Notes under the pieces: model-generated
Told to the model about the DNA's origin: nothing
Seen by the model: only the letters and a program-made list of their open reading frames with translations
Databases searched by the model: none
Part shown: piece by piece, positions 1 through 64,000 of the stretch
How positions within the stretch are numbered: the first letter of the stretch is position 1
How the letters are laid out: each line of letters begins with the position of its first letter
Made by a program: the position numbers and the translations under genes
From: Anaerolineales bacterium UBA6092
GTDB taxonomy: Bacteria > Chloroflexota > Anaerolineae > Anaerolineales > UBA4823
Length of the DNA: 64,000 nt
Assembly: GCA_002428565.1 (NCBI GenBank)
Contig: DIXA01000058.1
Coordinates: forward strand, 51,570 to 115,569
Reading direction: 5' to 3'

Positions 1-582
1 CGCGTCTTTGACCTGATCTTTGGCACCCTGGTGCAGGTCGTTGTTCTGCCGTTGACGGCGGTGATCGCTATTGCCATCAAGCTCGATTCCCCCGGCCCGG
101 TGATCTTCAAGCAGCAGCGTGTGGGTGAGAATGGGCACTTGTTCTGGATGTATAAGTTCCGCTCGATGGTGCAAGATGCCGACGCCCACCTGGTGGACGT
201 GATGCGCCATGATGGCGATGGCCACATGGTGCACAAGCGCCCCGACGACCCGCGGGTGACGCGTGTGGGTCGCATCTTGCGCAAGTTCAGCATGGATGAG
301 CTGCCGCAGTTCTTCAACGTGCTCAAGGGCGATATGAGCGTGGTGGGTCCGCGGCCCGAGCTGCCCGTATTGGTAGAGCAGTATGAGCCGTGGCAGCGGG
401 TGCGCTTTGCCGTGCCGCAGGGCATCACTGGCTGGTGGCAGGTGAACGGGCGCAGTGACAAGCCCATGCACCTCAACACCGAAGATGACATCTACTACGT
501 GCGCCATTTTTCGCTGCTGCTGGATATTCAGATCATCCTCAAGACGGTGTGGGTGGCGCTGCGCGGCAAGGGGGCTTACTGA
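1..582 (+). CDS. Polyprenyl-phosphate sugar-1-phosphate transferase (bacterial sugar transferase family, WbaP/EpsL-like); 5' end outside window
   Basis: Frame 1 is open from base 1 (RVFDLIFGTL precedes the first Met at 31). Family hallmarks are present: AIKLDSPGPVIFKQQRVG, YKFRSM, DELPQFFNVLKGDMSVVGPRPE, and the C-terminal SLLLDIQIILKT helix. Stop TGA at 580-582. Confidence 0.88.
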   Translation, partial: RVFDLIFGTLVQVVVLPLTAVIAIAIKLDSPGPVIFKQQRVGENGHLFWMYKFRSMVQDADAHLVDVMRHDGDGHMVHKRPDDPRVTRVGRILRKFSMDELPQFFNVLKGDMSVVGPRPELPVLVEQYEPWQRVRFAVPQGITGWWQVNGRSDKPMHLNTEDDIYYVRHFSLLLDIQIILKTVWVALRGKGAY

Positions 583-2499
583 GTGAAATGGCAGGCGGCA
601 ATTGCCCGGCTGCCTGGTGCGGTGGCCCCGCGCCGGGAAAAGCTCTGGTTAGGGTTGGTTTTGGCGGCGGGCCTATTGCACGGCCTGCTTTTTGTTTTTC
701 TCGTCCCACCCTGGCAGCATTACGACGAGCCGGGGCGTTTTGAGTATGCCTGGTTGATCGCCAACCGCCCCGGCCTGCCAGAGGTGGGTGATTACGATGC
801 GGCGATGCGCCGGGATGTAGCCGCTTCGATGGTGGAGCACGGCTTCTTCGCCGGCCTGGGCCAGCCGCCCAGCCCGCTGGCCACCCCGGCCTGGATTGGC
901 ATCTCCCAGCTGGATGACCCGCCCGTGTATTACTGGCTGGCGGCGCTGCCGCTGCGGTTGGTGCCCACCAGTGATGTGACCTTGCAGTTATACCTGGCGC
1001 GGCTGGTTTCGCTGAGCCTGTACCTGGTCAGCCTGGCAGCGGCGTATGGCTGCATCACCGAATTGACCCGCCCGGGCCATCCGCTGCGCTGGCTGGTTCC
1101 GCTGGCGCTGGCGCTGCTGCCAGGCTACACCGACCTGATGACCTCGGTGAACAACGACGTGGGGGCGGCGGCTTTCGGCTCCCTATTCTTGTGGTGCGGT
1201 CTGCGCCTGGTGCGGCGCGGGTTTGATATCCGTATGGGGCTGCTGGCGGTGGTGCTAGCGGGGATGTGCGTGGGCACCAAGAACACGGCTGCTCCGGCGG
1301 CGCTGCTGTTGATCCCGGCGCTGCTGCTGGCGTTCTTGCGCGGGAAACAGTTCCGGTTTGCCTGGGGGATTTCGCTTGCTCTGTTGGTGGCGGGGATGGT
1401 ATGGACGCTGCGTCTCGATGGCGCGGCCTCCTGGTACCGCCGGGCCGAAAGCCAGCCCGTGCAGTGCGTGACGGCAGCCGAAGCCCCGCTGGGGAGGCAT
1501 GCCCTGCGTCTAAGCCTGCCCCATTCCTGGCAGGCGCTGGTGCAGGTGATGCAGCCGGTGGCAGGTACAGAGATGCCCGCGCTGCGCGGGCAGGTGGTGA
1601 CGCTGGGGGCCTGGATGTGGGCCAGCCGCCCGCTGGAAATGCAGACCCCCGTACTCAGCGACGGAACGCAGTCCTGGTTTGATACGATACAGATTGGCAC
1701 ACAGCCGGCGTTTTTTGCGTTTTCGGCGTCGGTGCCCGAAGACGCCACCCGCCTGTGGATTGAGCTGCGCTCGCCGGTGGATGACGGCAGCGGCGCGGTG
1801 CAGGTTTGGGTGGATGGGGTGGTGCTGGCGCGGGGTGATTGGGCCGGCGCACCTGCCCCGGTTTTCTCTGCTGCCCGGGCAGAGCAGGGTGAATGGCAGG
1901 GGGCGGCATTCGTGAACCTGGCGCGCAATGCCTCCTTCGAATCCCTCTGGCTGCAGGGCAGCTGGGCTGTGGATGGGCTGCTGGCGCAGGCTGGCTCGCT
2001 GCCGATCACCGAGGGGATGGCCTCGCTCTCTGACCTGCCAGTGGCCCGCTGGTACTACCAGACCAGCCTGGAAAACCTGCTGCGCACCTTTTGGGGAAGG
2101 TTCGGCTGGGGGCATGTTGCGCTGCTGGGGCCGAAGCCTTATCGGTTCTTGGGCGTGGTTGCAGCAGTAGGCGGCCTGGGGGCGCTGCTCACCCTGTGGC
2201 AGCAGCGGCGCAGATTGGATTGGAATGCCCTGGGCTGGCTGGGCGCGGCCCTGGCGTTGGTGTGGGGAGCGGCGCTGTGGCGCGGGGCGGGGTCTCTCAC
2301 CGGGCTGATCTTCATCCCTGGGGCGCGCTATGCCATCCTGGTGATTGTCCCGACCGTGCTGCTGCTGGTGCAGGGATGGCGCAAGGTGTGTTCGCTGGCG
2401 CGCCTGCCTGGCTGGGTGGCCAGCCTGGGAATGGTGATTTTCTTTTTGGGTTTGGATGTCTGGGCGTGGGCGAGCATTGCGGGGTATTATCACCATTGA
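583..2499 (+). CDS. Multi-pass membrane protein, probable GT-C-fold glycosyltransferase (ArnT/PMT/DUF2142-like)
   Basis: GTG 583 directly follows the upstream TGA (TGAGTG junction). There are about a dozen hydrophobic helices. The first-loop motif PPWQHYDEPGRFEYAW resembles the acidic loop of GT-C enzymes. A roughly 200-aa soluble insert precedes the last three helices. The family call rests on motif memory only. Confidence 0.5.
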   Translation: MKWQAAIARLPGAVAPRREKLWLGLVLAAGLLHGLLFVFLVPPWQHYDEPGRFEYAWLIANRPGLPEVGDYDAAMRRDVAASMVEHGFFAGLGQPPSPLATPAWIGISQLDDPPVYYWLAALPLRLVPTSDVTLQLYLARLVSLSLYLVSLAAAYGCITELTRPGHPLRWLVPLALALLPGYTDLMTSVNNDVGAAAFGSLFLWCGLRLVRRGFDIRMGLLAVVLAGMCVGTKNTAAPAALLLIPALLLAFLRGKQFRFAWGISLALLVAGMVWTLRLDGAASWYRRAESQPVQCVTAAEAPLGRHALRLSLPHSWQALVQVMQPVAGTEMPALRGQVVTLGAWMWASRPLEMQTPVLSDGTQSWFDTIQIGTQPAFFAFSASVPEDATRLWIELRSPVDDGSGAVQVWVDGVVLARGDWAGAPAPVFSAARAEQGEWQGAAFVNLARNASFESLWLQGSWAVDGLLAQAGSLPITEGMASLSDLPVARWYYQTSLENLLRTFWGRFGWGHVALLGPKPYRFLGVVAAVGGLGALLTLWQQRRRLDWNALGWLGAALALVWGAALWRGAGSLTGLIFIPGARYAILVIVPTVLLLVQGWRKVCSLARLPGWVASLGMVIFFLGLDVWAWASIAGYYHH

Positions 2500-2536
2500 C
2501 ATCTCTACCCGGCATGGCTATAATCTGCTTCGCACT

Positions 2537-2608
2537 GCGGGTGTTGCCAAGTGGTAAGGCAGTAGCTTCCCAAGCTACCATTCGTGGGTTCGAATCCCAT
2601 CACCCGCT
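2537..2608 (+). tRNA. tRNA-Gly (anticodon CCC)
   Basis: 72-nt cloverleaf: acceptor GCGGGTG/CACCCGC; D-arm GCC-AAGTGGTAA-GGC; anticodon stem GTAGC/GCTAC with loop TTCCCAA (anticodon CCC); T-arm GTGGG-TTCGAAT-CCCAT; discriminator T. CCA is not encoded. Confidence 0.9.
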
Positions 2609-2620
2609 CTACGATATCAA

Positions 2621-2666
2621 AAAAAGAGCAACTGCGGGCAATTTGCGCCCGCAGTTGCTCTTTTTT
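2621..2666 (+). terminator. Rho-independent terminator after tRNA-Gly (A-tract / 14-bp GC-rich stem / T6)
   Basis: GAGCAACTGCGGGC (2626-2639) pairs with GCCCGCAGTTGCTC (2647-2660) across a 7-nt loop. It is preceded by A5 and followed by TTTTTT (2661-2666). Confidence 0.85.
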
Positions 2667-2690
2667 GTAACCTCTCAATAATTCGGGGAA

Positions 2691-2733
2691 GCAGGGTGTT
2701 TTGTGCGTGCTTTGCACGCACAAAACACCCTGC
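2691..2733. repeat. 43-bp perfect palindrome (20-bp arms, 3-nt centre)
   Basis: GCAGGGTGTTTTGTGCGTGC-TTT-GCACGCACAAAACACCCTGC has no mismatch. It has no flanking T-run, so it is not a classical terminator. It lies between the tRNA and the first gene of the signalling cluster. Confidence 0.8.
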
Positions 2734-2866
2734 ACCCCAAGTTGTCGAGAAGTTGCTCTTTTTTGGATAAGTTTGCTAAAATCAGGGGGATGGGAAAGAA
2801 TATTGCAATTTCATGACCAATCCTTGCGATTTGCAACGGGGATGTCATGCGAAGAATCGACGCCCG

Positions 2867-2875
2867 TGCTAAAAT
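2867..2875 (+). promoter_or_regulatory. Candidate extended -10 element (TGCTAAAAT) upstream of the signalling cluster
   Basis: TGnTAAAAT lies 33 nt upstream of ATG 2908 in an AT-richer intergenic stretch. The -35 is weak (TGCGAA, 16-nt spacer). This is a motif match only. Confidence 0.2.
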
Positions 2876-2907
2876 GGATAGATATAGTGCCAAAAAAGGG
2901 TGAAAGA

Positions 2908-3294
2908 ATGAACGAAGAATTAACAATTCTATATGTGGAAGACAATCCCGAGAACCGCTTGCTGGTTCGCCGGATATTAATGGCCGAAGATTTCAACGTT
3001 GTGGAGGCCGAGTCGGCAACCATCGCGGTGGATTACCTGAAAGAGAACCGGCCAGATTTAATTTTGATGGATATCAATATGCCGGAGGTGGACGGATATA
3101 CCCTGACTGCCCGCCTGCGTGAAAACTCGCGCCTGGATGGCGTGCCGATCATCGCGCTGACTGCCAACGTGATGAGAGGCGACCGCGAGCGCACGCTGGA
3201 AGCGGGCTGTGATGGCTATATCCAGAAACCGATCGATGTAGATCTGCTGCCGCAGCAGATCTTGCGCTTTCTGAAAGAGGTGGGTCGTGTCTGA
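2908..3294 (+). CDS. Single-domain CheY-like response-regulator receiver
   Basis: ATG 2908 is preceded by AAAGGG. The longer ORF-track start at 2701 would translate the palindrome and promoter region. Motifs: ILYVEDNPENR, acceptor Asp in DLILMDINMPEVDG, IIALTA, GYIQKP. No output domain. Confidence 0.88.
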   Translation: MNEELTILYVEDNPENRLLVRRILMAEDFNVVEAESATIAVDYLKENRPDLILMDINMPEVDGYTLTARLRENSRLDGVPIIALTANVMRGDRERTLEAGCDGYIQKPIDVDLLPQQILRFLKEVGRV

Positions 3295-3751
3295 TATCTA
3301 CTTCCAATCCTCCAACGATAACCCGCAAGGGACAACCCCGCGCAAGGATGTCATCCCCAAAGACGCCACCGTGCTGGTGGTGGAAGATAATGTGTCCAAC
3401 TTTGTGCTGATCGCACGCATGTTGGGCTACATGGGCATCCACTGCGAGTGGAAGACCTCAGGATATGAGGTGGTTGAGTATGCCGATACGCTGCCCCGGC
3501 TGGATTTGATCCTCATGGATATCCGCCTGCCCTATGAGGATGGCTACGGGGCTTTGCGCAAGATCCGCGCTTCACCTGCTTTGAAAGACACACTGGTGGT
3601 TGCCGTGACGGCTGAAGCCAGCGTGGAGCAGGTCAACAAGGCCAGGGCGGCTGGCTTTGACGGCTTCTTGGGGAAGCCCCTGGATATGGATCGTTTCCCA
3701 GAGCAGATCCGCCGGATTTTAGGCGGTGAGGCGGTCTGGGAGATGAACTAG
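3287..3751 (+). CDS. Single-domain CheY-like response-regulator receiver (second copy, about 25-aa N-terminal extension)
   Basis: GTG 3287 overlaps the upstream stop by 8 nt. Motifs: VLVVEDNVSN, LDLILMDIRLPYEDG, VVAVTAEA, GFLGKP. No output domain. Confidence 0.85.
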   Translation: MSDIYFQSSNDNPQGTTPRKDVIPKDATVLVVEDNVSNFVLIARMLGYMGIHCEWKTSGYEVVEYADTLPRLDLILMDIRLPYEDGYGALRKIRASPALKDTLVVAVTAEASVEQVNKARAAGFDGFLGKPLDMDRFPEQIRRILGGEAVWEMN

Positions 3752-3773
3752 GCAATGCAATTGGGAATGGCTT

Positions 3774-5975
3774 ATGCCCACACAAGAGAAATGCCCTTTT
3801 TGCAACCAGCCCATTGAACCAGAAGTAGAAACTTGCCCTCACTGCGGAAAGATGATCTTGGCTATCCCCGCGGGTGAGGTCCCCCCTTCCTCGATCGATC
3901 GACAATTTACCCCCGAAATGTTGGTGCACCGCCTGGGTGATTACCTGTTAGAGAGCGGTGTGATCAAGAAGAAAGATCTGAATCGGGCGTTGGAGTACCA
4001 GAAGGAACTGGCCCCTCAGCGGCATGTTTTGCTGGGCCAGGCTCTGTTGGAATTGGGGCTGGTGGACCGCGACACGCTGGACCAGGCTATCACCCGGCAG
4101 CTGCTCTCGCTGCAAAACGCGTTGATGGAGACCAACCGCCAGCTCGAAGACCGGGTGACACAGCGCACCAAAGACCTGGAGCGGCGGCTGGTGCAGATCC
4201 GCACCGCGGCAGATATCACTCAGTTGGCCATCTCGGCCTCCAGCCTGAGCGAGCTTTTACGCCGGGCGGTGGATCTGATCGTGGAGCGCTTTGAATACTA
4301 CCTGGCCTCCATTTTCGTGGTCGATGAGACCGGCGAGAATGCACTTCTTGCCGAAGCCAGCGGCAAAGCCGATAAGGATTTGATGTCGAAGGGAGTAAAG
4401 ATCGCAGCGGGCTCGCGCTCGATGGTGGGCTGGGTGCTGGTGCACCGCAAGCCGCGCGTGGCGGCAGAAGTGGACGACGATTACTTCTACCTCTCCAGCG
4501 ATCAATTGCACGAAACCCGCTCGGAGGTGTGCATACCGATCATGATGGGGGAGAACCTGCTGGGCGTGCTGGATGTGCAGCACAGCGTTACCAATGCCTT
4601 TGACCCCGACGCGGTGGCGGTGTTGCAGATCATTGCCAACCATATCGCCTCGGTGATGCAGAGTTTCCGCTTGCTAGAGACAACGCGCTCCAGCCTGAGC
4701 GAATTATCTTCGCTGTACTATGCCAGTTACCAGTTGGCCCGGGCAGAGAAGTTGGAAGATGTGACCAACGTGGTCACCACTCTCTTGGAGCAGTCGCCTT
4801 ATTTTGCCATGTTCCTGTTGCCCAAGCGCAACAACATGCAGGTGCTGGCGGCTTATACGCCAGGCTTGCCCGAATGGGGATTGAGCAGCAAGCCGCCGCA
4901 GTATCCCGAATCGCTGGAAGTGTTGCCGGCAGATATCAACCAGCTTTTTGCGCAGAAGGATGGCGGCCCGGTTACCACCACCCCTGGTGAGCCCTACCTG
5001 ATCCTCCACTCGATCGCCGATACGGAGCAGCCTGTGGTTGTGCCAGAGGCGCTGTTAGGCTTCCTGCGCCAGGCGGGTTACCAATCTGTGGCCCTCATCC
5101 CCAGCCGCCGCTCGGGTACGCTGGATACCCTGGTGCTGCTGGCGACGCCGCAAGTCACGGGCTTTTCCAACGGGGTTTTACAAGCCTATGCCAGTCTGGC
5201 AGAGCTTTCTGCCACCGCCCTGGAAAAGGTGCGCGCCTCACAGCGCATGCTCAAGCAAATGAATGCTCTGGCCACGCTGAACACGATCAGCCAGGCGGTT
5301 TCGGTTGAGACCGACCTGCAAACCCTGTACCAGGTGATCCATCGCGAAGTGATCGGGGTGATGGGCAACGTCAACTTCGCCATCGCCATTTACGATAAAG
5401 ACGCCGATACCATCACCGTCCCCTATATGTTTGATGGTAAAGATGTGAAAAACGTGCCGGCTTTCCCCCTGGGCGAGGGGATGACCTCGATCTTGATCCG
5501 TACCCGCAAATCGTTGATGCTGGTGGAAGATACCGAGCGCAAGACCCGCGAACTGGGCGCCAAGCTGGTGGGCAAGCCGGCCAAATCCTGGCTGGGCGTG
5601 CCGCTGCTGGTGGCTGGCGATGTGCTGGGGGCCATCCTGGCGCAAGACCTGGAACGCGAGGGGCGCTTTGACGAGGACGATCAGCGCTTGATGGAGACCC
5701 TGGCCTCGCAGGTAGCCGTGGCGGTGCGCAATGCCCGCCTGCTGGAAAGCACTTACCGGCAGGCCGAGCGCGAACGCCTGTTGTATGACATCACCAATAA
5801 GATCCGTTTCTCACCCGATATCGCCCATATCCTGGAGACGACCACCCGCGAACTGAGCCATGCTTTGGGTACGCGGCGGGCAACCATTCAACTGGGTCTG
5901 ACGCCCGACCAGCCGCCCCAGCCACCCGCAGAGACCCCTCCTCCCAACCAGCCGACCTCTGCCAGCAGTTCGTAG
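3774..5975 (+). CDS. Cytoplasmic zinc-ribbon / MshEN-like / S-helix / triple-GAF protein with the shared C-terminal tail; no output domain
   Basis: Domain order: CPFC...CPHC ribbon; RLGDYLLESGVIKKKDLNRALEYQ (MshEN-type motif); coiled coil with QRTKDLERRLVQIRTAA; A-type GAF (RFEYYLASIFVVDE...LLGVLDVQHSVTNAF); C-type GAF-like (LYYASYQLA...); B-type GAF (FAIAIYDKDADTITVPYMF...SWLGVPLLVAGDVLGAILAQD); tail ERERLLYDITNKIRFSPDIAHILETTTRELSHALG. No hydrophobic helices. Confidence 0.85.
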   Translation: MPTQEKCPFCNQPIEPEVETCPHCGKMILAIPAGEVPPSSIDRQFTPEMLVHRLGDYLLESGVIKKKDLNRALEYQKELAPQRHVLLGQALLELGLVDRDTLDQAITRQLLSLQNALMETNRQLEDRVTQRTKDLERRLVQIRTAADITQLAISASSLSELLRRAVDLIVERFEYYLASIFVVDETGENALLAEASGKADKDLMSKGVKIAAGSRSMVGWVLVHRKPRVAAEVDDDYFYLSSDQLHETRSEVCIPIMMGENLLGVLDVQHSVTNAFDPDAVAVLQIIANHIASVMQSFRLLETTRSSLSELSSLYYASYQLARAEKLEDVTNVVTTLLEQSPYFAMFLLPKRNNMQVLAAYTPGLPEWGLSSKPPQYPESLEVLPADINQLFAQKDGGPVTTTPGEPYLILHSIADTEQPVVVPEALLGFLRQAGYQSVALIPSRRSGTLDTLVLLATPQVTGFSNGVLQAYASLAELSATALEKVRASQRMLKQMNALATLNTISQAVSVETDLQTLYQVIHREVIGVMGNVNFAIAIYDKDADTITVPYMFDGKDVKNVPAFPLGEGMTSILIRTRKSLMLVEDTERKTRELGAKLVGKPAKSWLGVPLLVAGDVLGAILAQDLEREGRFDEDDQRLMETLASQVAVAVRNARLLESTYRQAERERLLYDITNKIRFSPDIAHILETTTRELSHALGTRRATIQLGLTPDQPPQPPAETPPPNQPTSASSS

Positions 5976-5987
5976 CAGGAGTAGCGT

Positions 5988-7688
5988 ATGAAGCGTTCAT
6001 TCTACCGCCGACAGGTACCCCCCAGCCGCCAGGTTGCTGTTGAAGAAAAGAAAAGCAGCCTGGAAGAATTGCGCTTGCGTATCATGAACGTGATGCTTTA
6101 CGGGGCAGTCACCGTGGGGCTGATCGCGGTCATTTCAAACCTGATGACGGATATTCCCCAGGGCAACTGGGGGGTGATTGCGGTCTACGCGGTGGCCTAT
6201 GCTGGGCTGCTGGCGGTCACCTTTTTCCGGCGGTTGCCGTTTGACGTGCGAGCGTATGGTTTGACGCTGCTGCCATATCTTTTGGGCGTGACCGCGGCGG
6301 TGCAAGATGGCATTGCCGGGAACGGGCGGGTGTGGATGCTGCTTTCGGCCGGGTTGGCCAGCATCTTGTTGGGGCCGAGGGTGGGGGTTGGGTATCTGCT
6401 CTTGGGCACAGCCACGCTGCTGGGCATTGGCGGGGCGTTCAGCCAGGGCTGGCTGCCGCTCCCCGATGAGGCGTTGATCCCCTCGGCGGCACATTTTTCA
6501 GATTGGCTGGGAACCGGCTCGGTGTTCCTGCTGACGGCCTTCACTATTGGCGTCTCGCTGAGCGTGTTGATCCGCGGCCTGGATACAAGCCTGCAGAAAG
6601 AGCAGGCTTTAGCCAGCAGCCTGGCTTTTGACCAGCAGCAACTGGATGACCGCACACATGAACTGGACCGCCGCCTGGTGCAGATCCGCACTGCGGCGGA
6701 GATTTCCCGCACCCTCAGCGGCGTGTTGGACCCAAATCTGCTGCTACAACAAGTGGTGGACCTGGTGCGCCAGCGTTTCAGCCTGTATTACGTGGCTGCC
6801 TTCCTTATTGATGATCTTGGCGAATACGCCGTGCTGCGGGCGGGCACGGGCGAGGCTGGCTCGAAGATGATCGCCGCAGGTCACCGCCTGCCGGTTGGCG
6901 GGGCCTCGATGATCGGCTGGACGATTGCGAACCGGCGGCCGCGCATTGCCCTGGATGTGGGCCAAGACGCGGTGCGCTTTAGCAACCCGCTGCTGCCGCA
7001 GACGCGCTCTGAGATGGCCCTGCCTCTGGTCAGCGGCGAGCAGGTCTTTGGGGCGCTCTCCATCCAATCGGTGCAGGCTGAGGCCTTCGACGAAGATGAT
7101 GTGGCGGTTTTGCAGGGCATTGCCGATAGTCTGGCAACCGCCCTGCAGAACGCGCGCTTATTCCAGCAGTCGGCGCAAAGCCTGGATGAGATCCGAGCGC
7201 TGAACCGCCAGTATGTGGCCGATGCATGGAAGGAAATCTCGCAGCAGCCGGGGGTATCTCAGGCCAGCCATGAGAATGAACTATACAGTGGGTCGGTGGA
7301 AGGCTTGCGTGTGTTGCCGGTGCCGCTGACCCTGCGCGATCAGGTGATCGGTCAGTTGCTGTTGGAAACGGATCGAACCACTCTCACACCGGAAGAGCTG
7401 AACTTTATCGAACAGGTGACCACCCAGGCTGCCCTGGCGATGGAAAACGTGCGCCTGCTTGAGGAGACCCAGCGACGCGCCGGGGAAGAGCGGCTGTTGG
7501 TGGATGTGGTACAGAAAGCGCGTTCCTCTGCGGACATTGAATCGATCTTGCGCATCACCATCAAAGAGCTGAGCAGTGCCTTAGGCGCCTCGGAGAGCGA
7601 AATTTACCTGGCGCCTGCTTACGCACTGCAGGAGCAGCCCGGCGGCAATGGCTACCAGGACGGGGCGGAGGGAGGTGAAGAGGCATGA
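5988..7688 (+). CDS. Membrane (about 5-6 TM) S-helix-GAF receptor, no HAMP and no output domain
   Basis: The N-terminal 200 aa are hydrophobic helices. Then come the coiled coil DRTHELDRRLVQIRTAAEISR, an A-type GAF (RFSLYYVAAFLIDDLGEYAVLRAGTGEAG...VFGALSIQSVQAEAF), the half-GAF LPVPLTLRDQVIGQLLLE...TPEELNFIEQV...ENVRLLEE, and the tail GEERLLVDVVQKARSSADIESILRITIKELSSALG. Confidence 0.85.
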   Translation: MKRSFYRRQVPPSRQVAVEEKKSSLEELRLRIMNVMLYGAVTVGLIAVISNLMTDIPQGNWGVIAVYAVAYAGLLAVTFFRRLPFDVRAYGLTLLPYLLGVTAAVQDGIAGNGRVWMLLSAGLASILLGPRVGVGYLLLGTATLLGIGGAFSQGWLPLPDEALIPSAAHFSDWLGTGSVFLLTAFTIGVSLSVLIRGLDTSLQKEQALASSLAFDQQQLDDRTHELDRRLVQIRTAAEISRTLSGVLDPNLLLQQVVDLVRQRFSLYYVAAFLIDDLGEYAVLRAGTGEAGSKMIAAGHRLPVGGASMIGWTIANRRPRIALDVGQDAVRFSNPLLPQTRSEMALPLVSGEQVFGALSIQSVQAEAFDEDDVAVLQGIADSLATALQNARLFQQSAQSLDEIRALNRQYVADAWKEISQQPGVSQASHENELYSGSVEGLRVLPVPLTLRDQVIGQLLLETDRTTLTPEELNFIEQVTTQAALAMENVRLLEETQRRAGEERLLVDVVQKARSSADIESILRITIKELSSALGASESEIYLAPAYALQEQPGGNGYQDGAEGGEEA

Positions 7689-9628
7689 GCATTCGCACAC
7701 GCTTGGTGCTGACTCTGGTTTTGGTCGGCCTCATTCCGCTCTTGATCACGATTGTGTACGCCAGCCAGTCCATGAATGAAATGGTCTCGCAGGCTGAAGT
7801 GACCACCCGAGAAGCTCTGGAACTGGCTGCCAGGCAGTCGGTGCGCCAGTCGGCTTACTCGGTGGCGCGGCAGATCCGCCTGTACCTGGATCTGCACCCC
7901 GAGTTGGATGCGAATGATCCGGAGGCATTGCAGGCTGACCCTGGCCTGACCCAGATTGCTGTTCAAGCGGTGGGAAATTCTGGCTACAGCGCGGTTTTCG
8001 ATGAAAACGGCGTCACCCGTTTCCACACCAACGCGGCTCTGGTGGGGCAAGATCTTTCCAGCCTGGCAGAAACGCTGCCCGATTTCTGGGCGATCTACGA
8101 GTCCGCGCTGGATGGCTCTCCGGCAGAGGGCAATTACGATTGGCTGGAGGCAGATGGCACCATCCGCCCCAAATATATGGTTGTTGCGCCCGTGCAAGGC
8201 ACTGCCTTGCGTGTGGCGGCGACAGCATACTTAGATGAGCTCTCGGCGCCAGCGCTTACCGTGGCAGATAAGCTAAGCCTATTGTCTGGCGATTCGAACC
8301 TGCGCTTGTGGTCAATTGGCCTGGTGAGCACTGTGGTGGCTGCGGGGCTGGCGGTGTATATTGGCACCCGCCTCGCCCAGCCTTTGGCCAAGATGGCCGC
8401 GGCTGCGGAGCGGGTCGCCGAGGGCGATTGGGAGTCCATCCGCCCGCTGCCCGAGCGCACCGAACTGGGCGCGCTCAGCCGTTCTCTGTATACGATGACC
8501 AATCAACTGCGCAGCACGCAGGAAAACCTGGAGAAGCAGGTGAGCACCCGCACCAAAGAATTGACCCGCCGCACCAGCCAGCTGGAAGCGGCCGCAGAAG
8601 TGGCCCGCGAAGCCTCTGCCATCCGGGATATGAGCCGCTTGCTCAACCAGGTGGTTAACCTGGTGGCTGAGCGCTTCGATGTGTATCACGTGGGCATCTT
8701 TTTGGTGGACGAAGCCCGCGAATTTGTGGTGCTGAATGCCGCCAACAGCGAAGGCGGGCGGAAGATGCTGGAGCGCGAGTATAAACTACGGCTGGGTGGA
8801 GAAGGAATGGTGGGCTGGGTGGCCAAGGCCGGCCAGCCGCGCATCGCTTTTGATGTGGGCGCCGACCAGCACTTCGTCCGTGACCCAGAACTGCCCCAAA
8901 CCCGTTCTGAAGCCACGCTGGCCCTGCGCATCCGTGAGCGGGTGATTGGCGTGCTGGATGTGCAATCGTTGCAGGCTTCGGCATTCACCCCAGATGACCT
9001 GGGCGTGCTGCAGATTGTGGCTGACCAGATTGCCCTGGCGGTGGAGAATGCCCGCCTCTTCGAATCCAGCCAGCAGGCCCTGCAGGCGATGAACCGCCTG
9101 TACAGCCGTGAGTCGCAAGATGCCTGGCAGAAACGCCTGGGCGATCGTCCCGTGGCGTTTCGCTACACGCGCATGGGCACCCAGATGATGACCCCTCAGG
9201 ATTCTCGCCAGGAATTGGCGGAGACCAGCCAGGTGCGCACCGACCCGGCAAGCGGCATGCATGAACTGCTGGTGCCGGTGGCCTTCCGCGGCCAGGTGAT
9301 GGGCCAATTGAAGTTGCGCCGGGATGCCGACCAGATGGCCTGGACCGCCGCGGATATGGATATTGTGGAGCAGGCGGTGGCGCAGATCGTTCCGGCGCTG
9401 GAGAATGCCCGCTTGCTGGAGGAAGTGCAATCCAGAGCAGCGCGCGAGCAAATGGTGAACGTGATCACCGGCCGGGTGCGCAGCTCTATTACCATGGAAA
9501 CGATCTTGCAGAACGCCGTGCGCGAACTGGGTATGGCTTTGGGGGCGTCTCGCACCTTCGTTCAAATCGGTTTAGACCAAGAATTGGCAGATCAGAACCC
9601 AGAAGGAGGCTTGGATGAAAGCAAATAA
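7685..9628 (+). CDS. TM-periplasmic(Cache-like)-TM-HAMP-S-helix-GAF receptor, no output domain
   Basis: ATGA overlap with the upstream gene. Two TM helices flank a roughly 190-aa extracytoplasmic domain. HAMP (PLAKMAAAAERVAEGDW...LGALSRSLYTMTNQL); S-helix VSTRTKELTRRTSQLEAAAEV; A-type GAF (RFDVYHVGIFLVDEAREFVVLNAANSEGG...VIGVLDVQSLQASAF); half-GAF with AWTAADMDIVEQ; tail AAREQMVNVITGRVRSSITMETILQNAVRELGMALG. Confidence 0.87.
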   Translation: MSIRTRLVLTLVLVGLIPLLITIVYASQSMNEMVSQAEVTTREALELAARQSVRQSAYSVARQIRLYLDLHPELDANDPEALQADPGLTQIAVQAVGNSGYSAVFDENGVTRFHTNAALVGQDLSSLAETLPDFWAIYESALDGSPAEGNYDWLEADGTIRPKYMVVAPVQGTALRVAATAYLDELSAPALTVADKLSLLSGDSNLRLWSIGLVSTVVAAGLAVYIGTRLAQPLAKMAAAAERVAEGDWESIRPLPERTELGALSRSLYTMTNQLRSTQENLEKQVSTRTKELTRRTSQLEAAAEVAREASAIRDMSRLLNQVVNLVAERFDVYHVGIFLVDEAREFVVLNAANSEGGRKMLEREYKLRLGGEGMVGWVAKAGQPRIAFDVGADQHFVRDPELPQTRSEATLALRIRERVIGVLDVQSLQASAFTPDDLGVLQIVADQIALAVENARLFESSQQALQAMNRLYSRESQDAWQKRLGDRPVAFRYTRMGTQMMTPQDSRQELAETSQVRTDPASGMHELLVPVAFRGQVMGQLKLRRDADQMAWTAADMDIVEQAVAQIVPALENARLLEEVQSRAAREQMVNVITGRVRSSITMETILQNAVRELGMALGASRTFVQIGLDQELADQNPEGGLDESK

Positions 9629-10631
9629 GTGGCTTGGGATTTTCTTAGTGTTGGTGATGGTGGCTGGCCTGGCGGCAGGTTGCAAGACTACACCAGAGGC
9701 CACCGCCGTCGCGCCAGATCAGGTCACCTTGCGGCTGCAGTGGGTGACCCAGGCGCAGTTTGCCGGTTACTATGTTGCCCTGGACAAGGGCTGGTACGCC
9801 GATGAGGGGATCGACTTGACGATTAAACCGGGCGGCCCCGATCTGATCACCACCGACCTGGTGGTGAATGGCACCGACGATTTTGGCACCGCCCTGCTGG
9901 CAGATATTATTGCTGCCATCCAATCGGGCAAACCGTTGGTTAGCATCAGCCAGATCCAGCAGAGCAACGGTTTGATGCTGCTGGCGATGAAATCTTCAGG
10001 CATTGAAGGGCCACAAGATTTCGTTGGCCACAGCGTGGGTGTGTGGCTGGGCAACTGGGAAGCTCAGTTCGATGCGCTGATGTTCAAGGAAGGCATTGGC
10101 GCGGAAGATTACCAACTCGTTTCACAGGGCTTCAGCATGGATGCCTTCATCTCCGGCGAGCTGGATGTGGCCTCGGCGATGATCTACAACGAGTATTACA
10201 GCGTGCTGGAAAGCGGCATCAGCGCGGAGGATATCAACATCATCGACTATGCGGATTACGGGCTGGATTTCCCCGGCGACACCCTGTTCACCTCTACCCG
10301 GTTGGCCGAAGAGAACCCCGACCTGTGTGCCCGCATGGTGCGCGCCAGCCTGCGCGGTTGGCAGTACGCCGTGGAGAACCCCGACGAAGCGGCAGATATT
10401 GTGCTCAAGTACGATACAAGCGGCGCGCAGACCATTGCCCACCAGCGCTCCATGATGTATGAGATCGCCAAACTGGTGCAGGTTTCGGTGCGCCCGCTGG
10501 GGTACACCGACCGGGATAGTGTCCGCCGCACCATTGATACCTTATTCAACTATGGCGTTTTGAGCAGCCCCATCGAGCCAGATACGGTCTTCAACAACAC
10601 GTTCTGGGAGCAGGCGCAGGTGCAACCATAA
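9615..10631 (+). CDS. Solute-binding lipoprotein, NMT1/THI5 (SsuA/TauA/ThiY-like) family; orphan (no ABC permease or ATPase nearby)
   Basis: AAGGAGG lies 5 nt upstream of ATG 9615. Lipobox LAAGC. LRLQWVTQAQFAGYYVALDKGWYADEGIDLTIKPGGPD is typical of the family. The start lies 14 nt inside the upstream receptor gene. Confidence 0.8.
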   Translation: MKANKWLGIFLVLVMVAGLAAGCKTTPEATAVAPDQVTLRLQWVTQAQFAGYYVALDKGWYADEGIDLTIKPGGPDLITTDLVVNGTDDFGTALLADIIAAIQSGKPLVSISQIQQSNGLMLLAMKSSGIEGPQDFVGHSVGVWLGNWEAQFDALMFKEGIGAEDYQLVSQGFSMDAFISGELDVASAMIYNEYYSVLESGISAEDINIIDYADYGLDFPGDTLFTSTRLAEENPDLCARMVRASLRGWQYAVENPDEAADIVLKYDTSGAQTIAHQRSMMYEIAKLVQVSVRPLGYTDRDSVRRTIDTLFNYGVLSSPIEPDTVFNNTFWEQAQVQP

Positions 10632-10664
10632 AGATGATTTCTTGGGTCAGGAAGGTGTAGCGCA

Positions 10665-13097
10665 ATGATTGACCTTCTATTGCGGCGCTTATCGGTACGG
10701 GCCAGGATCCTGGGCAGTTTCCTGTTCATTGCCGCCTTGATCCTCGTGGCGGCGCCTTTGATCGCCTCGAGCTTCAATTTCCTCGTTGGCCGTCTGGAAC
10801 AGGTGACGACCGTGGAAACCCGCGCAGACCGCCTGCTTTTGCTGGCTGCCAGCCGGGTTTCCTCCTCCCAGGTAAACCTGATCCGCTATATTCAGGATTA
10901 CACCCCCACCCCGGCTGAGGCGCTGGATGATGTCAGCCAGGCGGTCGGTTTGTTGACCGAGGCACGCTCCCTGGCGGTATCTGAGGCGACCATCGAAACG
11001 CTGGATCTGCTGACGAAAAGCCTGGCAGATTACCAGGAGTTGATTGGGCAAATTGTGGATGCGCGTGTAGCCGGTGAAGGGCAGACTGTGACCCGTTTGC
11101 AGTTCCGAGCCAGCAACCTGGGTAACGATATTGGCCTGCGCATTGAGGTGCTGGTGGATGAGAGCGAGCAGCGCCTGCTGAAGACCAATGCGGAGGTGCT
11201 GGCAGATGCCCAGCGGCGCTTCATACTGCTGATCGGCGGAGCGGTGATGATCCTGGTGCTGACCCTGATCACCACGGTGGTGATCTCGCGCAGTATCACC
11301 GTACAGGTGGACGAGCTGCGAGATGGCGCAGAGGCGCTGCGCAAGGGCCGGCGAGATGTGCTGATCCCGGTGAAGGGTGGAGATGAACTGAGTTTGCTGG
11401 CGCGGGCCTTCAACCAGCTGACCGCAGAACTCTCTCGATCCTACATGGAGTTGGAACAGCGCGTGGCAGACCGCACCCAGGCATTGGCCCAGCGAGCGCT
11501 GGAGCTGCAAACCGCAGCCGAAGTGGCACGCGAGGCGGCTTCGATCCCAGAGCTGCAGCTGTTGCTCGACCGGGCAGTGAACCTGATCTTGGAACGCTTT
11601 GGCCTGTACCATGCAAGCATCTTCTTGCTGGATGAGCGCCAGGAATACGCCATTTTGCGCGCTTCCACCGGCGAAGCCGGTAAGGCGCTGCTGCGCAAAG
11701 GTTTTAAGCTCAAATCGGGCGCAGTGGGCATTGTGGGCTTTGTGGCCCGCAGTGGCGAGCCACGTGTGGTCAACAATGTAGAAGCAGATTTCTCTTATTA
11801 CCGCGATCCCCTGCTGCCTGATACGCGTTCAGAGCTGGCGGTGCCGCTCAAGGTGGCTGATAAGACCATTGGCGTTTTGGATGTGCAGAACAACCAGGTC
11901 AACGCTTTTAGCCAGGATTCCGTGGCGGTGCTGCAGGTTATGGCTGACCTGTTGGCAGTGGCAATCCAAAATGCCCGCCTGGTGGAAAACCTGCAATCCA
12001 GCCTGCAAGAGGTACGCTCCCTCTACTCTCGTTTTGCAGAAGAAACCTGGCGCCCGGTTGCGCTGGGCAGAAAACTGGGCTATGAATACGATCTGACCGA
12101 GGTATCTCCCTTGGAAGGGCGGCTGTCTGCTAACCTGTTGGCTAAGTTGAAGGATGTACAGGTGTTTGGGCAGGGTGGTGAACCGCAGCCCAAGAGCATG
12201 CACAAGGGGCGCAGGGATATGGAGACAATATCCTCTGTGCTTTCGCCGCTGCGGGTGTACGACCAGTTGATCGGGGTGATTGGCATCGATACCGACGATC
12301 CCAACCGCAAGTGGTCGCCGGAGGAATTGGTTCTGATCGAGACCGTGTCTCAGCAGGTGGCGCTGGCATTGGATAACGCCCGCTTGCTGGAGGAAACTCA
12401 ACTGCGCACGGATCAGCTGCGCCTGCTGCAGGCCATCACCTCCACGGCGATTTCTTATGTCAATCTGAACGAACTCTTGCAAGCAGTTGCCGAGAAGATG
12501 CTGACCGGCTTTGACGTGCTGCACGTGGGGATCATTCTATTTGACGAGGATCATCGCATTGGCACCCTGGTGGCAGATGCCTCTGCTCAGGGTGCGCCTG
12601 GCAGCAACATGTTTGGCGCGGTCATCCCGGTGGAAGGCAATGAGCTGACCCAAGATGTGATCCGCACGCGCAAGGCGACGGTTGTGTATGATGCGCAGAA
12701 TAACCCGCGCAACCTGATGGCGCAGAACCTGGCTCGCGAGCGCGGCACCCATACCCTGGTGGTGGTGCCGCTGATCTTGCGCGGAGATGTGATCGGTTCG
12801 ATTGGCCTGGATGTGGGCGACCCACAGCGAATTTTTGCGGAAGATGACCTGCGCCTGCTGGAGCAGATCAGCCTGCAGGTGTCTGCCTCGATCGAGGTGG
12901 CGCGCATCTTTGAGCAGACTGCCCAACGCGCGGAGCGTGAGCGCCAGGTCTCTGAGATCACCTCGCACATGCGTGAAACGCTGGACGTGGACTCGGTGAT
13001 GCAAACTGCGGTCGATGAGATCTACCGCAGGCTCAATTTGGAAGAGGTCTCTGTTTACCTGGCACAGCCAGAAGATCGACCGCAGAGCGAAGAATAG
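10665..13097 (+). CDS. TM-helical periplasmic domain-TM-HAMP-S-helix-GAF-halfGAF-GAF receptor, no output domain
   Basis: Two TM helices flank a roughly 150-aa helical (4HB-like) domain. HAMP (ELSLLARAFNQLTAEL); VADRTQALAQRALELQTAAEV; A-type GAF (RFGLYHASIFLLDERQEYAILRASTGEAG...TIGVLDVQNNQVNAF); half-GAF (KWSPEELVLIETVSQQVALALDNARLLEE). This is followed here by a complete extra GAF (FDVLHVGIILFDE...VIGSIGLDVGDPQRIF) and then the tail ERERQVSEITSHMRETLDVDSVMQTAVDEIYRRLN. Confidence 0.87.
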   Translation: MIDLLLRRLSVRARILGSFLFIAALILVAAPLIASSFNFLVGRLEQVTTVETRADRLLLLAASRVSSSQVNLIRYIQDYTPTPAEALDDVSQAVGLLTEARSLAVSEATIETLDLLTKSLADYQELIGQIVDARVAGEGQTVTRLQFRASNLGNDIGLRIEVLVDESEQRLLKTNAEVLADAQRRFILLIGGAVMILVLTLITTVVISRSITVQVDELRDGAEALRKGRRDVLIPVKGGDELSLLARAFNQLTAELSRSYMELEQRVADRTQALAQRALELQTAAEVAREAASIPELQLLLDRAVNLILERFGLYHASIFLLDERQEYAILRASTGEAGKALLRKGFKLKSGAVGIVGFVARSGEPRVVNNVEADFSYYRDPLLPDTRSELAVPLKVADKTIGVLDVQNNQVNAFSQDSVAVLQVMADLLAVAIQNARLVENLQSSLQEVRSLYSRFAEETWRPVALGRKLGYEYDLTEVSPLEGRLSANLLAKLKDVQVFGQGGEPQPKSMHKGRRDMETISSVLSPLRVYDQLIGVIGIDTDDPNRKWSPEELVLIETVSQQVALALDNARLLEETQLRTDQLRLLQAITSTAISYVNLNELLQAVAEKMLTGFDVLHVGIILFDEDHRIGTLVADASAQGAPGSNMFGAVIPVEGNELTQDVIRTRKATVVYDAQNNPRNLMAQNLARERGTHTLVVVPLILRGDVIGSIGLDVGDPQRIFAEDDLRLLEQISLQVSASIEVARIFEQTAQRAERERQVSEITSHMRETLDVDSVMQTAVDEIYRRLNLEEVSVYLAQPEDRPQSEE

Positions 13098-13110
13098 ATT
13101 TGGGAATCTT

Positions 13111-16032
13111 ATGAACCCTTCCACACTTACCTTAGGCTGGATGCTGTTTACCGACTTTTTGGTTGCGGTGGCTTTCATCCTGGCGGCCTATATCTTCTTT
13201 TTGAACCCCCGCCAGCGTGCCAACCGCTATGTCAGCCTGGCGGTGCTGATCATCGCAGTTGCCAACCTGGGCATATCGTTATCTTTGCGTGCCAGGGGGT
13301 ACGAGCAGGTTGAGCCATACTTGCTCTTGACGGCAGCGGTATCGCCGATGATTGGGCCTGCGTTGATCTTGGCAACCCTGGCGCTGATGAAACCGCAGTG
13401 GATGTCGGGCCGCTGGCTGTGGGTGCGCAATCTGCTGCTGGGTTTGGCGGTTATTCCGGCTTTGGCGGTTGTGGTGGATCTGGTGTTGGGCACGCAACTG
13501 TATTATACGGGCTTCGACCCAGCCCAGTACACCGGCGGCTATGTCGAGTTCAGCCAGTTCCTGGCCACGGTGTTTGGCCGCATTGTGGTGTACTTCTATG
13601 TGATTGGTCTGACGGCTATTCTGGTCTTGCCGCTGGGTTATTTTGCCTTCTTTGACCGTTCCCTGAAGCCCATGCCGCGCGCTCTGGCGCGCCTGTTGTT
13701 TGTGGTGCAGGTGTTGGGATTGGCATTGAGTATGGGTACCCGGAGTGTGCTCCCGGCAGGAATCTCGGCGGTGCTCACCAGCACGTTGTATACCCTGGCA
13801 TATGCCTTTGCCGCTTTCCGGCAGATGATCTCTGAGCGGCAGTACCAGGCAGGACGGCTGCGCACGCGCCTGACCGCGCTGACCATGGCAATCACGCTCC
13901 CGCTGCTGGTGTTGTTGGCCAATTCCATTATCTCTGAGGCGCGTTTCCTCTTGGAAGAGATTGAATTGCAGCGTCTGGAAGATCAGAGCGAAGCGCTGGC
14001 TACCAGCACCAGCCTGTGGATGGATAATAACGTTACCGCCCTGGAAAACCTGGCCAGGCAGCCGGGGATTGTCAGCATGAATGCAGAACAGCAGCGGCCA
14101 ATCTTACAGTCGTTTGCAGCCACTTATCCGTACATGTACCTGGTATCCACCACGGACCTCCAGGGCATGAATGTGGCGCGCAATGACGATAACCCTCTGA
14201 CGGATTACGGCGATCGGGCCTGGTTTTGGAGTGCTGCAGCAGGAAACGAAACTTACTACCAATTGCTGATCGGGCGCACCACAGGCCGTCCGGCCCTGGT
14301 GGTTTCGGCTCCCATTCGAGATGCGTATGGGAAGATTGTGGGTGTGGCGATGTTTGCCAGCGAGCTGACAGAGATCAGCGAGCTGGTGGTTAGCACCCGC
14401 ATCGGTGAAACGGGCTTTGCGTACATGGTGAACGAAACCAATACCCTGGTGGCGCATCCGCAGATCGACGAGCTAATGCTTGCAAATGATCCGCAAGCCC
14501 CGCAACTGCTCGACTTTACGGGTAATCCACCCATTGTGGCGCTGCGTGAAGGCCGGAAGGCGCCTCTGCGCTACCTGGATGCAGAAGGCAATTCTCAGGT
14601 GGCTTATTACAGCCTGCTGGCCAATAACTGGGGCCTGGTTATCCAGCGCCAGAGCAATGAACTACTGCTGGCATCGCAGTCGCTGCAGCGCACGGCCTGG
14701 GGCATCATTGCCGTGGGTAGTTTGATCTTGTTCCTGCTGGTTTGGGCAACCATGGTGCAGTCTTTCCGCCCGGTGAACACACTGACCGAAACAGTGCAGT
14801 CGATCACGGCGGGTAACCTGAACCGCGTGGCCCCGGTGGAGAGCGGCGACGAGATCGGTACGCTGGCGCGGGCCTTCAACGTGATGACCAGCCAACTGCG
14901 CGACAACATCAGCGGCCTGGAACGGCGTGTGGCTGAGCGCACCTTGGATCTGGAACACCGCTCGGCGCAGCTACAGGCTGCGGCTGAGGTAGGACGCGCC
15001 GCCGCCACCATCCGTGATCTGGATGAGCTGCTGCCCCTGGTGACGAACCTGATCGGCGAGCGGTTTGACTTTTACCACGTAGGCATTTTCTTGTTGGATG
15101 AAAGAAGAGAGTTTGCTGTGCTGCGCGCCGCCAACAGCGAGGGCGGCAAGCGTATGCTGGCCCGCGGCCACCGCCTGCAGGTGGGGCAGCAGGGTATTGT
15201 GGGATATGTGACCAGCCAGCGATTGCCGCGCATTGCGCTCAACGTGGGCCAGGACGCCACCTATTTCAATAACCCCGACCTGCCTGATACGCAGTCGGAG
15301 ATGGCCCTGCCGCTGCAAGTGGGCAACGAACTGCTGGGCGCGCTGGATGTGCAGTCTACCGAGGCGGGGGCCTTCACCGAGCAGGATGTGCAAACCCTGC
15401 AGGTATTGGCTGACCAGGTGGCCATCGCCATCAACCAGGCGCGCCTCTTGCAGCAGACGGCGCAACTGTTGGAAACGGAACGCCGCCTCTATGGCGACAT
15501 CAGCCGCCGCGCCTGGACGGAGCAGATGCGCTCGATGGAGCATAAGGGTGTGATGCGCACGCGCGATGGGGTCATCCCCCTGGATGCGGTTCCTGGCCAG
15601 CAGGTGCGCAGCCAGTTGGAAGCCGGGCAGGCGGCTGTGGATGCGGAAGATGCGGCGGTGTTGTACGCGCCGGTGAGCGTGCGCGGTCAGGTCATTGGTG
15701 TCTTGCGCGCCCGGCGCTCCGCCGAGGCGGGCAAATGGGGTGCAGATGAAATCCGCATGGTGGAGAACCTGGCAGAGCAGTTGAGCCTCTCATTGGAAAG
15801 TGCACGTTCATACCAGGATACGGAAATGACCGCTCAACGTGAGCGCTTACTGGGTGAGATCAGCGCCCGCATCCGCCAAACCCTGGATCTGGAGACAATC
15901 TTGCGGGCTGCAACACAAGAGGTGCGCCAGGCGCTGGACCTGCAAAAAGTGGTCATCCGCCTGGGCAAGCCCTCCAACGAGGAAGAAGGCGGTAATGGCA
16001 GCAGCCCGGTGAGTGGAGGCAGTGATGGCTGA
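13111..16032 (+). CDS. 7TM-Cache-TM-HAMP-S-helix-GAF receptor, no output domain
   Basis: I chose ATG 13111 (13 nt after the upstream stop); the ORF-track start at 13015 overlaps the previous gene. About 7 N-terminal TM helices. Cache-like block (YMYLVSTTDLQGMNVARND...GFAYMVNETNTLVAHP); HAMP (IGTLARAFNVMTSQL); VAERTLDLEHRSAQLQAAAEV; A-type GAF (RFDFYHVGIFLLDERREFAVLRAANSEGG...LLGALDVQSTEAGAF); half-GAF (KWGADEIRMVENLAEQLSLSLESARSY); tail QRERLLGEISARIRQTLDLETILRAATQEVRQALD. Confidence 0.87.
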   Translation: MNPSTLTLGWMLFTDFLVAVAFILAAYIFFLNPRQRANRYVSLAVLIIAVANLGISLSLRARGYEQVEPYLLLTAAVSPMIGPALILATLALMKPQWMSGRWLWVRNLLLGLAVIPALAVVVDLVLGTQLYYTGFDPAQYTGGYVEFSQFLATVFGRIVVYFYVIGLTAILVLPLGYFAFFDRSLKPMPRALARLLFVVQVLGLALSMGTRSVLPAGISAVLTSTLYTLAYAFAAFRQMISERQYQAGRLRTRLTALTMAITLPLLVLLANSIISEARFLLEEIELQRLEDQSEALATSTSLWMDNNVTALENLARQPGIVSMNAEQQRPILQSFAATYPYMYLVSTTDLQGMNVARNDDNPLTDYGDRAWFWSAAAGNETYYQLLIGRTTGRPALVVSAPIRDAYGKIVGVAMFASELTEISELVVSTRIGETGFAYMVNETNTLVAHPQIDELMLANDPQAPQLLDFTGNPPIVALREGRKAPLRYLDAEGNSQVAYYSLLANNWGLVIQRQSNELLLASQSLQRTAWGIIAVGSLILFLLVWATMVQSFRPVNTLTETVQSITAGNLNRVAPVESGDEIGTLARAFNVMTSQLRDNISGLERRVAERTLDLEHRSAQLQAAAEVGRAAATIRDLDELLPLVTNLIGERFDFYHVGIFLLDERREFAVLRAANSEGGKRMLARGHRLQVGQQGIVGYVTSQRLPRIALNVGQDATYFNNPDLPDTQSEMALPLQVGNELLGALDVQSTEAGAFTEQDVQTLQVLADQVAIAINQARLLQQTAQLLETERRLYGDISRRAWTEQMRSMEHKGVMRTRDGVIPLDAVPGQQVRSQLEAGQAAVDAEDAAVLYAPVSVRGQVIGVLRARRSAEAGKWGADEIRMVENLAEQLSLSLESARSYQDTEMTAQRERLLGEISARIRQTLDLETILRAATQEVRQALDLQKVVIRLGKPSNEEEGGNGSSPVSGGSDG

Positions 16033-18841
16033 TAGCAATCCTGAAATGAAACCTGCAAGCAAAACGCCAGAACAGCGGGTGCTGGAACGGCGCTTAAGCG
16101 GCTTTAAGTTGCTGATCCGGGCTGGCGCTGCGGCGCTCACCTTAGATATTGCCCTCAACCTGGTGCTGTACTTCCAGAACGGCGAATGGCAAGACCTGGC
16201 AGTGGCGATTGGGCAAGCTTTTGCCTTTCTTGTGGTGCTGCTGGCTGCCTGGTTGATACGCAAGCAGCGCCTGGATGCGGCAGGTTATGTGGGGCTGGGC
16301 GTGGTTTTCTTTGCTTTTGGTTGGGGATTGCTTTTCCATGCCGGGCTGACCTGGCCTTTGGGCATCAGCGGCTTTTTGGTGCTGTTGTTGATGGGCAGCA
16401 TGGTGCTGCCGCAGCAGAAAGCAGTTGGGCCGCTGATGGCGCTGTTTTTTGCAGTATACGCGATCTTGGTGGAGCAATACAGCCCCTTCATCCGCCATGA
16501 TGTACAGCAGACAGGCGGATTTATGGTCATTATCGTAATCATGGTGACCATGCTGGTACTGGTGGGGGCCTGGCAATTCGCCCGCCTGCTGCGCTTTGGC
16601 ACCATCCGTAATCGTTTGCTGACGATCTTTGTGGCATTGGTGCTGCTGCCGGCGCTGGCCATTGGCGCAGTTTCGAGCGTGTTTAGCGCACAACGATCGC
16701 TGGGCCAGACGCGTTCTCAGTTGGAGTCGGTGGCGGCTCTTAAGGAGAGCGAGATCCGCTATTGGGTGGATGGCCTGAAGGCCGACCTGGCCCTGGCCAT
16801 GCCCACTGAGGATCAGATCACTTTCTATAACCTCCTGGTGAGTGGGCCTACCGGTGCGGACTCGGCATTGTATCGCAATACCTACGACCGTGAGGTACGG
16901 CGCTACCGCAATGTGATCTTGCAGGGCGGCGTTTTTACAGAGATATTTTTGCTGTCGTTGGATGGCGATGTGCAGCTTTCCACCGATGTTACTCAGAATG
17001 GCCGCAACCAGTACGGTTATGATTTCTTTAACAGCGGTCTGCAGGATTACTATGTGTCGTCGCCATATTATGATGCTTTGTTGGGGAAAGTGACCATCGT
17101 GGCGGCTGCGCCGGTTGAGGACATAAATGGCGAGGTGATCGCTATCTTGGCGGGGCGCGCCAATCTGGAACGCCTGGGCGTGATCATGGAAGAACGCGCC
17201 GGCCTGGGCGAAACCGGCGAGACCTACCTGGTACGCCTCCGTGATCAACAACTGCTGACCGCCTCTCGTCATGCCGATGAGGGCTTCTCCATCGGCACTT
17301 ACCTGAGCAATTCAGAAAGCATCATCCAGGCAAAGGCAGAGCAGGTCAGTGGCTCGGGCACGTTTGAAAACTATAACTACACCACGGTTGTAGCAGCCTA
17401 CCGTTATATGGATGATCTCGGCTTGATTCTGATGGCTGAGCAAGAGCAGTCCGAGGCGCTGCAGGCTGTTGTGCAAACCGTGCTGGTGAATGTGGCTGTG
17501 ACGCTGGGCGCGATCCTGATCGCGGTGCCCCTGGGCCTGTTTGTGACCAACCGCATTACCCGGCCCATTGCAGAGTTGGCGCAAACCGCCGAGCGGATTG
17601 CCGGTGGGCAGTATGACCTGCGGGCTGAGGCCACGCAGGAAGACGAGATTGGGGCGTTGTCCAAATCGTTCAATACCATGACCAGCCAATTGCGTGAGAC
17701 CCTGGCCGGCCTGGAACAGCAGGTAGCCGAGCGTACGGCTGCCCTGGGTGTGCGCTCAGCTTACTTGCAGGCCTCTGTGGATGTGAGCCGCGCCATCGTT
17801 TCGGTGTTGGATCCAGACCAATTGATCCAGCAGGTGGTGGATTTGATCCGCGATCGTTTCGGATTGTATTATGTGGGCCTTTTCATGGTGGATGAAGCCC
17901 AGGAATGGGCCGTTCTGCGGGCTGGTACGGGAACAGCAGGTAAGGCCATGCTGGAGCGCAACCACCGCATCCGGGTGGGCGCTGGCATGATTGGCTGGTG
18001 CGTGGTGAATGAGCGCCCGCGCATTGCTCTGCGCGCCGAAATGGATGATGCCCGCCTGAAGAACCCCGACCTGCCCGATACCCGTTCAGAGGCGGCCATT
18101 CCGCTGCGCTCGCGTGGCCGGGTGATCGGTGCGCTGACGGTGCAAAGCGAGAACCCCGATGCCTTCGACGAAGCGACCATTGCCGTGTTTGAAACGATGG
18201 CCGACCAGGTGGCCGTCGCCATGGATAACGCCCGCTTGTTCCGTGAGAGCCAGCAAGCCCTGGAATCGCTGAACCGGGCATACGGCCAGATCACCAAAGA
18301 GGATTGGTATCGCCTTCTGCAGACCCGCGGTGATCTGGGGTACAGCAGTTATGCCAATGGTGAGATCACCCTGGAAGCCGGCTGGCAGCCCGAAATGGCG
18401 CAGGCGGCCAATGAGGGCAGAACAGTGGAAGAGCACACCTCCAAAGGAAAGTACGCTGCTTCCATTGGCGTGCCGATCAAAGTGCGCGATACGGTCATTG
18501 GTGTGATCGGCGGGTACAAATCGGGGCCGGTGACGGAGTGGACGGAAGCAGAGCGATCCTTTTTGCAAGAAGTGGCCGATGTGTTGAGCGTAGCGCTGGA
18601 GAGCGCCCGTTCATACCAGCAAGTGCAATTGGCCGCTCAGCGTGAGCGTGTGGCTGGCGAAATCACAGCGCGCATGCGGCGCTCCCTGGAAGCAGAGACC
18701 ATCTTGCGCTCTACCGCCGATGAGATTCGCCGCAGTTTGAACTTGCCCGAAGTGACCATCCAATTGGGTGTGCCGCCTCACAGCAGTGTGGCTGCTACAT
18801 CCACAACGCCCGCTGCAGAGAAAAAGGAAGATCAAGGCTGA
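16025..18841 (+). CDS. Multi-TM-Cache-TM-HAMP-S-helix-GAF receptor, no output domain
   Basis: ATG 16025 gives an 8-nt overlap with the upstream stop; GTG 16013 is an alternative start. About 6-7 TM helices. Cache-like block (GETGETYLVRLRDQQLLTASRH); HAMP (IGALSKSFNTMTSQL); VAERTAALGVRSAYLQASVDV; A-type GAF (RFGLYYVGLFMVDEAQEWAVLRAGTGTAG...VIGALTVQSENPDAF); half-GAF (EWTEAERSFLQEVADVLSVALESARSY); tail QRERVAGEITARMRRSLEAETILRSTADEIRRSLN. Confidence 0.86.
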   Translation: MADSNPEMKPASKTPEQRVLERRLSGFKLLIRAGAAALTLDIALNLVLYFQNGEWQDLAVAIGQAFAFLVVLLAAWLIRKQRLDAAGYVGLGVVFFAFGWGLLFHAGLTWPLGISGFLVLLLMGSMVLPQQKAVGPLMALFFAVYAILVEQYSPFIRHDVQQTGGFMVIIVIMVTMLVLVGAWQFARLLRFGTIRNRLLTIFVALVLLPALAIGAVSSVFSAQRSLGQTRSQLESVAALKESEIRYWVDGLKADLALAMPTEDQITFYNLLVSGPTGADSALYRNTYDREVRRYRNVILQGGVFTEIFLLSLDGDVQLSTDVTQNGRNQYGYDFFNSGLQDYYVSSPYYDALLGKVTIVAAAPVEDINGEVIAILAGRANLERLGVIMEERAGLGETGETYLVRLRDQQLLTASRHADEGFSIGTYLSNSESIIQAKAEQVSGSGTFENYNYTTVVAAYRYMDDLGLILMAEQEQSEALQAVVQTVLVNVAVTLGAILIAVPLGLFVTNRITRPIAELAQTAERIAGGQYDLRAEATQEDEIGALSKSFNTMTSQLRETLAGLEQQVAERTAALGVRSAYLQASVDVSRAIVSVLDPDQLIQQVVDLIRDRFGLYYVGLFMVDEAQEWAVLRAGTGTAGKAMLERNHRIRVGAGMIGWCVVNERPRIALRAEMDDARLKNPDLPDTRSEAAIPLRSRGRVIGALTVQSENPDAFDEATIAVFETMADQVAVAMDNARLFRESQQALESLNRAYGQITKEDWYRLLQTRGDLGYSSYANGEITLEAGWQPEMAQAANEGRTVEEHTSKGKYAASIGVPIKVRDTVIGVIGGYKSGPVTEWTEAERSFLQEVADVLSVALESARSYQQVQLAAQRERVAGEITARMRRSLEAETILRSTADEIRRSLNLPEVTIQLGVPPHSSVAATSTTPAAEKKEDQG

Positions 18842-18906
18842 TGTACGCAGCCCGTTGAGTGGTGCCCCAAACTTACACCACGGGCTGCAAACAGGAAGAT
18901 GAACCT

Positions 18907-20433
18907 ATGGACAAACAGGATCACGTGAGTACCTCATCCCCCCGCCATCAGCAGATTGGCGTCAGCCGCCCTCCGCTGGCTGTGGAAGACCTGCCCACCC
19001 CCGAAGAAGCGTTTCGGGTGCGGCACATTGGCTTCGAGCAGTGGGTTGCCCTCATTCTCGGCCCCAGCTTGATCGTACTGGGGGCCTCGGTGGGCGGTGG
19101 CGAGTGGCTGTCTGGCCCGCTGAGCGTGGCTAAGTATGGATTCCTGGGTATTGGCTGGGTGATCCTGGTCTCGACGATATTGCAGGTGTTCTATAATGTT
19201 GAGCTGGCGCGCTTCACCCTGGCGACCGGCGAAACGCCCGTGGTGGCTTTTGGGCGCATCCCGCCAGGGTATTTCCTCTGGGTGCCGCTGGCTCTGTTAT
19301 TCGTCTACCTGGCATTCATTCTGGGTGAGTGGACGATGCAGGCTGGTGGCAGTCTGTTCACCCTGGTGAACAACAGGCCTTACGAAGCGCAAGAAGTGGA
19401 GATTGTGCGTATCCTTGGCATCGCTCTGATGCTGAGCGTCTTCCTGTTTGTTTCGGTTGGGCGCAAGATCATGCGCACCCTGGAAGGGGTGATGGGCGTC
19501 CTCCTGGCATTTGTGTTGATCGGCATCTTGCTCATTACCCTGGTGGTTGTGCCGCTGAATTACTGGGGCAGTTCTCTGGCTTCATTGTTCATTCCAACCC
19601 TGCCGCCCTCCGGGGCTGATCTCTCGGTGCTGGGCTCCCTGGCTGGCTACACTGCCCTGGCGGCAGGGCTGAACTTCATGTTCATTGGGTATTACCGGGA
19701 TAAAGGCTATGGCATGGGCACCCGCATGGGGTTCTTGGGTGGCTTGCTCGGAAGACGGCCAACCAGCCTGGATGCGGTGGGTAAGATTTTCCCCGAATCT
19801 GAAAAAAACACGCGCACCTGGAAACGCTGGTTCCGCATCCTGGTGGTGGATCAGTGGGTGATTTACTTTATCGGAGCTTTGGTGGGGATGGTGGTGCCGA
19901 GCATCCTGGTTGCTTACCTGGCCCAGACCCCAGGGAATGCCCAGCCCACCTCAGCCAGTATGATTGCCTATGCGGCGACGAACTTGGGCTCGCAATATGG
20001 GCCAGTGGTCAGCGGGTGGATGTCGATCGTCGGCTTTATGGTGTTGTATAGCACGCTGGTGGTGATCTTGGAGGTGTTGGTGCGCAATATGACGGATGCA
20101 CTCTTCGCCTATAGCCGCCGTGTCCGCGAGTGGTGCCGTAATGATACGCGCAGGTTCTACTTCCCATTCATGCTGGTGGTGATCTTGCTCATTGGCATCT
20201 TGATCCACCTGCCATTATCAGGCAATTTGACGGAAATTTCGGCAAATATGGCGAATTTAGCTGCGATATTCTTCCCTCTCGGCATGATCTACCTGAACCG
20301 TCACCTGCCTCGCCCAGCCCGCATTACCTGGTGGTCGTACCTGGTATTGATCTTGAATGTGTTGTTCTTTGGTTTCTTCTTTGTGAACTTTGTGGTTGTC
20401 CAGCTAACTGGCGCACCGTTGGTGCGGTTCTAA
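18907..20433 (+). CDS. Polytopic membrane transporter, Nramp-related (COG1914-like) family
   Basis: ATG 18907 has AGGAAG 10 nt upstream; the ORF-track start is 18859. About 11-12 TM helices. The N-terminal block LGPSLIVLGASVGGGEWLSGPLSVAKYGFLGIGWVILVSTILQVFYNVELARFTLATGE parallels the Nramp GPG...G..Y....W motif region. The family call is from memory only. Confidence 0.5.
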   Translation: MDKQDHVSTSSPRHQQIGVSRPPLAVEDLPTPEEAFRVRHIGFEQWVALILGPSLIVLGASVGGGEWLSGPLSVAKYGFLGIGWVILVSTILQVFYNVELARFTLATGETPVVAFGRIPPGYFLWVPLALLFVYLAFILGEWTMQAGGSLFTLVNNRPYEAQEVEIVRILGIALMLSVFLFVSVGRKIMRTLEGVMGVLLAFVLIGILLITLVVVPLNYWGSSLASLFIPTLPPSGADLSVLGSLAGYTALAAGLNFMFIGYYRDKGYGMGTRMGFLGGLLGRRPTSLDAVGKIFPESEKNTRTWKRWFRILVVDQWVIYFIGALVGMVVPSILVAYLAQTPGNAQPTSASMIAYAATNLGSQYGPVVSGWMSIVGFMVLYSTLVVILEVLVRNMTDALFAYSRRVREWCRNDTRRFYFPFMLVVILLIGILIHLPLSGNLTEISANMANLAAIFFPLGMIYLNRHLPRPARITWWSYLVLILNVLFFGFFFVNFVVVQLTGAPLVRF

Positions 20434-20492
20434 GGAGTTGCCCGTGAAGAGACAAGTTGTGGATCTCATTTGTGCAAGGGACGGAGGCGCGT

Positions 20493-22730
20493 ATGCCTGA
20501 ATCGAGCACAAACACAACAGGCAGCATCTTGCCTGGCAGGCGATCTGGAAGCATTGGTGCGCGCCTGCTGCTGGCCTTTGTCTTGCTGGTGCTGTTACCG
20601 GTCGTCATTTTGAGCCTGGTGTTGATCATTTCCAATGTGCAGGGCAGCCGAGAGCAGCTGCAAAGAGATTTGGATACCGCATTGGCGTACAAAGAGGCCG
20701 CCATCGACGAATGGCTTTCTCGGCTGGAATTCCAGATCAACAATACTGCGCTGGGATTGGCCTCTCAGAGTGATGTGCAGATATTTTTGCATCCCGATAC
20801 GGTTGAGCCTGAAGCCTGGACGGCGGCCTCTAACCACTTGCAAGATTATCTGCGGCAGGTGGCTGGCACGCTGGACGATTTCGATGAATTGATCTGGTTG
20901 GATCAGAGCGGAAGAGTGCTGCTGGCAACCGGAGCGACGCAGGTAGGCGCTAACCTTTCTGGAGATGCATTCTTCTTGCCCAATGCCACCCAGGCAATGG
21001 TGCCACCGCCGGTTTATTCGCGAGATCTGGGGTATGTGTCCTTCTTTGCTGTGACGCCGCTCCGCTCTGCCAGCGGTGAGCAGCAGGGTTTGCTGGTAGC
21101 CAGGGTGAACAAGATGCCCTTGAATGTGATCCTGTTGGAGCAGCAAGGACTGGGAGATACAGGCGAGACCTTCCTGGTGGGGCAGGGATACCTGTTCCTG
21201 AACAAGCCCCGCTACCCAACTGCCGCGCTAACGAACAAGAGCGCCGGCGCATTGGTGGCGCTGGATTCGGAGGAGAACGGCAGCGGCACCTACAGCAGCT
21301 ATCATGGGGAGAGGGTGTTTGGCGTGTACCATTGGCTGCCGCGGCTGGATGCGGTGCTGATTGCTGAGCAGGAACTCGTTGAGTCGACGCGGGCTTCGAA
21401 CGCGGTAGTGGCGGTGAACCTGAGCATTGGCCTGGCCTCTCTGCTGATCGTTATTGTGGCTGCACTGGTGATCACCTCGGATATTGCCACACCGGTCTCC
21501 GAGATGGCTTCCACCGCGGTGCAGGCGGCCCAGGGTGATTTGAGCCAGAAATTGGATATTGAACGCCAGGATGAGATTGGCGACCTGGCGCAGGCTTTCA
21601 ATGCCATGACTACGCAGTTGCAGCAAACCCTGGGCGGATTGGAGCAGCAGGTTTCTGAGCGCACGTCTGCATTGGAGCAGCGTACCTCTTACTTGCAGGC
21701 CTCGGCAGATGTCAGCCAGGTGGTGAACTCCATCCTGGAGCCGGACCGCCTGGTGCAAGATGTGGTGGACTTGATCCGCGAACGGTTTGGTCTGTATTAC
21801 GTGGGTCTGTTCCAGATGGACGAAAGCGGCGATTGGGCTGTTTTGCAGGCTGGGACGGGAGAAGCCGGGCAGGCGATGGTTGACCGCGGGCACCGTATCC
21901 GCACCGGGATGGGCATGATTGGCTGGTGTGTGGCCAATGCCAAGCCGCGCATTGCTCTTATCGCAGAGGACGACCAGGTGCGCCTGCGCAACACCGAACT
22001 GCCCGATACGCGTTCTGAGGCGGCACTACCGCTGCGCTCGCGGGGGAACGTGATTGGCGCATTGAGCATTCAGAGCGCGCAGCCCAATGCCTTCAACGAA
22101 GATAACATCTCGGTCTTTCAGGTGATGGCAGACCAGGTGGCAGTTGCAATTGACAATGCGCGTCTTTACAAAGAAACACAGAAGGCGCTGCAGGATGTGC
22201 AGCGCTTCTATTCCGATCAGTCGCTGGACCTGTGGCGCGATTATATGCAGCGCAAAGGCGGCCTGGGCGTGCGCAGCGATCAGCTCGGCACCGGGGAGGG
22301 CGCAGTGGAGTGGGGCACGGAGATGGTGGACGCCTTCTGGTCGGGTGAGACAGTGCGCTCAACTACCGCAGAGGAAAACCGCAATGTGCTGGCAGTACCG
22401 ATCAAATCGCGCGATGTGGTGGTGGGCGTGTTGAACACCTACAAACCGATCGAGGCAGGCACCTGGACCGAAGAGGAGATGCGCCTGCTGGGCGATCTGT
22501 CCGATCAGCTGGGTGTGGCGCTGGAAACGGCACAGTTCTTCAGCGAGACGCGCGAACGTGCCGAGATGGAGCGGCTGGTGGGTGAGATCACAGCCCACAT
22601 GCGCCAAACCCTGGATGTGGACCAGGTGCTGCAAACAGCCGCGCGCGAGATGCGCCAGGTTTTGGACCTGGCAGAAGTGGAAATCCGCTTGCGCCCTGTG
22701 GGTGACCAAGGAGAGGAGGAAGCGAAATGA
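20493..22730 (+). CDS. TM-dCache-TM-HAMP-S-helix-GAF receptor, no output domain
   Basis: ATG 20493 has GGAGG 5 nt upstream. Cache block (GDTGETFLVGQGYLFLNKPRY...VFGVYHWLPRLDAVLIAEQ); HAMP (IGDLAQAFNAMTTQL); VSERTSALEQRTSYLQASADV; A-type GAF (RFGLYYVGLFQMDESGDWAVLQAGTGEAG...VIGALSIQSAQPNAF); half-GAF (TWTEEEMRLLGDLSDQLGVALETAQFF); tail EMERLVGEITAHMRQTLDVDQVLQTAAREMRQVLD. Confidence 0.87.
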   Translation: MPESSTNTTGSILPGRRSGSIGARLLLAFVLLVLLPVVILSLVLIISNVQGSREQLQRDLDTALAYKEAAIDEWLSRLEFQINNTALGLASQSDVQIFLHPDTVEPEAWTAASNHLQDYLRQVAGTLDDFDELIWLDQSGRVLLATGATQVGANLSGDAFFLPNATQAMVPPPVYSRDLGYVSFFAVTPLRSASGEQQGLLVARVNKMPLNVILLEQQGLGDTGETFLVGQGYLFLNKPRYPTAALTNKSAGALVALDSEENGSGTYSSYHGERVFGVYHWLPRLDAVLIAEQELVESTRASNAVVAVNLSIGLASLLIVIVAALVITSDIATPVSEMASTAVQAAQGDLSQKLDIERQDEIGDLAQAFNAMTTQLQQTLGGLEQQVSERTSALEQRTSYLQASADVSQVVNSILEPDRLVQDVVDLIRERFGLYYVGLFQMDESGDWAVLQAGTGEAGQAMVDRGHRIRTGMGMIGWCVANAKPRIALIAEDDQVRLRNTELPDTRSEAALPLRSRGNVIGALSIQSAQPNAFNEDNISVFQVMADQVAVAIDNARLYKETQKALQDVQRFYSDQSLDLWRDYMQRKGGLGVRSDQLGTGEGAVEWGTEMVDAFWSGETVRSTTAEENRNVLAVPIKSRDVVVGVLNTYKPIEAGTWTEEEMRLLGDLSDQLGVALETAQFFSETRERAEMERLVGEITAHMRQTLDVDQVLQTAAREMRQVLDLAEVEIRLRPVGDQGEEEAK

Positions 22731-23917
22731 GGTTCTTTCTGAAGATGCGCAGGGGCAGAACGGTGAGAGCAGGGATCCGGCCAGTGATGGCAGTGGTGTT
22801 ATCGCTGGTGATCCTGGTGGGCCTGGTTGGCTGCCAGGGAAGCAAAGAGCAGATCCGCATTGGCTTGATCGTCACCCAGAGTGGAGAAAATGCTGCCCTT
22901 GGTCAGCAGATGATCAACGCAGCCGAGATGGCAGCCAAAGAAATAAATAATGCGGGTGGTTTGCAGGTGGCAGATCGCCAGGTAGAGGTGGTGCTGGTTA
23001 TCAGGGATGACGAAGGCAATTCGGAAACTGCCGCCGGGGTGGCGCAGGAGCTGATTGCCCAGGAGACGGTGGCGGCACTGGTGGGGCCGCTGTTGGACCG
23101 CAGCGCGCTGGCGGCGGCAGTGGTGGCTGAGAACGCCCGTGTGCCAATGATCAGCCCAACTTCAACAGACTCGCTCACCACGGCTGGCCGGCAATATGTG
23201 TTCCGGGCAACCTATACAAACGAATTCCAGGGCGAGGTGATGGCTCGTTTTGCCATTGAAGACCTTGGCGCGGCGGCGGATGCGCGCGGCGCGGCGGTGA
23301 TCTACGATGTGGCAGATGATTATAACCGCGGCATTGCCGAGCGTTTCAAACAGGTGATGGAAGATGCGGGCGTGCGGGTTTCGGTGTACGAAACCTATAC
23401 CACCGGCGAGACGGATTTCAGCAGTCAATTGGAGGAAGTGGCGGGCGGTGTGAACGTGATTGTGCTGCCCAACTACCCCAGCGATGTGGCCTTGCAGGTG
23501 GAGCAGGCCCGCGCGATGGGCGTTTTCCAAACCATTATTTGCAGCGACGCCCTCAGCGGGATCAACCCGGCGGATTACCCGGCGTTGGATCGTATCTTCC
23601 TGACGGCGCCCTGGCACCCGGCAATCCAGGGTGATGTTTCGCAAAAATTTACCGAGGCATACCGGGCAGCCTACAATCAGGAACCGAACAGCGTGGCAGC
23701 CCTGACTTATGACTCGATGCAGCTATTGTTCCAGGCGATCCGCAGCCAGGGTAGTTGGGAACCGCAGGCAATTCGAAATGGGCTGGTTGGCTTGGGACGA
23801 TATGAAGGCGTGACGGGCGTGATCGAATATCAGAATTCGGGCGACCCGGTGAAGAGCGTGGCGATCTTACAGATCAAAGATGGCAAGTACTATTTCTTTA
23901 AGCTGGTGAGCCCGTAG
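22727..23917 (+). CDS. Solute-binding lipoprotein, type-I LivJ/Peripla_BP_6-like; orphan (no ABC permease or ATPase nearby)
   Basis: ATGA overlap with the upstream receptor gene. Lipobox LVGC. IRIGLIVTQSGENAALGQQMINAAEMAAKEINNAGG and VAALVGPLLDRSALAAAVVAENARVPMISPTS are typical of branched-chain amino acid / amide-type binding proteins. Confidence 0.8.
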   Translation: MRFFLKMRRGRTVRAGIRPVMAVVLSLVILVGLVGCQGSKEQIRIGLIVTQSGENAALGQQMINAAEMAAKEINNAGGLQVADRQVEVVLVIRDDEGNSETAAGVAQELIAQETVAALVGPLLDRSALAAAVVAENARVPMISPTSTDSLTTAGRQYVFRATYTNEFQGEVMARFAIEDLGAAADARGAAVIYDVADDYNRGIAERFKQVMEDAGVRVSVYETYTTGETDFSSQLEEVAGGVNVIVLPNYPSDVALQVEQARAMGVFQTIICSDALSGINPADYPALDRIFLTAPWHPAIQGDVSQKFTEAYRAAYNQEPNSVAALTYDSMQLLFQAIRSQGSWEPQAIRNGLVGLGRYEGVTGVIEYQNSGDPVKSVAILQIKDGKYYFFKLVSP

Positions 23918-23989
23918 AGGACCTTTCTCCTGGTATCTCTTGCACGATGGAGATACGGGAGGCGTAGGAACTGATCGAGGAATAGACCT

Positions 23990-26272
23990 ATGAAATTGCG
24001 CACTCGAAGCCTGGTGGCCCGAATCGTGGGTTACTTCTTACTTTTGTCGTTGATTGCGACAACCATTGTGCCAGTGGCAAGTTTCTTCCTGGCGCGGCAA
24101 GCGCTGCAGCGCTCTGTTTTTGAGCGCCTGGAGGTGGCGGCTACGCTCAAGGAAAATGAGCTGAACCGCTGGGTTGAAGATAACCAGGCTGATATCCTGT
24201 TCATTGCCCAATCGCCAGAGTTTAGCAGCCAGGCCTGGCGCCTGCTGACCGTCAGCGAAACCTCGCCAGAATACCGCGTGGCGTATTCGGCCCTCTCCAA
24301 CTACCTGGCTTCGCTGCTGGGCAATAAAACCAACTTGCTGGAAGTGTTTATTATGACGGCAAAGGGCGGCCAGGTGGTGCTCTCTACCGATAAGACGCGG
24401 GAGGGTGATTACCGGGCGACCGATACCTATTATACGCAAGGCCGCCTGGGCACTTACGTTCAGAATGTGTACACCTCTCCGGTCACCGGCAAACCCACCA
24501 TGACCATCTCCACGCCGTTGTTCGACCCAACTACAAACAGCCTGGCGGGAGTATTGGCGGCGCACTTGAACCTGGAGCGGTTAGACAGTATTATCCTGGA
24601 ACGCGCCGGCTTAGGCGAAACGGGCGAAACTTACCTGGTGAGCCAGTACGGCTCCTTTGTTTCTGAAGCGCGCTTCGCCGGCGAAGAATTCGCCCGCGGG
24701 GTACATACCGAAGGTATTGACCAGGCGTTGGAAGGGATGGATGGCTTTGGTACCTACGAGAACTACCAGGGAACGCCGGTCTTGGGCGTTTACCGCTGGC
24801 TGGACGAGCGCAGCCTGGCGCTGGTGGCAGAGATCTCGCAGGAGGAGGCCTATGCCCCGGCAGCGCGCCTGGCGGGGACGATCTTCCTGCTGAGCCTGGT
24901 TTCGGCGGGCCTTCTGGCAGGGGGGGCTTACCTGGTTGCCCGACAGATTGCCCGGCCTATTCTGGCGATCAACGAAGTGGCTGGTTATGTGGCCAAGGGC
25001 GATTTGAGCCACCAGGCAGTTGTGCTGACTCAGGATGAAATTGGCACCCTGGCTACTACTTTCAACGAAATGACCCGGCAGTTGCGCGAACAGTTGGCCG
25101 GCCTGGAAGAGCGCGTGGGTGAGCGCACACGTGAATTGCAGCGCCGGGCTGTGCAATTGCAAGCCGCGGCCGAGGTGGGCAGCGCGGTGGCAAGCGTGCG
25201 TGACCTGAGCCGATTGCTGCAAGATGTGACCCATTTGATCAGTGAGCGGTTTGGCTACTATCACGTCGGCATCTTCTTGATCGACGAAAGCGGAACCGAG
25301 GCGGTGCTGCGGGCAGCCAACAGCCCTGGCGGTTTGCAGATGTTGGCCCGCGGCCATAGGCTAAAGGTGGGGCAGAAAGGCATTGTGGGCTATGTCACCG
25401 GGCAGCAGAAACCGCGCATCGCCATGGATGTGGGGCAGGATGCTGTGTATTTCGATAACCCCGACCTGCCCGAGACGCGCTCTGAGATGGCCTTGCCTTT
25501 AGTGGCTGGCGGGCAGTTGTTGGGTGTGCTGGATGTGCAGAGCAAGGAAGAGATGGCTTTTAGCCAGGAAGATATCGAGACGCTGCAGGTGCTGGCAGAC
25601 CAGGTGGCGGTGGCAATTGAAAATGCCAACCTGTTCAGCGAGACGCAGGCAGCGCTGGATGCCTCTCGCCGGGCGTATGGCGAGATCAGCCGCCAGGCCT
25701 GGGGTAAGATCCTGGCGGTCCGACCAGATTTGGGCTACTTGTGCGACCGCCGCGGCCGCACCAAGCCGGCCAGCGGGAAGTGGTCTGGCGAGCTGGCTGC
25801 CGCGCAGACCTCGGGCAGGGTGACCCAGGTGGAAGACCGCACCGTGATCGTACCTTTCAAGGTGCATGGGCAAACCCTGGGGGTGGCGCGGCTGCGCAAA
25901 CCGGAGGATGCTGGTGAATGGACCAAGAAGGAAATTGACTTGATGGAGTCATTGGCCAGTAACCTGGGCGAATCATTGGAAAGCGCGCAGTTGTACAACG
26001 ACTCGCAGCGACGGGCGGTGCGTGAGCAGCTCGTTGGCGAAGTGACCTCGGCCATGCGCGAGAGCCTGGATGTGGACACGGTGCTGCGCACTGCCGCACA
26101 GCAGATCCGGCGGGCGCTGAACCTGGCCACGGTGGAAGTGCGTCTGGGCGCTTCTGTTAGCGAGGCAGCGCCAGGCGACGAAAGTTCTGGCGAGGTGAGT
26201 GAACCAACGCAAGACCCAATGACTGCCCCCGGTGAGGCGGACTTGCCTGAAGCGGATGGGAGGCTCGCATGA
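23990..26272 (+). CDS. TM-dCache-TM-HAMP-S-helix-GAF receptor, no output domain
   Basis: Cache block (GETGETYLVSQYGSFVSEARF...VLGVYRWLDERSLALVAEI); HAMP (IGTLATTFNEMTRQL); VGERTRELQRRAVQLQAAAEV; A-type GAF (RFGYYHVGIFLIDESGTEAVLRAANSPGG...LLGVLDVQSKEEMAF); half-GAF (EWTKKEIDLMESLASNLGESLESAQLY); tail VREQLVGEVTSAMRESLDVDTVLRTAAQQIRRALN. Confidence 0.87.
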   Translation: MKLRTRSLVARIVGYFLLLSLIATTIVPVASFFLARQALQRSVFERLEVAATLKENELNRWVEDNQADILFIAQSPEFSSQAWRLLTVSETSPEYRVAYSALSNYLASLLGNKTNLLEVFIMTAKGGQVVLSTDKTREGDYRATDTYYTQGRLGTYVQNVYTSPVTGKPTMTISTPLFDPTTNSLAGVLAAHLNLERLDSIILERAGLGETGETYLVSQYGSFVSEARFAGEEFARGVHTEGIDQALEGMDGFGTYENYQGTPVLGVYRWLDERSLALVAEISQEEAYAPAARLAGTIFLLSLVSAGLLAGGAYLVARQIARPILAINEVAGYVAKGDLSHQAVVLTQDEIGTLATTFNEMTRQLREQLAGLEERVGERTRELQRRAVQLQAAAEVGSAVASVRDLSRLLQDVTHLISERFGYYHVGIFLIDESGTEAVLRAANSPGGLQMLARGHRLKVGQKGIVGYVTGQQKPRIAMDVGQDAVYFDNPDLPETRSEMALPLVAGGQLLGVLDVQSKEEMAFSQEDIETLQVLADQVAVAIENANLFSETQAALDASRRAYGEISRQAWGKILAVRPDLGYLCDRRGRTKPASGKWSGELAAAQTSGRVTQVEDRTVIVPFKVHGQTLGVARLRKPEDAGEWTKKEIDLMESLASNLGESLESAQLYNDSQRRAVREQLVGEVTSAMRESLDVDTVLRTAAQQIRRALNLATVEVRLGASVSEAAPGDESSGEVSEPTQDPMTAPGEADLPEADGRLA

Positions 26273-29076
26273 CACCATTCCGGCGTTTGACACTATTTGC
26301 AGGCCTGGGCGATGTGCTGTTGCTGGCAACAGCGGCGGGATTGTATTTCTACTTCGGCCAGACCTCCTACTTGATCTTGGCGGGCCTGGTGGCTGCTCTC
26401 CTGGCATCTAAACTGATCGGCTATACGGTGGCGCGCTCTACGGGTCGTGAAGAACTTGGCCTGCTCATCTACAGCCTGGCGTACAGCCTGATTATTGCAT
26501 TGCCGGTGTTGTGGTTCACAGATTATTGGTGGGTGGGCCTGATCATAGGAGTCTTGCTGACCATGCTGCCCTGGTTGGGCGGTCAGCCCAGGCTTGCGGT
26601 TCCGCTGGTGCTGCTGGCTTTGTTCAGCACGGCGTTGATGCTGGTATTGGATATCTGGCTGATTGGGGGCGAGCGGATGAACCTGGTTCGCAACCCCTGG
26701 CTGGCAGTGTTGATGGCGGTGGGCTATGTGGCGCTGGTGCTGCTGCCTGGCTTGTTCAGTTCCACCCGCCTCGGCGAGGAAAAAACGGGCGTGTTCCCCC
26801 GTCTGTTGTCATGGTTCTTGGGTGTGGCGGTGATCGCAGCCGTGGTGGTGATGGTGGTGATCTTGTGGCAGGCAAACCGTCTGCAAGTGGAACAGAGCGG
26901 GGTGCAAAACCTGCGCCTGGCAAACCAGCAGGCGGAACGAGCAGGCAACCTGCTGGAAGAGCGGTTGGCCACGCTGCAATTACTTTGGCATTCCGCCACG
27001 GTGGTAAACGGCATCAATGCAGCAAACACCTATTATGGGTATACGATTGCCAGCCCAGAAACCCGGATGGATTTACGAGCAAGAAACACAGAATGGCAGA
27101 CGGCAGCCGTCAACAGCGAGCTGGTACGGCAGTATCTTCTTAACGAGGAAACCCAGGCGCTGACGCGTTTTGTCAACGCCCACCCCGAATACCTCACCCT
27201 GATCGTAACAGACAAGTTGGGCGGGTTGGTGGCGGCGACGGGCGGCAAGCCGGAGCTTTTCTTCTACGGTGATGAGGCCTGGTGGCAGGCCGCCATGCAA
27301 GGCGCCGACGGTGCTTATGTGGGAAACCTGGCATACGACGAAAAATCAGGTACCTACACCGTGCTGATCGCCATAACGGTGAAAGATCCCTCCACGGTGG
27401 GCGAGGGCGCCAGCCCCAACCAGGGCGCGGTGGTGGGCCTGCTGGCCTCCACGCTTGACCTTCGCCCGATCCAGTTGGGCTTGCAGGATCGCCCGGCTGG
27501 TTTTAGCGGGCAGCTGGGCTTGATCAGTCCCGACGGGCAAGTGCTGGCAGGGGCAGATCTTGCCGCGGTGCAGGCAGCCTGGGACGAACTTCCCGCCTCA
27601 GCGTTTTTGGTGGATCAGACCTCGACCTGGGGTTTCATCTCTGGCATCCTGGGTGAACGGGTGATGATCGCACACTCTCCATTAAAGACCACCAGCGGCG
27701 ATTATCTCACCGTGCTGAAGAACCTGGGCTGGCAGATGGTGGCATTCCAGAGCGAGAACAGCATCCTGGCTGGATTGAACCAGATCATGCAGATTGCCAC
27801 CCTGGCTGCCGTGGCGGCGCTGGCACTGGCAGTATGGGCTTCCTGGCGGGCGGCTGCGCAAATTCGTAAGCCCATCTCTGCGCTGACCGATACCGTGCAG
27901 ACGGTGACCCAGGGAAACCTGGACCAGCATCTGCCGCCGGGCGGGCTGGTGGAATGGAACCAGCTTTCGGACACCTTCAACCAGATGCTGACCCGCTTGC
28001 AGCAAACCCTGGCGGACAAGGATCGCCAGGTGGCTGCCAGTGCCGAAGTGTTGGAAGAGCGCACGCGGCAGATCCAGGCGGCGGCAGAGGTAGGCCGGTC
28101 GGCGGCCTCGATCTTGAATGCGGATGAGTTGATCCAAGAAGTGGTGGGATTTATCCGCAGCCGTTTCAACCTGTACTATGTGGGCTTGTTCCTGGTAGAT
28201 GAAACCGGCGAGTGGGCAATGCTGCGAGCCGGAACGGGCGAGGCCGGCAAGATCATGCAGGCGCGCGGGCACCGCATCCGGGTGGGGCAGGGTATGATCG
28301 GCTGGAGCATTGCCAACCAGTTGGCGCGCGTGGCTGGTGAGGCTGGCGCCGATGCGGTGCGCCTGGCTACCGCCGAGCTGCCCGAGACGCGTGCGGAGGC
28401 GGCGCTGCCTCTGATCTCGCGCGGTCGTGTGATTGGCGCGCTGACGGTGCAAAGCGGGCAAGAAGGCTTCTTTACCGAGTCTACGGTGGTTGTGCTGCAG
28501 ACCATGGCAGATCAGGTGGCAGTGGCGTTGGATAACGCCCGCCTGTTTGCCGAGAGCCAGTTGGCTTTGGATGCCCTGCGCCGCTCTTACGGCGAAGTCA
28601 GTGGCCGAGAATGGGTGGGTATGATGCGCACCCGGCAGATTCCTGGGTATTCTAGCGACGAGCGCGGTGTTTATCCGGTGAAAGAGGATGCCACCGCCGG
28701 CAGCAAGGGTGCAAAGAAAGGCGATCTGGAGATCCCGGTGAAGGTGCGCGATCAGGTTTTGGGCATGCTGACGGCAGCCAAGCCGAAGGGAGGCAGCGAA
28801 TGGAGCGAAGAGGAAGTGGCGCTGTTAGAAACTTTGGCCGGCGAATTGAGCGTGGCGCTGGAGAATGCCCGTCTTTATGAGAGCACCCAACGCCGTGCGG
28901 AACGCGAGCGCGTGCTGGCAGATATTACTGCCAAGGTGCGCTCTTCGACCGATATCAACGTGATCCTGCAAACGGCCATCCAGGAACTGGCCGATGCGCT
29001 GCGCGTCTCTCGCGGCAAGATCGAGCTGCACCAGGCAGACATCGACGGTGAGAACGGAGGCAACACGGATGATTGA
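26269..29076 (+). CDS. Multi-TM-Cache-TM-HAMP-S-helix-GAF receptor, no output domain
   Basis: ATGA overlap with the upstream gene. About 6 N-terminal TM helices. Extracytoplasmic domain of about 330 aa. HAMP-like (QIRKPISALTDTVQTVTQGNLD...LSDTFNQMLTRL); A-type GAF (RFNLYYVGLFLVDETGEWAMLRAGTGEAG...VIGALTVQSGQEGFF); half-GAF (EWSEEEVALLETLAGELSVALENARLY); tail ERERVLADITAKVRSSTDINVILQTAIQELADALR. Confidence 0.86.
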   Translation: MTPFRRLTLFAGLGDVLLLATAAGLYFYFGQTSYLILAGLVAALLASKLIGYTVARSTGREELGLLIYSLAYSLIIALPVLWFTDYWWVGLIIGVLLTMLPWLGGQPRLAVPLVLLALFSTALMLVLDIWLIGGERMNLVRNPWLAVLMAVGYVALVLLPGLFSSTRLGEEKTGVFPRLLSWFLGVAVIAAVVVMVVILWQANRLQVEQSGVQNLRLANQQAERAGNLLEERLATLQLLWHSATVVNGINAANTYYGYTIASPETRMDLRARNTEWQTAAVNSELVRQYLLNEETQALTRFVNAHPEYLTLIVTDKLGGLVAATGGKPELFFYGDEAWWQAAMQGADGAYVGNLAYDEKSGTYTVLIAITVKDPSTVGEGASPNQGAVVGLLASTLDLRPIQLGLQDRPAGFSGQLGLISPDGQVLAGADLAAVQAAWDELPASAFLVDQTSTWGFISGILGERVMIAHSPLKTTSGDYLTVLKNLGWQMVAFQSENSILAGLNQIMQIATLAAVAALALAVWASWRAAAQIRKPISALTDTVQTVTQGNLDQHLPPGGLVEWNQLSDTFNQMLTRLQQTLADKDRQVAASAEVLEERTRQIQAAAEVGRSAASILNADELIQEVVGFIRSRFNLYYVGLFLVDETGEWAMLRAGTGEAGKIMQARGHRIRVGQGMIGWSIANQLARVAGEAGADAVRLATAELPETRAEAALPLISRGRVIGALTVQSGQEGFFTESTVVVLQTMADQVAVALDNARLFAESQLALDALRRSYGEVSGREWVGMMRTRQIPGYSSDERGVYPVKEDATAGSKGAKKGDLEIPVKVRDQVLGMLTAAKPKGGSEWSEEEVALLETLAGELSVALENARLYESTQRRAERERVLADITAKVRSSTDINVILQTAIQELADALRVSRGKIELHQADIDGENGGNTDD

Positions 29077-31945
29077 AATACAAGAACTCACCCGTAAGAA
29101 AAATAAGTCCAGCCTGGCCGCGTTGCGCGACCGGCTTCAGAGTGCTCTGTCAGACCAGCGGAGAAACGCCTGGTGGGTTATGGGCGGGGTCATTGCATTA
29201 GCCACCATTGCGCTGATGGTTTATTTGTATGTGGCTTTACAGAACAACGTATGGCAGTACTATGGCCTGGTGGGGGCGGCGCTGTTGCTGATCGTGGCTT
29301 GTGTGGCTGGCATCTTGCTTTCTCGTCGCGGCCAGACGATACGGGGCATCTGGTTAATGCTGTTCCTGGGGGTGGTCGCTCTGGCAATCAGCCCGTTGTT
29401 TGTTGCAAACGTGGGCATCTGGTATGCTGGTGTGATCGTTCTGTCAACACTTGTCGTTAGCACGTTATGCCTGCCTTCGCGGCAGGGGAACTGGGCCAAC
29501 CTGTTAGGCGTACTGGGTGGCATCGGCGCCTTACTGAGCGATAGCTTTTTGGATGTTTTTCAGGTTGCTTCGCCTGCGCTGCTGCTGTATCTATTGTACT
29601 TTTTAATGGGTTTCATGGCGGTGGGTTACCTTTTTACCCTGGTTGTTTTCTTCACAACCTTTGACTTGCGGGCCAAGATCACGGTGACCATGTTTTCAAC
29701 AGCCGTGCTCTCGATCATCGCAGTATCTGTCATCAATAATATTACTACCCGCCGGGAATTGGTAAGTGCGGTGAACCAGACTTTGCTGGTGGCAGCGAAT
29801 TACACGGCTCGCAATGTGGATGAGTACCTTGATGAAATCGCCCTCCAGATGGGCATGGACGCGCTTTCACCATACTTGTCGGATCACCTTGCCTTGTTGG
29901 AAGAAGAGCAAATAGAACAGCAACAGACTGCTAGCATCTTCATGCTCTCGCTGCGCTCGCGCACGGGCGCGCAGCAATATGTGCTTCTGGATCGCAGTGG
30001 GAAGGTGGTGCTGCACACGCAGTACAGCAACCATGCAGATGTTGCGCAGCTGCCCGTTTACCTGGGATTGAGCGATGCAGACCGGAACACGTTTCTGATC
30101 TCGGTCCTTTCGGGTGTGCCTTTCTACTCGTCGGTGATCTTCCCTGATCAGGGTGAGCCGTATTTCTATGTTGGCCAGCGCATTTTGGATGCGGATAAAA
30201 AACCAGCAGGCCTGCTGATGGCCAGTTATCCGCTTGCGGCTGTGCAGACGTTAGTGAGGGAGAGCAAAGGCCTGGCAGGCGAGGGGTCGTATGGTGTGCT
30301 GCTGAGCGGTGATTATCTGCGCATCGCTCAGAGTGGTTCGCAAGAGGGGCTTTATCAACTGGTCGTTCCGCTTTCTGATGCGGAGATGGAGAAGATGAAG
30401 GCCAGCCACGATCTGCCCAATAGGCCCCTGGAGGAATTGGCCACCGATTTTCCGGAGTTCAAAGCCGGCCTGGATAACATCACTTCCACACCTTTCTTTG
30501 CCTCGCGCGAGGTTGGGACAGGGGATGACGTGAACTCGATGGCGGTGCTGCGGCTGGAATCACAGGGATGGCTGATGGTGTTCATGCAGCCGCAGTCGAT
30601 CATCCTGCGCCCGGTGGAGGATCAAACACGCACGATCGTGCTCTTTGCTTCGATTATAGCCGGGTTGACGGTGCTGACCGCCACGGGGCTGGCACAGCTC
30701 CTTTCGCGGCCGATTGTGCGCCTGACGGGTGTGGCTGAAAAGGCTGCCGCAGGCGACTGGAGCCAGGAGGCCGAAGCCCAAGGTCAGGATGAGATCGGCA
30801 AGCTGGCCAATGCCTTCAATATCATGACCGGTCAATTGCGGCAGACATTTGAAGAACTGGAAACGCGCGTCGATCAGCGCACCGCCGAACTGGCGCACAC
30901 CTCTGAGCAGATGGAGTATCGTGCTCAGCGCCTGCAAAAAGTGGCCGAGGTGACGCATGTTATTGCTGCTGAGCAAAACCCAGACAAACTGCTCACCCTG
31001 GCAACCCAGACGATCAGTGAACAGTTTGACTATTACCATGTGGGCGTTTTTCTGCTGGATAAGGATGAAGAATATGCCGTGTTGCAGGCGGCGAATTCTG
31101 CCGGCGGGCAGCGCATGCTGGCGCGCGGCCACCGTTTGAAGGTTGGCGAGGTGGGCATTGTGGGGTATGTGACCAAGAAAGGGCAGCCCCGCATCGCTCT
31201 GGATGTGGGCGAGGATGCGGTGTTCTTTGATAACCCCGATCTGCCCCAAACTCGCTCTGAGATTGCCCTGCCGCTGAAGATCGGCTCGCGGGTGATCGGC
31301 GCCCTGGATGTGCAAAGCACCGAATCAGGCGCGTTCAGCGGAGATGATACGGCTTTGCTCTCCACCCTGGCAGACCAGGTGGCTATGGCGATCCAAAACG
31401 CCCGCCTTTTTGGCGAGACACAGCGAGCGCTGCGCGAACTGCAAACTGCCCAACGCCAGTACATCCGCCAGGAATGGATGAGCATGGCAGCAGAGAAGCC
31501 GCAAACCGGCTATCAGTACCTTTTTGGCAACCTGCAGCCGGTGGGCAGCGCGGCAGTGCAGACGCTGGAAGCCGGTGATGATGAAGCTCGGATGATCAGG
31601 TTAGAGGCAGGCGAGGAACCCCTGGAAATCCCCATTTCCCTGCGCGGCCAGGTGATTGGCAACATTCAAATGGGCGGGCCAGAAGACCTGCGCAACTGGA
31701 GCGAAGAAGAGATCCAACTGGCGCAGGCTGTGGCTGACCAGGTGGGCCTGGCGCTGGAAAATGCCCGTCTGCTGGAAGTGACCCAGCGGCGTGCTGAGCG
31801 CGAGCGCACGGTTGCCGAGATCACCACCAAGCTGCGCGCCACCAATGATCCGCAGGCCATCCTCGATGCGGCGGTATCTGAGTTGCGGACGGCCCTGCGC
31901 GCCAAGACAGTGCGGGTGAGCATCCAAAAGAAAGATGGGAGTTGA
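29069..31945 (+). CDS. 7TM-Cache-TM-HAMP-S-helix-GAF receptor, no output domain
   Basis: I chose ATG 29069 (GGAGG 8 nt upstream, 8-nt overlap with the upstream stop); the ORF-track start is 28994. About 7 TM helices. Extracytoplasmic domain. HAMP (IGKLANAFNIMTGQL); VDQRTAELAHTSEQMEYRAQRLQKVAEV; A-type GAF (QFDYYHVGVFLLDKDEEYAVLQAANSAGG...VIGALDVQSTESGAF); half-GAF (NWSEEEIQLAQAVADQVGLALENARLL); tail ERERTVAEITTKLRATNDPQAILDAAVSELRTALR. Confidence 0.87.
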   Translation: MIEIQELTRKKNKSSLAALRDRLQSALSDQRRNAWWVMGGVIALATIALMVYLYVALQNNVWQYYGLVGAALLLIVACVAGILLSRRGQTIRGIWLMLFLGVVALAISPLFVANVGIWYAGVIVLSTLVVSTLCLPSRQGNWANLLGVLGGIGALLSDSFLDVFQVASPALLLYLLYFLMGFMAVGYLFTLVVFFTTFDLRAKITVTMFSTAVLSIIAVSVINNITTRRELVSAVNQTLLVAANYTARNVDEYLDEIALQMGMDALSPYLSDHLALLEEEQIEQQQTASIFMLSLRSRTGAQQYVLLDRSGKVVLHTQYSNHADVAQLPVYLGLSDADRNTFLISVLSGVPFYSSVIFPDQGEPYFYVGQRILDADKKPAGLLMASYPLAAVQTLVRESKGLAGEGSYGVLLSGDYLRIAQSGSQEGLYQLVVPLSDAEMEKMKASHDLPNRPLEELATDFPEFKAGLDNITSTPFFASREVGTGDDVNSMAVLRLESQGWLMVFMQPQSIILRPVEDQTRTIVLFASIIAGLTVLTATGLAQLLSRPIVRLTGVAEKAAAGDWSQEAEAQGQDEIGKLANAFNIMTGQLRQTFEELETRVDQRTAELAHTSEQMEYRAQRLQKVAEVTHVIAAEQNPDKLLTLATQTISEQFDYYHVGVFLLDKDEEYAVLQAANSAGGQRMLARGHRLKVGEVGIVGYVTKKGQPRIALDVGEDAVFFDNPDLPQTRSEIALPLKIGSRVIGALDVQSTESGAFSGDDTALLSTLADQVAMAIQNARLFGETQRALRELQTAQRQYIRQEWMSMAAEKPQTGYQYLFGNLQPVGSAAVQTLEAGDDEARMIRLEAGEEPLEIPISLRGQVIGNIQMGGPEDLRNWSEEEIQLAQAVADQVGLALENARLLEVTQRRAERERTVAEITTKLRATNDPQAILDAAVSELRTALRAKTVRVSIQKKDGS

Positions 31946-32701
31946 CCATGCAAGTCATCGCAATTGCTAACGAAAAAGGTGGCGTAGCCAAAACCACCAC
32001 GGTTATATCTTTGGCAGGGGCGTTGGTGCAGGCTGGGTACGGCGTGCTGGCGATCGACCTGGATGCCCAGGCGAACCTGACCCTGGGCCTGGGCTTACAG
32101 CCAGCCCGGCTGCGCCGCTCGGTGGCAGATGTGCTGCTGAACTCGGCGGCATTGCTGAGCGTGAGCCGAGAAACCAGCGTTTCAGGCTTAGACGTGGTGC
32201 CCGCCAATGCCGACATGGGCCTGGCAGAGCGTTTTCTGCCTGTGCGCCAGAATTATGAGTACATTTTACAGAATGCGCTGCGCGACAGCCCTGGCCTGGC
32301 AGCCTATCATTATGTGCTGCTAGACTGCCCGCCCTCGCTGGGCGCAGTGACCACCAATGCCCTGACGGCAGCCAATCTGGTGATTGCGCCCACCCAGCCG
32401 GAGTATTTCTCGGCTTACGGTTTGCGCAGCCTGATGGCGACCATCCGCCGGGTGCGCAGCCAGAGCAACGCTGCCCTGTCTTATTATGTGCTCATCACGA
32501 TGATGGATCGCCGCAACCGCATCCACCGTACCTTGTGTGAACAATTGCAGGTCACGTTTGGAGAAGGTTTGTTGAAGACGATCATTGAGGTGGATACCAA
32601 GCTGCGTGAGAGCACGGTAGCCGGTATGCCCATCACCCATTATTTCCCCAAGAGCCGCAGTGCCATGCAGTACACTGCCCTTGCCCAGGAGTTGGTGAAT
32701 C

Positions 32702-40918
<8,217 letters not shown>

Positions 40919-40948
40919 TCCGTGAGCGAAACGGAGGAAAGAAAGATC

Positions 40949-42640
40949 ATGCCATCTCACGTTATGGTTGAATGCCTGGACTGCGGGCATCGTGCGCCAT
41001 TTGTACCGGCTTCGGTGGCCTGCCCCTCTTGTGGCGGGCAGTGGCGAGAAGCGCGCTATCCCTATGACACCCTGAAGGCTACGCTGCCCGACCTGTTCCG
41101 CGCGCGGCCTTTCGATCTTTGGCGTTACCGCGAAGTGCTGCCCGTGCAGGGGCCAAACCCGCTGATCAGCATGGGCGAGGGAGGCACGCCGCTGATCCAT
41201 GCTGCCAACCTGGGCATGATGCTGGGCTGTCCGCATATTTTTATCAAAGATGAGCGGCAAGGCCCCACGGCGTCTTTCAAGGACCGCCAGGCTGCCATCA
41301 GTATCGCCGCGCTGAAAGATGCCGGGATCACCGAAGCGGTGCTGGCTTCGACCGGGAATGTGGCGATTGCTTACTCGGCTTACGCGGCCCGGGCGGGCAT
41401 CAAGCTGTGGACCTTCCTGACCAGCCTGGTGCCGGCTGAAAAGATGCGCGAGGTGGCGATCTACGGCTCGCAGGTGGTGAAGGTGACCGCCTCGTATGAC
41501 CAGACCAAGCAAGTGGCAGCTGAGTTCGCCCGGCAGCGCGGCCTGTACCTGGAGCGCGGCTCGCGCTCGATCCCTTCAGTGGAGGGGATGAAAACCATTG
41601 CGTATGAGCTTGTGGAACAACTGACGGATATCTTTGGGCCGCCCATCCCGGCAGAGAACCATGCTTCCTCGCGCTATGTCTGGCGGGCGCCAGATTGGTA
41701 TGTGCAGGCGGTCAGCGGCGGCTTAGGGCCGCACGGGGTGCAGAAGGGCTTTGAAGAGCTGTACCAGATGGGGCTGATCGACCGCCTGCCTGCCATGGCC
41801 AATATCCAGACGGACGGCTGTGCGCCGATGGTGCACGCCTGGCGCTTGGGCCAGGATACGGCTGATCCGATCCGCTCGCCGCGCACGCACATTGCCACAC
41901 TCTCCACCGGCGACCCCGGGCGCACTTATACCCTGCTGCGCCAGCGCATGCTGCAAGGCGGCGGTGGCGTCTTTGAGAGCGTAACCGACGAGGAGGCTTT
42001 CCGCACCATTCATATCCTGGCAAAGATGGAAGGCCTTTCGGTAGAGCCGGCCGCGGCGGTGGCCTTTGCGGGAGTGGTCAAGATGGTGCGGGCGGGCGTG
42101 ATCAAACCCACCGATGTGGTGGCGGTGAACTGCTCGGGCCACACCATGGCGATCGAGAAAATGATCCTGGGCGAGGGCTGGTCGCGGGATGTGGAAGTCT
42201 CGGCAGAGGTGATGCGCGATAAGCCGGAGGAAGGCTTGTTGGCGGCATTGAGCCGGGTGACCTCCGAGCGCTTCCCGCGCGTGGCGATTGTGGATGATAC
42301 ACCCGATGCGCGCCGCCTGATCCGGCGCATCTTGCAGGCCCAGGGCGATTACGTACTCTCAGAGGCCTCCAATGGGCATGAGGCGCTGGAGCTGGCGCGG
42401 CGCGAACACCCCGACCTGATCATCCTGGACCTGATGATGCCAGAGGTGGATGGCTTCACGGTGTTGGATCAACTCAAGGGCGATCCGCAAACCGCCTCGA
42501 TCCCGGTGATCGTTGTTACGGCGAAGGAACTGACCACGGAGGAGAAAGCGCGCTTACAAGGCCGTATTCACTCGTTGATGCAGAAGGGGGAATTCATGAA
42601 CGATGAATTTCTTGATGAAGTGATGACGCTGTTAAAGTAA
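40949..42640 (+). CDS. Threonine-synthase-like PLP-dependent enzyme (PALP fold, N-terminal zinc ribbon) fused to a C-terminal response-regulator receiver
   Basis: ATG 40949 has GGAGGA 9 nt upstream; GTG 40922 is an alternative start. Ribbon CLDCGH...CPSCGG. PLP-lysine motif PTASFKDRQA (Lys codon 41279-41281). ASTGNVAIAYSAYAARAGIKLWTFL. Receiver from about 42278: VAIVDDTPDARR, DLIILDLMMPEVDG (Asp codon 42428-42430), VIVVTAKELT, LMQKG. Confidence 0.82.
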   Translation: MPSHVMVECLDCGHRAPFVPASVACPSCGGQWREARYPYDTLKATLPDLFRARPFDLWRYREVLPVQGPNPLISMGEGGTPLIHAANLGMMLGCPHIFIKDERQGPTASFKDRQAAISIAALKDAGITEAVLASTGNVAIAYSAYAARAGIKLWTFLTSLVPAEKMREVAIYGSQVVKVTASYDQTKQVAAEFARQRGLYLERGSRSIPSVEGMKTIAYELVEQLTDIFGPPIPAENHASSRYVWRAPDWYVQAVSGGLGPHGVQKGFEELYQMGLIDRLPAMANIQTDGCAPMVHAWRLGQDTADPIRSPRTHIATLSTGDPGRTYTLLRQRMLQGGGGVFESVTDEEAFRTIHILAKMEGLSVEPAAAVAFAGVVKMVRAGVIKPTDVVAVNCSGHTMAIEKMILGEGWSRDVEVSAEVMRDKPEEGLLAALSRVTSERFPRVAIVDDTPDARRLIRRILQAQGDYVLSEASNGHEALELARREHPDLIILDLMMPEVDGFTVLDQLKGDPQTASIPVIVVTAKELTTEEKARLQGRIHSLMQKGEFMNDEFLDEVMTLLK

Positions 42641-43581
42641 TGCGCAATAAAGGGCTTTACGCTGCACTCGCCTCGGCTGTATTTTTGGGTATGGCGCCCG
42701 TTTTTGGCAAGTACGCCATTAGCGTGGGCATGCCGCCGATGGGCGTGGTGGTGCTGCGTACTTCCCTGGCAGCCCTGCTGCTGCTGGTGGTGCTGCTGAT
42801 CTTCAAGCGGTCGTTTTTGTTTATCTACCCGGCTGGGCTGCTGGGCTGCATGCTGGCAGGCGGCATTAATGGGCTGGGCTCTATCTTTTACTACACTGCC
42901 CTGGGACGGATCGATGCCAGCCTGGGACAGCTGCTATATTCGCTTTACCCGCTGTTTGTGGTGCTCTGGCTGTGGATGGATCACCAGCCGCCCAGCCGCT
43001 TGACCATCTTCCGCCTGGGGCTGATCATCCCGGCGATATACCTGCTCACCTTTACCCGCCATCAAGTGCTGGATATCCCCGGGGTGCTGATGATGCTGGC
43101 GGCCTCGATCTTATATGCGCTGCACCTGCCCATCAACCAGCGTGTGCTCCTGGATATGCCCGCGCCCACGGTGACGTTCTACACCCTGCTGGCGATGAGC
43201 CTGGTGGTTGCCCCGGCATACTTCTTCTTCAGCAATTCGATCGGGGGCAGCCTGAATGCGGCCTGGGGCGCGGTGCTGGGCCTGACCCTGGTCACTTTCC
43301 TTTCCCGGTTGACGCTGTTCCTGGGTGTTAAGCACCTGGGAGGGGCGCAGACGGCGCTGCTGGGGTTGGGTGAGCTGCTGGTGACGCTGGTGGTGTCCCA
43401 TTTGTGGCTGGATGAGCGCCTGAGCCTGGCGCAGTGGGTGGGCGCGCTGCTGCTGGCGGTCAGCTTGGGGCTGATCGCTATGGAAAAGCCGGGGCCGCGC
43501 AAGTACTCTCGCGGCGGCTGGCTGAGCTGGCTGCGTCCTCCGGGCATTCCCAAGGATATCGCCTGGCCGCCAGGCTCGTAA
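42640..43581 (+). CDS. EamA/DMT-family 10-TM transporter
   Basis: TAATG junction with the upstream gene. Two EamA-like halves (ALASAVFLGMAPVFGKYAI..., ...AASILYALHLPINQRVL...). About 10 hydrophobic helices. Confidence 0.8.
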   Translation: MRNKGLYAALASAVFLGMAPVFGKYAISVGMPPMGVVVLRTSLAALLLLVVLLIFKRSFLFIYPAGLLGCMLAGGINGLGSIFYYTALGRIDASLGQLLYSLYPLFVVLWLWMDHQPPSRLTIFRLGLIIPAIYLLTFTRHQVLDIPGVLMMLAASILYALHLPINQRVLLDMPAPTVTFYTLLAMSLVVAPAYFFFSNSIGGSLNAAWGAVLGLTLVTFLSRLTLFLGVKHLGGAQTALLGLGELLVTLVVSHLWLDERLSLAQWVGALLLAVSLGLIAMEKPGPRKYSRGGWLSWLRPPGIPKDIAWPPGS

Positions 43582-43615
43582 CATTCTGGACGGGTTCTAA
43601 ACAAGGAGGCGTGCA

Positions 43616-46600
43616 ATGCAGTGTGCAGCATGTGGAACCATAAACCCCACCCAGGCGCGTTTTTGCATGGGTTGTGGATTGCGCCTGACGGCTGGAGTGG
43701 TGTGTGGAGCGTGTCATACCCTGCTGCCGCCACAGGCGCAGTATTGCTACAACTGCGGGCAGTATGTGGGCAGCGCAGGCGCCGCGCTGTCTGGTGTTCC
43801 GTTCAATGCGGGCAGCTACGTGGCCGCCCCGCCACCGCCGGCGGCCCAGCCGGGTAGGGCCGCGCCGGTGCAGGCTGCTCAACCCGCGGCGCCCATCGCC
43901 GCTCAGCCAGCCGCCCAGGCCGTGGCGCAAGCTGCGGCGGAGTTTATTGCCGCCCAGGCCGTTTCTGCCTCTCCTGCCGCCCCTGATGAGCACCAGGTGG
44001 GCGTGCTGCCCCCCGCCAAGAAACTGGAAGAGCTGCGCGAGGCCCTGGAACCGTTCCTGACCGAAAAGCTTTACGGTCCATTGCAACGCCGTCCCAACCA
44101 GCAACAGATTGAGGCTGCCCGCGACCATCTGAAATCGATGCTGGAAACAGCCAAGACCTACCTGCCGCAGCCGGTCATTGTTTCGCCGCAGCCGGGCGGC
44201 GTGCCTGCCGGGGGCATGTACCTGGGTGCGTTCCTGTTTGTGGATGTTTCGGGCTTTACCCCGCTCTCTGAACAACTCAAGAAAGAAGGCCAGGCCGGCG
44301 CCGAAAAGATCGTTCAGATCATCAACGGCTTGTTCACCGAACTGGTGCGGGTGCTGTTTGACCACGGCGGCACGCTGCTGAAGTTCGGCGGCGATGCCAT
44401 GCTGGGGCTGTTTCAGGCCGCGGATGAGGTTGAACTGCGCGCCAGTGTGGTGCGCGCGGCCCAGGCCGCCCTGGCGATGCAAACCGTGATGCAGGCAGAG
44501 CGCTTCGCGTCCATCCAGGCGGGCGGAGAAACACGCACCCTGAAAGTGAAATGCGGCATCTCCTCCGGGCGCTATTTCGCCGCTCACATTGGCACACCAG
44601 AAATGATGTCTTTTGTCACCACCGGGCACACGGTGAACCGGGCCGAGCAAGCCGAGGGCCATGCCGAGCCAGGGCAGGTGGCCATGCTGCGCGAATCCTA
44701 TGATCTGGCCCAGGATGTGCTCGAAGTGGGCCCGGCAGAAAAAGAGCCCGATGAGAGCTACGTGCGGCTGCTGAATGTGCCGCCGCTGGCAGACAGCTCG
44801 GCGCGCTTCTCCCTGCCCGAGCCGCCCGATGGCGAGCTGATGGCGCAGCTAACCTACCTGACCGAGCGGCTGGCGCGCCTGCGTCCCTACCTGCCCGGCG
44901 AGCTGGTGGACCGCATCAAGAGCAACCCCGATACGGCGCACATTGCTCCAGATCATCGCCCGGTAACGGTGATGTTTGCCAATTATGTCGGCATCAGCGA
45001 TCTGATCCAGGATATGGGCGACAGCGAACCTGGCATCATCGTGCAACAGTTGAATGATTATTTTGTGCACATGGCGAAAATTGTCAGCCAGTACGAGGGC
45101 ACCCTGGCGCGCATGGATCAGTACGCCGTGGGCGACCGGCTGGTGATCTTCTTTGGCGCGCCGCGCGCCCATGAAGATGATCCTGTGCGGGCAGTTTCCA
45201 CCGCGTTGAGCATGCAGAAAGCCGTCTACGATCATTTCTCGGCCCTGCAAACGGTTTCGGGCATCTATCGTTTTCGCCAACGCATCGGGATCAACACCGG
45301 TCAGCTTTTTGCCGGGAATGCCGGCGCGCCGGATCTGCGCCAGGAATACACTTTGATGGGGGATGATATCAATATGGCAGCCCGCCTCATGTCTAAGGCG
45401 GGCTGGGGTGAAATCTACGTCAGCCGCAAGACCAAGGAACGCGTCTCGGCTTATTTTGATCTGGAAGATAAGGGCGAACTGAAGGTCAAGGGCAAGGAGA
45501 TTCGCATCCCTACCTACAAGGTGCTGGGGAAGCGCGGCGAAGTGGGGCAGACGCGCGGCCTGGCGGGTGGCGATTCGCCGCTGACCGGGCGCGGCGAGCA
45601 ATTGGCGCTGCTGGAGCACTGTGCCCAGAGTCTGCTGAACGGGCGCGGCCAGATCGTCTCCATCATGGGCGACAGCGGCCTGGGCAAGAGCCGCCTGACG
45701 CGTGAACTGCGGGCAGCCTTCTTTGCCAACCCGGAGGCCGAGAATGTGCGCTGGCTGGAAGGGCAGTGCATGTCCTTCTCAGAAGATATGAGCTATTTCC
45801 TGGCGGGGCAGATCGTGCTCAACCTGCTTGGGCTGGGTCCCGAAGACCGGCAGGAGGATGTGCTCTTCAACTTGTGGGAGATGGGCGAGGATCTGCTGGG
45901 CAAGGAAACGGCGCGCGAAGCCGTTCCCTTCCTGGCCAATATGCTGGGGCTGGAGCTGAAAAGCGAATGGGCAACCTGGGTGCACGAGCTGGACCCCAAA
46001 GTGCGCCTGAAACAGATCTTTTGGGCGGTGCGCGAGTTCTTTGCCGCGGCCGCGCGCAAGCAGCCCCTGGTCATCAGCCTGGACGATCTGCACTGGGCCG
46101 ACGAGAACTCGCTGGAGCTGCTAGCTGACCTGATTTCGATCAGCAACCGGGTGCCGGTGATGTTCGTCTTCGTTTTCCGCCCCATGCGGCAGAAGGGCTG
46201 CTGGACCTTGCACGAGGCAGCCGAAGAGAACTTGCACCACCGCTACACGGCGCTGGAGCTGGTGCCGTTGAGCCGCAGGCAGAGCGAGGAGATGTTGGGA
46301 CAATTGCTGCCTGGCGCCGAGCTGCCCGTTGAGGTGGTAGATGAGATATTTGCCAAATCGGCTGGCAACCCCTTCTACCTGGAAGAGGTGGTGCGCTCGA
46401 TAATGGATAGTGAGGCTGTCGTGAAGGTCAGCGCGGAGGGGGAGCCGGCGGAGTGGCGTTTCGACCCAAGCAAGTCTGGTGAGCTGCGCGTGCCCGACAG
46501 CCTGCACAGTGCCATCATCGCCCGGATTGACCGGTTGACCGAGGATGCGCGCCAGGCGCTGCAAATGGCGGCGGTGATCGGGCGGCAGTTCCAAAGCGAG

Positions 46601-48154
46601 CTGCTGCGCCACCTGGCGCATGCGGAAGCCGAGTCGAGCATTATGCTTGACCAGTTGGAACAGCATAAGCTCATCCGCCCGCTTGAAATGAGCATGGATG
46701 AGACCTTTATCTTCCCCGATGCGCTGGTGCAGGAAGTGGCCTATGAGAACCTGCTGATGCAGCGCCGCCAGGAATTCCACCTGAAGATTGCTCAGGCGCT
46801 GGAAGATTCGCTGGGCGAGCGATCTGAGGAGGAGTGCGCCTTGCTGGCGCACCATTACAGCCGCAGCTCGGATAGTAAGCGGGCCTTGCGCTACCTGGAT
46901 ATGGCTGCGCAGCGTGCCCAGGCAGCCTTTGCCAACGAAACTGCCATTTTGATGTACACGCGCCTGCTTGAAATCTTGGGCGACTCTCCCGAAGAGTGGG
47001 AGCGACGCTTTGCAGTGCTGATGCAGCTCCAGCGCGTCTATGGCATGGCAGGACGCCAAAAGGAGCGCGAGGGGCGGCTGAACGAGATGCGCCAGATCGC
47101 TGAGACGCACAGCGATGAGAACCGCCTGGCTGATGTGTTGAATGAGCTGGCTGACCTGTGCGGTTGGACCGGCCGCTACGACGAGGCGATTGCCGCCGCC
47201 GGGCAGGCGCTGGAGATCAAGGTGCGCTGCGCAGACCCGGCTGGGCAGGCCATGGCGCTGCACCAGTTAGGCGTGGTGAGCTATTACCGCAACGATTATG
47301 GCCCTGCTCGCGAGCACCTCACCAAAGCCGTGGCGCTGCGGCGCGAGCTAAATGATGCCGATGGCTTGTTGTGGAGCCTCATCTACAATTACATGATCTA
47401 CTTTATGACCGGCGAGTACGACCAGGCCATCACCTTGAATACCTCGGCCCTGGAGACAGCCCGCGCTCGCCAGGACTGGTTCCAGATCGGCATTCAGCTG
47501 ACCAACGCCGTGCGCATCAACCTGCGCCTGGGCGAGTATGAGCTTGCCGAAGAACAGCTCAAGGAATCGTTGGAGATGAAGACGCGCGTGGGCGACCGCA
47601 TTGGGCAGGGCTTTGCCCTCTTTGCCATTGGGTTGGCGAACCAGGCCCAGGGCAAGCTGGTCGAGGCGCGCCAGGCTTTCGAACAGTCGTTGGAACTGCG
47701 CCAGGTGATCGGCGACCGGCGTGGGGTGAGCTACTCCACCCAGGGGCTGGGACTGGTGGATCTGGACGAGGGCAATTTCGCCCAGGCTGCCGAGCGGCTG
47801 CGCCAGGCGTACGAGCAGCGCCAGGAGCTGGGCCTGAAGGGCGAGGCCCTGGCGGACCTGTCTTTCTTGAGCCAGGCGCTGCTGGGCAGCGGCGATACCG
47901 CGGGCGCACTCCAGGCTTCGCAGCAGGCCATGGATGGGCTGACAAGCGGCATCAAGGTGGAGGAGGTGCAGAATGTTTATCTCCATCACTACCGTGTGCT
48001 GTCACAATCAGGCCAGCCGGGCGCACAAGAAGCGCTGGCGGCGGCCCGTCAGGTGGTGCTCAGCCAGGCCGAGTGTATTGCCGATGAACATATGCGCGAG
48101 CGCTTCTTGAGCAAGGTCAAGGTGAACCGGGAGATCATGGCGCTCTCGCAGTAA
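43616..48154 (+). CDS. Double zinc-ribbon / two class-III nucleotidyl-cyclase domains / AAA(STAND, AAA_16-like) ATPase / TPR protein (1512 aa)
   Basis: AAGGAGG lies 6 nt upstream. CAACG...CMGCG and CGAC...CYNCG ribbons, then an Ala/Pro-rich linker. CYC1: FLFVDVSGFTPLSE...LKFGGDAMLGLF. CYC2: VTVMFANYVGISD...YAVGDRLVIFFGAP...LMGDDINMAARL. P-loop IMGDSGLGKSRLTREL. Walker B LVISLDDLHWADENSLELL. C-terminal TPR-like repeats (RALRYLDMAAQRAQ..., ALHQLGVVSYY..., GFALFAIGLANQ...). Confidence 0.85.
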   Translation: MQCAACGTINPTQARFCMGCGLRLTAGVVCGACHTLLPPQAQYCYNCGQYVGSAGAALSGVPFNAGSYVAAPPPPAAQPGRAAPVQAAQPAAPIAAQPAAQAVAQAAAEFIAAQAVSASPAAPDEHQVGVLPPAKKLEELREALEPFLTEKLYGPLQRRPNQQQIEAARDHLKSMLETAKTYLPQPVIVSPQPGGVPAGGMYLGAFLFVDVSGFTPLSEQLKKEGQAGAEKIVQIINGLFTELVRVLFDHGGTLLKFGGDAMLGLFQAADEVELRASVVRAAQAALAMQTVMQAERFASIQAGGETRTLKVKCGISSGRYFAAHIGTPEMMSFVTTGHTVNRAEQAEGHAEPGQVAMLRESYDLAQDVLEVGPAEKEPDESYVRLLNVPPLADSSARFSLPEPPDGELMAQLTYLTERLARLRPYLPGELVDRIKSNPDTAHIAPDHRPVTVMFANYVGISDLIQDMGDSEPGIIVQQLNDYFVHMAKIVSQYEGTLARMDQYAVGDRLVIFFGAPRAHEDDPVRAVSTALSMQKAVYDHFSALQTVSGIYRFRQRIGINTGQLFAGNAGAPDLRQEYTLMGDDINMAARLMSKAGWGEIYVSRKTKERVSAYFDLEDKGELKVKGKEIRIPTYKVLGKRGEVGQTRGLAGGDSPLTGRGEQLALLEHCAQSLLNGRGQIVSIMGDSGLGKSRLTRELRAAFFANPEAENVRWLEGQCMSFSEDMSYFLAGQIVLNLLGLGPEDRQEDVLFNLWEMGEDLLGKETAREAVPFLANMLGLELKSEWATWVHELDPKVRLKQIFWAVREFFAAAARKQPLVISLDDLHWADENSLELLADLISISNRVPVMFVFVFRPMRQKGCWTLHEAAEENLHHRYTALELVPLSRRQSEEMLGQLLPGAELPVEVVDEIFAKSAGNPFYLEEVVRSIMDSEAVVKVSAEGEPAEWRFDPSKSGELRVPDSLHSAIIARIDRLTEDARQALQMAAVIGRQFQSELLRHLAHAEAESSIMLDQLEQHKLIRPLEMSMDETFIFPDALVQEVAYENLLMQRRQEFHLKIAQALEDSLGERSEEECALLAHHYSRSSDSKRALRYLDMAAQRAQAAFANETAILMYTRLLEILGDSPEEWERRFAVLMQLQRVYGMAGRQKEREGRLNEMRQIAETHSDENRLADVLNELADLCGWTGRYDEAIAAAGQALEIKVRCADPAGQAMALHQLGVVSYYRNDYGPAREHLTKAVALRRELNDADGLLWSLIYNYMIYFMTGEYDQAITLNTSALETARARQDWFQIGIQLTNAVRINLRLGEYELAEEQLKESLEMKTRVGDRIGQGFALFAIGLANQAQGKLVEARQAFEQSLELRQVIGDRRGVSYSTQGLGLVDLDEGNFAQAAERLRQAYEQRQELGLKGEALADLSFLSQALLGSGDTAGALQASQQAMDGLTSGIKVEEVQNVYLHHYRVLSQSGQPGAQEALAAARQVVLSQAECIADEHMRERFLSKVKVNREIMALSQ

Positions 48155-48162
48155 AATAAATC

Positions 48163-48217
48163 CAGCCAAAAAGGATGTGCCGCCTGGCTTCGCCAGGCGG
48201 CACATCCTTTTTGGCTG
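48163..48217. terminator. Long bidirectional terminator-like hairpin between convergent operons
   Basis: 26-bp perfect stem: CAGCCAAAAAGGATGTGCCGCCTGGC (48163-48188) pairs with GCCAGGCGGCACATCCTTTTTGGCTG (48192-48217) across a 3-nt loop. T5/A5 tracts are embedded in both arms. It sits 8 nt after the + strand stop and 17 nt after the - strand stop. Confidence 0.8.
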
Positions 48218-48234
48218 CTAAAAATATAAAAAGG

Positions 48235-49062
48235 TCAAGATTCGCCGGATGGGGGGTCGAACACGTAGCCGCTGCCGCGCACGCTGCTGATCCAGCGCTT
48301 GCCGCCGGGCACCCGGTTGAGTTTGCGGCGCAGGCGGCTGACCAGGGGGCGCAGCACTTCGGGGGCCTCCCAATCTGTGGTCTCGTATCCCTGCGCCAGC
48401 AAAACCAGTTCGCGGTGAGCAAAAACCCGCCGGGGGCTGCGCAGGAAAACCTCCAGTAACTTGCCCTCGGTGGGGGTCAGGCGCACCAATCCGTCGGGCC
48501 AGTAGATCTCGCGCCGTTTCAGGTCAACCTGCACATCGTCCCACAACCAGTTCCATTGGGTTTCTTCGCTGGGCGGGGGTGTCTCTTCGATGCCCTTGAG
48601 GGCGCGCAGAGAGGCTTCCAACTGCTCGATCACCAGGCGCTTTTGGTTCGTCTCGGTGCGGCGGCTCAACCCGCTTTTGACGCTGTCCAGGATCTGCTGG
48701 GGGGAGGCTGGCTTGATCAGGTAATCGTGCGCACCGCAGCGCAGCGCCTGGATGGCTGATTCCAACGAGCCGTGAGCGGTGAGCAGGATGACCTGCGTAT
48801 CGGGGGCGGCGCGGGCGGCAAAGCGCAGCACCTCCAGCCCATCCACACGGGGCATTTTGAGGTCGAGCAGCACCAGGTCAAACGTCTCCTGCCCGATCAG
48901 GGCTATGGCGGCCTCACCGTCGGGGGCGGTCTGCACCTGGTAGCCTTCCAGGCGCAAGATATCTGCCAGCGAGCGGCGCATGGTTTCTTCATCATCTACC
49001 ACCAGCAGGCGGTAGGATGTGGAGGGATTGCGGGAGGGGGATTTTTTTGCGACCGGGTTCAT
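48235..49062 (-). CDS. OmpR/PhoB-type DNA-binding response regulator with an unusually long inter-domain linker
   Basis: REC: RLLVVDDEETMRR, DLVLLDLKMPRVDG, VILLTAHG, DYLIKP. About 45-aa linker. Winged helix: LTPTEGKLLEVFLRSPRRVF, VLRPLVSRLRRKL, VRGSGYVF. ATGA overlap with the upstream gene. Confidence 0.88.
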   Translation of the reverse strand: MNPVAKKSPSRNPSTSYRLLVVDDEETMRRSLADILRLEGYQVQTAPDGEAAIALIGQETFDLVLLDLKMPRVDGLEVLRFAARAAPDTQVILLTAHGSLESAIQALRCGAHDYLIKPASPQQILDSVKSGLSRRTETNQKRLVIEQLEASLRALKGIEETPPPSEETQWNWLWDDVQVDLKRREIYWPDGLVRLTPTEGKLLEVFLRSPRRVFAHRELVLLAQGYETTDWEAPEVLRPLVSRLRRKLNRVPGGKRWISSVRGSGYVFDPPSGES

Positions 49063-50807
49063 GTGTGCTCAGCTACGGGTAAGATGACCCGGAAACAGGC
49101 GCCGTGCCCGGAAGTGCGCTGGCGTCTTTCAACCAGGTCCAGGCTGCCGCCGTGGGCGGTGATGATGCCATAACTGACTGCCAGTCCCAGGCCGGTGCCT
49201 TTTTCTTTGGTGCTGACGAAAGGCTCAAAGATGTGCTTGCGCTCGTTGGGGGGCACGCCGGGGCCGGTATCTTCGAAGGTGATCTCCACGTTGGCGGGCT
49301 CCACGCTGCCAGGTGTGGCGCTTTCCGCAACGCTGTGCGTCGAGGTCAGCAGGCCGGTCTTGATATAGATCTTGCCGCCCTCGGGCATGGCTTCCATGGC
49401 GTTCAGCACCAGGTTGAGGAAAACCTGCTGCACCTGGTCGCCGACGGCCAACACGGGCGGCAGGTGCGGCGCCAGATTGGGAATGGCTTCCACATGGTGG
49501 TCAGATAGTTGCTTGTTGGCCAGCGAGAGCACCTTTTCTAGAAGAAGGTTGACATCGGTGGGCTTGCGGTCCAGGGCCGTGGGGCGGTAGTAATCCAGCA
49601 TGCGCTGGACGGTGAAGGTCAGCCGTTCCAGCTCGCTCTGGGCGGTGGAGAGGTAATCCTGGCGTTGCCGGGCGGGCAGCTCGGCGCGGCCAGCCAGGTG
49701 CAGGCAGTTCTGCACCGATTGGAGCGGGTTGTTGATCTCGTGGGCGATGGAGGCGGTGAGACGCCCGGCAATGGCCATTTTCTCGGCCTGGATGAGGGCG
49801 CGCTGCGATTCTTCTAGCTGGCGGATGTTCTCGCGCAGTTCGGCGTGCAGGCGGGCGTTTTCGAGCGCCACGGCAGCCTGGCGGGCCAGGATGATGAACA
49901 TTTCCAGGTCAGATTCGCGGAAGCGCGGCTCGTGCAGGTCTCGGGCAGCCAGCAGCACGCCGCGCAGGGCCGCACCAGCCTTGAGCACCACCGGTGCGCA
50001 CATCACTGAGCCCAGGCTGCGGCTGAGCAAAATTTCCTGCAGGGCCGGGTCGGCGGCCTCTTCACGGTGGAGCAGCAGGGGGCCGCGCAGGGTATCGGCC
50101 TGGCGGGCGATCGGCTCGGTGAGCAGGCCGGTGTCGGCGCGTTTGCGCTCTGATTGGCTGTCTAGCGGCGATGCGCTGCCCGGGTGCAGGCTGGCCACCA
50201 GGCGCATGCCGCCGGTAGTCCGTTCGCCCTTGGCGAGGGCTGCGCCGGGGGCGCTGCGCGCCTGGTAAAACTCGGCATGACTGCAGTGCAGGTGCCCGCA
50301 GACCGCCTCCAGGATCAAGGATTGCAGGCGGCGCGGGTTGGTCTCGGTGAAGAGCGATTCGGTTACATTGAAAAGCGGGCGCAGGGCTTGCAGGCGCAGC
50401 ACATCTTGCTTGCTCTGGCTTTGCTGCAGGGCGCGGCGCACGCTTTGCACCAACTCTCCGCCGGTGAACGGCTTGAGGATCAGCCCATCGGCGCCGCGGC
50501 GCAGCGCCTCGATGGCGGTATCGACGGTGCCAAAGCCGGTCATCACCACCACAGCTACATCGGGGTGGCTGCGGCGGGCGCTTTCGATCACCTGGAAGCC
50601 GTCTGCGCCGGGCATGCGTATATCCACCAGGAGCAGGTCCAGGCGTTGTTCTTCCAGGATTTCCAGCACGTGCAGCGGATCATTGAAGGTCTGCACCTGA
50701 AAGCTTGCGCGCTCTAACAGGCGCTGGCATAGGCGCAGGATGCCCGGCTCATCGTCAACCACAAAGACGGTGTGACGCAGAGAAGAGGGGGGGCTTTCGC
50801 TATCCAT
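49059..50807 (-). CDS. Hybrid REC-GAF-HisKA-HATPase_c histidine kinase
   Basis: I chose ATG 50807 (8-nt overlap with the upstream TAG at 50800-50802); the ORF-track start is 50876. REC: VFVVDDEPGILRL, DLLLVDIRMPGADG, VVVMTGFG, LILKP. GAF-like middle region (...LGSVMCAPVVLKAGAALRGVLLAARDL...). H-box IAGRLTASIAHEINNPLQSV. G-box GTGLGLAVSYGIITAHGGS. Confidence 0.86.
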   Translation of the reverse strand: MDSESPPSSLRHTVFVVDDEPGILRLCQRLLERASFQVQTFNDPLHVLEILEEQRLDLLLVDIRMPGADGFQVIESARRSHPDVAVVVMTGFGTVDTAIEALRRGADGLILKPFTGGELVQSVRRALQQSQSKQDVLRLQALRPLFNVTESLFTETNPRRLQSLILEAVCGHLHCSHAEFYQARSAPGAALAKGERTTGGMRLVASLHPGSASPLDSQSERKRADTGLLTEPIARQADTLRGPLLLHREEAADPALQEILLSRSLGSVMCAPVVLKAGAALRGVLLAARDLHEPRFRESDLEMFIILARQAAVALENARLHAELRENIRQLEESQRALIQAEKMAIAGRLTASIAHEINNPLQSVQNCLHLAGRAELPARQRQDYLSTAQSELERLTFTVQRMLDYYRPTALDRKPTDVNLLLEKVLSLANKQLSDHHVEAIPNLAPHLPPVLAVGDQVQQVFLNLVLNAMEAMPEGGKIYIKTGLLTSTHSVAESATPGSVEPANVEITFEDTGPGVPPNERKHIFEPFVSTKEKGTGLGLAVSYGIITAHGGSLDLVERRQRTSGHGACFRVILPVAEHT

Positions 50808-53454
50808 CGGCCTCGGCGCTTTCTTCGGGCAGGTATACGGTGAAGCAGGAGCCCTGGCCAACCTGGCTGCTGACATCGATCAGCCCGCCGTGGCTGGAGA
50901 TGATGCCATAGGAGACGGATAAGCCCAGTCCGGTGCCTTTGCCTGCCGGGCGGGTGGTGAAGAAGGGCTCGAAGAGACGTTCCAGGTTCTCCGGCGGGAT
51001 GCCGTCGCCGCGGTCGCGGATGGCGATGCCGAGCATATCTTGCGTTTGCCCGCCCCATTCGCGTTTCTCCTGAAAGGTGCGGATCAGCAGGGGGCCGCCG
51101 TGGGGCATGGCCTGTAGGCCGTTGTGCACCAGGTTGAGCAGTACCTGCTTGATCTGGTTCGGGTCGAGCGAGATCCAGGGCAGGCCTTCGCTCAGCTCGG
51201 TGGTGATGGTAATGTTGTTGGTGCGCGCCAGGTGGTCCACCAGAGGCAGCACCTGCACGATCAACTCGTTGACATCTGCGCGCACGCGCTGGTCTTCCAC
51301 TGGGCGGGAGAAATCGAGCAGGCGGCGCACTACGCCGCGCGCCCGGTGAGCCTCCTCCAGCACCAGCTCCAGGTCGGCGCGCTGGGGGGCATCGGCGGGC
51401 AGGTCTTCTAGCACCAGCTCCACAAAGCCGGTGACGGTGGTGAGGGGGTTGTTGAGCTCGTGGGCCACCCCGGCGGCCATCTCGCCCACGGCAGCCAGGC
51501 GCGCCGAGCGCACCAGGCGCGCTTCGGCCAACTGCTGGGCGCGGATGCGCTCTTGCAGTTCCTGGTACAGGCGGGCATTGCGGATGGAGATGGCGGCCTG
51601 CGGGGCGAGCAGTTCCAGAAGCTGTACATCTTCGCTTTGGAAGGTTCGATCGGGGCGGTCGTCCAGCACGGTGAGTGTGCCGATCACCTCACCGCGGTAT
51701 TTCAGCGGCACGCCCGCCACGGCGTGAAAGCCCACCTGCCGGTGGGGCAGCAGGCGGCCGCTCCAGGTGTTGTAATCGCTGACCACGATCGGCTCGCCAA
51801 AGGCCGCCAGCCGCCCGGCTACCCCCGCCATGAGCGGGATCTGGATGCCCTGGATATTATCCCAGGGGGTGTCGGAGACCACGATCTCAACCAGTTGGGT
51901 TTTTTCATTATACAGGCCCAGTTCAGCGCCACGCGCCCCCACCAGGTTGCGAGCGCGCTGCGCCACACGTTCCAGCAGGGTGTCCAGGTCCAGATCTGCG
52001 GCAATATCCAGCGAGGTGTCGCGCACGGCCTGCAATTGGCGCACTGAGTCTTGCAGTTTTTGGGCGCGCTCGCGTGTCTCCTCGTTCAGGCGCACATTCT
52101 CGAACAGCCCGGCCATGTGGCTGGCGATGACCACCAGCAACTGCTCGTCTTGCTGCGAGAAGGCGTTACTGTCATTCGATACCAGCACCAGCGCGCCGAT
52201 GACGCGGCCGCGGTACTTGAGCGGCACAGCCAGCTCGGAGCGGATCTCGGCGTGCAGGGGGTAATAGCGCTCGGCGGTGCGCACATCGCCAGAGCGGATG
52301 GGCAGGCCGGTTTGCACCGAGAGGCCCATCAGGCTGGATTCGACCGGGATGGACCAGGCCGGCCCGGCCCGGAAGCCGCCGCCGAACTCGTGCAGGGTTT
52401 TGTCATCGGCAGAGAGCAGCAGCACCGCGGCCCAATCGGTTTTAAAGGTGCGGCGCAGGCGCAGCATCACCCGGCGGGCAAACTCGTCTTTATCCACGCC
52501 CAGGGAGGCGGTGGAGGCCAGCTCATTGAGCAGGGCCATCTGCTGCAAGTAGCGCGCTACCTCGTTAAAGATGAGGGCGCTTTCCACGTTATAGGCCAGG
52601 CGTTCTACCTGCAGGGTGGTTTTCTGCAAATGCTCGGGGCCGAACACGCCCGCATGCGCTGAGATGAAGGCCGCAAAGCCGATCATGCGCTGGCCCACCT
52701 GGATGGGCACACCCATCCAGGAGCGGCTTTCGGGATCAACCACCCGGCGCAGGGCAAAGGCTGGCTCTGCTTGCAGGTCGGGGCGCAGTACGCCGCAGCG
52801 CCCGGCGATCATTTCGTCCAGCGGGGCGTCTTCGTGGATGGGGATATCGAAGCCCTGCGCGGCGGGGGGACATTTCCAGGCGGCCTGGATGCGGAACACA
52901 TCGCCGTAGCGGATGGCCAGGTAGGCGCAGTGGCAGGTGGTTTGCCCTGCCAGGAACTCGAGGATGTTTTGCAGGGCGCTCTGTGGGTCGTATGAGGCTT
53001 CCAGCCCGGTTTCCAGCGGCCACAGTGGCTGCTGCATGGCCTCGGCATAGGGCACGGGCTCAGGGCTGGGTTGGGGCGGCGCATCGGAGTAGGAGGCCAG
53101 GATGCGGAACAGGCCTTCGCCGGGCTTGTCCAGCAGGTCTGCGCCAACCAGCAACACGTTGGAGATGGCAGCGTTGGGCAGGGCATACAGGCGCTGCACA
53201 CCCAGTCGGGGGGCATCCGCGCCGGTGGCGCGCCAGCGCAGCCGCCCGCTGCTGAGCGCCCCAGCCAGCCAGGCGGCGTGGCGCCCGTCTTGCAGATAGG
53301 CCAGTACGGCTTTCTGGCGCGCCTGGCTCAACCCCGCTTGTGCGCTGACCTGCCATTGGTCATCCTGGCGCGCCAGCCAGGCAGCCCAACGCGCACCGCT
53401 GGCGCGGCAGGCCTGGCGCAGAGAGACGCTTTGTTCGATCATCCGGGTGGGCAT
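50800..53454 (-). CDS. Cytoplasmic multi-GAF (about 4) sensor histidine kinase
   Basis: Start is ATG 53454 or ATG 53442 (AAGGA 11 nt upstream). The ORF-track start at 53601 runs through an AT-rich hairpin-containing intergenic region and is unlikely. GAF blocks end at ...ALIFNEVARYL, ...MAGLFENVRLNEE, ...AAISIRNARLYQEL. H-box LAAVGEMAAGVAHELNNPLTTV. G-box GTGLGLSVSYGIISSHGG. Confidence 0.85.
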   Translation of the reverse strand: MPTRMIEQSVSLRQACRASGARWAAWLARQDDQWQVSAQAGLSQARQKAVLAYLQDGRHAAWLAGALSSGRLRWRATGADAPRLGVQRLYALPNAAISNVLLVGADLLDKPGEGLFRILASYSDAPPQPSPEPVPYAEAMQQPLWPLETGLEASYDPQSALQNILEFLAGQTTCHCAYLAIRYGDVFRIQAAWKCPPAAQGFDIPIHEDAPLDEMIAGRCGVLRPDLQAEPAFALRRVVDPESRSWMGVPIQVGQRMIGFAAFISAHAGVFGPEHLQKTTLQVERLAYNVESALIFNEVARYLQQMALLNELASTASLGVDKDEFARRVMLRLRRTFKTDWAAVLLLSADDKTLHEFGGGFRAGPAWSIPVESSLMGLSVQTGLPIRSGDVRTAERYYPLHAEIRSELAVPLKYRGRVIGALVLVSNDSNAFSQQDEQLLVVIASHMAGLFENVRLNEETRERAQKLQDSVRQLQAVRDTSLDIAADLDLDTLLERVAQRARNLVGARGAELGLYNEKTQLVEIVVSDTPWDNIQGIQIPLMAGVAGRLAAFGEPIVVSDYNTWSGRLLPHRQVGFHAVAGVPLKYRGEVIGTLTVLDDRPDRTFQSEDVQLLELLAPQAAISIRNARLYQELQERIRAQQLAEARLVRSARLAAVGEMAAGVAHELNNPLTTVTGFVELVLEDLPADAPQRADLELVLEEAHRARGVVRRLLDFSRPVEDQRVRADVNELIVQVLPLVDHLARTNNITITTELSEGLPWISLDPNQIKQVLLNLVHNGLQAMPHGGPLLIRTFQEKREWGGQTQDMLGIAIRDRGDGIPPENLERLFEPFFTTRPAGKGTGLGLSVSYGIISSHGGLIDVSSQVGQGSCFTVYLPEESAEADG

Positions 53455-53482
53455 CCTTGCGCTGATTATAGCATAGCGGTAG

Positions 53483-53533
53483 CGAAATGGAGGGGTGGCA
53501 GCGGGCTTCGCATGTTGCCACCCCTCCATTTCG
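53483..53533. repeat. 18-bp perfect-stem hairpin (CGAAATGGA... family), copy A
   Basis: CGAAATGGAGGGGTGGCA (53483-53500) pairs with TGCCACCCCTCCATTTCG (53516-53533) across a 15-nt G/C-rich loop. It lies in the divergent intergenic region, immediately upstream (minus strand) of a TATAAT box at 53465-53470. Confidence 0.75.
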
Positions 53534-53572
53534 GAGTTCCTTTCCGACAATTTTTTAATTTTGTTTGTACGT

Positions 53573-53601
53573 TTGCGACCTGTTTTTTTTTGTGGTATCA
53601 T
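53573..53601 (+). promoter_or_regulatory. Candidate sigma-70-type promoter for the protease gene (TTGCGA-17 nt-TGgTATCAT)
   Basis: -35 TTGCGA at 53573-53578, 17-nt T-rich spacer, TG-extended -10 TATCAT at 53596-53601, in the most AT-rich part of the window. It would give a roughly 235-nt leader. This is a motif match only. Confidence 0.3.
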
Positions 53602-53844
53602 TAACGACCTGTGAGCATGCCGTTAATTTTCGATGAGTGGTTGTTTGCGCCTCGACCCGCAAGGGCTGGCCTGTGGAGGTATTTTTATTTCTAACCATGG
53701 CAACCGAATACCGGAAAGGAGGTGCAATGCATGATCAGGCGTGGGGGGAGCCAAGCGTAACCTGATAAGGAGAGAAGGCTCGTTTTGTAGAAAGACGATA
53801 TTCGTTCGATCCTAACCACAGTTTTTCAAGGAGATTAACTAACA

Positions 53845-56800
53845 ATGAAACAGAAATTTTGGCAACGATTGTTTTCCATAGTTCTGCTGGCAGGCATGCT
53901 GCTCGGTATGGTGCAGCCACGTTCTGCGATGGCAGCGGCCCCGGCTGAACCGCCGACATTGGCCGAAATTGACCCGGCTCTGCTGATCGAGCTGGAACAG
54001 GAAGGCACGGCGGCTTTCTTTGTGCAGATGAGCGCCAAAGCCGACCTGAGCGCGGCGGATAAGATCACTGATTGGAGCGAGCGCGGTTGGTTTGTATACA
54101 ACGCGCTGCTCGAGACCGCCCGCACCTCCCAGGCGAAAGTGATCGAATACGCGGAGAAGAACGGGATTGAATACCGCTCGTTCTACACCAACAACTCGGT
54201 CTACTTCCCCAACGGCACCGGCCAGATGGTGCAAGACCTGGCCGCGTTCGATGGGGTGCAGCAGTTGAAGTTGGAAGGCTATGCCTACATCACGCCAGAG
54301 GCCCCTCTGGCAACGACCTACGGGCCGGAGTACTCTGCGCCCGCTTCGCCGGACGCCTATGGTTATAACCTGACCACCCTGGCGCCTGCGGCGAGCGGCG
54401 GTTTGTACGGGATGCAGGCTGTACAGGTGTGGCAAGATTACGGTGTGAAAGGCAGCGGCATCGTGGTTGCCAACATCGACACCGGCGCCAACTACCTGCA
54501 CGAAGCCTTGATCCGCCAGTACCGCGGCACCATCAGCCCGGGCACCTATGACCATAACTACAACTGGTACATGCCGACCTCCGGCTGCGGCGATGGCACC
54601 TATGCCTGCGACAACAACGGCCATGGCTCGGGCACGATGGGCATCATGGTTGGTGAGACCGCAGACCTGGTGGAGCAGATCGGTATTGCCCCCGAGGCTA
54701 CCTGGATCGCCTGCAAGGGCTGCGAGACTACTGGCTGCTCGGATGCGGCACTGACCGGCTGCGCCGACTGGATGGTAGCGCCCTGCCCGATCGGCGTTGC
54801 GCCGGGCGGACCCGGCTGCAATGCCGACATGCGCCCCCACATCGTCAACAACTCGTGGGGCGGCGGCGGTGGCGATACCTGGTATCAGGACTATGTTGAT
54901 GCCTGGGTGGCTGCGGGAATCTTCCCGGCCTTCTCGGCAGGCAATACGGTCGGCTGCCAGACTCTGGGCAGCCCGGGTGATAATCCACCTTCGTTCGGTA
55001 CGGCGGCGCACAGCTCCGCAGGCGAGAACACCTACGCCGGCGGGCCGAGCTCCTTCTACCTGACCCCCTCCTGCGACCCGGACCTGCACCAGATCGACCC
55101 GCACATCAGTTCGCCCACCTTTGGGCGCACTTCGAACATGACCCCGGGCACTTACTATAACCTGAGCGGCACTTCGGGCGCCAGCCCGCATACCGCCGGC
55201 GCAGTGGCGCTGATCTGGAGCGCCAACCCGGGCTACATTGGCGACATCCCCGGCACCTTCACCGTGCTGGAGCAGACCGCCAATCACGACTACTTCTCGG
55301 AGACAGGCTGCGGTAAACCGGCCTGCGCCGGGACGAACATCTGGCCCAACTATGATTACGGCTGGGGCTTCCTGGATGCCCTGGCGGCGGTAGAATACGT
55401 CGGCGTGGGCGGCCAGGGTGCGCTGGAAGGCAATGTGACTGAGGCCCTCAAGGCCCCCGGCGACCCACTGGTCGGCGTGACCATCACCGCCTACCCGCAG
55501 GGCCCTGGTGGCAACCAATCTACCACCACCGACGCCTCGGGGTACTACACCCTGACGTTGATGGCTGGCTTGTACGATGTTGAGGCCACCAGCCCCTACT
55601 TCACCTCCGTGTTGGTTGAAGATATCGAGATCATCACCAACACTGTGGAGACCCAGAACTTTGCCATGGATCCCAAGGGCCTGCTCTACGGCTACGTCAC
55701 CGACGCCGATAACGGCTTCGGTCTGGACGCCACCGTGACCGCGGATAGCGGCGAGTTCGCCAACACCGATCCGTCCGATGGCTACTACGAGCTGTACCTG
55801 GATGCCGGCACCTATGATGTGACCGCTGCGGCTACGGACTATGCCTCCGATACCGAAACCGTGGTGATCGTCTCGGGCGTCAACCTGCAGCAGGACTTTG
55901 ATCTGCTGGCGGCGGTTTCGTTCGTGCCCTCTCCGTTGGGGATCACCCTGACGCTGGGCGGCGACGGCAGCGTGCCGGTTGTGCTGACGAATAACCAGGG
56001 CGCTCCCTACGACTTCGCCTTCATGGAAATTGGCGGCGACTTCATCCCTAACAAGGCGGCTGGCATCGATGCTACCTGGCCTGGTCCGGATGGTTTCGGC
56101 TATGAAGGCTCTGCCGTGGACTACGACTGGATCGAGCTCTCTGCCACCGGTACGATGATCCCGCAGTTGACGGACGATGGTGTCAGCGCTGCGCTGCCGA
56201 TCGGCTTTACCTTCAACTTCTACGGCACAGACTACACCCAATTTTATGTTGGGGCCAACGGTTTCCTGAGGTTTGACACGAGTACATCGTCTCTGACCAA
56301 CCAGTGCCCGCTGCCCAACGCCACCGCACCCAACAACCTCATTGCGTTGATGTGGGACGACCTGGATCCGGGCGATAACAGCGACCCGGTGTACTACCAG
56401 TACTTCCCCTCCTGCCCGGTGGGCGGCGGCGCCTGCACCGTGGTGCAGTATGAAGACTTCTGCCATTACCCCGGCGGGGCTACCTGCGCTACTGCGGGCA
56501 CCTTTGAGGCCATCCTCTTCGATAACGGCAGCGTTCAGCTGCAGTACGAAGACGCCGGCGCTGAGTTAGGCTCTGGCTCCACCACCGGCATCGAGAATGC
56601 CAACGTGCCTGGAAACTACGGCCTGACCTTCGCTTGCGATGCGGGCAACTCGCTGGTAGATGGCACCTCGATCTGCTTCGCTTACCCGGGTTCCTCGGGC
56701 TGCGCGGCTGGCGATGTGCTTTGGTTTGATATCGCTCCTGCCAGCGGCACGGTCCCGGCAACGGGTTCCATCAACGCCACCGCCTACTTCACCGCTACCG

Positions 56801-59800
56801 CGGCAGTGGGTGTGGACCAGCCCGGCGAGTACCACATGACGCTGCGCGTGGATGGCGAACCGCAGCTGGATGTGCCCGTGGTGATGACCGTTGAGCCCAG
56901 CGCTACCATGGGCCAGATCGAGGGTATTGTCACCAGCGAGCGCCCCGGCGGTTTCCTGGAAGCTGAGATCCTCATCGAGAACAGCGGCGGTATCACCTGG
57001 ACCACCACCAGCGACCCGGACACCGGCTACTACACCTACTGGCTGGAGGCGGGCACCTACAACGTGACTGCCAGCGCCCCCGGCTACCTGGACGATGCGG
57101 TGACCGGCCTCGTCATCACGGCTGACGCTACCACCACCCAGGACTTCGAGCTGGTACTGGATGCGCCCTGGATCGTGGTTGACCCGGCCTTCTTGGACGT
57201 GACCGTCACCTTTGGCGGCGATTTCACCGACACGCTGACGGTCTACAACGACGGCACGCTGCCTCTGGATTTTGAGATCAGCGAGCACGATGAGGCCTTC
57301 AGCCCCACCGCGGGTGAGGACGTGTTGGTGGTGTCGAACGACTCCACGGCAGATACCGCCATGGAGACGGCCCTGACCGCCAATGGCTACACCTGGCTGG
57401 AGGTCACTCCCACCGTGTTCAACACCATGCCGGTGGTCGACCTGCTGGAGTATCAGGCGGTCTTCTGGGCTGGCAGCTGCTCCACAACCTACGATGCTCA
57501 CGTGATGGCGTACCTGGATGCTGGCGGCAGTTTTTACATCTCAGATAACGACCAGGGCTACTTCTATAACGCCTCGGCGTTATACACAACCTACCTGCAG
57601 GCCACCTTCGTCTCCGACGACCCGGGGATTGACACCCTCATCGGTGAAGATTTCATGACCGGGTTGAATCCCAACATCGCTGCAGACCCCTACCCGGATC
57701 ACTTCACTGTGAAGGCTGAGGGCACGCGCATCTTCCAGTTCACCGGCGGCAACGCGGCTGGTGTGGCGGTGGATCGCAACGGCTACAAGGCCATCTACAC
57801 CTCCTGGGACTTCCAGCAGATCGCTTCGGCTGCGGATGAGGTGGAACTGGTCAGCCGCGTGATGGGCTTCTTGGGCGCACAGGATATCGTGTGGCTGAGC
57901 GAAGCCCCCATCACCGGCACCATCCCGGCGGGCAGCTGGACGGAAGTGGATGTGACCTTCGACTCCGGCATGGTTTCCGAGCCGGGCGTCTACCAGGCCA
58001 ACCTGCGCTTCGATAACAACGACCCGCTCAATGGCCGCCTGAGCATCCCGGTGACCATGACCGTGCAGCCGACGACTGACCTGGGCCTGCTGGATGGTAC
58101 TGTCACCAGCGACCGCCCCGGCGCTCCGCTGGAGGCCAGCCTGTTGATCGAGGATGGACTCGGCGGCTCGTGGACAGTTGACGCTGATCCGAGCGGCTTC
58201 TACTACCGCTGGCTGTACGAAGGCACCTACACCGTCACCGCCTCTGCCCCCGGCTACCTGGATGACTCAGCGGTGGTGGTGATCGTAGGTACGCAGACCA
58301 CCGTGCAGGACTTCGTCCTGCTGCTGGAGCAGCCCGAGGTTGTGGTGAGCCCGCCACCTGCCGAACAGGTACTGGTCTTTGGTGATGTAATCACCGAAAC
58401 TCTGGTGATCACCAACACCGGTTACGCTGACCTTGAGTTCACCCTGCGTGAGCAAGATGGCGGCGCCTTACCGCTGATCTCCATCCCGGCCTTCACCGGC
58501 CCGGCTCCGCAAGATAACCGCCCGGTTTCGTTTGGGCCCGCTCCGGATGCCCCGCAGGTCAACGGCACGTTGGGTATCATCATCAACGGCGCTCCGGCCT
58601 ACGGCATCAACCTGGGCACAGATACCCTGTACAACTGGCCTGATATCGGCGTGCCCGGCACCTGGAATCTTGTCGGCGCAACCGGCGTCGCCTCGGGTTA
58701 CACCGGCGACTTCATGAGCGACGACTTCACCAAGATGTACGTGGTGGACAGCGCTGATAAGAGCCTGTATACGGTCAGCACCGCCACCGGCGCTAAGACT
58801 CTGGTCGGCGCCACCGGTATCGCTGCTGGCCTGACCACAACCGGCATGGGCTGGGACGAGAGCACCGGCACGATGTACATCGTGGCAACGGACGGCTCTT
58901 CAGCCAACCTGTACACGCTGAACCTGACCAGCGGCGCAGCCACCCTGGTGACCGCGCTGCCCAGCGATGCAGCCCTCACCATCGCTATCGCTTTCAGCCC
59001 CGATGGTGTGTTGTTCGCCCATGATATCAATCAGGACCGCATCATCACCATCAACAAGACCACTGGCGCAGTCACCAGCATCGGCCTCACCGGCCTGGCG
59101 GCGAACTACGCTCAGGGTATGGACTTCGATGACGAAACGGGCGTCCTGTATCTGGCGGCCTACACTACCACAGGCGCGCTGTACATCGCCGACACCACCA
59201 CCGGTGCAACCACCCTGGTGGGTGCCTTCCCCGGCGGCGCCGAGGTGGACTCCTTCGCCATCCAGACGGCTGTTGCAGCTGACATCTCCTGGCTGAGCGA
59301 GGTTCCTGCCGCGGGCACCATCCCGGCTGGCGAAACCTTCACCGTAGATCTGGTGTACGACTCGGGTCAGGTTCTTGAGCCCGGCACCTACATCGGCAAC
59401 CTGCACGTCAACAGCAACGATCCCTACGTGGCCCGCGTGACCCTCCCGGTGACGCTGACCGTGCTGCCCAGCGGCTCGATTGGCCTGCTGGATGGTATGG
59501 TGCAATCGCTGGGTCACTGCGATGCCAACCCGGTTCCTGCCGAGGCGACGATCATCGCTGAGAACCCCCTGGGTGCCACCTGGACGATCATGAGCAGCGG
59601 CACCACCGGTCTCTACTCCCGCTGGCTGCCCGCCGACACCTACCACCTGACCGTCAGCGCGCCGGACCACATGGGCGCTGAGGCGGATGTAGTTGTCACG
59701 GAAAACATGACCACCACGCACGACTTCGATCTGCGCTGGCTGGGCGCCTGCGTGAGCGTGGACCCGGTGGCGTACGAAGTGACTGTAGCCCAGGGTTACG

Positions 59801-61335
59801 ACTGGACCGAGAGCCTGGACATCAGCAACATGGGTGCTGGCGCCACCGACTTCGAACTGACTGAGGTGGATGGCGGCTTTACCCCGGCGCTCAATGCCAT
59901 CGCATACCTGCCGGCGACAACTCCGAGCAACAGCCCGGCTGCCCGCGGCGGTACTGCGCTGGCCCAACCGGCCCGCACCGTGATCTTCCCGGCTGGCCTG
60001 CCTTCGGCGGGTGAGATAGCCGTACTGATCATCAGCCCCGATAATACCGTGGCTGGCCTTGTGGCTACACTGGCGGCCTACCCCGACCTGCTCGTAACTG
60101 TGTGGCCGACCTCCTCCGCTAACCCCGGGCTGGCTGACATGCAGCCGTACGATGTTGTTATCGTCGGCAATGACCTGCTCTGGACAGCGGTTGGCTGGGA
60201 TAAAGTGTCCATCGGCAATGCCCTGGCTGACTACATCGACGGCGGCGGCAAGGTGATCGAAGCCATGTACGTTCAATCCTTCGATGACTGGGGCTTCGGC
60301 GGTCGCTACCTGACCGGCGGCTACAGCCCGTTCACCGTGGCCTCCACGGATGTGTGGGGTGCTGGCTCGATGACGATCTCCAATCCATCCCATCCTGTGA
60401 TGGCTGGCGTGACCACCATCGCTGACACCTGGGGTCATCAGAACCCTGGTCTGCGTGCGGGTGCGGAATCGCTGGCTGCCTGGACGGATAGCTACCATGG
60501 TGTGGCAGTCAATGAAAACGTGGTGGCGCTGAACCTGTTGCTCACCGAAGCACCTGGCTGGACCGGCGATGTGGGCACGCTGCTACACAACGCCTGTGTC
60601 TGGCTGGCTGGTGGTGGGCCTCAGGAAATCCCGTGGGTGTACGAGACCCCGGTCACCGGCACGGTGGATGCGGATAGCCTCTACACCGTGGATGTGACCT
60701 TCGTCGCCACGGCAACCCAACCGCTGGGCACCTACACCGGCACGCTGATCCTGGCCACCGCCGACATCATGGGCGATATCGAAATCCCGCTCATCCTGCA
60801 CGTGGTCACGTCGATCCCGCCGGAAGTGTCCTTCACCGCAGATGAACTGCTCTGCGCCGGTGTGGAAACCACCTTCGTCAACACCTCCTTCGCGGGCCAG
60901 CCGGCTGCCACCGAGTTCCTGTGGGACTTCGGCGACGGCGTGACCATGACGGCGGGGTTGGAAGATGTGACCCACACCTACATGGATGCCGGCCTCTACG
61001 ATGTGACGCTGGAAGCCTGCAATGTCGGCGGCTGCGACACCTTCACCCTCCAGGTGGAAGTGGTTGCACAGCCCATCGCAGACTTCACCTACGTGGCGAA
61101 CGGCGCTACCGTGGACTTCACCAACACCTCGACCGATGCCGACACTTACCTGTGGGACTTCGGCGATGGCGAGACCTCCACGGACATGAACCCCAGCCAC
61201 ACCTATGCGGCTGCCGGTGACTACGTGGTAACGCTCTATGCCTATAACGACTGTGGCATGGGCACCAAGGTTGTCACCATCACGATCGGGCCGGAGTACT
61301 ACCGCATCTGGCTGCCGACCCTGATGAAGAACTAA
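53845..61335 (+). CDS. Giant (2496 aa) secreted subtilisin-family (S8) serine protease with I9-like propeptide, repeated Ig-like/CarboxypepD_reg-like modules, a beta-propeller-like repeat region and two C-terminal PKD domains
   Basis: AAGGAG lies 11 nt upstream. Signal peptide MKQKFWQRLFSIVLLAGMLLGMVQPRSAMA. Catalytic triad motifs: VVANIDTGANY (Asp 54478-54480), DNNGHGSGTMG (His 54622-54624), NLSGTSGASPHTAG (Ser 55174-55176). PKD signatures: FLWDFGDGVT...HTYMDAGLYDVTLEA and YLWDFGDGETS...HTYAAAGDYVVTLYA. Confidence 0.9.
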   Translation: MKQKFWQRLFSIVLLAGMLLGMVQPRSAMAAAPAEPPTLAEIDPALLIELEQEGTAAFFVQMSAKADLSAADKITDWSERGWFVYNALLETARTSQAKVIEYAEKNGIEYRSFYTNNSVYFPNGTGQMVQDLAAFDGVQQLKLEGYAYITPEAPLATTYGPEYSAPASPDAYGYNLTTLAPAASGGLYGMQAVQVWQDYGVKGSGIVVANIDTGANYLHEALIRQYRGTISPGTYDHNYNWYMPTSGCGDGTYACDNNGHGSGTMGIMVGETADLVEQIGIAPEATWIACKGCETTGCSDAALTGCADWMVAPCPIGVAPGGPGCNADMRPHIVNNSWGGGGGDTWYQDYVDAWVAAGIFPAFSAGNTVGCQTLGSPGDNPPSFGTAAHSSAGENTYAGGPSSFYLTPSCDPDLHQIDPHISSPTFGRTSNMTPGTYYNLSGTSGASPHTAGAVALIWSANPGYIGDIPGTFTVLEQTANHDYFSETGCGKPACAGTNIWPNYDYGWGFLDALAAVEYVGVGGQGALEGNVTEALKAPGDPLVGVTITAYPQGPGGNQSTTTDASGYYTLTLMAGLYDVEATSPYFTSVLVEDIEIITNTVETQNFAMDPKGLLYGYVTDADNGFGLDATVTADSGEFANTDPSDGYYELYLDAGTYDVTAAATDYASDTETVVIVSGVNLQQDFDLLAAVSFVPSPLGITLTLGGDGSVPVVLTNNQGAPYDFAFMEIGGDFIPNKAAGIDATWPGPDGFGYEGSAVDYDWIELSATGTMIPQLTDDGVSAALPIGFTFNFYGTDYTQFYVGANGFLRFDTSTSSLTNQCPLPNATAPNNLIALMWDDLDPGDNSDPVYYQYFPSCPVGGGACTVVQYEDFCHYPGGATCATAGTFEAILFDNGSVQLQYEDAGAELGSGSTTGIENANVPGNYGLTFACDAGNSLVDGTSICFAYPGSSGCAAGDVLWFDIAPASGTVPATGSINATAYFTATAAVGVDQPGEYHMTLRVDGEPQLDVPVVMTVEPSATMGQIEGIVTSERPGGFLEAEILIENSGGITWTTTSDPDTGYYTYWLEAGTYNVTASAPGYLDDAVTGLVITADATTTQDFELVLDAPWIVVDPAFLDVTVTFGGDFTDTLTVYNDGTLPLDFEISEHDEAFSPTAGEDVLVVSNDSTADTAMETALTANGYTWLEVTPTVFNTMPVVDLLEYQAVFWAGSCSTTYDAHVMAYLDAGGSFYISDNDQGYFYNASALYTTYLQATFVSDDPGIDTLIGEDFMTGLNPNIAADPYPDHFTVKAEGTRIFQFTGGNAAGVAVDRNGYKAIYTSWDFQQIASAADEVELVSRVMGFLGAQDIVWLSEAPITGTIPAGSWTEVDVTFDSGMVSEPGVYQANLRFDNNDPLNGRLSIPVTMTVQPTTDLGLLDGTVTSDRPGAPLEASLLIEDGLGGSWTVDADPSGFYYRWLYEGTYTVTASAPGYLDDSAVVVIVGTQTTVQDFVLLLEQPEVVVSPPPAEQVLVFGDVITETLVITNTGYADLEFTLREQDGGALPLISIPAFTGPAPQDNRPVSFGPAPDAPQVNGTLGIIINGAPAYGINLGTDTLYNWPDIGVPGTWNLVGATGVASGYTGDFMSDDFTKMYVVDSADKSLYTVSTATGAKTLVGATGIAAGLTTTGMGWDESTGTMYIVATDGSSANLYTLNLTSGAATLVTALPSDAALTIAIAFSPDGVLFAHDINQDRIITINKTTGAVTSIGLTGLAANYAQGMDFDDETGVLYLAAYTTTGALYIADTTTGATTLVGAFPGGAEVDSFAIQTAVAADISWLSEVPAAGTIPAGETFTVDLVYDSGQVLEPGTYIGNLHVNSNDPYVARVTLPVTLTVLPSGSIGLLDGMVQSLGHCDANPVPAEATIIAENPLGATWTIMSSGTTGLYSRWLPADTYHLTVSAPDHMGAEADVVVTENMTTTHDFDLRWLGACVSVDPVAYEVTVAQGYDWTESLDISNMGAGATDFELTEVDGGFTPALNAIAYLPATTPSNSPAARGGTALAQPARTVIFPAGLPSAGEIAVLIISPDNTVAGLVATLAAYPDLLVTVWPTSSANPGLADMQPYDVVIVGNDLLWTAVGWDKVSIGNALADYIDGGGKVIEAMYVQSFDDWGFGGRYLTGGYSPFTVASTDVWGAGSMTISNPSHPVMAGVTTIADTWGHQNPGLRAGAESLAAWTDSYHGVAVNENVVALNLLLTEAPGWTGDVGTLLHNACVWLAGGGPQEIPWVYETPVTGTVDADSLYTVDVTFVATATQPLGTYTGTLILATADIMGDIEIPLILHVVTSIPPEVSFTADELLCAGVETTFVNTSFAGQPAATEFLWDFGDGVTMTAGLEDVTHTYMDAGLYDVTLEACNVGGCDTFTLQVEVVAQPIADFTYVANGATVDFTNTSTDADTYLWDFGDGETSTDMNPSHTYAAAGDYVVTLYAYNDCGMGTKVVTITIGPEYYRIWLPTLMKN

Positions 61336-61396
61336 CCGGTCTGCGTAACAGCTTCGGCTGTTGCAACTGACCAACATATAGACCTAACCCCCCCTT

Positions 61397-61434
61397 CCCC
61401 CCTTCCTGGGGCGGGAAGGGGGGGGACTTTTTCT
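61397..61434 (+). terminator. Rho-independent terminator of the protease gene
   Basis: CCCCCCTTCC (61397-61406) pairs with GGAAGGGGGG (61414-61423) across a 7-nt loop, followed by ggacTTTTTCT. Confidence 0.75.
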
Positions 61435-61436
61435 CC

Positions 61437-61486
61437 CGAAAATGGAACTGAAGCAGGGCGACAGCCCCGCTTCAGTTCCATTTTCG
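61437..61486. repeat. 18-bp perfect-stem hairpin (CGAAAATGGA... family), copy B
   Basis: CGAAAATGGAACTGAAGC (61437-61454) pairs with GCTTCAGTTCCATTTTCG (61469-61486). The 14-nt loop AGGGCGACAGCCCC can extend the stem by GGGC/GCCC. The ORF-track start at 61442 is merely a translation of this hairpin. Confidence 0.75.
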
Positions 61487-61516
61487 GTTATACTTAAGCT
61501 ACGAGGTTCACACGGC

Positions 61517-62320
61517 ATGCCTATAAAATACACGCGCAAACCTGTTTCCGCAAGCGCCCGACCTTCCCGCGCGCCTAAGCCCAAGAAAGAACAGCCGGCG
61601 CTGTTCAAGAAGAAGGAAAAGGCGCTGCCGCCTGCAGCTGCGCAACCACCTGCGCCGCCTGCACAGCCGCCCGAGGCTGCCCTGCGGGATGTATTCCTGC
61701 CCACCAGCCAGGCCGTCCCAGAGCGGGGCGGCTTGAAGTCGAGCCTGCGCATCAACCTGGGGCGGCTGCTGGGTGTTTTGGCCCTGCTGGTTGTGCTGGC
61801 GCTGGGCTGGGTGTTCGTGGCGGGGCCAGGCCGCCCCGCGCTGGAAAGTGCCCTGCTGGCCCTGGCAGAACGCAGTGTCTCGCCTACCTCCACGCTGACC
61901 GCTACGCCCGAGGCTACCGCCACGCTGCCCCCCGCGCCCACCTCCGAGCCGAGCGCTACGCCGCGGCCCTCCCGCACGCCCACCCAGGTCCCGCCCACCT
62001 TCACCCCCACGCCCGAATTCTCGCCCACGCCCGAATCGGCCTGCCGGGATATATCTACCTTCACCCTGGATGACGTGGGGCGCGAGGTTTGCGCCCAGGG
62101 CACCGTGCTGCGCCTGCAGCAAGGGGAGGGCTGGCTGCTGGTGATTTTCAATAACAAAGCCGGGAGCATGTACTGGGTGACCTATGACGTTTCGTATGAT
62201 TACGTGCAGCAATACGCCCCTGAGGGGGCCTGCGTCAACGTCACCGCAGTGGTGGAGAACCTGGATGGCACCCCCATCCTGACCTTCAACTGGCGCAATT
62301 TGCCCCAACCTTGCGAGTGA
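61517..62320 (+). CDS. Hypothetical single-pass membrane protein with basic/Pro-rich N-terminus, Pro/Thr-rich linker and a roughly 95-aa Cys-containing C-terminal domain
   Basis: ATG 61517 has GAGG 10 nt upstream. One TM helix (LLGVLALLVVLALGWVFVAG). PT-rich linker (ATPEATATLPPAPTSEPSATPRPSRTPTQVPPTFTPTPEFSPTPE). C-terminal domain with four Cys. I recognise no family. Confidence 0.6.
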   Translation: MPIKYTRKPVSASARPSRAPKPKKEQPALFKKKEKALPPAAAQPPAPPAQPPEAALRDVFLPTSQAVPERGGLKSSLRINLGRLLGVLALLVVLALGWVFVAGPGRPALESALLALAERSVSPTSTLTATPEATATLPPAPTSEPSATPRPSRTPTQVPPTFTPTPEFSPTPESACRDISTFTLDDVGREVCAQGTVLRLQQGEGWLLVIFNNKAGSMYWVTYDVSYDYVQQYAPEGACVNVTAVVENLDGTPILTFNWRNLPQPCE

Positions 62321-62399
62321 AAACGTTCAGATGTAAATTTTGCGGGCGAAGCCCGAAATATTTACATCCAGAGGGGGGATGGGAGAAGTGGAGTCAGAG

Positions 62400-63347
62400 A
62401 TGAGTGATTTACAGAGTTACGCCCAGACAGTCATCGACAACGTCGAAAAGGTGATCGTTGGCAAACGCGCCGCCATCGAACTGGTGCTGGTGGCCTTGCT
62501 GTGCGAGGGGCATGTGCTGGTGGAGGATGTGCCCGGCGTGGGTAAGACCATGCTGGCGCGGGCCGTGGCTGCCAGCCTGGGCGGGCATTTTGGCCGTATG
62601 CAGTGCACCCCCGATCTGCTGCCCAACGATGTGACCGGCGTTTCGGTGTACAACCAGCACAACGCGCAGTTCGAGTTCCGCCCGGGGCCGATCTTTGTCA
62701 ACATTTTGCTGGTGGATGAGATCAACCGCGCCACGCCGCGCACCCAATCGGCGCTGCTGGAGGCGATGCAAGAGCAGCAGGTGACCGCCGACGGGGTCAC
62801 GCGCCCCCTGCCGCGCCCGTTCCTGGTGCTGGCAACCCAAAACCCCATTGAGTACGAGGGCACCTTCCCCCTGCCCGAAGCCCAGTTAGACCGCTTCTTG
62901 ATACGCCTATCCTTGGGTTACCCTTCTCCCGCGGATGAACGGCAGATCTTGCTCAACCTGCGCGGCGAGCACCCCATCACCGGCCTGGGGCAGGTGGTGG
63001 ACGGGATGCGCCTGCTGGAATTCCAGAGCCAGATGGGCAAAGTGCATATCGATGAGACCCTGCAGGAGTACATTGTGCGCCTGGTGAATGCCACCCGTGA
63101 GCATCCCGACCTGGCTCTGGGCGGGAGCCCGCGCGCCAGTCTGGCGCTGTTCAAAACCTCCCAGGTGCTGGCGGCCCTGCGCGGGCGTGACCATGTGCTG
63201 CCAGAAGATATCCGCTACCTGGCGCCGTACACCCTGCCGCACCGCCTGATCCTGCGCCCCGAATCGGAGCTGCGCGGGCGCACCGCCAAAAGCATTTTAG
63301 AAGACCTCTTAAAGAACGTTGCGCTGGACCTGGGCGCGGCGGTCTGA
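62400..63347 (+). CDS. MoxR-family AAA+ ATPase
   Basis: ATG 62400 has GGAG 6 nt upstream. Walker A EDVPGVGKT. RMQCTPDLLPNDVTG. Walker B ILLVDEINRATP. FLVLATQNPIEYEGTFPLPEAQLDRF. C-terminal lid GGSPRASLAL. Confidence 0.9.
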   Translation: MSDLQSYAQTVIDNVEKVIVGKRAAIELVLVALLCEGHVLVEDVPGVGKTMLARAVAASLGGHFGRMQCTPDLLPNDVTGVSVYNQHNAQFEFRPGPIFVNILLVDEINRATPRTQSALLEAMQEQQVTADGVTRPLPRPFLVLATQNPIEYEGTFPLPEAQLDRFLIRLSLGYPSPADERQILLNLRGEHPITGLGQVVDGMRLLEFQSQMGKVHIDETLQEYIVRLVNATREHPDLALGGSPRASLALFKTSQVLAALRGRDHVLPEDIRYLAPYTLPHRLILRPESELRGRTAKSILEDLLKNVALDLGAAV

Positions 63348-63367
63348 CCCCCGAGCGGTCGGGCGGT

Positions 63368-64000
63368 ATGCTGACAAATTTCCTGGCGCTGATCTTTGGC
63401 CTGATCGTCATTGCGGCGATCTCCCAGGATCATGATGTATTTAAGGTACTGTACCTGCTGGTGGGGGCGCTGGTTTTGGGGCGCCTGTGGAGCCACCGGG
63501 CACTGGACGGGCTTGCGCTGCGGCGCGAATTCACCCCGCGCGCCTTTTGCGGCGAAGAGGTGCCCGTGCGGCTGCACTTCACCAACCAGAGCCTGCTGCC
63601 GCTGCTGTGGCTGCACGTCCACGAGGCCCTGCCGGTGGAAGTGGCCCCGCGCCAGCCTGTGCGCCAGGTGTTCAGCCTGGGGCCGCACGCCCACACCAAC
63701 CTGGATTACGTGCTGCGGGCGCGCAAGCGCGGCTATTATCCCATTGGCCCGCTCGAGGCCTCTACCAGTGACCTGCTGGGGCTGGCAGGCGACCGGATCA
63801 GCCAGGGCGGACCGGAATACCTCACCGTGTACCCGCGCATCGTTCACCTCACCCGCCTGGAACTGCCCAGCCATTCTCCCCTGGGCACGCTGCGGCACAA
63901 ACAGCCCGTATTCGAGGATCCCTCACGGGTGTGGGGCAAGCGCGACTACACCCCCGGCGATTCGCTGCGCCGGGTGGACTGGAAGGCCTCCGCGGCGCTG
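63368..64000 (+). CDS. DUF58-family protein (usual MoxR partner); 3' end outside window
   Basis: The frame is open from ATG 63368 to the window end, so it has no stop and is absent from the ORF track. Two N-terminal TM helices (MLTNFLALIFGLIVIAAI..., VLYLLVGALVLGRLW). Signature DYTPGDSLRRVDWKASAA at the very end of the window. Confidence 0.8.
   Translation, partial: MLTNFLALIFGLIVIAAISQDHDVFKVLYLLVGALVLGRLWSHRALDGLALRREFTPRAFCGEEVPVRLHFTNQSLLPLLWLHVHEALPVEVAPRQPVRQVFSLGPHAHTNLDYVLRARKRGYYPIGPLEASTSDLLGLAGDRISQGGPEYLTVYPRIVHLTRLELPSHSPLGTLRHKQPVFEDPSRVWGKRDYTPGDSLRRVDWKASAAL

Follow-up and report, generated by a model that had tools for sequence, protein, structure and literature searches.

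A conserved Anaerolineae operon encoding ten receptors without output domains, a ParA-family ATPase and one hybrid histidine kinase

What is the role of ten receptors that lack an output domain and are encoded beside a single histidine kinase? The question is raised by a 45-kb operon of the uncultured Anaerolineales bacterium UBA6092 (GCA_002428565.1, contig DIXA01000058.1, positions 51,570-115,569 of the forward strand). The window is this whole stretch of 64,000 nt. The operon contains 20 intact ORFs at 2908-48154, all on the + strand. It and its flanks encode the following.

2537-2609, tRNA-Gly(CCC) gene at the 5' edge of the operon
2620-2738, +, two strong perfect hairpins 3' of tRNA-Gly(CCC) (-82.6 kcal/mol, z = -13.8)
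2908-3294, +, stand-alone receiver (REC), 128 aa (Response_reg, 1e-29)
3287-3751, +, stand-alone REC, 154 aa
3774-5975, +, soluble receptor: zinc ribbon, transmitter GAF, extra GAF, reduced GAF, terminal cap helix
5988-7688, +, MASE11 membrane receptor with the common tail
7685-9628, +, receptor: TM, small Cache-like loop, TM, HAMP, common tail
9615-10631, +, NMT1/SsuA-like periplasmic binding protein, accessory
10665-13097, +, receptor: TM, loop, TM, HAMP, tail, followed at the C terminus by one more full GAF and a second cap
13111-16032, +, receptor: about 7 TM helices, dCache, TM, HAMP, common tail
16025-18841, +, receptor: about 7 TM helices, dCache, TM, HAMP, common tail
18859-20433, +, Nramp-family transporter (136.5 bits, cutoff 50), accessory
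20493-22730, +, receptor: TM, dCache, TM, HAMP, common tail
22727-23917, +, LivJ-like (Peripla_BP_6) binding protein, accessory
23990-26272, +, receptor: TM, dCache, TM, HAMP, common tail
26269-29076, +, receptor: about 7 TM helices, dCache, TM, HAMP, common tail (tail modelled)
29069-31945, +, receptor: about 6 TM helices, dCache, TM, HAMP, common tail
31942-32748, +, Soj-like ParA/MinD ATPase (AAA_31/CbiA; motifs KGGVAKTT, DLDAQ, LLDCPPS)
32702-40918, +, soluble 2738-aa hybrid kinase: basic N-terminal peptide, reduced GAF, 12 GAF, HisKA, HATPase_c, REC, REC
32702-32770, +, N-terminal peptide of the kinase, MSKRKPRSKSVRNRIESLFEDLG, proposed ParA-interaction tag
38339-38827, +, the one GAF of the kinase that is of the receptor transmitter type (aa 1880-2042)
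40949-42640, +, zinc ribbon, ThrC-like PLP enzyme (PALP) and REC in one protein
42640-43581, +, EamA-family transporter, conserved together with the PLP enzyme
43616-48154, +, zinc ribbon, nucleotide cyclase (Guanylate_cyc), STAND ATPase (AAA_16) and TPR
48163-48217, no strand, hairpin, perfectly paired over its 26-bp stem (-53.9 kcal/mol, z = -12)
48235-49062, -, OmpR-type response regulator, REC and Trans_reg_C
49059-50876, -, REC-GAF-HisKA-HATPase kinase, conserved with the OmpR regulator
50800-53601, -, multi-GAF histidine kinase that is frequently retained beside the OmpR regulator and the REC-GAF kinase

A first-pass annotation had described the 20-gene + strand layout, its overlaps and the flanking hairpin, and a recheck of ORFs and junctions reproduced all of these. 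Neighboring genes overlap by 4 nt at 7685, 22727 and 26269, by 8 nt at 3287, 16025 and 29069, by 14 nt at 9615, by 47 nt at 32702 and by 1 nt at 42640. The widest intergenic gap is 72 nt, 5' of 23990. The ParA gene may start at TTG 31942 (-4 nt overlap) or at ATG 31948. For the PLP enzyme we used the database call, ATG 40949 (563 aa, P0241), not GTG 40922. The hairpin at the 3' end is a predicted bidirectional terminator that separates the convergent genes. A perfect sigma-70 promoter (TTGACA-17-TATAAT, 2496-2524) belongs to tRNA-Gly. The hairpins that follow this gene set the 5' limit of the operon, whose promoter must therefore fall in about 2740-2907. The GC content of the operon is 0.56-0.62, slightly under that of its flanks (0.62-0.66).

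Domain search of the operon proteins found no MCP signal domain, CheA, CheW, CheR, CheB, Hpt, GGDEF, EAL or DNA-binding domain on the + strand. The sole HisKA/HATPase of this strand is the 2738-aa protein. The first-pass annotation was therefore correct on the single kinase core and on the lack of Che proteins and Hpt. Its tally of receivers (two stand-alone, two fused to the kinase and one to the PLP enzyme) agrees with the Pfam calls. Its statement that there is no DNA-binding regulator holds for the + strand but not for the - strand, which encodes the convergent OmpR-type regulator. Together with its own kinases, this regulator lies downstream of EamA in the window, as it does in 13 of the 16 species-level loci that are informative. 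The module may contribute a transcriptional branch, which we consider possible.

The ten receptors are clear paralogues of one another. Nine are membrane-bound and one is soluble, and their input modules vary. Their Pfam matches are limited to zinc ribbon, MASE11, dCache, HAMP and GAF. Every receptor ends in a tail of about 340 residues that consists of an S-helix, a transmitter GAF, a reduced GAF and a terminal cap helix. The S-helix ERT signature sits between HAMP and GAF (S-helix: PMC1592074). In an alignment, all ten tails are 34-43% identical to the first tail and have 26 invariant columns. The cap HMM scored 58-70 bits at each receptor C terminus and had one match in the kinase, at 28 bits. 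A tail profile matched only GAF chains in the PDB. The AlphaFold2 model of the tail of receptor 26269 (pLDDT 86) had only GAF or tandem-GAF matches in Foldseek, and the last 188 residues of this receptor, modelled alone (pLDDT 74), had no Foldseek match at E < 0.001. Pfam, the PDB profile, and AlphaFold2 with Foldseek thus detected no catalytic or DNA-binding output domain in the ten receptors, which bears out their earlier description as output-less.

The kinase retains the H box (SHELRTPL) and the N, G1, F and G2 boxes, as read from its sequence. Residues 1880-2042, which precede the catalytic core, scored 171 bits with the HMM of the receptor transmitter GAF, and its remaining GAFs scored at most 35 bits. 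Among 16 distinct orthologous kinases, 14 contain a transmitter GAF of at least 113 bits (11 at 167-192 bits), mostly immediately N-terminal of HisKA. The HMM found no high-scoring transmitter GAF in two, those of loci L011 and L021. Residues 89-189 of the kinase are 31-35% identical to the last 100 or so residues of the receptor tails, and this N-terminal module is homologous to the end of the tails. A PAS-like segment replaces the N-terminal reduced GAF in L011, L013-L015, L021 and L088, so it is not a universal docking site. Locus L017 has at least four receptors with a 1173-aa kinase, and the window has ten with a 12-GAF kinase of 2738 aa. Kinase length does not follow receptor number, which leaves a model of one docking GAF per receptor unsupported.

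The first-pass annotation had proposed a search for the same arrangement in related genomes, and conserved synteny was found. All related Anaerolineae loci that are long enough have the order REC, REC, receptors, ParA, multi-GAF hybrid kinase, ThrC-like-REC, EamA. The order tail receptors, ParA, multi-GAF kinase and PALP-REC is present in all 16 loci with sufficient downstream sequence, and EamA follows in all 15 of those that reach that far. The ParA proteins form a clade with 43-82% identity, from MAGs labelled Anaerolineales, Anaerolineaceae, Anaerolineae, 'Chloroflexia' and Chloroflexota. Outside the clade are generic actinobacterial ParA proteins with at most 45% identity. Three loci chosen through receptor homologues are also receptor arrays, and two of them have ParA and the kinase within 10 kb. 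The gene order is more than chance because it recurs in independent genomes. This is a conserved Anaerolineae signalling system, mostly from MAGs labelled Anaerolineales or Anaerolineaceae. We found no description of such a system in the literature.

Four genes of the window are accessory. The two binding proteins, NMT1 and Peripla_BP_6, both recur in L090, and the NMT1/SsuA-like protein is probably a ligand presenter. The Nramp gene had no match in the related loci compared. None of the related loci examined contains the cyclase-STAND-TPR gene, which is a lineage-specific addition outside the conserved core and not a defining output. The first-pass annotation had listed it as an output beside ThrC-like-REC and EamA; the latter two are the conserved output pair.

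Two related loci contain fusions of receptor and kinase. P0367 of L092 combines TM, dCache, HAMP, GAFs, HisKA, HATPase and REC in a single protein. The order in this locus is REC, REC (78% identical to the 3287 gene), P0367, PALP-REC, EamA, and no separate receptors or ParA were found within the sequence examined. P0374 of L091 contains about 7 TM helices, dCache, HAMP, tail, GAFs, HisKA, HATPase, REC and REC. It is followed by PALP-REC, and no ParA was found within the sequence examined. These fusions lie inside the REC-REC...PALP-REC(-EamA) operon core and lend indirect support to the earlier proposal of many inputs to one kinase.

We propose a two-component pathway that is split into distinct sensor and kinase proteins, with multiplication of the sensor. 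It is the best explanation as a whole, and we hold it with a little more than even confidence. We infer that receptors and kinase are physically coupled. The state of a receptor would be passed to the kinase by contact between homologous GAF modules, so that the kinase would integrate many inputs. The kinase would phosphorylate five receivers: the two small ones, the two of its own chain and the one fused to the ThrC-like PLP enzyme. Phosphorylation would gate the enzyme, which may make or convert an amino-acid-like compound, and EamA would carry this compound across the membrane. The binding proteins and the Nramp transporter may serve as co-sensors.

The coupling could instead be indirect. 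Across paralogues, many polar positions of the transmitter GAF (R, D, T, S, E, Q) are invariant or nearly so, as expected of a ligand pocket. Its nearest structures in Foldseek are small-molecule-binding GAFs, namely the cAMP-bound Lcd1 GAF, the PtsP GAFs and fRMsr. The transmitter GAFs of receptors and kinase might bind the same small cytoplasmic molecule, with the receptors altering the free pool and the kinase reading it. This molecule might be a cyclic nucleotide or the compound that the ThrC-like enzyme makes, and the window genome has a cyclase gene at the operon end. The absence of the cyclase from related loci speaks against such a scheme. Systematic differences between the receptor and kinase GAFs at conserved positions also argue against one identical pocket; for example, nine receptor transmitter GAFs have P-R and the tenth has A-R where the kinases have P and a hydrophobic residue. 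The fusions suggest that the ancestral coupling was mechanical and intramolecular. We consider a shared ligand improbable.

The receptors might also act independently of the kinase, as scaffolds, as dominant-negative decoys, or by regulating transporters or ParA. On this reading, nothing but tandem duplication and common ancestry would account for their clustering with the kinase. They are indeed paralogues, and L089 contains a long receptor array with no kinase seen nearby. P0366 and P0384 are long multi-GAF proteins that lack a kinase and end in the cap. This seems unlikely to us, as the order of receptors, ParA, kinase and PLP-REC is kept across the full range of ParA identity with tight or overlapping junctions, and the fusions join receptor to kinase. 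The cap is strongly conserved at all receptor C termini, which implies a conserved partner.

The pathway with separate sensors and kinase would end in the receivers and the PLP enzyme. The acidic pocket, phospho-acceptor Asp, Thr/Ser and Lys are kept in all five receivers, as read from the sequences. Relatives of the 2908 REC open the operon in L016, L025, L026, L028, L090 and L092. The 3287 REC is the most conserved component, with 70-80% identity even where ParA has only 43-59%. The PLP enzyme retains the PLP-lysine motif SFKDR. Its best matches in the PDB and NCBIfam are threonine synthases, and PALP-REC is 70-92% identical over 120 database clusters. RhtA, the threonine/homoserine exporter of E. 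coli, is in the same transporter family as EamA, which is always 3' of PALP-REC wherever a locus reaches that far. The enzyme could thus be the ordinary threonine synthase of the cell, and the system would tune threonine synthesis and export to nutrients with no novel product. Yet the enzyme scored under every ThrC equivalog cutoff (229 vs 303; 137 vs 167). Five solved ThrCs share N-S-x-N-x-x-R-(I/L)-E-G-Q-K-T (gapped in the Arabidopsis enzyme), and the Asn, Ser and Arg of this motif bind the substrate phosphate in Thermus ThrC. In the window and most of 120 orthologues it is replaced by E-R-G-(S/A)-R-S-I-P-S-V-E-(A/G/S)-M-K-T. We rejected a canonical threonine synthase identity on the scores and the motif, and regard tuning of ordinary threonine synthesis as quite unlikely.

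ParA aligns with Soj over its full length and retains the ATPase motifs. Its stop overlaps the kinase start by 47 nt in the window. The overlap recurs in L001-L003, L088 and L090 by database gene calls and in the remaining loci by our own ORF calls. The kinase N-terminal peptide has the consensus MxKKKKLxxRLxSLFxDL in 14 aligned orthologues. A short, positively charged N terminus is typical of ParA partner proteins (PMC7993993; bioRxiv 10.1101/2022.06.09.495121). In the PDB, a profile of the peptide matched neither ParB nor any other ParA partner, and its likeness to such partners is a compositional pattern only. ParA may bind the kinase through this peptide and space or recruit the soluble kinase along the nucleoid of filamentous cells. 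There is precedent in the ParA-type PpfA, which positions a sensory complex with TlpT (PMC4085708). The Soj-like sequence, the adjacent tRNA-Gly and the slightly lower GC content of the operon would fit an ordinary DNA-partition protein or a mobile-element remnant unrelated to signalling, but this is very unlikely, as domain search found no ParB, integrase or other mobile-element gene in the window, ParA always lies between the last receptor and the kinase and overlaps the kinase start in many genomes, and it is missing from the sequence examined of both loci where a fusion anchors the kinase in the membrane.

The PLP enzyme resembles threonine synthase and cysteate synthase (ThrC-family, fold-type II) in its fold family, N-terminal zinc ribbon and PLP-lysine motif. 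It differs from ThrC-family enzymes in the receiver fusion, the replaced substrate motif, the sub-cutoff scores and the constant pairing with EamA. All parts of sensor-HAMP-S-helix-GAF-HisKA-HATPase-REC hybrid kinases are present, and they form one polypeptide in L092. Unlike in hybrid kinases, sensor and kinase are here encoded by separate genes. The sensor half occurs ten times and ends in a dedicated cap, and the soluble kinase half is accompanied by ParA. Some accessory sensors that have no catalytic domain themselves control a kinase; examples are the GAF protein NreA, which acts on NreB, and RetS and LadS, which act on GacS. By analogy, the receptors would modulate a separate histidine kinase. 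NreA, RetS and LadS are single proteins, whereas the present system is a multi-gene array, conserved between genomes, whose membrane receptors end in a dedicated homologous tail, and it includes ParA. The operon shares with ParABS, McdAB, PomXYZ and PpfA a deviant Walker A ATPase and a partner gene directly 3', whose product has a short and positively charged N terminus. Unlike in other ParA/MinD systems, the presumed cargo is a two-component histidine kinase, which is not among the cargo types in bioRxiv 10.1101/2022.06.09.495121. Chemosensory arrays are positioned by ParA-like ATPases, such as PpfA-TlpT in Rhodobacter sphaeroides and ParC-ParP in Vibrio, and the cluster likewise has a ParA-family ATPase and a presumed partner with a basic N terminus (PMC4085708, PMC7993993). 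As in these arrays, the receptors are numerous and diverse in input, have a single conserved cytoplasmic signalling tail in common and adjoin one kinase. The small stand-alone receivers have their counterpart in CheY, and the enzyme fused to a receiver has its counterpart in CheB. The operon differs from them in that it has no MCP signalling domain, CheA, CheW, CheR or CheB. Its conserved tail is GAF-based, its kinase is a HisKA-type hybrid, and any physical lattice of its receptors is hypothetical. Its output is a PLP enzyme and a transporter, not a motor.

The operon spans 2908 to 48154 of the window. It contains 20 intact reading frames, all on the + strand, and their content was assigned with Pfam and NCBIfam.

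Genes of the operon (start position, strand, product and basis of assignment)
2908, 3287 (+): stand-alone receivers (REC); Pfam
3774, 5988, 7685, 10665, 13111, 16025, 20493, 23990, 26269, 29069 (+): ten receptors; Pfam/NCBIfam
9615 (+): NMT1/SsuA-like binding protein; Pfam/NCBIfam
18859 (+): Nramp transporter; 136.5 bits against a cutoff of 50
22727 (+): LivJ-like binding protein; Pfam/NCBIfam
31942 (+): Soj-like ParA; Pfam/NCBIfam
32702 (+): 2738-aa protein with 12 GAF, HisKA, HATPase_c and two REC domains; Pfam/NCBIfam
40949 (database start) (+): zinc ribbon-PALP-REC fusion, the PLP enzyme; Pfam/NCBIfam
42640 (+): EamA; Pfam/NCBIfam
43616 (+): zinc ribbon-cyclase-STAND-TPR protein; Pfam/NCBIfam

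The ORF and junction analysis reproduced exactly every overlap listed in the first-pass annotation. The overlaps are of 4 nt at 7685, 22727, and 26269, of 8 nt at 3287, 16025, and 29069, of 14 nt at 9615, of 47 nt at 32702, and of 1 nt at 42640. The widest intergenic gap within the operon is 72 nt. Consensus scans found no promoter or terminator in any of these gaps. Matches to internal promoters and terminators were weak, near chance level, and all within coding regions. The 20 genes are likely co-transcribed.

Upstream, the operon is preceded by a tRNA-Gly(CCC) gene (2537-2609) with its own sigma-70 promoter (TTGACA-17-TATAAT, 2496-2524; 12 of 12 consensus positions). Two long perfect hairpins lie 3' of this tRNA (2620-2666 and 2685-2738; -82.6 kcal/mol together). 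Because the tRNA gene and the hairpins bound the operon on this side, its promoter must fall in about 2740-2907. A regulatory RNA in the long region 5' of 2908 was considered and rejected: the only Rfam match was the tRNA, and the remainder consists of the two terminator hairpins. The downstream boundary is a 26-bp perfect hairpin at 48163-48217 (-53.9 kcal/mol, z = -12). The GC content of the operon (0.56-0.62 over 2001-48000) is slightly under that of the flanks (0.62-0.66), and the GC skew is positive across the entire + strand operon.

The flanks encode other proteins. A 638-aa ORF at 583-2499 (+) has no Pfam or NCBIfam match and lies directly 3' of a Bac_transf sugar transferase (31-582), in the region of highest GC content (0.65) and strongly negative AT skew. 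At 53845-61335 (+) is a 2,496-aa ORF with subtilase (Peptidase_S8), five CarboxypepD_reg repeats, DUF4394, PEGA, and PKD domains; its product is probably a giant protease that is secreted or sits on the cell surface. The 875-aa ORF antisense to it (53839-56466) is probably spurious in GC-rich DNA. Near the window end is a MoxR-type AAA+ ATPase (62340-63347, +; AAA_3 plus AAA_lid_2), whose neighbors at 61384-62169 and 63215-63898 have no family match.

The order of the core genes is conserved in related loci. These were mapped crudely by database gene calls and by our own ORF calling and BLAST against window segments; the synteny map used simple ORF calling on MAG contigs, 10 kb either side of the anchor gene, and some MAG genes were broken by frameshifts. 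Tail-bearing receptors lie directly 5' of ParA in every locus with enough sequence. ParA is followed by a multi-GAF-HisKA-HATPase-REC(-REC) kinase whose start overlaps the ParA stop. PALP-REC comes next in 16 of 16 loci with enough downstream sequence (60-80% identity), and then EamA in 15 of 15 loci reaching that far (51-71% identity). The check for synteny in related genomes that the first-pass annotation had called for thus gave a recurring order of receptors, ParA, kinase, and PALP-REC in all loci with enough sequence. In the window, EamA is followed by a convergent OmpR regulator with a REC-GAF kinase. This convergent OmpR module, which often includes a multi-GAF kinase as well, also lies beyond EamA in 13 of the 16 species-level loci extending past that gene, and it occurs in the ParA-homologue contigs L001-L004. 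In several MAG contigs (L009, L011, and L016), the kinase, PLP enzyme, or receptors are split into adjacent ORFs, which could be assembly frameshifts or real pseudogenes.

Three more loci were found via receptor homologues rather than via ParA, and all are receptor arrays. L088 encodes a receiver, six receptors, ParA, kinase, PALP-REC, EamA, and a convergent OmpR regulator. L090 encodes three receivers, receptors, NMT1 and Peripla_BP_6 binding proteins, a MASE11 receptor, ParA, and the kinase. L089 encodes at least eight receptors. The segment search found no counterpart of the cyclase, STAND, or Nramp in related loci, so the cyclase and Nramp genes are accessory. The two binding proteins were likewise rejected as core parts, as they occur only in some loci (L089 and L090).

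The compact loci L016, L025, L026, and L028 begin with the same two receivers as the window. In these loci and in L092, the 3287-type receiver is the best-conserved component (70-80% identity), exceeding the kinase core and ParA. Such strong conservation may point to a partner under tight constraint. Relatives of ParA at 70-86% identity are numerous. In one-genome-per-species data, its clade (loci L008-L028, 43-82% identity) contains only MAGs labeled Anaerolineales, Anaerolineaceae, Anaerolineae, "Chloroflexia," or Chloroflexota. Next beyond the clade are generic actinobacterial ParA proteins at 45% or less identity. The operon system looks like one of the major sensory systems of the Anaerolineae.

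Nine of the receptors are membrane proteins and the 3774 receptor is soluble, according to a hydropathy scan. Four contain an extra N-terminal block of 6 to 7 TM helices preceding dCache (13111-13950, 16025-16700, 26269-27000, and 29069-29750). The block has no Pfam match, save for a weak VIT1 match in one receptor. It is also present in two database proteins, the fused receptor-kinase P0374 and the kinase-less P0384.

A C-terminal tail of about 340 residues is common to all ten receptors, with 34-43% identity to the first in the alignment and 26 invariant columns. The tail of the 26269 receptor was modeled as a single chain, like all our AlphaFold2 models, from 75 sequences (pLDDT 86). The model contains, in order, a long S-helix with an ERT-type signature, a complete GAF (the transmitter GAF), a long helix, a reduced four-stranded GAF-like domain, a second long helix, and the cap. 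The cap is a short terminal helix, and it is followed by a disordered acidic/Gly/Pro end. An xRT motif lies between HAMP and GAF in 9 of the 10 receptors, where the AlphaFold2 model predicts the S-helix; the ERT signature of S-helices marks a helix joining two signaling domains (PMC1592074). A PDB profile search placed the cap over residues 11-58 in 8W26 and other GAF chains. Judged from this alignment, it is the opening helix of one more GAF, the rest of which never follows. Receptors 3774 and 10665 contain an extra full GAF insertion, with the cap still at the end.

That the receptors have no output domain had been claimed from the sequence, and the claim holds. Pfam, the PDB profile search, and two AlphaFold2 models with Foldseek rule out a hidden output domain in the tails. 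The entire tail model matched only GAF and tandem-GAF structures, and the last 188 residues modeled alone (pLDDT 74) gave no Foldseek match at E < 0.001. The MCP signaling domain (PF00015) is absent from all ten receptors at E <= 0.01. The tail family has at least 1,292 clusters at E <= 1e-10. Among the matches listed there are only GAF, HAMP, or sensor domains, and those named are mostly "GAF/HAMP domain-containing protein." An exhaustive search with the tail profile found about 22,500 clusters (50% identity) at E <= 1e-30, a figure that includes multi-GAF giants; these rank first over the entire library, so it is not a clean receptor count. Fusion proteins surfaced in this search. P0366 and P0384 are kinase-less database proteins of 2,000-2,400 aa with 7 to 11 GAF domains, several of them transmitter-type, and the cap at the end. 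"Receptors" can therefore match the kinase in length.

The 32702 kinase is soluble according to the hydropathy scan. Its core contains HisKA (4.5e-19) and HATPase_c (6.5e-28; both Pfam), and its sequence shows an H box (SHELRTPL) as well as N, G1, F, and G2 boxes. It is the only core of the HisKA plus HATPase_c type found on the + strand, as the first-pass annotation had stated. The same annotation had reported the strand to be free of CheA, CheW, and Hpt, which agrees with our scans: no CheW domain was found, no Hpt domain was found in 23 proteins scanned, and the kinase is of the HisKA type. The five REC domains of the operon keep the phosphorylation residues (DD/ED, D, T/S, and K). The system belongs to the two-component superfamily, with putative phosphotransfer routes from the kinase.

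Several features link the receptors to this kinase. The HMM built from the receptor transmitter GAF gives kinase residues 1880-2042 a score of 171 bits, against at most 35 bits for the other kinase GAFs. A transmitter-type GAF is present at 113 bits or more in 14 of 16 distinct orthologous kinases; 11 of these 14 score 167-192 bits, usually with the domain immediately N-terminal to HisKA. Homology between the receptor and kinase forms of the transmitter GAF extends over the whole domain, and each class has residues of its own. The last ~100 residues of the receptor tails have a homologous stretch in the kinase at residues 89-189 (31-35% identity).

Receptor and kinase also occur as single proteins. 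P0367 (2,279 aa) contains TM, dCache, TM, HAMP, GAFs, PAS, HisKA, HATPase, and REC. It is encoded in locus L092 between two receivers and PALP-REC plus EamA, and the second of these receivers is 78% identical to the 3287 protein. L092 contains no separate receptor and no ParA. P0374 (2,756 aa) contains about seven TM helices, dCache, HAMP, the tail, GAFs, HisKA, HATPase, REC, and REC. It is encoded in locus L091 with tail receptors before it and PALP-REC after it, and that locus also contains no ParA. The cap HMM matches only the C-termini of kinase-less proteins, and the fused kinases are unmatched. The shared GAF, the shared end module, and the fusions are comparative evidence for a functional link between receptors and kinase, which may be in direct contact. 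They form a series that begins with sensor and kinase in one protein and ends with a sensor that is split off and multiplied next to a soluble kinase.

Two more specific arrangements were considered. One kinase GAF per receptor was rejected, as receptor number and kinase length do not track; only one of the kinase GAFs is of the receptor type. Complementation of a split GAF, by the receptor cap and the kinase N-terminus, is unsupported. The kinase N-terminus carries a receptor-like reduced GAF and no complementary half, and in some orthologues this region is replaced by PAS.

ParA encodes a deviant Walker A motif (KGGVAKTT) and matches AAA_31 at 1.1e-47. Its alignment with Soj and other ParA structures (8RAY and 1WCV) covers the full length of the protein, and its ATPase motifs are kept. 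The kinase gene starts inside the 3' end of the ParA gene in the window, in L001-L003, L088, and L090 (database gene calls), and in other loci (own ORF calls). The kinase begins with a Lys/Arg-rich peptide followed by L-x-x-L-F-x-D-L, conserved in 14 aligned orthologues. A short, positively charged N-terminus is typical of proteins that partner ParA/MinD ATPases, and their genes usually neighbor that of the ATPase (PMC7993993; bioRxiv 10.1101/2022.06.09.495121). The basic peptide and the gene overlap fit this rule as given in PMC7993993. Sequence homology of the peptide to ParB or other ParA partners was rejected: its profile found no known ParA partner in the PDB, with insignificant matches only, and the likeness is compositional. 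Contact between ParA and the kinase is therefore an inference from pattern and context. Positioning of a sensory complex by a ParA has a precedent in PpfA with TlpT (PMC4085708). ParA is missing from both loci with a membrane-anchored fused kinase (L091 and L092); these two loci fit a ParA role specific to the soluble kinase.

The PLP enzyme is nearest to threonine synthases (2ZSJ, 2e-41). It falls under every ThrC equivalog cutoff in NCBIfam (NF006050, 229 versus 303; TIGR00260, 137 versus 167). The PLP-lysine motif is kept: PTASFKDR aligns with PTGSFKDR in four of five solved ThrCs and with HTGSFKD in the Arabidopsis enzyme, and xxSFKDR was recovered in 117 of 120 orthologues. The ThrC motif NSxNPxR(I/L)EGQKT, common to the five solved ThrCs, is replaced by ERG(S/A)RSIPSVE(A/G/S)MKT, also in most of the 120 orthologues. 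Unlike canonical ThrC, the enzyme has an insertion of ~20 residues. In Thermus ThrC, the Asn, Ser, and Arg of the replaced motif bind the phosphate of O-phosphohomoserine. Based on this role, the sub-cutoff scores, the replaced motif, and the insertion, we read the PLP enzyme as a member of the ThrC family that acts on a different substrate under the control of its own receiver; the chemistry is putative. EamA may transport the substrate or product of this enzyme.

The receptors and kinase could form a supramolecular complex through GAF-GAF contacts, spaced by ParA and controlling secretion of a compound, as an independent kind of array. We consider this unlikely and offer it tentatively. Such an array would match a chemoreceptor array in function but have a separate evolutionary origin. 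ParA would set the spacing of the complex along the nucleoid, and the multi-GAF rod of the kinase would bridge nucleoid and membrane. The secreted compound would be amino acid derived and might serve filamentous Anaerolineae as a signal between cells or as a cross-feeding metabolite. Anaerobic digesters, activated sludge, and sediments harbor members of this class in abundance, but only a few have been cultured and little is known of their physiology.

The natural series from fused to partly split to fully split multi-receptor systems with ParA could show a sensor kinase evolving into a many-to-one network. A new type of receptor-kinase docking module may exist in the conserved tail and its cap. 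If these readings are true, a histidine kinase is added to the known cargos of ParA ATPases, and a receiver-gated PLP enzyme with its exporter is added to the known outputs of two-component systems. Full-text literature searches returned no description of the operon system. A nitrate-sensor review that mentions Chloroflexi deals with complete kinases (PMC8199190), and database names stop at "GAF domain-containing protein," "chromosome partitioning protein," and "threonine synthase."

The PLP enzyme has the PLP-lysine motif of threonine synthase but differs in its substrate-site motif and sub-cutoff scores. The deviant Walker A motif and full-length Soj-like ParA are those of ParA/MinD positioning systems; unlike in ParABS DNA partition, no ParB-like domain was found among the window proteins scanned. 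The xRT motif in the helix between HAMP and GAF is shared with S-helix-linked signaling proteins. HisKA, HATPase_c, and receivers with the Asp pocket are shared with two-component and hybrid kinase phosphorelays; an Hpt domain, which would link the kinase-fused receiver to terminal receivers, was found in none of the 23 proteins. The system falls outside the chemosensory family on every test of membership: its receptors have no MCP signaling domain, and its kinase is HisKA-type, with no CheA (Hpt, P5/CheW-like) or CheW. Its logic nevertheless resembles that of a chemosensory pathway: a single kinase stands beside many receptors with a common conserved tail, along with small receivers, an enzyme fused to a receiver, and ParA.

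Follow-up and report, generated by a model that had tools for sequence, protein, structure and literature searches.

The ten receptor genes at positions 3774-31945 of the window (the whole stretch of DNA analysed, 64,000 nucleotides), all on the + strand, encode proteins that without exception end in the same discrete module of about 50 residues, here termed TAIL. Judged by its alignments, TAIL comprises three elements from the start of a phytochrome/CikA-type GAF domain, namely the linker helix, the first helix and the first strand: it is a GAF fragment and does not extend to a full domain. The histidine kinase encoded downstream of the receptors starts with the last third of such a domain; since the receptors end in its first third, the two may plug together. 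This leads to the tentative proposal, well short of an even chance, of a GAF naturally split between two proteins as plug and socket, by which about ten kinase-less receptors would be joined to one hub histidine kinase in a ParA-positioned many-to-one array made of GAF modules throughout.

The architectures of the receptors were delineated using Pfam, a module map and profile-derived TAIL coordinates. A conserved GAF (A-type) is found in every receptor, C-terminal to the sensor region and, where present, to the HAMP domain, which Pfam detects in eight of the ten; a local profile finds a further module, here termed MID, in nine. The sensor is of the Cache type in seven receptors and a MASE11 membrane domain in one. 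Receptor 1 (3774..5975) lacks a HAMP and combines a zinc ribbon and a GAF with a second complete GAF (~5259-5741), TAIL (5745-5909) and a Pro-rich extension, whereas receptor 2 (5988..7688) shows MASE11, GAF, a degenerate MID (7242-7460; only its C-terminal, Trp-containing W-half is recognised), TAIL (7461-7619) and an acidic extension. Receptor 3 (7685..9628) has a Cache-like sensor, HAMP, GAF, MID (9065-9418) and TAIL (9419-9580), and receptor 4 (10665..13097), with no recognised sensor domain, has HAMP, GAF, MID (11988-12389), an extra complete GAF (~12390-12911) and TAIL (12912-13076). The remaining six share the order dCache, HAMP, GAF, MID and TAIL, the last two modules lying, respectively, at 15451-15813 and 15814-15975 in receptor 5 (13015..16032; start 13015 or 13111), 18245-18616 and 18617-18778 in receptor 6 (16013..18841), 22170-22541 and 22545-22700 in receptor 7 (20457..22730), 25637-25996 and 26000-26155 in receptor 8 (23990..26272), 28549-28878 and 28879-29040 in receptor 9 (26269..29076), and 31415-31774 and 31781-31936 in receptor 10 (28994..31945; start 28994 or 29069). 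None of the ten has a Pfam match to HisKA or HATPase_c, and hence they do not classify as histidine kinases; nor are they methyl-accepting chemotaxis proteins, with MCPsignal unmatched and solely sensor domains, HAMP and GAF recovered by Pfam. Going by this domain content, the receptors are devoid of enzymatic output, and the best explanation is that the ten genes encode dimeric sensor proteins. NCBIfam has no family for them, and we found nothing in the literature on the TAIL module or the cluster.

A TAIL profile built from 121 sequences, all from outside the window, matches the C-termini of all ten receptors at 51-75 bits (E 1e-15 to 1e-23), with 2-38 residues between the match and the stop codon in each, whereas the next-best match in the six frames of the window, an ordinary GAF N-terminus within the hub kinase, reaches 16.5 bits; decoys made by reversing the sequences of 68 loci peak at 14.5 bits. 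This bears out the first-pass annotation, which had reported a C-terminal module common to all ten receptors; the peptides and Trp motifs it quoted are all present in the genes named, while the length of 45 residues it gave has to be raised to about 50. In hhalign comparisons TAIL aligns to columns 2-50 of 200 of a phytochrome-type GAF alignment (prob 98.8, E 1.4e-16, 31% identity) and covers just columns 2-54 of 170 of a second GAF alignment. Together with the AlphaFold2 (AF2) models described below, this upholds the earlier view of a module homologous to the GAF start, with two helices and the first strand, that ends before the second strand. By itself, TAIL has no match to the Pfam GAF profiles PF01590, PF13185 and PF13492.

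Beyond the window, TAIL is found at the C-terminus of 393 of the 408 GAF/MID ORFs from 68 Anaerolineae/Thermoflexales loci (median 69 bits). Ordinary GAF N-termini score below 26 bits against the same profile, and this separation of TAIL as a discrete class speaks for a split GAF. The module in front of TAIL is MID directly in 342 of the 393 and a complete ordinary GAF in 27, and other modules also occur. TAIL is a new and well-defined sequence module, present in hundreds of copies and currently missed by annotation pipelines. Duplications are frequent in the family, which, along with the resemblance of TAIL to a truncation product, might suggest a remnant of a truncated GAF that is functionless today. 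This is hardly credible, as near-invariant A (94%), E (95%) and R (86%) residues and an always identical end point across 393 copies in diverged genomes point to purifying selection. As for the acidic extensions behind TAIL, GNG and GDG, though enriched about 3-4 fold, are restricted to 16/393 and 25/393 tails, respectively, and do not constitute a general short linear motif.

When the segments upstream of TAIL in receptors 6, 8 and 9 were scanned in isolation, the Pfam GAF match covered the C-terminal third of the profile only (positions 63-93 through 128-136), in agreement with the second, weaker GAF matches of the whole-protein scan. The first-pass annotation had taken this module for half a GAF. 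Its residues 2-120, i.e. the whole length of MID, however, align to columns 36-172 of phytochrome-type GAFs (hhalign), and the AF2 model of receptor 8 (residues 544-727) shows a complete compact α/β domain with five strands in the order helix, hairpin, helix, three strands, helix (pLDDT 83), to which Foldseek matches GAF domains only, if weakly (best E 6.7e-3). MID is best described as a reduced GAF without the first helix and first strand; its N-terminal part is both the least confident (pLDDT 68-83) and the least conserved (22% identity among paralogs). That it shares the Trp-containing end of GAFs, as had been observed, holds, including in receptor 3, whose motif had been called degenerate and does possess the Trp (AWTAAD). 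Likewise, a complete GAF lacking the Trp precedes TAIL in receptor 1, as first described; in receptor 4 the TAIL position had been thought to continue into an extra GAF, but there a complete GAF directly precedes TAIL and MID lies one domain further upstream.

The closest known relatives of these modules are the phytochrome/CikA-type GAFs of cyanobacterial multi-GAF sensor kinases (ERE..L..I..RIRxSLDL..IL.TTV.EVR..L..DRV.IYRF ... R.W...E), to whose first 50 columns TAIL corresponds, and with which the Trp motif before the last helix is held in common. They differ in that TAIL is a third of a domain placed at the protein terminus, and that the TAIL family occurs in Chloroflexota, in combination with HAMP and Cache sensors. 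Further, the alignment leaves MID with a gap opposite the bilin-binding pocket of the cyanobacterial GAFs (template columns ~95-113, where the conserved C lies), and TAIL and the W-half are without that region; hence, in these profile alignments none of the modules has the features of a bilin-binding photosensor.

MID (columns 36-172) followed by TAIL (columns 2-50) holds all parts of a phytochrome-type GAF in permuted order, and the two are adjacent in the great majority of receptors, an arrangement that would fit a single circularly permuted GAF within one chain, the first of two options raised initially. We consider this very improbable. The terminal TAIL strand is left as coil outside the sheet in two independent AF2 models, and the last MID helix runs into TAIL as one continuous 46-residue helix (pLDDT ~86-96) that carries the head away from the core. 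The 27 TAILs behind complete GAFs also go against it, as does the presence of MID in tandem, without TAIL, in true sensor kinases of the same genomes such as L021 (GAF-MID-MID-MID-GAF-HK-REC) and L059 (HAMP-GAF-MID-MID-HisKA); moreover, given a downstream core, TAIL pairs with that core in AF2 (see below). The same two kinases provide unsplit versions of the composite order, a point in favor of a split GAF. The window receptors have the HAMP, A-type GAF and MID modules in common with these kinases, as well as the helix motif ENARLL..TQRRA at the exit of the last MID; whereas the kinases go on into DHp and the catalytic domain, the receptors go into TAIL and then stop, the DHp of the kinase paralogs starting at the exact position where TAIL starts.

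This equivalence of position, which also speaks for a split GAF, is among the grounds for an alternative in which TAIL is a self-contained cap: the two helix-turn-helix heads of a receptor dimer would associate into a four-helix bundle against which the short strands pack, and this bundle would terminate and stabilise the signaling coiled coil where the kinase paralogs have their DHp bundle, and the receptors would act on the kinase or another target via the shared A-type GAF, membrane contacts or a ParA-organised cluster. Consistent with this, both TAIL helices are predicted confidently without a partner (pLDDT 79-89), TAIL occurs behind MID, ordinary GAFs and other modules alike, also in clusters with no orphan W-half in view, and its most conserved residues (A7, E10, TQRRA) are located on the linker helix, through which tandem GAF proteins dimerise. 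Nevertheless, we regard it as rather unlikely: the strand pattern V-x-V/I-R-L is strongly conserved (385 copies) even though the strand is predicted to be unpaired in a terminal TAIL, complete phytochrome-type GAFs conserve these residues too, there in contact with the core, and the adjacent kinase starting with exactly the complementary orphan piece is left unexplained. Nor is there a sequence relationship between TAIL and DHp: a resemblance noticed by eye to a pseudo-DHp (an H-box without the His) was dismissed, as the comparison with a DHp alignment built from 11 local kinases reached a prob of 0.3% in hhalign.

The cluster is headed by two single-domain response-regulator genes (2701-3294 and 3287-3751, + strand; Pfam). 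Following the receptors is a ParA/MinD-family ATPase (31942..32748, + strand) with a KGGVAKTT Walker A motif (EKGGVAKTT at residues 11-19), matched by Pfam AAA_31 (1e-47) and also by CbiA, BcsQ and MipZ; every NCBIfam equivalog model scores below its cut-off, and no specific subfamily is therefore assigned. Its 3' end overlaps the start of the hub gene (32702..40918, + strand), which encodes a hybrid histidine kinase according to Pfam, with an orphan W-half, about 12 further GAF domains (12 GAF stretches in Pfam), HisKA (2243-2310), HATPase_c (2358-2472) and two receiver domains (Response_reg). The hub begins with a basic peptide, MSKRKPRSKSVRNRIESLFEDLG (32702..32770, + strand), bearing the motif (R/K)(L/I)xx(L/I)Fx(D/E), which recurs in 61 of 79 hub N-termini, and continues through a variable low-complexity linker to the orphan W-half (32939..33118, + strand). 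This headless piece of a phytochrome-type GAF comprises two strands, the RIWSEDE motif and the last helix, and leads directly into the kinase's own helical GAF spine. It matches positions 65-121 only of the MID profile (46.9 bits, hmmsearch), and the hub N-terminus aligns to GAF columns 119-173 only (prob 96.7, hhalign) with no match to TAIL. Given these distinct coverages, TAIL (columns 2-50) and the hub piece (columns 119-173) are complementary and non-overlapping.

Of the 68 loci in the initial analysis, 17 contain a ParA-like gene, as do L068 and L069. Where a hub kinase directly follows ParA, it begins with an orphan W-half in eight of eight cases (the window, L001, L036, L054, L064, L067, L068 and L069), with anything from one to about 12 GAFs behind it. 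The hub-type N-terminus is seen in a further 73 database proteins; candidate small stand-alone versions were rejected, being short gene calls on long contigs that end in frameshift garbage, at loci where the genes are split. A second type of cluster has a TAIL receptor after ParA, plus either a kinase of the ordinary HAMP-GAF kind or a multi-GAF protein that lacks an orphan W-half. In these, no acceptor W-half is found within 10 kb, despite receptor TAILs that are equally good, which counts against a split GAF; because some clusters show no orphan acceptor, such a coupling may not be general.

A search of 1.84 billion representative sequences with the TAIL profile, in which multi-GAF proteins with many weak matches ranked at the top, uncovered the parent GAF class and also proteins with a double cassette. 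Thirteen representative proteins have an internal TAIL followed 2-43 residues on, across variable linkers of low complexity, by a headless core; in four of these the core is a W-half only, a composition equal to receptor TAIL plus hub W-half. When the tail/W-half/tail segment of one protein (P0001) served as a query for more short-loop fusions, single-cassette proteins were recovered almost exclusively. For a natural protein of the form TAIL-linker-headless core-TAIL, AF2, with an alignment of only 12 sequences across the internal TAIL/core junction, gives a model (pLDDT 86, pTM 0.71) in which the internal TAIL strand (residues 52-58) is a β-strand that joins the sheet (pLDDT ~90) and the terminal TAIL strand is coil. 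Compared with solved structures the model retrieves GAFs (E 9.7e-10; 232 matches at E <= 1e-3), the best being phytochrome and cyanobacteriochrome GAF structures. TAIL and a headless core on one chain are thus predicted to form one GAF, though the variable linkers, and the possibility that the double cassettes represent a duplicated core-TAIL unit, count against a split GAF. This prediction and the headless piece at the start of the neighbouring kinase lend indirect support to the second option of the first-pass annotation, a deliberately incomplete GAF open to complementation in trans.

It is quite possible, if somewhat short of an even chance, that the receptor TAIL and the headless piece of the hub kinase assemble in trans in the same manner. 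They would join into one small GAF-like domain that docks the signaling helix of the receptor onto the kinase spine, a single kinase thereby taking input from many receptors, with the ParA-like ATPase organising or positioning the assembly. Firm ground for this proposal is given by the sequence homologies, by TAIL lying at the C-terminus, by the complementary coverage of the two pieces, by a conserved gene order and by the folding in cis in AF2; from these we infer both the assembly between two proteins and the transmission of the signal by it. Against a split GAF, ten receptor dimers would have to share one acceptor per kinase chain, and among the ten paralogs TAIL is less conserved than the first GAF (36% vs 50% identity). 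The TAILs might instead complement the cores of other receptors, strand or head swapping between dimers giving rise to a higher-order array, perhaps inclusive of the kinase and positioned by ParA. The absence from MID of precisely the head that TAIL supplies, the poorly predicted and divergent N-terminal part of MID, and the many paralogs per cluster alongside a ParA-like gene are compatible with such swapping; but MID is closed in AF2, its tandem arrays without TAIL in real kinases imply that the MID core needs no head, and there is no direct sign of oligomerisation, making this improbable.

Precedents for the trans assembly of receptor TAIL and hub piece are presented by fragment or strand complementation, e.g. 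donor-strand complementation in chaperone-usher pili and engineered split phytochrome reporters, where an incomplete fold in one chain obtains its missing strand or helix from another. The split proposed here would differ in being natural, within a signaling GAF and between receptor and kinase. At the level of the cluster, there are parallels to chemoreceptor arrays, in which kinase-less transmembrane HAMP receptors share one common kinase and are positioned by ParA-like ATPases such as ParC or PpfA: the window likewise has many paralogous receptors with variable sensor domains, a conserved cytoplasmic end and no enzymatic output, together with one kinase and a ParA-like gene, and by analogy the proposed mechanism would follow the many-to-one logic of chemoreceptors sharing CheA. 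Unlike those arrays, the window cluster is without MCPsignal, CheA, CheW, CheB and CheR, its kinase belongs to the HisKA-type hybrid kinases and has a GAF spine, and the coupling is one that we infer.

Whether or not TAIL and hub assemble, TAIL indicates where the output end lies in these HAMP-GAF receptors, a large and conserved but uncharacterised family that has no output domain and is encoded in operon-like clusters alongside one kinase and a ParA-like ATPase. Two-component signaling is usually described as one sensor kinase per signal, and the many-to-one designs known to us are chemotaxis arrays and phosphorelay funnels. Should the GAF head of the receptors and the GAF end of the kinase indeed come together, the principle of coupling would be new, and the wiring of many receptors to one kinase hitherto undescribed; synthetic signaling could copy it as a natural precedent for split-domain wiring, and the Anaerolineae would possess a many-to-one receptor array, analogous to chemoreceptor arrays, built from GAF modules throughout.

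The signaling cluster spans 2.7-43.6 kb of the window with all genes on one strand: two single-domain response regulators are followed by ten receptor genes (3774-31945, + strand; named here by start position), a ParA/MinD-family ATPase (31942-32748), a hybrid histidine kinase of 2738 residues with about 12 GAF domains (the hub kinase; 32702-40918, +) and, finally, a PALP-REC protein and an EamA transporter. The N-terminal parts of the receptors contain a zinc ribbon, MASE11 or Cache-type sensors; Pfam recovers HAMP in eight of the ten, a well conserved GAF is present in all, and an output enzyme was found in none of them. Receptor 1, with an N-terminal zinc ribbon (3774-3860) and no recognizable membrane sensor or HAMP, may be a cytoplasmic member of the set. 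Three interspersed genes encode an NMT1/THI5-like binding protein (9615-10631), an Nramp-family metal transporter (18859-20433) and a Peripla_BP_6 (amino-acid type) binding protein (22727-23917), which may deliver ligands to the adjoining Cache receptors. 3' of the hub kinase (40922-53601, and the related loci L068 and L069 from other genomes), a PALP enzyme, with a receiver domain either fused to it or next to it, and then an EamA transporter keep their order across genomes, and the opposite strand encodes REC-Trans_reg_C, REC-GAF-HK and GAF-GAF-HK proteins; the outputs of the system are likely encoded in this region. Two large downstream genes (43616-48154 and 53845-61335) are also present: one combines a double zinc ribbon and a pair of adenylate/guanylate cyclase domains with an AAA ATPase and TPR repeats, and the other encodes an S8 peptidase of 2496 residues that carries CarboxypepD_reg, DUF4394 and PKD repeats.

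The first-pass annotation had proposed a shared end for all ten receptors, and an alignment of their last 260 residues bears this out with small corrections of detail. The common C-terminal module of about 50 residues (hereafter TAIL) follows the pattern (E/Q)xT(Q)RRAxRE...I(T/S)...R..(S/T).D...(I/V)L..A..E....L......(V/I).(L/I) and precedes a short acidic, Gly-/Pro-rich extension. A profile built from 121 foreign sequences only scores the ten tails at 51-75 bits, as against 16.5 bits for the second-best match in the whole window, an ordinary GAF start within the kinase, and at most 14.5 bits for reversed decoys; judged by sequence, TAIL is a discrete class. Its most conserved positions across 385 copies are T3, Q4, R5, R6, A7 (94%), E10 (95%), R21 (86%), D25, L30, A33, E36 and L41, and the strand V48-R49-L50 is likewise among the best conserved. 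The extensions beyond it (e.g. 7620-7688, 15976-16032 and 29041-29076) have a median of 14 residues and a mean net charge of -2.2, and are rich in E, G, A, P, S and D, with GNG and GDG tripeptides enriched 3-4 fold, in a minority only.

Profile-profile comparisons map TAIL to the first ~50 columns of GAF domains, i.e. the inter-domain helix, first helix and first strand (prob 96.4, E 1.3e-9 against the GAFs of the window). A search of 1.84 billion representative proteins with the TAIL profile recovered 10,748 at E <= 1e-3, the closest complete domains being phytochrome/CikA-type GAFs (cyanobacterial multi-GAF kinases); against an alignment of 29 such GAFs, TAIL 2-50 falls on columns 2-50 of 200 (prob 98.8, E 1.4e-16, 31% identity). 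Because the same GAFs have an R.W...E motif preceding the last helix, the receptors' Trp module and TAIL are pieces of one GAF class. The homology of TAIL is settled. A relationship to the DHp of the local kinases was ruled out (prob 0.3%).

TAIL together with the ~120-residue module upstream of it (hereafter MID) is matched by 514 database proteins, the best 120 of which all end 0-62 residues past a TAIL. In a species-genome scan, every one of the 66 loci recovered belonged to Anaerolineae, Anaerolineales, Thermoflexales or unclassified Chloroflexota MAGs; this is a large family confined to Chloroflexota. Across 68 loci, 395 strong matches lie within 70 residues of a stop codon and 36 are internal, 33 of these scoring below 26 bits as ordinary GAF starts and the remaining three being tails with long extensions. 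TAIL ends 393 of the 408 GAF/MID ORFs that have a stop codon (the others being 8 kinases and 7 fragments); therefore, the tail is not missing from orthologous clusters. Of these 393 tails, 342 are preceded by MID, 27 by a complete GAF and 24 by something else. We found neither a curated NCBIfam model for TAIL nor, in literature searches, a paper describing it. The assemblies behind several related loci (L001, L031, L068, L069) contain many frameshifts that split receptor and kinase genes, resulting in short spurious database proteins, e.g. P0079, P0406 and P0441.

MID is present in nine of the ten receptors, and a complete GAF immediately precedes TAIL in 3774 and 10665. The W(S/T)xxE motif is complete in seven of the nine MIDs, with AWTAAD in 7685 and LTPEEL, which lacks the Trp, in 5988. 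Pfam detects only the last third of MID as GAF, and the module had been read as half a GAF; this reading is not supported, since the entire MID aligns to columns 36-172 of phytochrome-type GAFs (prob 98.1) and occurs in tandem without TAIL in true kinases of related genomes (HAMP-GAF-MID-MID-HisKA and GAF-MID-MID-MID-GAF-HK-REC), with two or three copies directly before the DHp (L059, 10190-13237; L021, 12757-16791). MID is thus a self-contained, general transmission module that appears as a partial GAF to Pfam and is best described as a reduced GAF without the first helix, first strand and most of the pocket.

An AF2 model of receptor 23990 (residues 544-727, 127 sequences; pLDDT 82.8) shows a long helix, a hairpin, a helix, three strands, a single 46-residue helix extending from MID into TAIL, and the second TAIL helix, with the TAIL strand ATVEVRL as coil; Foldseek returned only GAF domains for it, with weak matches (best E 6.7e-3). 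Thirteen representative proteins carry, in order, an internal TAIL, 2-43 variable residues, a head-less core (a GAF without its start) and a terminal TAIL; four have just a W-half, i.e. the end piece of a phytochrome-type GAF, as their core. In the AF2 model of one such double-cassette protein (P0201 619-851, 65 sequences; pLDDT 86.1, pTM 0.71), the internal TAIL strand forms a beta strand (residues 52-58, pLDDT ~90) and the terminal one on the same chain, serving as an internal control, is coil. This model has 232 matches to solved GAFs at E <= 1e-3 (best, the phytochrome GAF-PHY 8w26, 9.7e-10). The paired internal strand and these strong matches lead to the prediction that TAIL and a head-less core form one GAF when on a single chain in the natural head-then-core order. 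The alternative that MID and TAIL together constitute one circularly permuted GAF is disfavored, as the TAIL strand is unpaired in both models of terminal tails, the helix runs unbroken from MID into TAIL, MID is found without TAIL, and TAIL also follows ordinary GAFs. A deliberately incomplete GAF fits TAIL better.

Clusters contain 6-10 receptor genes and a ParA-like gene, with the hub kinase encoded directly after the latter in eight (window, L001, L036, L054, L064, L067, L068, L069). In these its start is constant: a basic peptide, (R/K)(L/I)xx(L/I)Fx(D/E), a variable Pro/Ala-rich linker with a PAS insert in some (two orthologs have a PAS domain there), and an orphan W-half (two strands, RIWSEDE, last helix) leading straight into the GAF spine. 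This W-half is invariably present, and the GAFs behind it vary from one to about twelve: comparing orthologs (window, L001, L036, L064, L068, L069), about twelve precede the DHp in the window, and P0441 and P0436 have one. With a profile of 79 hub N-termini, the match is confined to GAF columns 119-173, and there is none to TAIL, which corresponds to columns 2-50; thus, the receptors end and the kinase starts with pieces of the same GAF type.

A conserved peptide L..(L/I)..LF.D(I/L/V), with a low-complexity Pro/Glu/Ala-rich stretch behind it, starts nearly every protein encoded right after the ParA-like gene, whether hub kinase or TAIL receptor (15 of 17 loci examined: window 32702-32770; L004, L018, L024, L031, L034, L036, L039, L041, L054, L056, L057, L058, L064, L067). 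For L001 and L026, the N-terminus listed lies out of frame or before the start, and the adjacent frame of L001 does encode the peptide. Hub kinases have a basic version of the peptide (MSKKKLRNRIDSLFEDLG) and receptors an acidic one (MSDNDLRDHLSGLFSDI); it may be the partner peptide of the ATPase.

We tentatively infer that the TAILs of the receptors and the hub's orphan W-half might complement each other in trans, the most economical mechanism for the window. Such complementation would connect the signaling helix of a receptor with the kinase spine. The order of the resulting composite, HAMP-GAF-MID-[TAIL+W-half]-GAF...-HisKA, parallels that of unsplit kinases elsewhere, which suggests gene fission followed by receptor duplication. 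The main caveats on trans complementation are the variable linkers of the double-cassette proteins and a second cluster type, where ParA is followed by a TAIL receptor with the same N-terminal LxxLFxD peptide and no acceptor was found within 10 kb, only a HAMP-GAF kinase of the ordinary kind or a multi-GAF protein lacking the orphan W-half. The chief rival, with TAIL as an autonomous helical cap that is dimeric and takes the position of the DHp in kinases, is somewhat less likely. TAIL is a real, sharply defined, widespread and hitherto undescribed C-terminal module of kinase-less HAMP-GAF receptors, and the split-domain hypothesis for its function is specific and testable.

Follow-up and report, generated by a model that had tools for sequence, protein, structure and literature searches.

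Within the window, which is the whole 64-kb stretch of DNA that was analysed, a long series of co-directional sensor genes leads up to the gene of a hybrid histidine kinase. It is followed by a single reading frame in which a PLP domain of the threonine synthase (ThrC) type is joined to a response-regulator receiver (REC), and then by a gene for an EamA permease (table 1). The product of the fused gene is referred to below as ThrC-REC. Two periplasmic binding proteins and one Nramp transporter are interspersed in the sensor array, and similar sensor-type genes are found upstream in loci L001, L002 and L084.

Table 1. Features of the ThrC-REC locus, in positions of the window
Feature	Position	Strand	Basis and remarks
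About 10 kinase-less sensor proteins (dCache-HAMP-GAF, MASE11-GAF), co-directional	3774..31945	+	Pfam, NCBIfam
ParA/MinD-like P-loop ATPase	31942..32748	+	Pfam AAA_31, CbiA; just upstream of kinase
Hybrid histidine kinase, presumed cognate, 2738 aa	32702..40918	+	Pfam: 12 GAF, HisKA, HATPase_c, REC, REC
Shine-Dalgarno sequence GGAGGAA	40934..40940	+	8 nt upstream of ATG 40949; read directly from the sequence
ThrC-REC gene, 563 aa	40949..42640	+	ORF; Pfam PALP and Response_reg; >120 full-length homologues, 70-92% identity
N-terminal Cys4 zinc ribbon (C9, C12, C25, C28)	40973..41032	+	Conservation; weak DUF7129 match
PALP domain, fold-type II PLP, ThrC-like, residues 73-395	41165..42133	+	Pfam E 7e-58
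Inter-domain linker, flexible, ~45 residues (398-440)	42140..42268	+	AlphaFold; conservation
C-terminal receiver (REC)	42269..42637	+	Pfam Response_reg, residues 445-546
EamA/DMT-family permease	42640..43581	+	Pfam EamA; start overlaps ThrC-REC stop (ATGA)

Two alternative starts, a GTG at 40922 and an ATG at 40949, open the + strand reading frame that ends at 42640. The ATG is taken as the true start, because the Shine-Dalgarno sequence lies in the 30-nt gap that separates it from the stop codon of the kinase gene and because the homologues are equally long. Zinc ribbon, ThrC-like PLP domain, linker and receiver follow one another in this one frame. The N-terminal Cys4 ribbon recognised in the initial annotation is conserved in the family, C25 and C28 being invariant and C9 and C12 at least 90% conserved. 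The SFKDR and ASTGN signatures, from which a ThrC/PALP enzyme of fold type II had been proposed, are likewise present and conserved across 226 family members; the PLP lysine is K111 in SFKDR (codon 41279-41281) and the ASTGN loop occupies residues 133-137. The linker carries a conserved PEEGLLxAL motif, in which G429 is invariant, and the AlphaFold model, which has a pLDDT of 79.9 as a whole, falls below 50 over residues 398-426. Taken with the intact receiver that is described below, Pfam, Foldseek and the conserved residues bear out the fusion of a ThrC/PALP enzyme to a receiver that had been claimed for this gene.

It is next to inconceivable that two separate genes were merely joined by misassembly or a frameshift error, and this explanation was rejected on the strength of junction-crossing contigs and widespread fused homologues. 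A single Logan contig of the source metagenome spans 39500-42439 with 0 differences, running from the gene start past the PALP-REC junction, and a contig of an unrelated groundwater metagenome spans 41427-42603 and crosses the same junction. The artefact that the original observation had named as a possible refutation is excluded, and the homologues are alike in architecture, hundreds of them independent and full-length, isolate genomes included. The Logan contigs of the source run break at 42412-42439, in the most conserved segment of the receiver, which is repeat-like and coincides with a spike in depth.

ThrC-REC is an ancient, class-wide family limited to Anaerolineae and not a one-off. 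The PALP+REC architecture is found in 120/120 of the best homologue matches, and the fusion is present in at least 184 species-representative genomes (GTDB) of this class, where the identity across genera is 64-92%. Two cultured carriers are Anaerolinea thermolimosa IMO-1 and Longilinea arvoryzae KOME-1. A second fused clade (clade B), with proteins of ~548 aa, occurs in Aggregatilineales, and further fused forms are represented by double-REC relatives and by a Thermoflexus form. In the tree the fused clade is monophyletic and branches from within the zinc-ribbon group of the PRK08197 type. P0126, a REC-less protein of 420 aa with 51% identity, nests inside the fused clade; it scores above the ThrC cutoffs and was considered as the housekeeping ThrC of the class, a role for which it was rejected as a rare REC-less form within that clade. 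An environmental metatranscriptome suggests that relatives of ThrC-REC are transcribed.

The genomic surroundings of the fused gene are conserved as well. The order kinase, ThrC-REC, EamA is kept in 80 of 83 loci, with a median gap of 21 nt between the last two genes (78 loci), and ThrC-REC is the middle gene of a conserved operon. The permease gene is directly downstream in Anaerolineales and Aggregatilineales and is missing in the double-REC and Thermoflexus forms. No promoter or terminator signals above shuffled expectation were detected, which is neutral for the operon call. In most loci a gene for a ParA-like ATPase precedes the fused gene by 4-7 kb. It had been pointed out that thrA, thrB and hom are not found nearby, and this holds for the annotated ORFs of the entire 64-kb window; across ~85 loci, hom or thrB is never adjacent.

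The receiver scores 78.7 bits with Pfam PF00072, against a gathering score of 30.2. The Asp, Thr and Lys of a complete receiver, which had been read from the sequence initially, were found as the phospho-acceptor D494 in LDLMMP (codon 42428-42430), T524 in VVTAKELT and K546 in QKG, and the acidic pair is formed by D449/D450; like the other motifs, these residues are conserved across the 226 family members. Among 40 diverse members and in both fused clades D494 is invariant and the other positions are at least 90% conserved. With all active-site residues intact, the receiver is, to judge from its sequence, phosphorylation-competent. Wherever a locus includes sequence upstream of the fused gene, a kinase core is its immediate neighbour on that side, and the closest likeness of the fused receiver is the second receiver of the kinase. 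Since P0278, a REC-less relative, has neither the kinase nor EamA nearby, REC and kinase appear to travel together. No HPt domain was found, and the route from the hybrid kinase to the fused receiver is assumed to be direct. We infer that ThrC-REC is regulated by phosphorylation.

The PLP domain closely resembles threonine synthases in fold. Its best PDB sequence match is the ThrC structure 2zsj (2e-41), Foldseek gives TM scores of 0.80-0.87 against ThrC structures, and the top 17 chains are all ThrC. The canonical class I enzymes (Thermus thermophilus 1UIM/1V7C, Aquifex aeolicus 2ZSJ, M. tuberculosis 2D1F, B. subtilis 6CGQ) share this fold, within the same TM range and at 27-32% identity, and have the SFKDR lysine motif, the STGN loop for the substrate carboxylate and the Ser/Thr at the PLP ring nitrogen in common with ThrC-REC. 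In the family these elements, the PLP lysine and the glycine loop are invariant in 226 sequences. Compared with the canonical enzymes, ThrC-REC adds the Cys4 ribbon, a variable insertion at ~228-244, the linker and the receiver. The zinc-ribbon PRK08197 threonine synthases (~410-420 aa, many bacteria and archaea), whose curated model is the best-scoring one, have the same ribbon and PALP layout and, unlike ThrC-REC, no receiver.

The protein stays below both curated threonine synthase cutoffs, with 228.9 against 303 for PRK08197 and 137 against 167.1 for TIGR00260; for PRK05638 the score is 172 against 421. Within the wider family, P0126 (305.5/180.9 for PRK08197/TIGR00260) and P0417 (298/172.2) are borderline. 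Clade B, P0126 and the Thermoflexus form come up to the ThrC cutoffs or fall just short of them, and their NCBI name is threonine synthase. More distant zinc-ribbon ThrCs, among them P0155, P0158 and P0162, pass both models (337-372 and 251-261 bits).

A second difference concerns the part of the active site that receives the substrate phosphate. In T. thermophilus ThrC this group is reportedly held by K61, T88, N154, S155, R160 and N188 (Omi 2003; Murakawa 2011). K61 is kept in ThrC-REC, and both fused clades (226 sequences) carry T88V, R160S/A and N188G without exception. The comparison is a loop alignment in which these three replacements are robust, while the 152-160 loop depends on the alignment and positions 154 and 155 differ between HMMER and MAFFT. 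The GNAGN loop of the canonical enzymes is changed to SGGLGP. By alignment, therefore, the phosphate pocket is predicted to be re-modelled family-wide, with at least three replaced residues. Variation at these pocket positions is also seen in distant proteins that score above the ThrC cutoffs.

These observations bear directly on whether ThrC-REC could be the housekeeping and sole threonine synthase of Anaerolineales, the receiver being an accessory that adjusts an otherwise ordinary threonine synthesis, much as SAM adjusts the plant enzyme. We consider this unlikely, but it has real points in its favour. The protein has the fold of a ThrC together with its PLP and carboxylate motifs, conservation within the class is wide and strong, with a level of identity that matches housekeeping enzymes, the annotation at JGI and often at NCBI is threonine synthase, and members of clade B and Thermoflexus lie at the ThrC cutoffs. 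The evidence nevertheless points against ThrC-REC as the only, ordinary thrC, because its scores remain below the cutoffs, none of the phosphate ligands T88, R160 and N188 is retained anywhere in the family, and the gene, always embedded in a signalling operon that includes a permease, has neither hom nor thrB beside it in any of the ~85 loci. Thermoflexus hugenholtzii JAD2, which belongs to another order and to a genus with the fusion, adds to this: it has two K01733 genes, with scores of 190 and 73, plus thrB. The weaker one adjoins mtnA, as the Thermoflexus fused gene does, and it is tied to the fused form through this common adjacency rather than through its own sequence; the other K01733 gene scores far better. 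A second ThrC-like gene was not found in 1.6 Mb of loci, a coverage so small that the result is uninformative. The literature on Anaerolinea and Anaerolineae yielded nothing of use on thrC, and the KO table of T. hugenholtzii is the one source of indirect evidence on this point.

The reading that we favour, with somewhat better than even confidence, is that ThrC-REC is a response regulator with an output domain of the threonine synthase family, phosphorylated by its kinase and gated by phosphorylation, a specialised paralogue whose product is moved by EamA. In this scheme the adjacent kinase would phosphorylate D494 of the receiver, and phosphorylation would switch the activity of the enzyme, probably with the conserved linker motif relaying the dimerisation of the receivers to the PLP domain, itself a dimer. 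A signal from the environment would thereby probably turn an amino-acid reaction on or off directly. The expected reaction is a gamma-elimination of the ThrC type with subsequent addition, its substrate being an anionic ester of an amino acid and most likely O-phosphohomoserine. The permease, co-translated with the enzyme, could then transport the product or an amino acid related to it through the membrane, and the gene would be a specialised paralogue rather than the housekeeping thrC. Given the re-modelled pocket, the product might be threonine or else homocysteine, another sulfur amino acid or 2-oxobutyrate, and the chemistry may be other than threonine synthesis. T. hugenholtzii excretes homoserine/threonine and has exporters of the RhtA/EamA type (PMC8129789).

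The altered pocket also invites the proposal that sulfur is incorporated instead of threonine being made, by a receiver-controlled beta/gamma-replacement like that of MetM or cysteate synthase, starting from O-phosphohomoserine or O-phosphoserine and yielding homocysteine, cysteine or a sulfonate, with EamA exporting the sulfur amino acid. A changed phosphate site would disturb the phosphate-assisted addition of water, which reportedly makes ThrC threonine-specific (Murakawa et al. 2011). The founding member of the EamA family is an exporter of cysteine and O-acetylserine, which would suit such a product. Gene neighbours contribute too, in members outside the kinase-EamA operon: the Thermoflexus fused gene starts 6 nt after mtnA, of methionine salvage, the sister P0395 is flanked by cysH and an aspartate kinase gene, and the sister P0392 adjoins glutamate-cysteine ligase, all of these neighbours scoring above curated cutoffs. 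MetM (Streptomyces albulus) and the cysteate synthases (Methanosarcina; Bacteroidota CapA 9K3C) are ThrC homologues that act on phospho-amino acids and are often misannotated as ThrC; CapA2 (9k3c), presumably a cysteate synthase, is among the structural matches of ThrC-REC. MetM provides an example of a ThrC homologue with sulfur-incorporating chemistry (GapMind 2026; PMC12172450), and T. hugenholtzii is without recognised routes to cysteine and homocysteine (PMC8129789).

Several results weigh on the other side, and together they make the sulfur proposal improbable, although worth keeping in mind. The cysteate synthase model TIGR03844 gives 90.3 bits against a cutoff of 324.9, and membership of that family was rejected on this score. 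The partners of MetM are the MetO carrier, Mec and MoeZ, with an upstream SAM riboswitch in S. albulus. Neither the carrier nor the riboswitch is present at the ThrC-REC locus: no MetO, ThiS, MoaD or NIL-type carrier and no sulfur-assimilation gene occurs among the annotated ORFs of the window (those <180 aa being annotated only in 39-45 kb), and no SAM riboswitch was found at the locus. A MetM-like system was rejected on these grounds, a statement whose scope is the neighbourhood within the window. MetM and the cysteate synthases also differ from ThrC-REC in being without a receiver, the supporting gene contexts are only three, and the aspartate kinase beside P0395 fits threonine synthesis equally well. 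It is very improbable, for different reasons, that the PLP domain merely senses a ligand or is an inactive pseudoenzyme and in this way modulates the receiver, in which case the part of the protein in the phosphorelay of the kinase would be that of an adaptor or a sink for phosphate. The kinase already has two receivers, the second being the one that the fused receiver resembles most, the receivers of some relatives are degenerate (P0122, 27 bits, below the cutoff of 30.2), and several single-domain REC proteins accompany the double-REC form, all of which could be understood in this way. However, the catalytic residues, from the PLP lysine to the Ser/Thr at the ring nitrogen, are invariant in the 226 sequences, which indicates selection for catalysis, and the tight coupling to the permease suggests a flux of metabolite.

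A wider role can be imagined when the sensor genes are considered together with the operon. ThrC-REC would then be the metabolic output of an unrecognised GAF sensory apparatus resembling a chemotaxis array, in which the ~10 MCP-like sensors feed the 12-GAF kinase, the ParA-like ATPase positions the assembly, and the phosphorylated enzyme makes an amino-acid-derived molecule that EamA exports. We regard this as a long shot. If it were true, the exported molecule could be an intercellular signal or a currency of cross-feeding along Anaerolineae filaments, and its feedback on the GAF domains could also close an adaptation loop in which ThrC-REC would be CheB-like.

The favoured reading, a phosphorylation-gated enzyme of the threonine synthase family, can be set beside known systems. 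Receiver-enzyme proteins whose gene stands beside that of a kinase, with the same implied logic of phospho-gating, include the CheB methylesterase, the PleD/WspR cyclases, RpfG and the RsbU-type phosphatases. The receiver of ThrC-REC is C-terminal to its output, whereas enzymatic response regulators usually have the reverse order. Known outputs of response regulators are transcription, second messengers, protein methylation and phosphatases, and a full-text literature search found no earlier description of a PLP enzyme or ThrC in this role. Plant threonine synthase (Arabidopsis 1E5X/2C2B), which is among the structural matches, offers a precedent for the signal-dependent switching of a ThrC at the branch point of O-phosphohomoserine; here S-adenosylmethionine activates the enzyme allosterically via a small-molecule site that an N-terminal extension provides, rather than via a domain that can be phosphorylated.

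Among other PLP enzymes, IlvA (ACT-like domains) and cystathionine beta-synthase (CBS pair) append a C-terminal regulatory module to the PLP core, as ThrC-REC does, and LdcI/AdiA and M. tuberculosis Rv2531c are PLP decarboxylases with a receiver-like wing domain. The regulatory modules of IlvA, cystathionine beta-synthase and the LdcI/AdiA-type enzymes bind small molecules or mediate oligomerisation. None of these PLP-enzyme modules is known to be a two-component receiver that can be phosphorylated and is accompanied by a neighbouring kinase. For Rv2531c, a domain with the receiver fold has been described (PMC12329521). If the proposed mechanism is correct, direct phospho-control of a PLP amino-acid enzyme would add primary metabolism, or the export of amino acids, to the immediate outputs of two-component systems.

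Two further aspects relate to the organisms and to the databases. Anaerolineae are filamentous bacteria that are abundant in sludge, sediments and the subsurface, hard to culture and often dependent on partners; a ThrC-REC together with an exporter in such organisms is therefore a candidate mechanism for regulated excretion of amino acids or for cross-feeding. Moreover, hundreds of database entries named threonine synthase may differ in activity, which bears on predictions of auxotrophy in Anaerolineae. Enzymologists find in the family a naturally occurring ThrC scaffold that combines a re-modelled phosphate pocket with an integral predicted switch. Fusions to the LeuA allosteric domain are also present within the ThrC-like group.

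The fused gene ThrC-REC encodes a protein of 563 aa in which Pfam places a PALP domain at residues 73-395 (E 7e-58) and a Response_reg domain at residues 445-546 (78.7 bits against a cutoff of 30.2); residues 3-33 also match a zinc ribbon weakly. The initial annotation had described a Cys4 ribbon, the motifs SFKDR and ASTGN, and a receiver with its Asp, Thr and Lys, and every one of these is present: C9, C12, C25 and C28 in the N-terminal ribbon, K111 in SFKDR, ASTGN at 133-137, and D494 in LDLMMP, T524 in VVTAKELT and K546 in QKG. Its statement that thrA, thrB and hom are missing nearby also stands, as the genes annotated in the 64-kb window include none of the three. The finding proves genuine, and the interpretation first given to it holds. 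Because a Shine-Dalgarno sequence (GGAGGAA) lies 8 nt 5' of the ATG at 40949 and homologues are equal in length, this ATG, 30 nt past the stop codon of the preceding gene, is the true start.

Features of the window around the fused gene
Feature	Position	Strand	Remarks
tRNA gene	2537-2608	+	Rfam, 64.7 bits
Stand-alone receiver protein	2701-3294
Membrane sensors, ParA/MinD-like ATPase, kinase	3774-40918	+
NMT1/THI5-like binding protein	9615-10631	+	among sensor genes
Nramp-family metal transporter	18859-20433	+	among sensor genes; NCBIfam, 136 bits vs 50
Peripla_BP_6 (Liv-type amino-acid) binding protein	22727-23917	+	among sensor genes
Histidine kinase: 12 GAF, HisKA, HATPase_c, two receivers	32702-40918	+	Pfam; upstream of ThrC-REC
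ThrC-REC	40922 (GTG) / 40949 (ATG)-42640	+	ORF calling
Depth spike in receiver	42369-42519
EamA/DMT permease	42640-43581	+	downstream; own ATG overlaps ThrC-REC stop codon
1512-aa cyclase-domain protein	43616-48154	+
OmpR-type response regulator, REC-GAF-HisKA kinase, GAF-GAF-HisKA kinase	48235-53601	-
2496-aa predicted surface protein	53845-61335	+	subtilase S8, CarboxypepD_reg, PKD, PEGA repeats

An assembly or frameshift artefact, considered in the initial annotation, was rejected. An independently assembled Logan contig from the source sample (hydrocarbon metagenome, 2013) matches 39500-42439 with 0 differences; 41427-42603, including the PALP-REC junction, is spanned by a contig of an unrelated groundwater metagenome; and all 120 best database matches (70-100% identity) carry PALP together with REC. 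When one genome per GTDB species was scanned, at least 184 relatives were detected, those listed being all Chloroflexota and mostly labelled Anaerolineales; fusion relatives occur in the isolates Anaerolinea thermolimosa IMO-1 and Longilinea arvoryzae KOME-1. Other forms are a second fused clade of ~548 aa (clade B) in Aggregatilineales and other Anaerolineae, a Thermoflexus form of ~540 aa, and a double-receiver form (PALP-REC-REC, ~695-715 aa). Neighbour-joining analysis of the representative set groups all fused forms with a few REC-less proteins in one clade and places a small set of unfused zinc-ribbon proteins as its sister, which argues that the fusion is ancient and class-wide in Anaerolineae. 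Two minor observations concern the receiver. Contig depth rises ~5-fold over its most conserved segment (around D494) in 4 of 4 metagenomes, which is also where Logan contigs from the source run are interrupted; the spike is cross-mapping of paralogous receivers and no feature of the gene. In P0122, a fused relative of 562 aa with 56% identity, the receiver is degenerate (27 bits, below the Pfam cutoff of 30.2) and on visual inspection its usual Thr/Lys motifs look changed; it is perhaps a pseudo-receiver variant.

The family is large, conserved and uncharacterised, and its operon context is clear. Among 83 loci, a kinase core lies directly 5' of the fused gene in each one with upstream sequence, and EamA directly 3' in 80, at a median gap of 21 nt (78 loci); at least two of the three loci lacking EamA stop within about 130 nt of the fused gene. 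A ParA-like ATPase is located 4-7 kb 5' in most loci, and clade B has the same kinase, fused gene and EamA module. The REC-less P0278, inside the fused clade, has neither kinase nor EamA nearby, and the double-REC form, which has no EamA alongside, is preceded by a REC-cyclase and a kinase of >3300 aa. The fused receiver is closest to the second receiver of the adjacent kinase (39% identity), and both have the xKG variant. No promoter or terminator signals beyond chance were found around the operon, and no riboswitch in the window. Domain architecture, conservation and operon organisation are established; as to phosphotransfer, direction of control, substrate and product, we infer that the upstream kinase would phosphorylate D494, that the receiver, attached through a flexible linker in which a PEEGLLxAL motif is conserved, would make the dimeric PLP domain more or less active, and that the co-translated EamA permease would handle the putative product.

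The nearest solved relatives of the enzyme by sequence are threonine synthases (2zsj, 2e-41; 1uim, 3e-38). An AlphaFold model from a 40-sequence alignment (pLDDT 79.9, pTM 0.74; linker 398-426 disordered) has ThrC chains as its top 17 Foldseek matches (target-normalised TM 0.73-0.87); the ThrC-like CapA2 of Alistipes finegoldii (9k3c), which we take to be a cysteate synthase, is also among the matches. ThrC-REC scores under both curated ThrC cutoffs (PRK08197, 229 vs 303; TIGR00260, 137 vs 167), which the more distant zinc-ribbon proteins at ~35% identity clear comfortably. SFKDR, STGN and the Ser/Thr close to the PLP ring nitrogen do not vary among 226 aligned fused sequences, which argues that the enzyme is clearly under selection for catalysis. 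The same alignment was compared with T88, R160, N188 and the 154-156 region of Thermus thermophilus ThrC, which we take to be its substrate/product phosphate-binding residues. T88 is replaced by Val, R160 by Ser or Ala, and N188 by Gly (GNAGN to SGGLGP), all in well-anchored motifs; new conserved charged residues appear around 154-156, within a 152-160 loop that varies with the alignment used. Judged by sequence, the phosphate pocket is unlike that of characterised ThrCs, and most of the unfused sister group has the altered signature too. Since the retained phosphate directs water addition in Thermus ThrC, reaction specificity may differ.

There are two candidate chemistries. Threonine synthesis, or regulated export of threonine or homoserine, fits the ThrC fold, the annotation, the aspartate kinase beside one sister and the Thermoflexus exometabolome: T. 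hugenholtzii JAD2 accumulates extracellular homoserine/threonine and has three RhtA/EamA-type exporter genes (PMC8129789), 0 of 3 adjoining either thrC-annotated gene. Thermoflexus also bears, indirectly, on whether the fused gene is a housekeeping thrC or a paralogue. The JAD2 KO table lists thrB and two K01733 genes, one scoring 190 beside hppA and one scoring 73 beside mtnA (PMC8129789 supplement). In a Thermoflexus MAG the fused gene is 6 nt 3' of mtnA (TIGR00512, 458 bits vs cutoff 279), and because of this common neighbour the weak JAD2 gene is probably the fused paralogue and the strong one the canonical thrC.

A MetM-like, sulfur-incorporating replacement would fit the same mtnA neighbour, cysH and lysC flanking the sister P0395, gshA adjoining the sister P0392, and the altered phosphate pocket; moreover, ThrC homologues with such activity (MetM) are known and often misannotated as ThrC (PMC12172450). 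However, neither a sulfur-carrier gene among the annotated genes nor a SAM riboswitch was found in the window, and with the cysteate synthase model the score is 90, where the cutoff is 325. Subfamily members outside the kinase-EamA operon adjoin sulfur-amino-acid genes at three loci (L089 8949-11623, L087 1664-5610, L086 10001-12479), namely mtnA for the Thermoflexus fused form, and cysH with aspartate kinase, and glutamate-cysteine ligase, for unfused sisters.

The closest enzymes to ThrC-REC are zinc-ribbon PRK08197-type ThrCs. As regulatory precedents, the closest are plant ThrC (activated by SAM), IlvA and CBS (with regulatory modules appended at the C terminus), and enzyme response regulators of the CheB or PleD type. 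A more distant parallel is offered by PLP decarboxylases that contain a receiver-like domain, among them Rv2531c (PMC12329521). A PLP enzyme had been called an unusual receiver output, and none described as under receiver control turned up in full-text literature searches; we rate ThrC-REC as a response regulator with a new output class and also as a ThrC-family enzyme switched in a new way. Regulatory or partner domains have been joined to the ThrC scaffold repeatedly. In P0168 (611 aa) the scan that covered it shows a LeuA allosteric/dimerisation domain at the C terminus, P0180, P0217, P0233, P0240, P0258 and P0259 (with P0168, 611-620 aa) may have the same, and P0230 (718 aa) represents a form with an N-terminal inositol-monophosphatase-family domain.

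Upstream of the operon, ~10 co-directional, kinase-less sensor genes (dCache-HAMP-GAF or MASE11-GAF) are found, and the arrangement of sensors, ParA/MinD-like ATPase and multi-GAF kinase recurs in three related loci (L001, L002, L084). The consecutive membrane sensors end in GAF, without kinase or other output. The layout recalls chemoreceptors, positioning ATPase and CheA, and suggests that the sensors signal to the 12-GAF kinase via GAF-GAF contacts. If the reading as a sensory array or that of an exported signal is true, ThrC-REC would be of greater interest.

Several neighbours are recorded as side observations. The 1512-aa protein (double zinc ribbon, two adenylate/guanylate cyclase domains, AAA_16 ATPase, TPR repeats) lies between EamA and the divergent OmpR-type regulator/kinase genes and is absent there in L001; about half of related loci have an OmpR-type regulator after EamA, encoded on the opposite strand. 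Long opposite-strand ORFs within the surface-protein gene match no family and are unlikely to be genes. The tRNA gene, the sole structured-RNA match in the window, is located just 5' of the stand-alone receiver protein.
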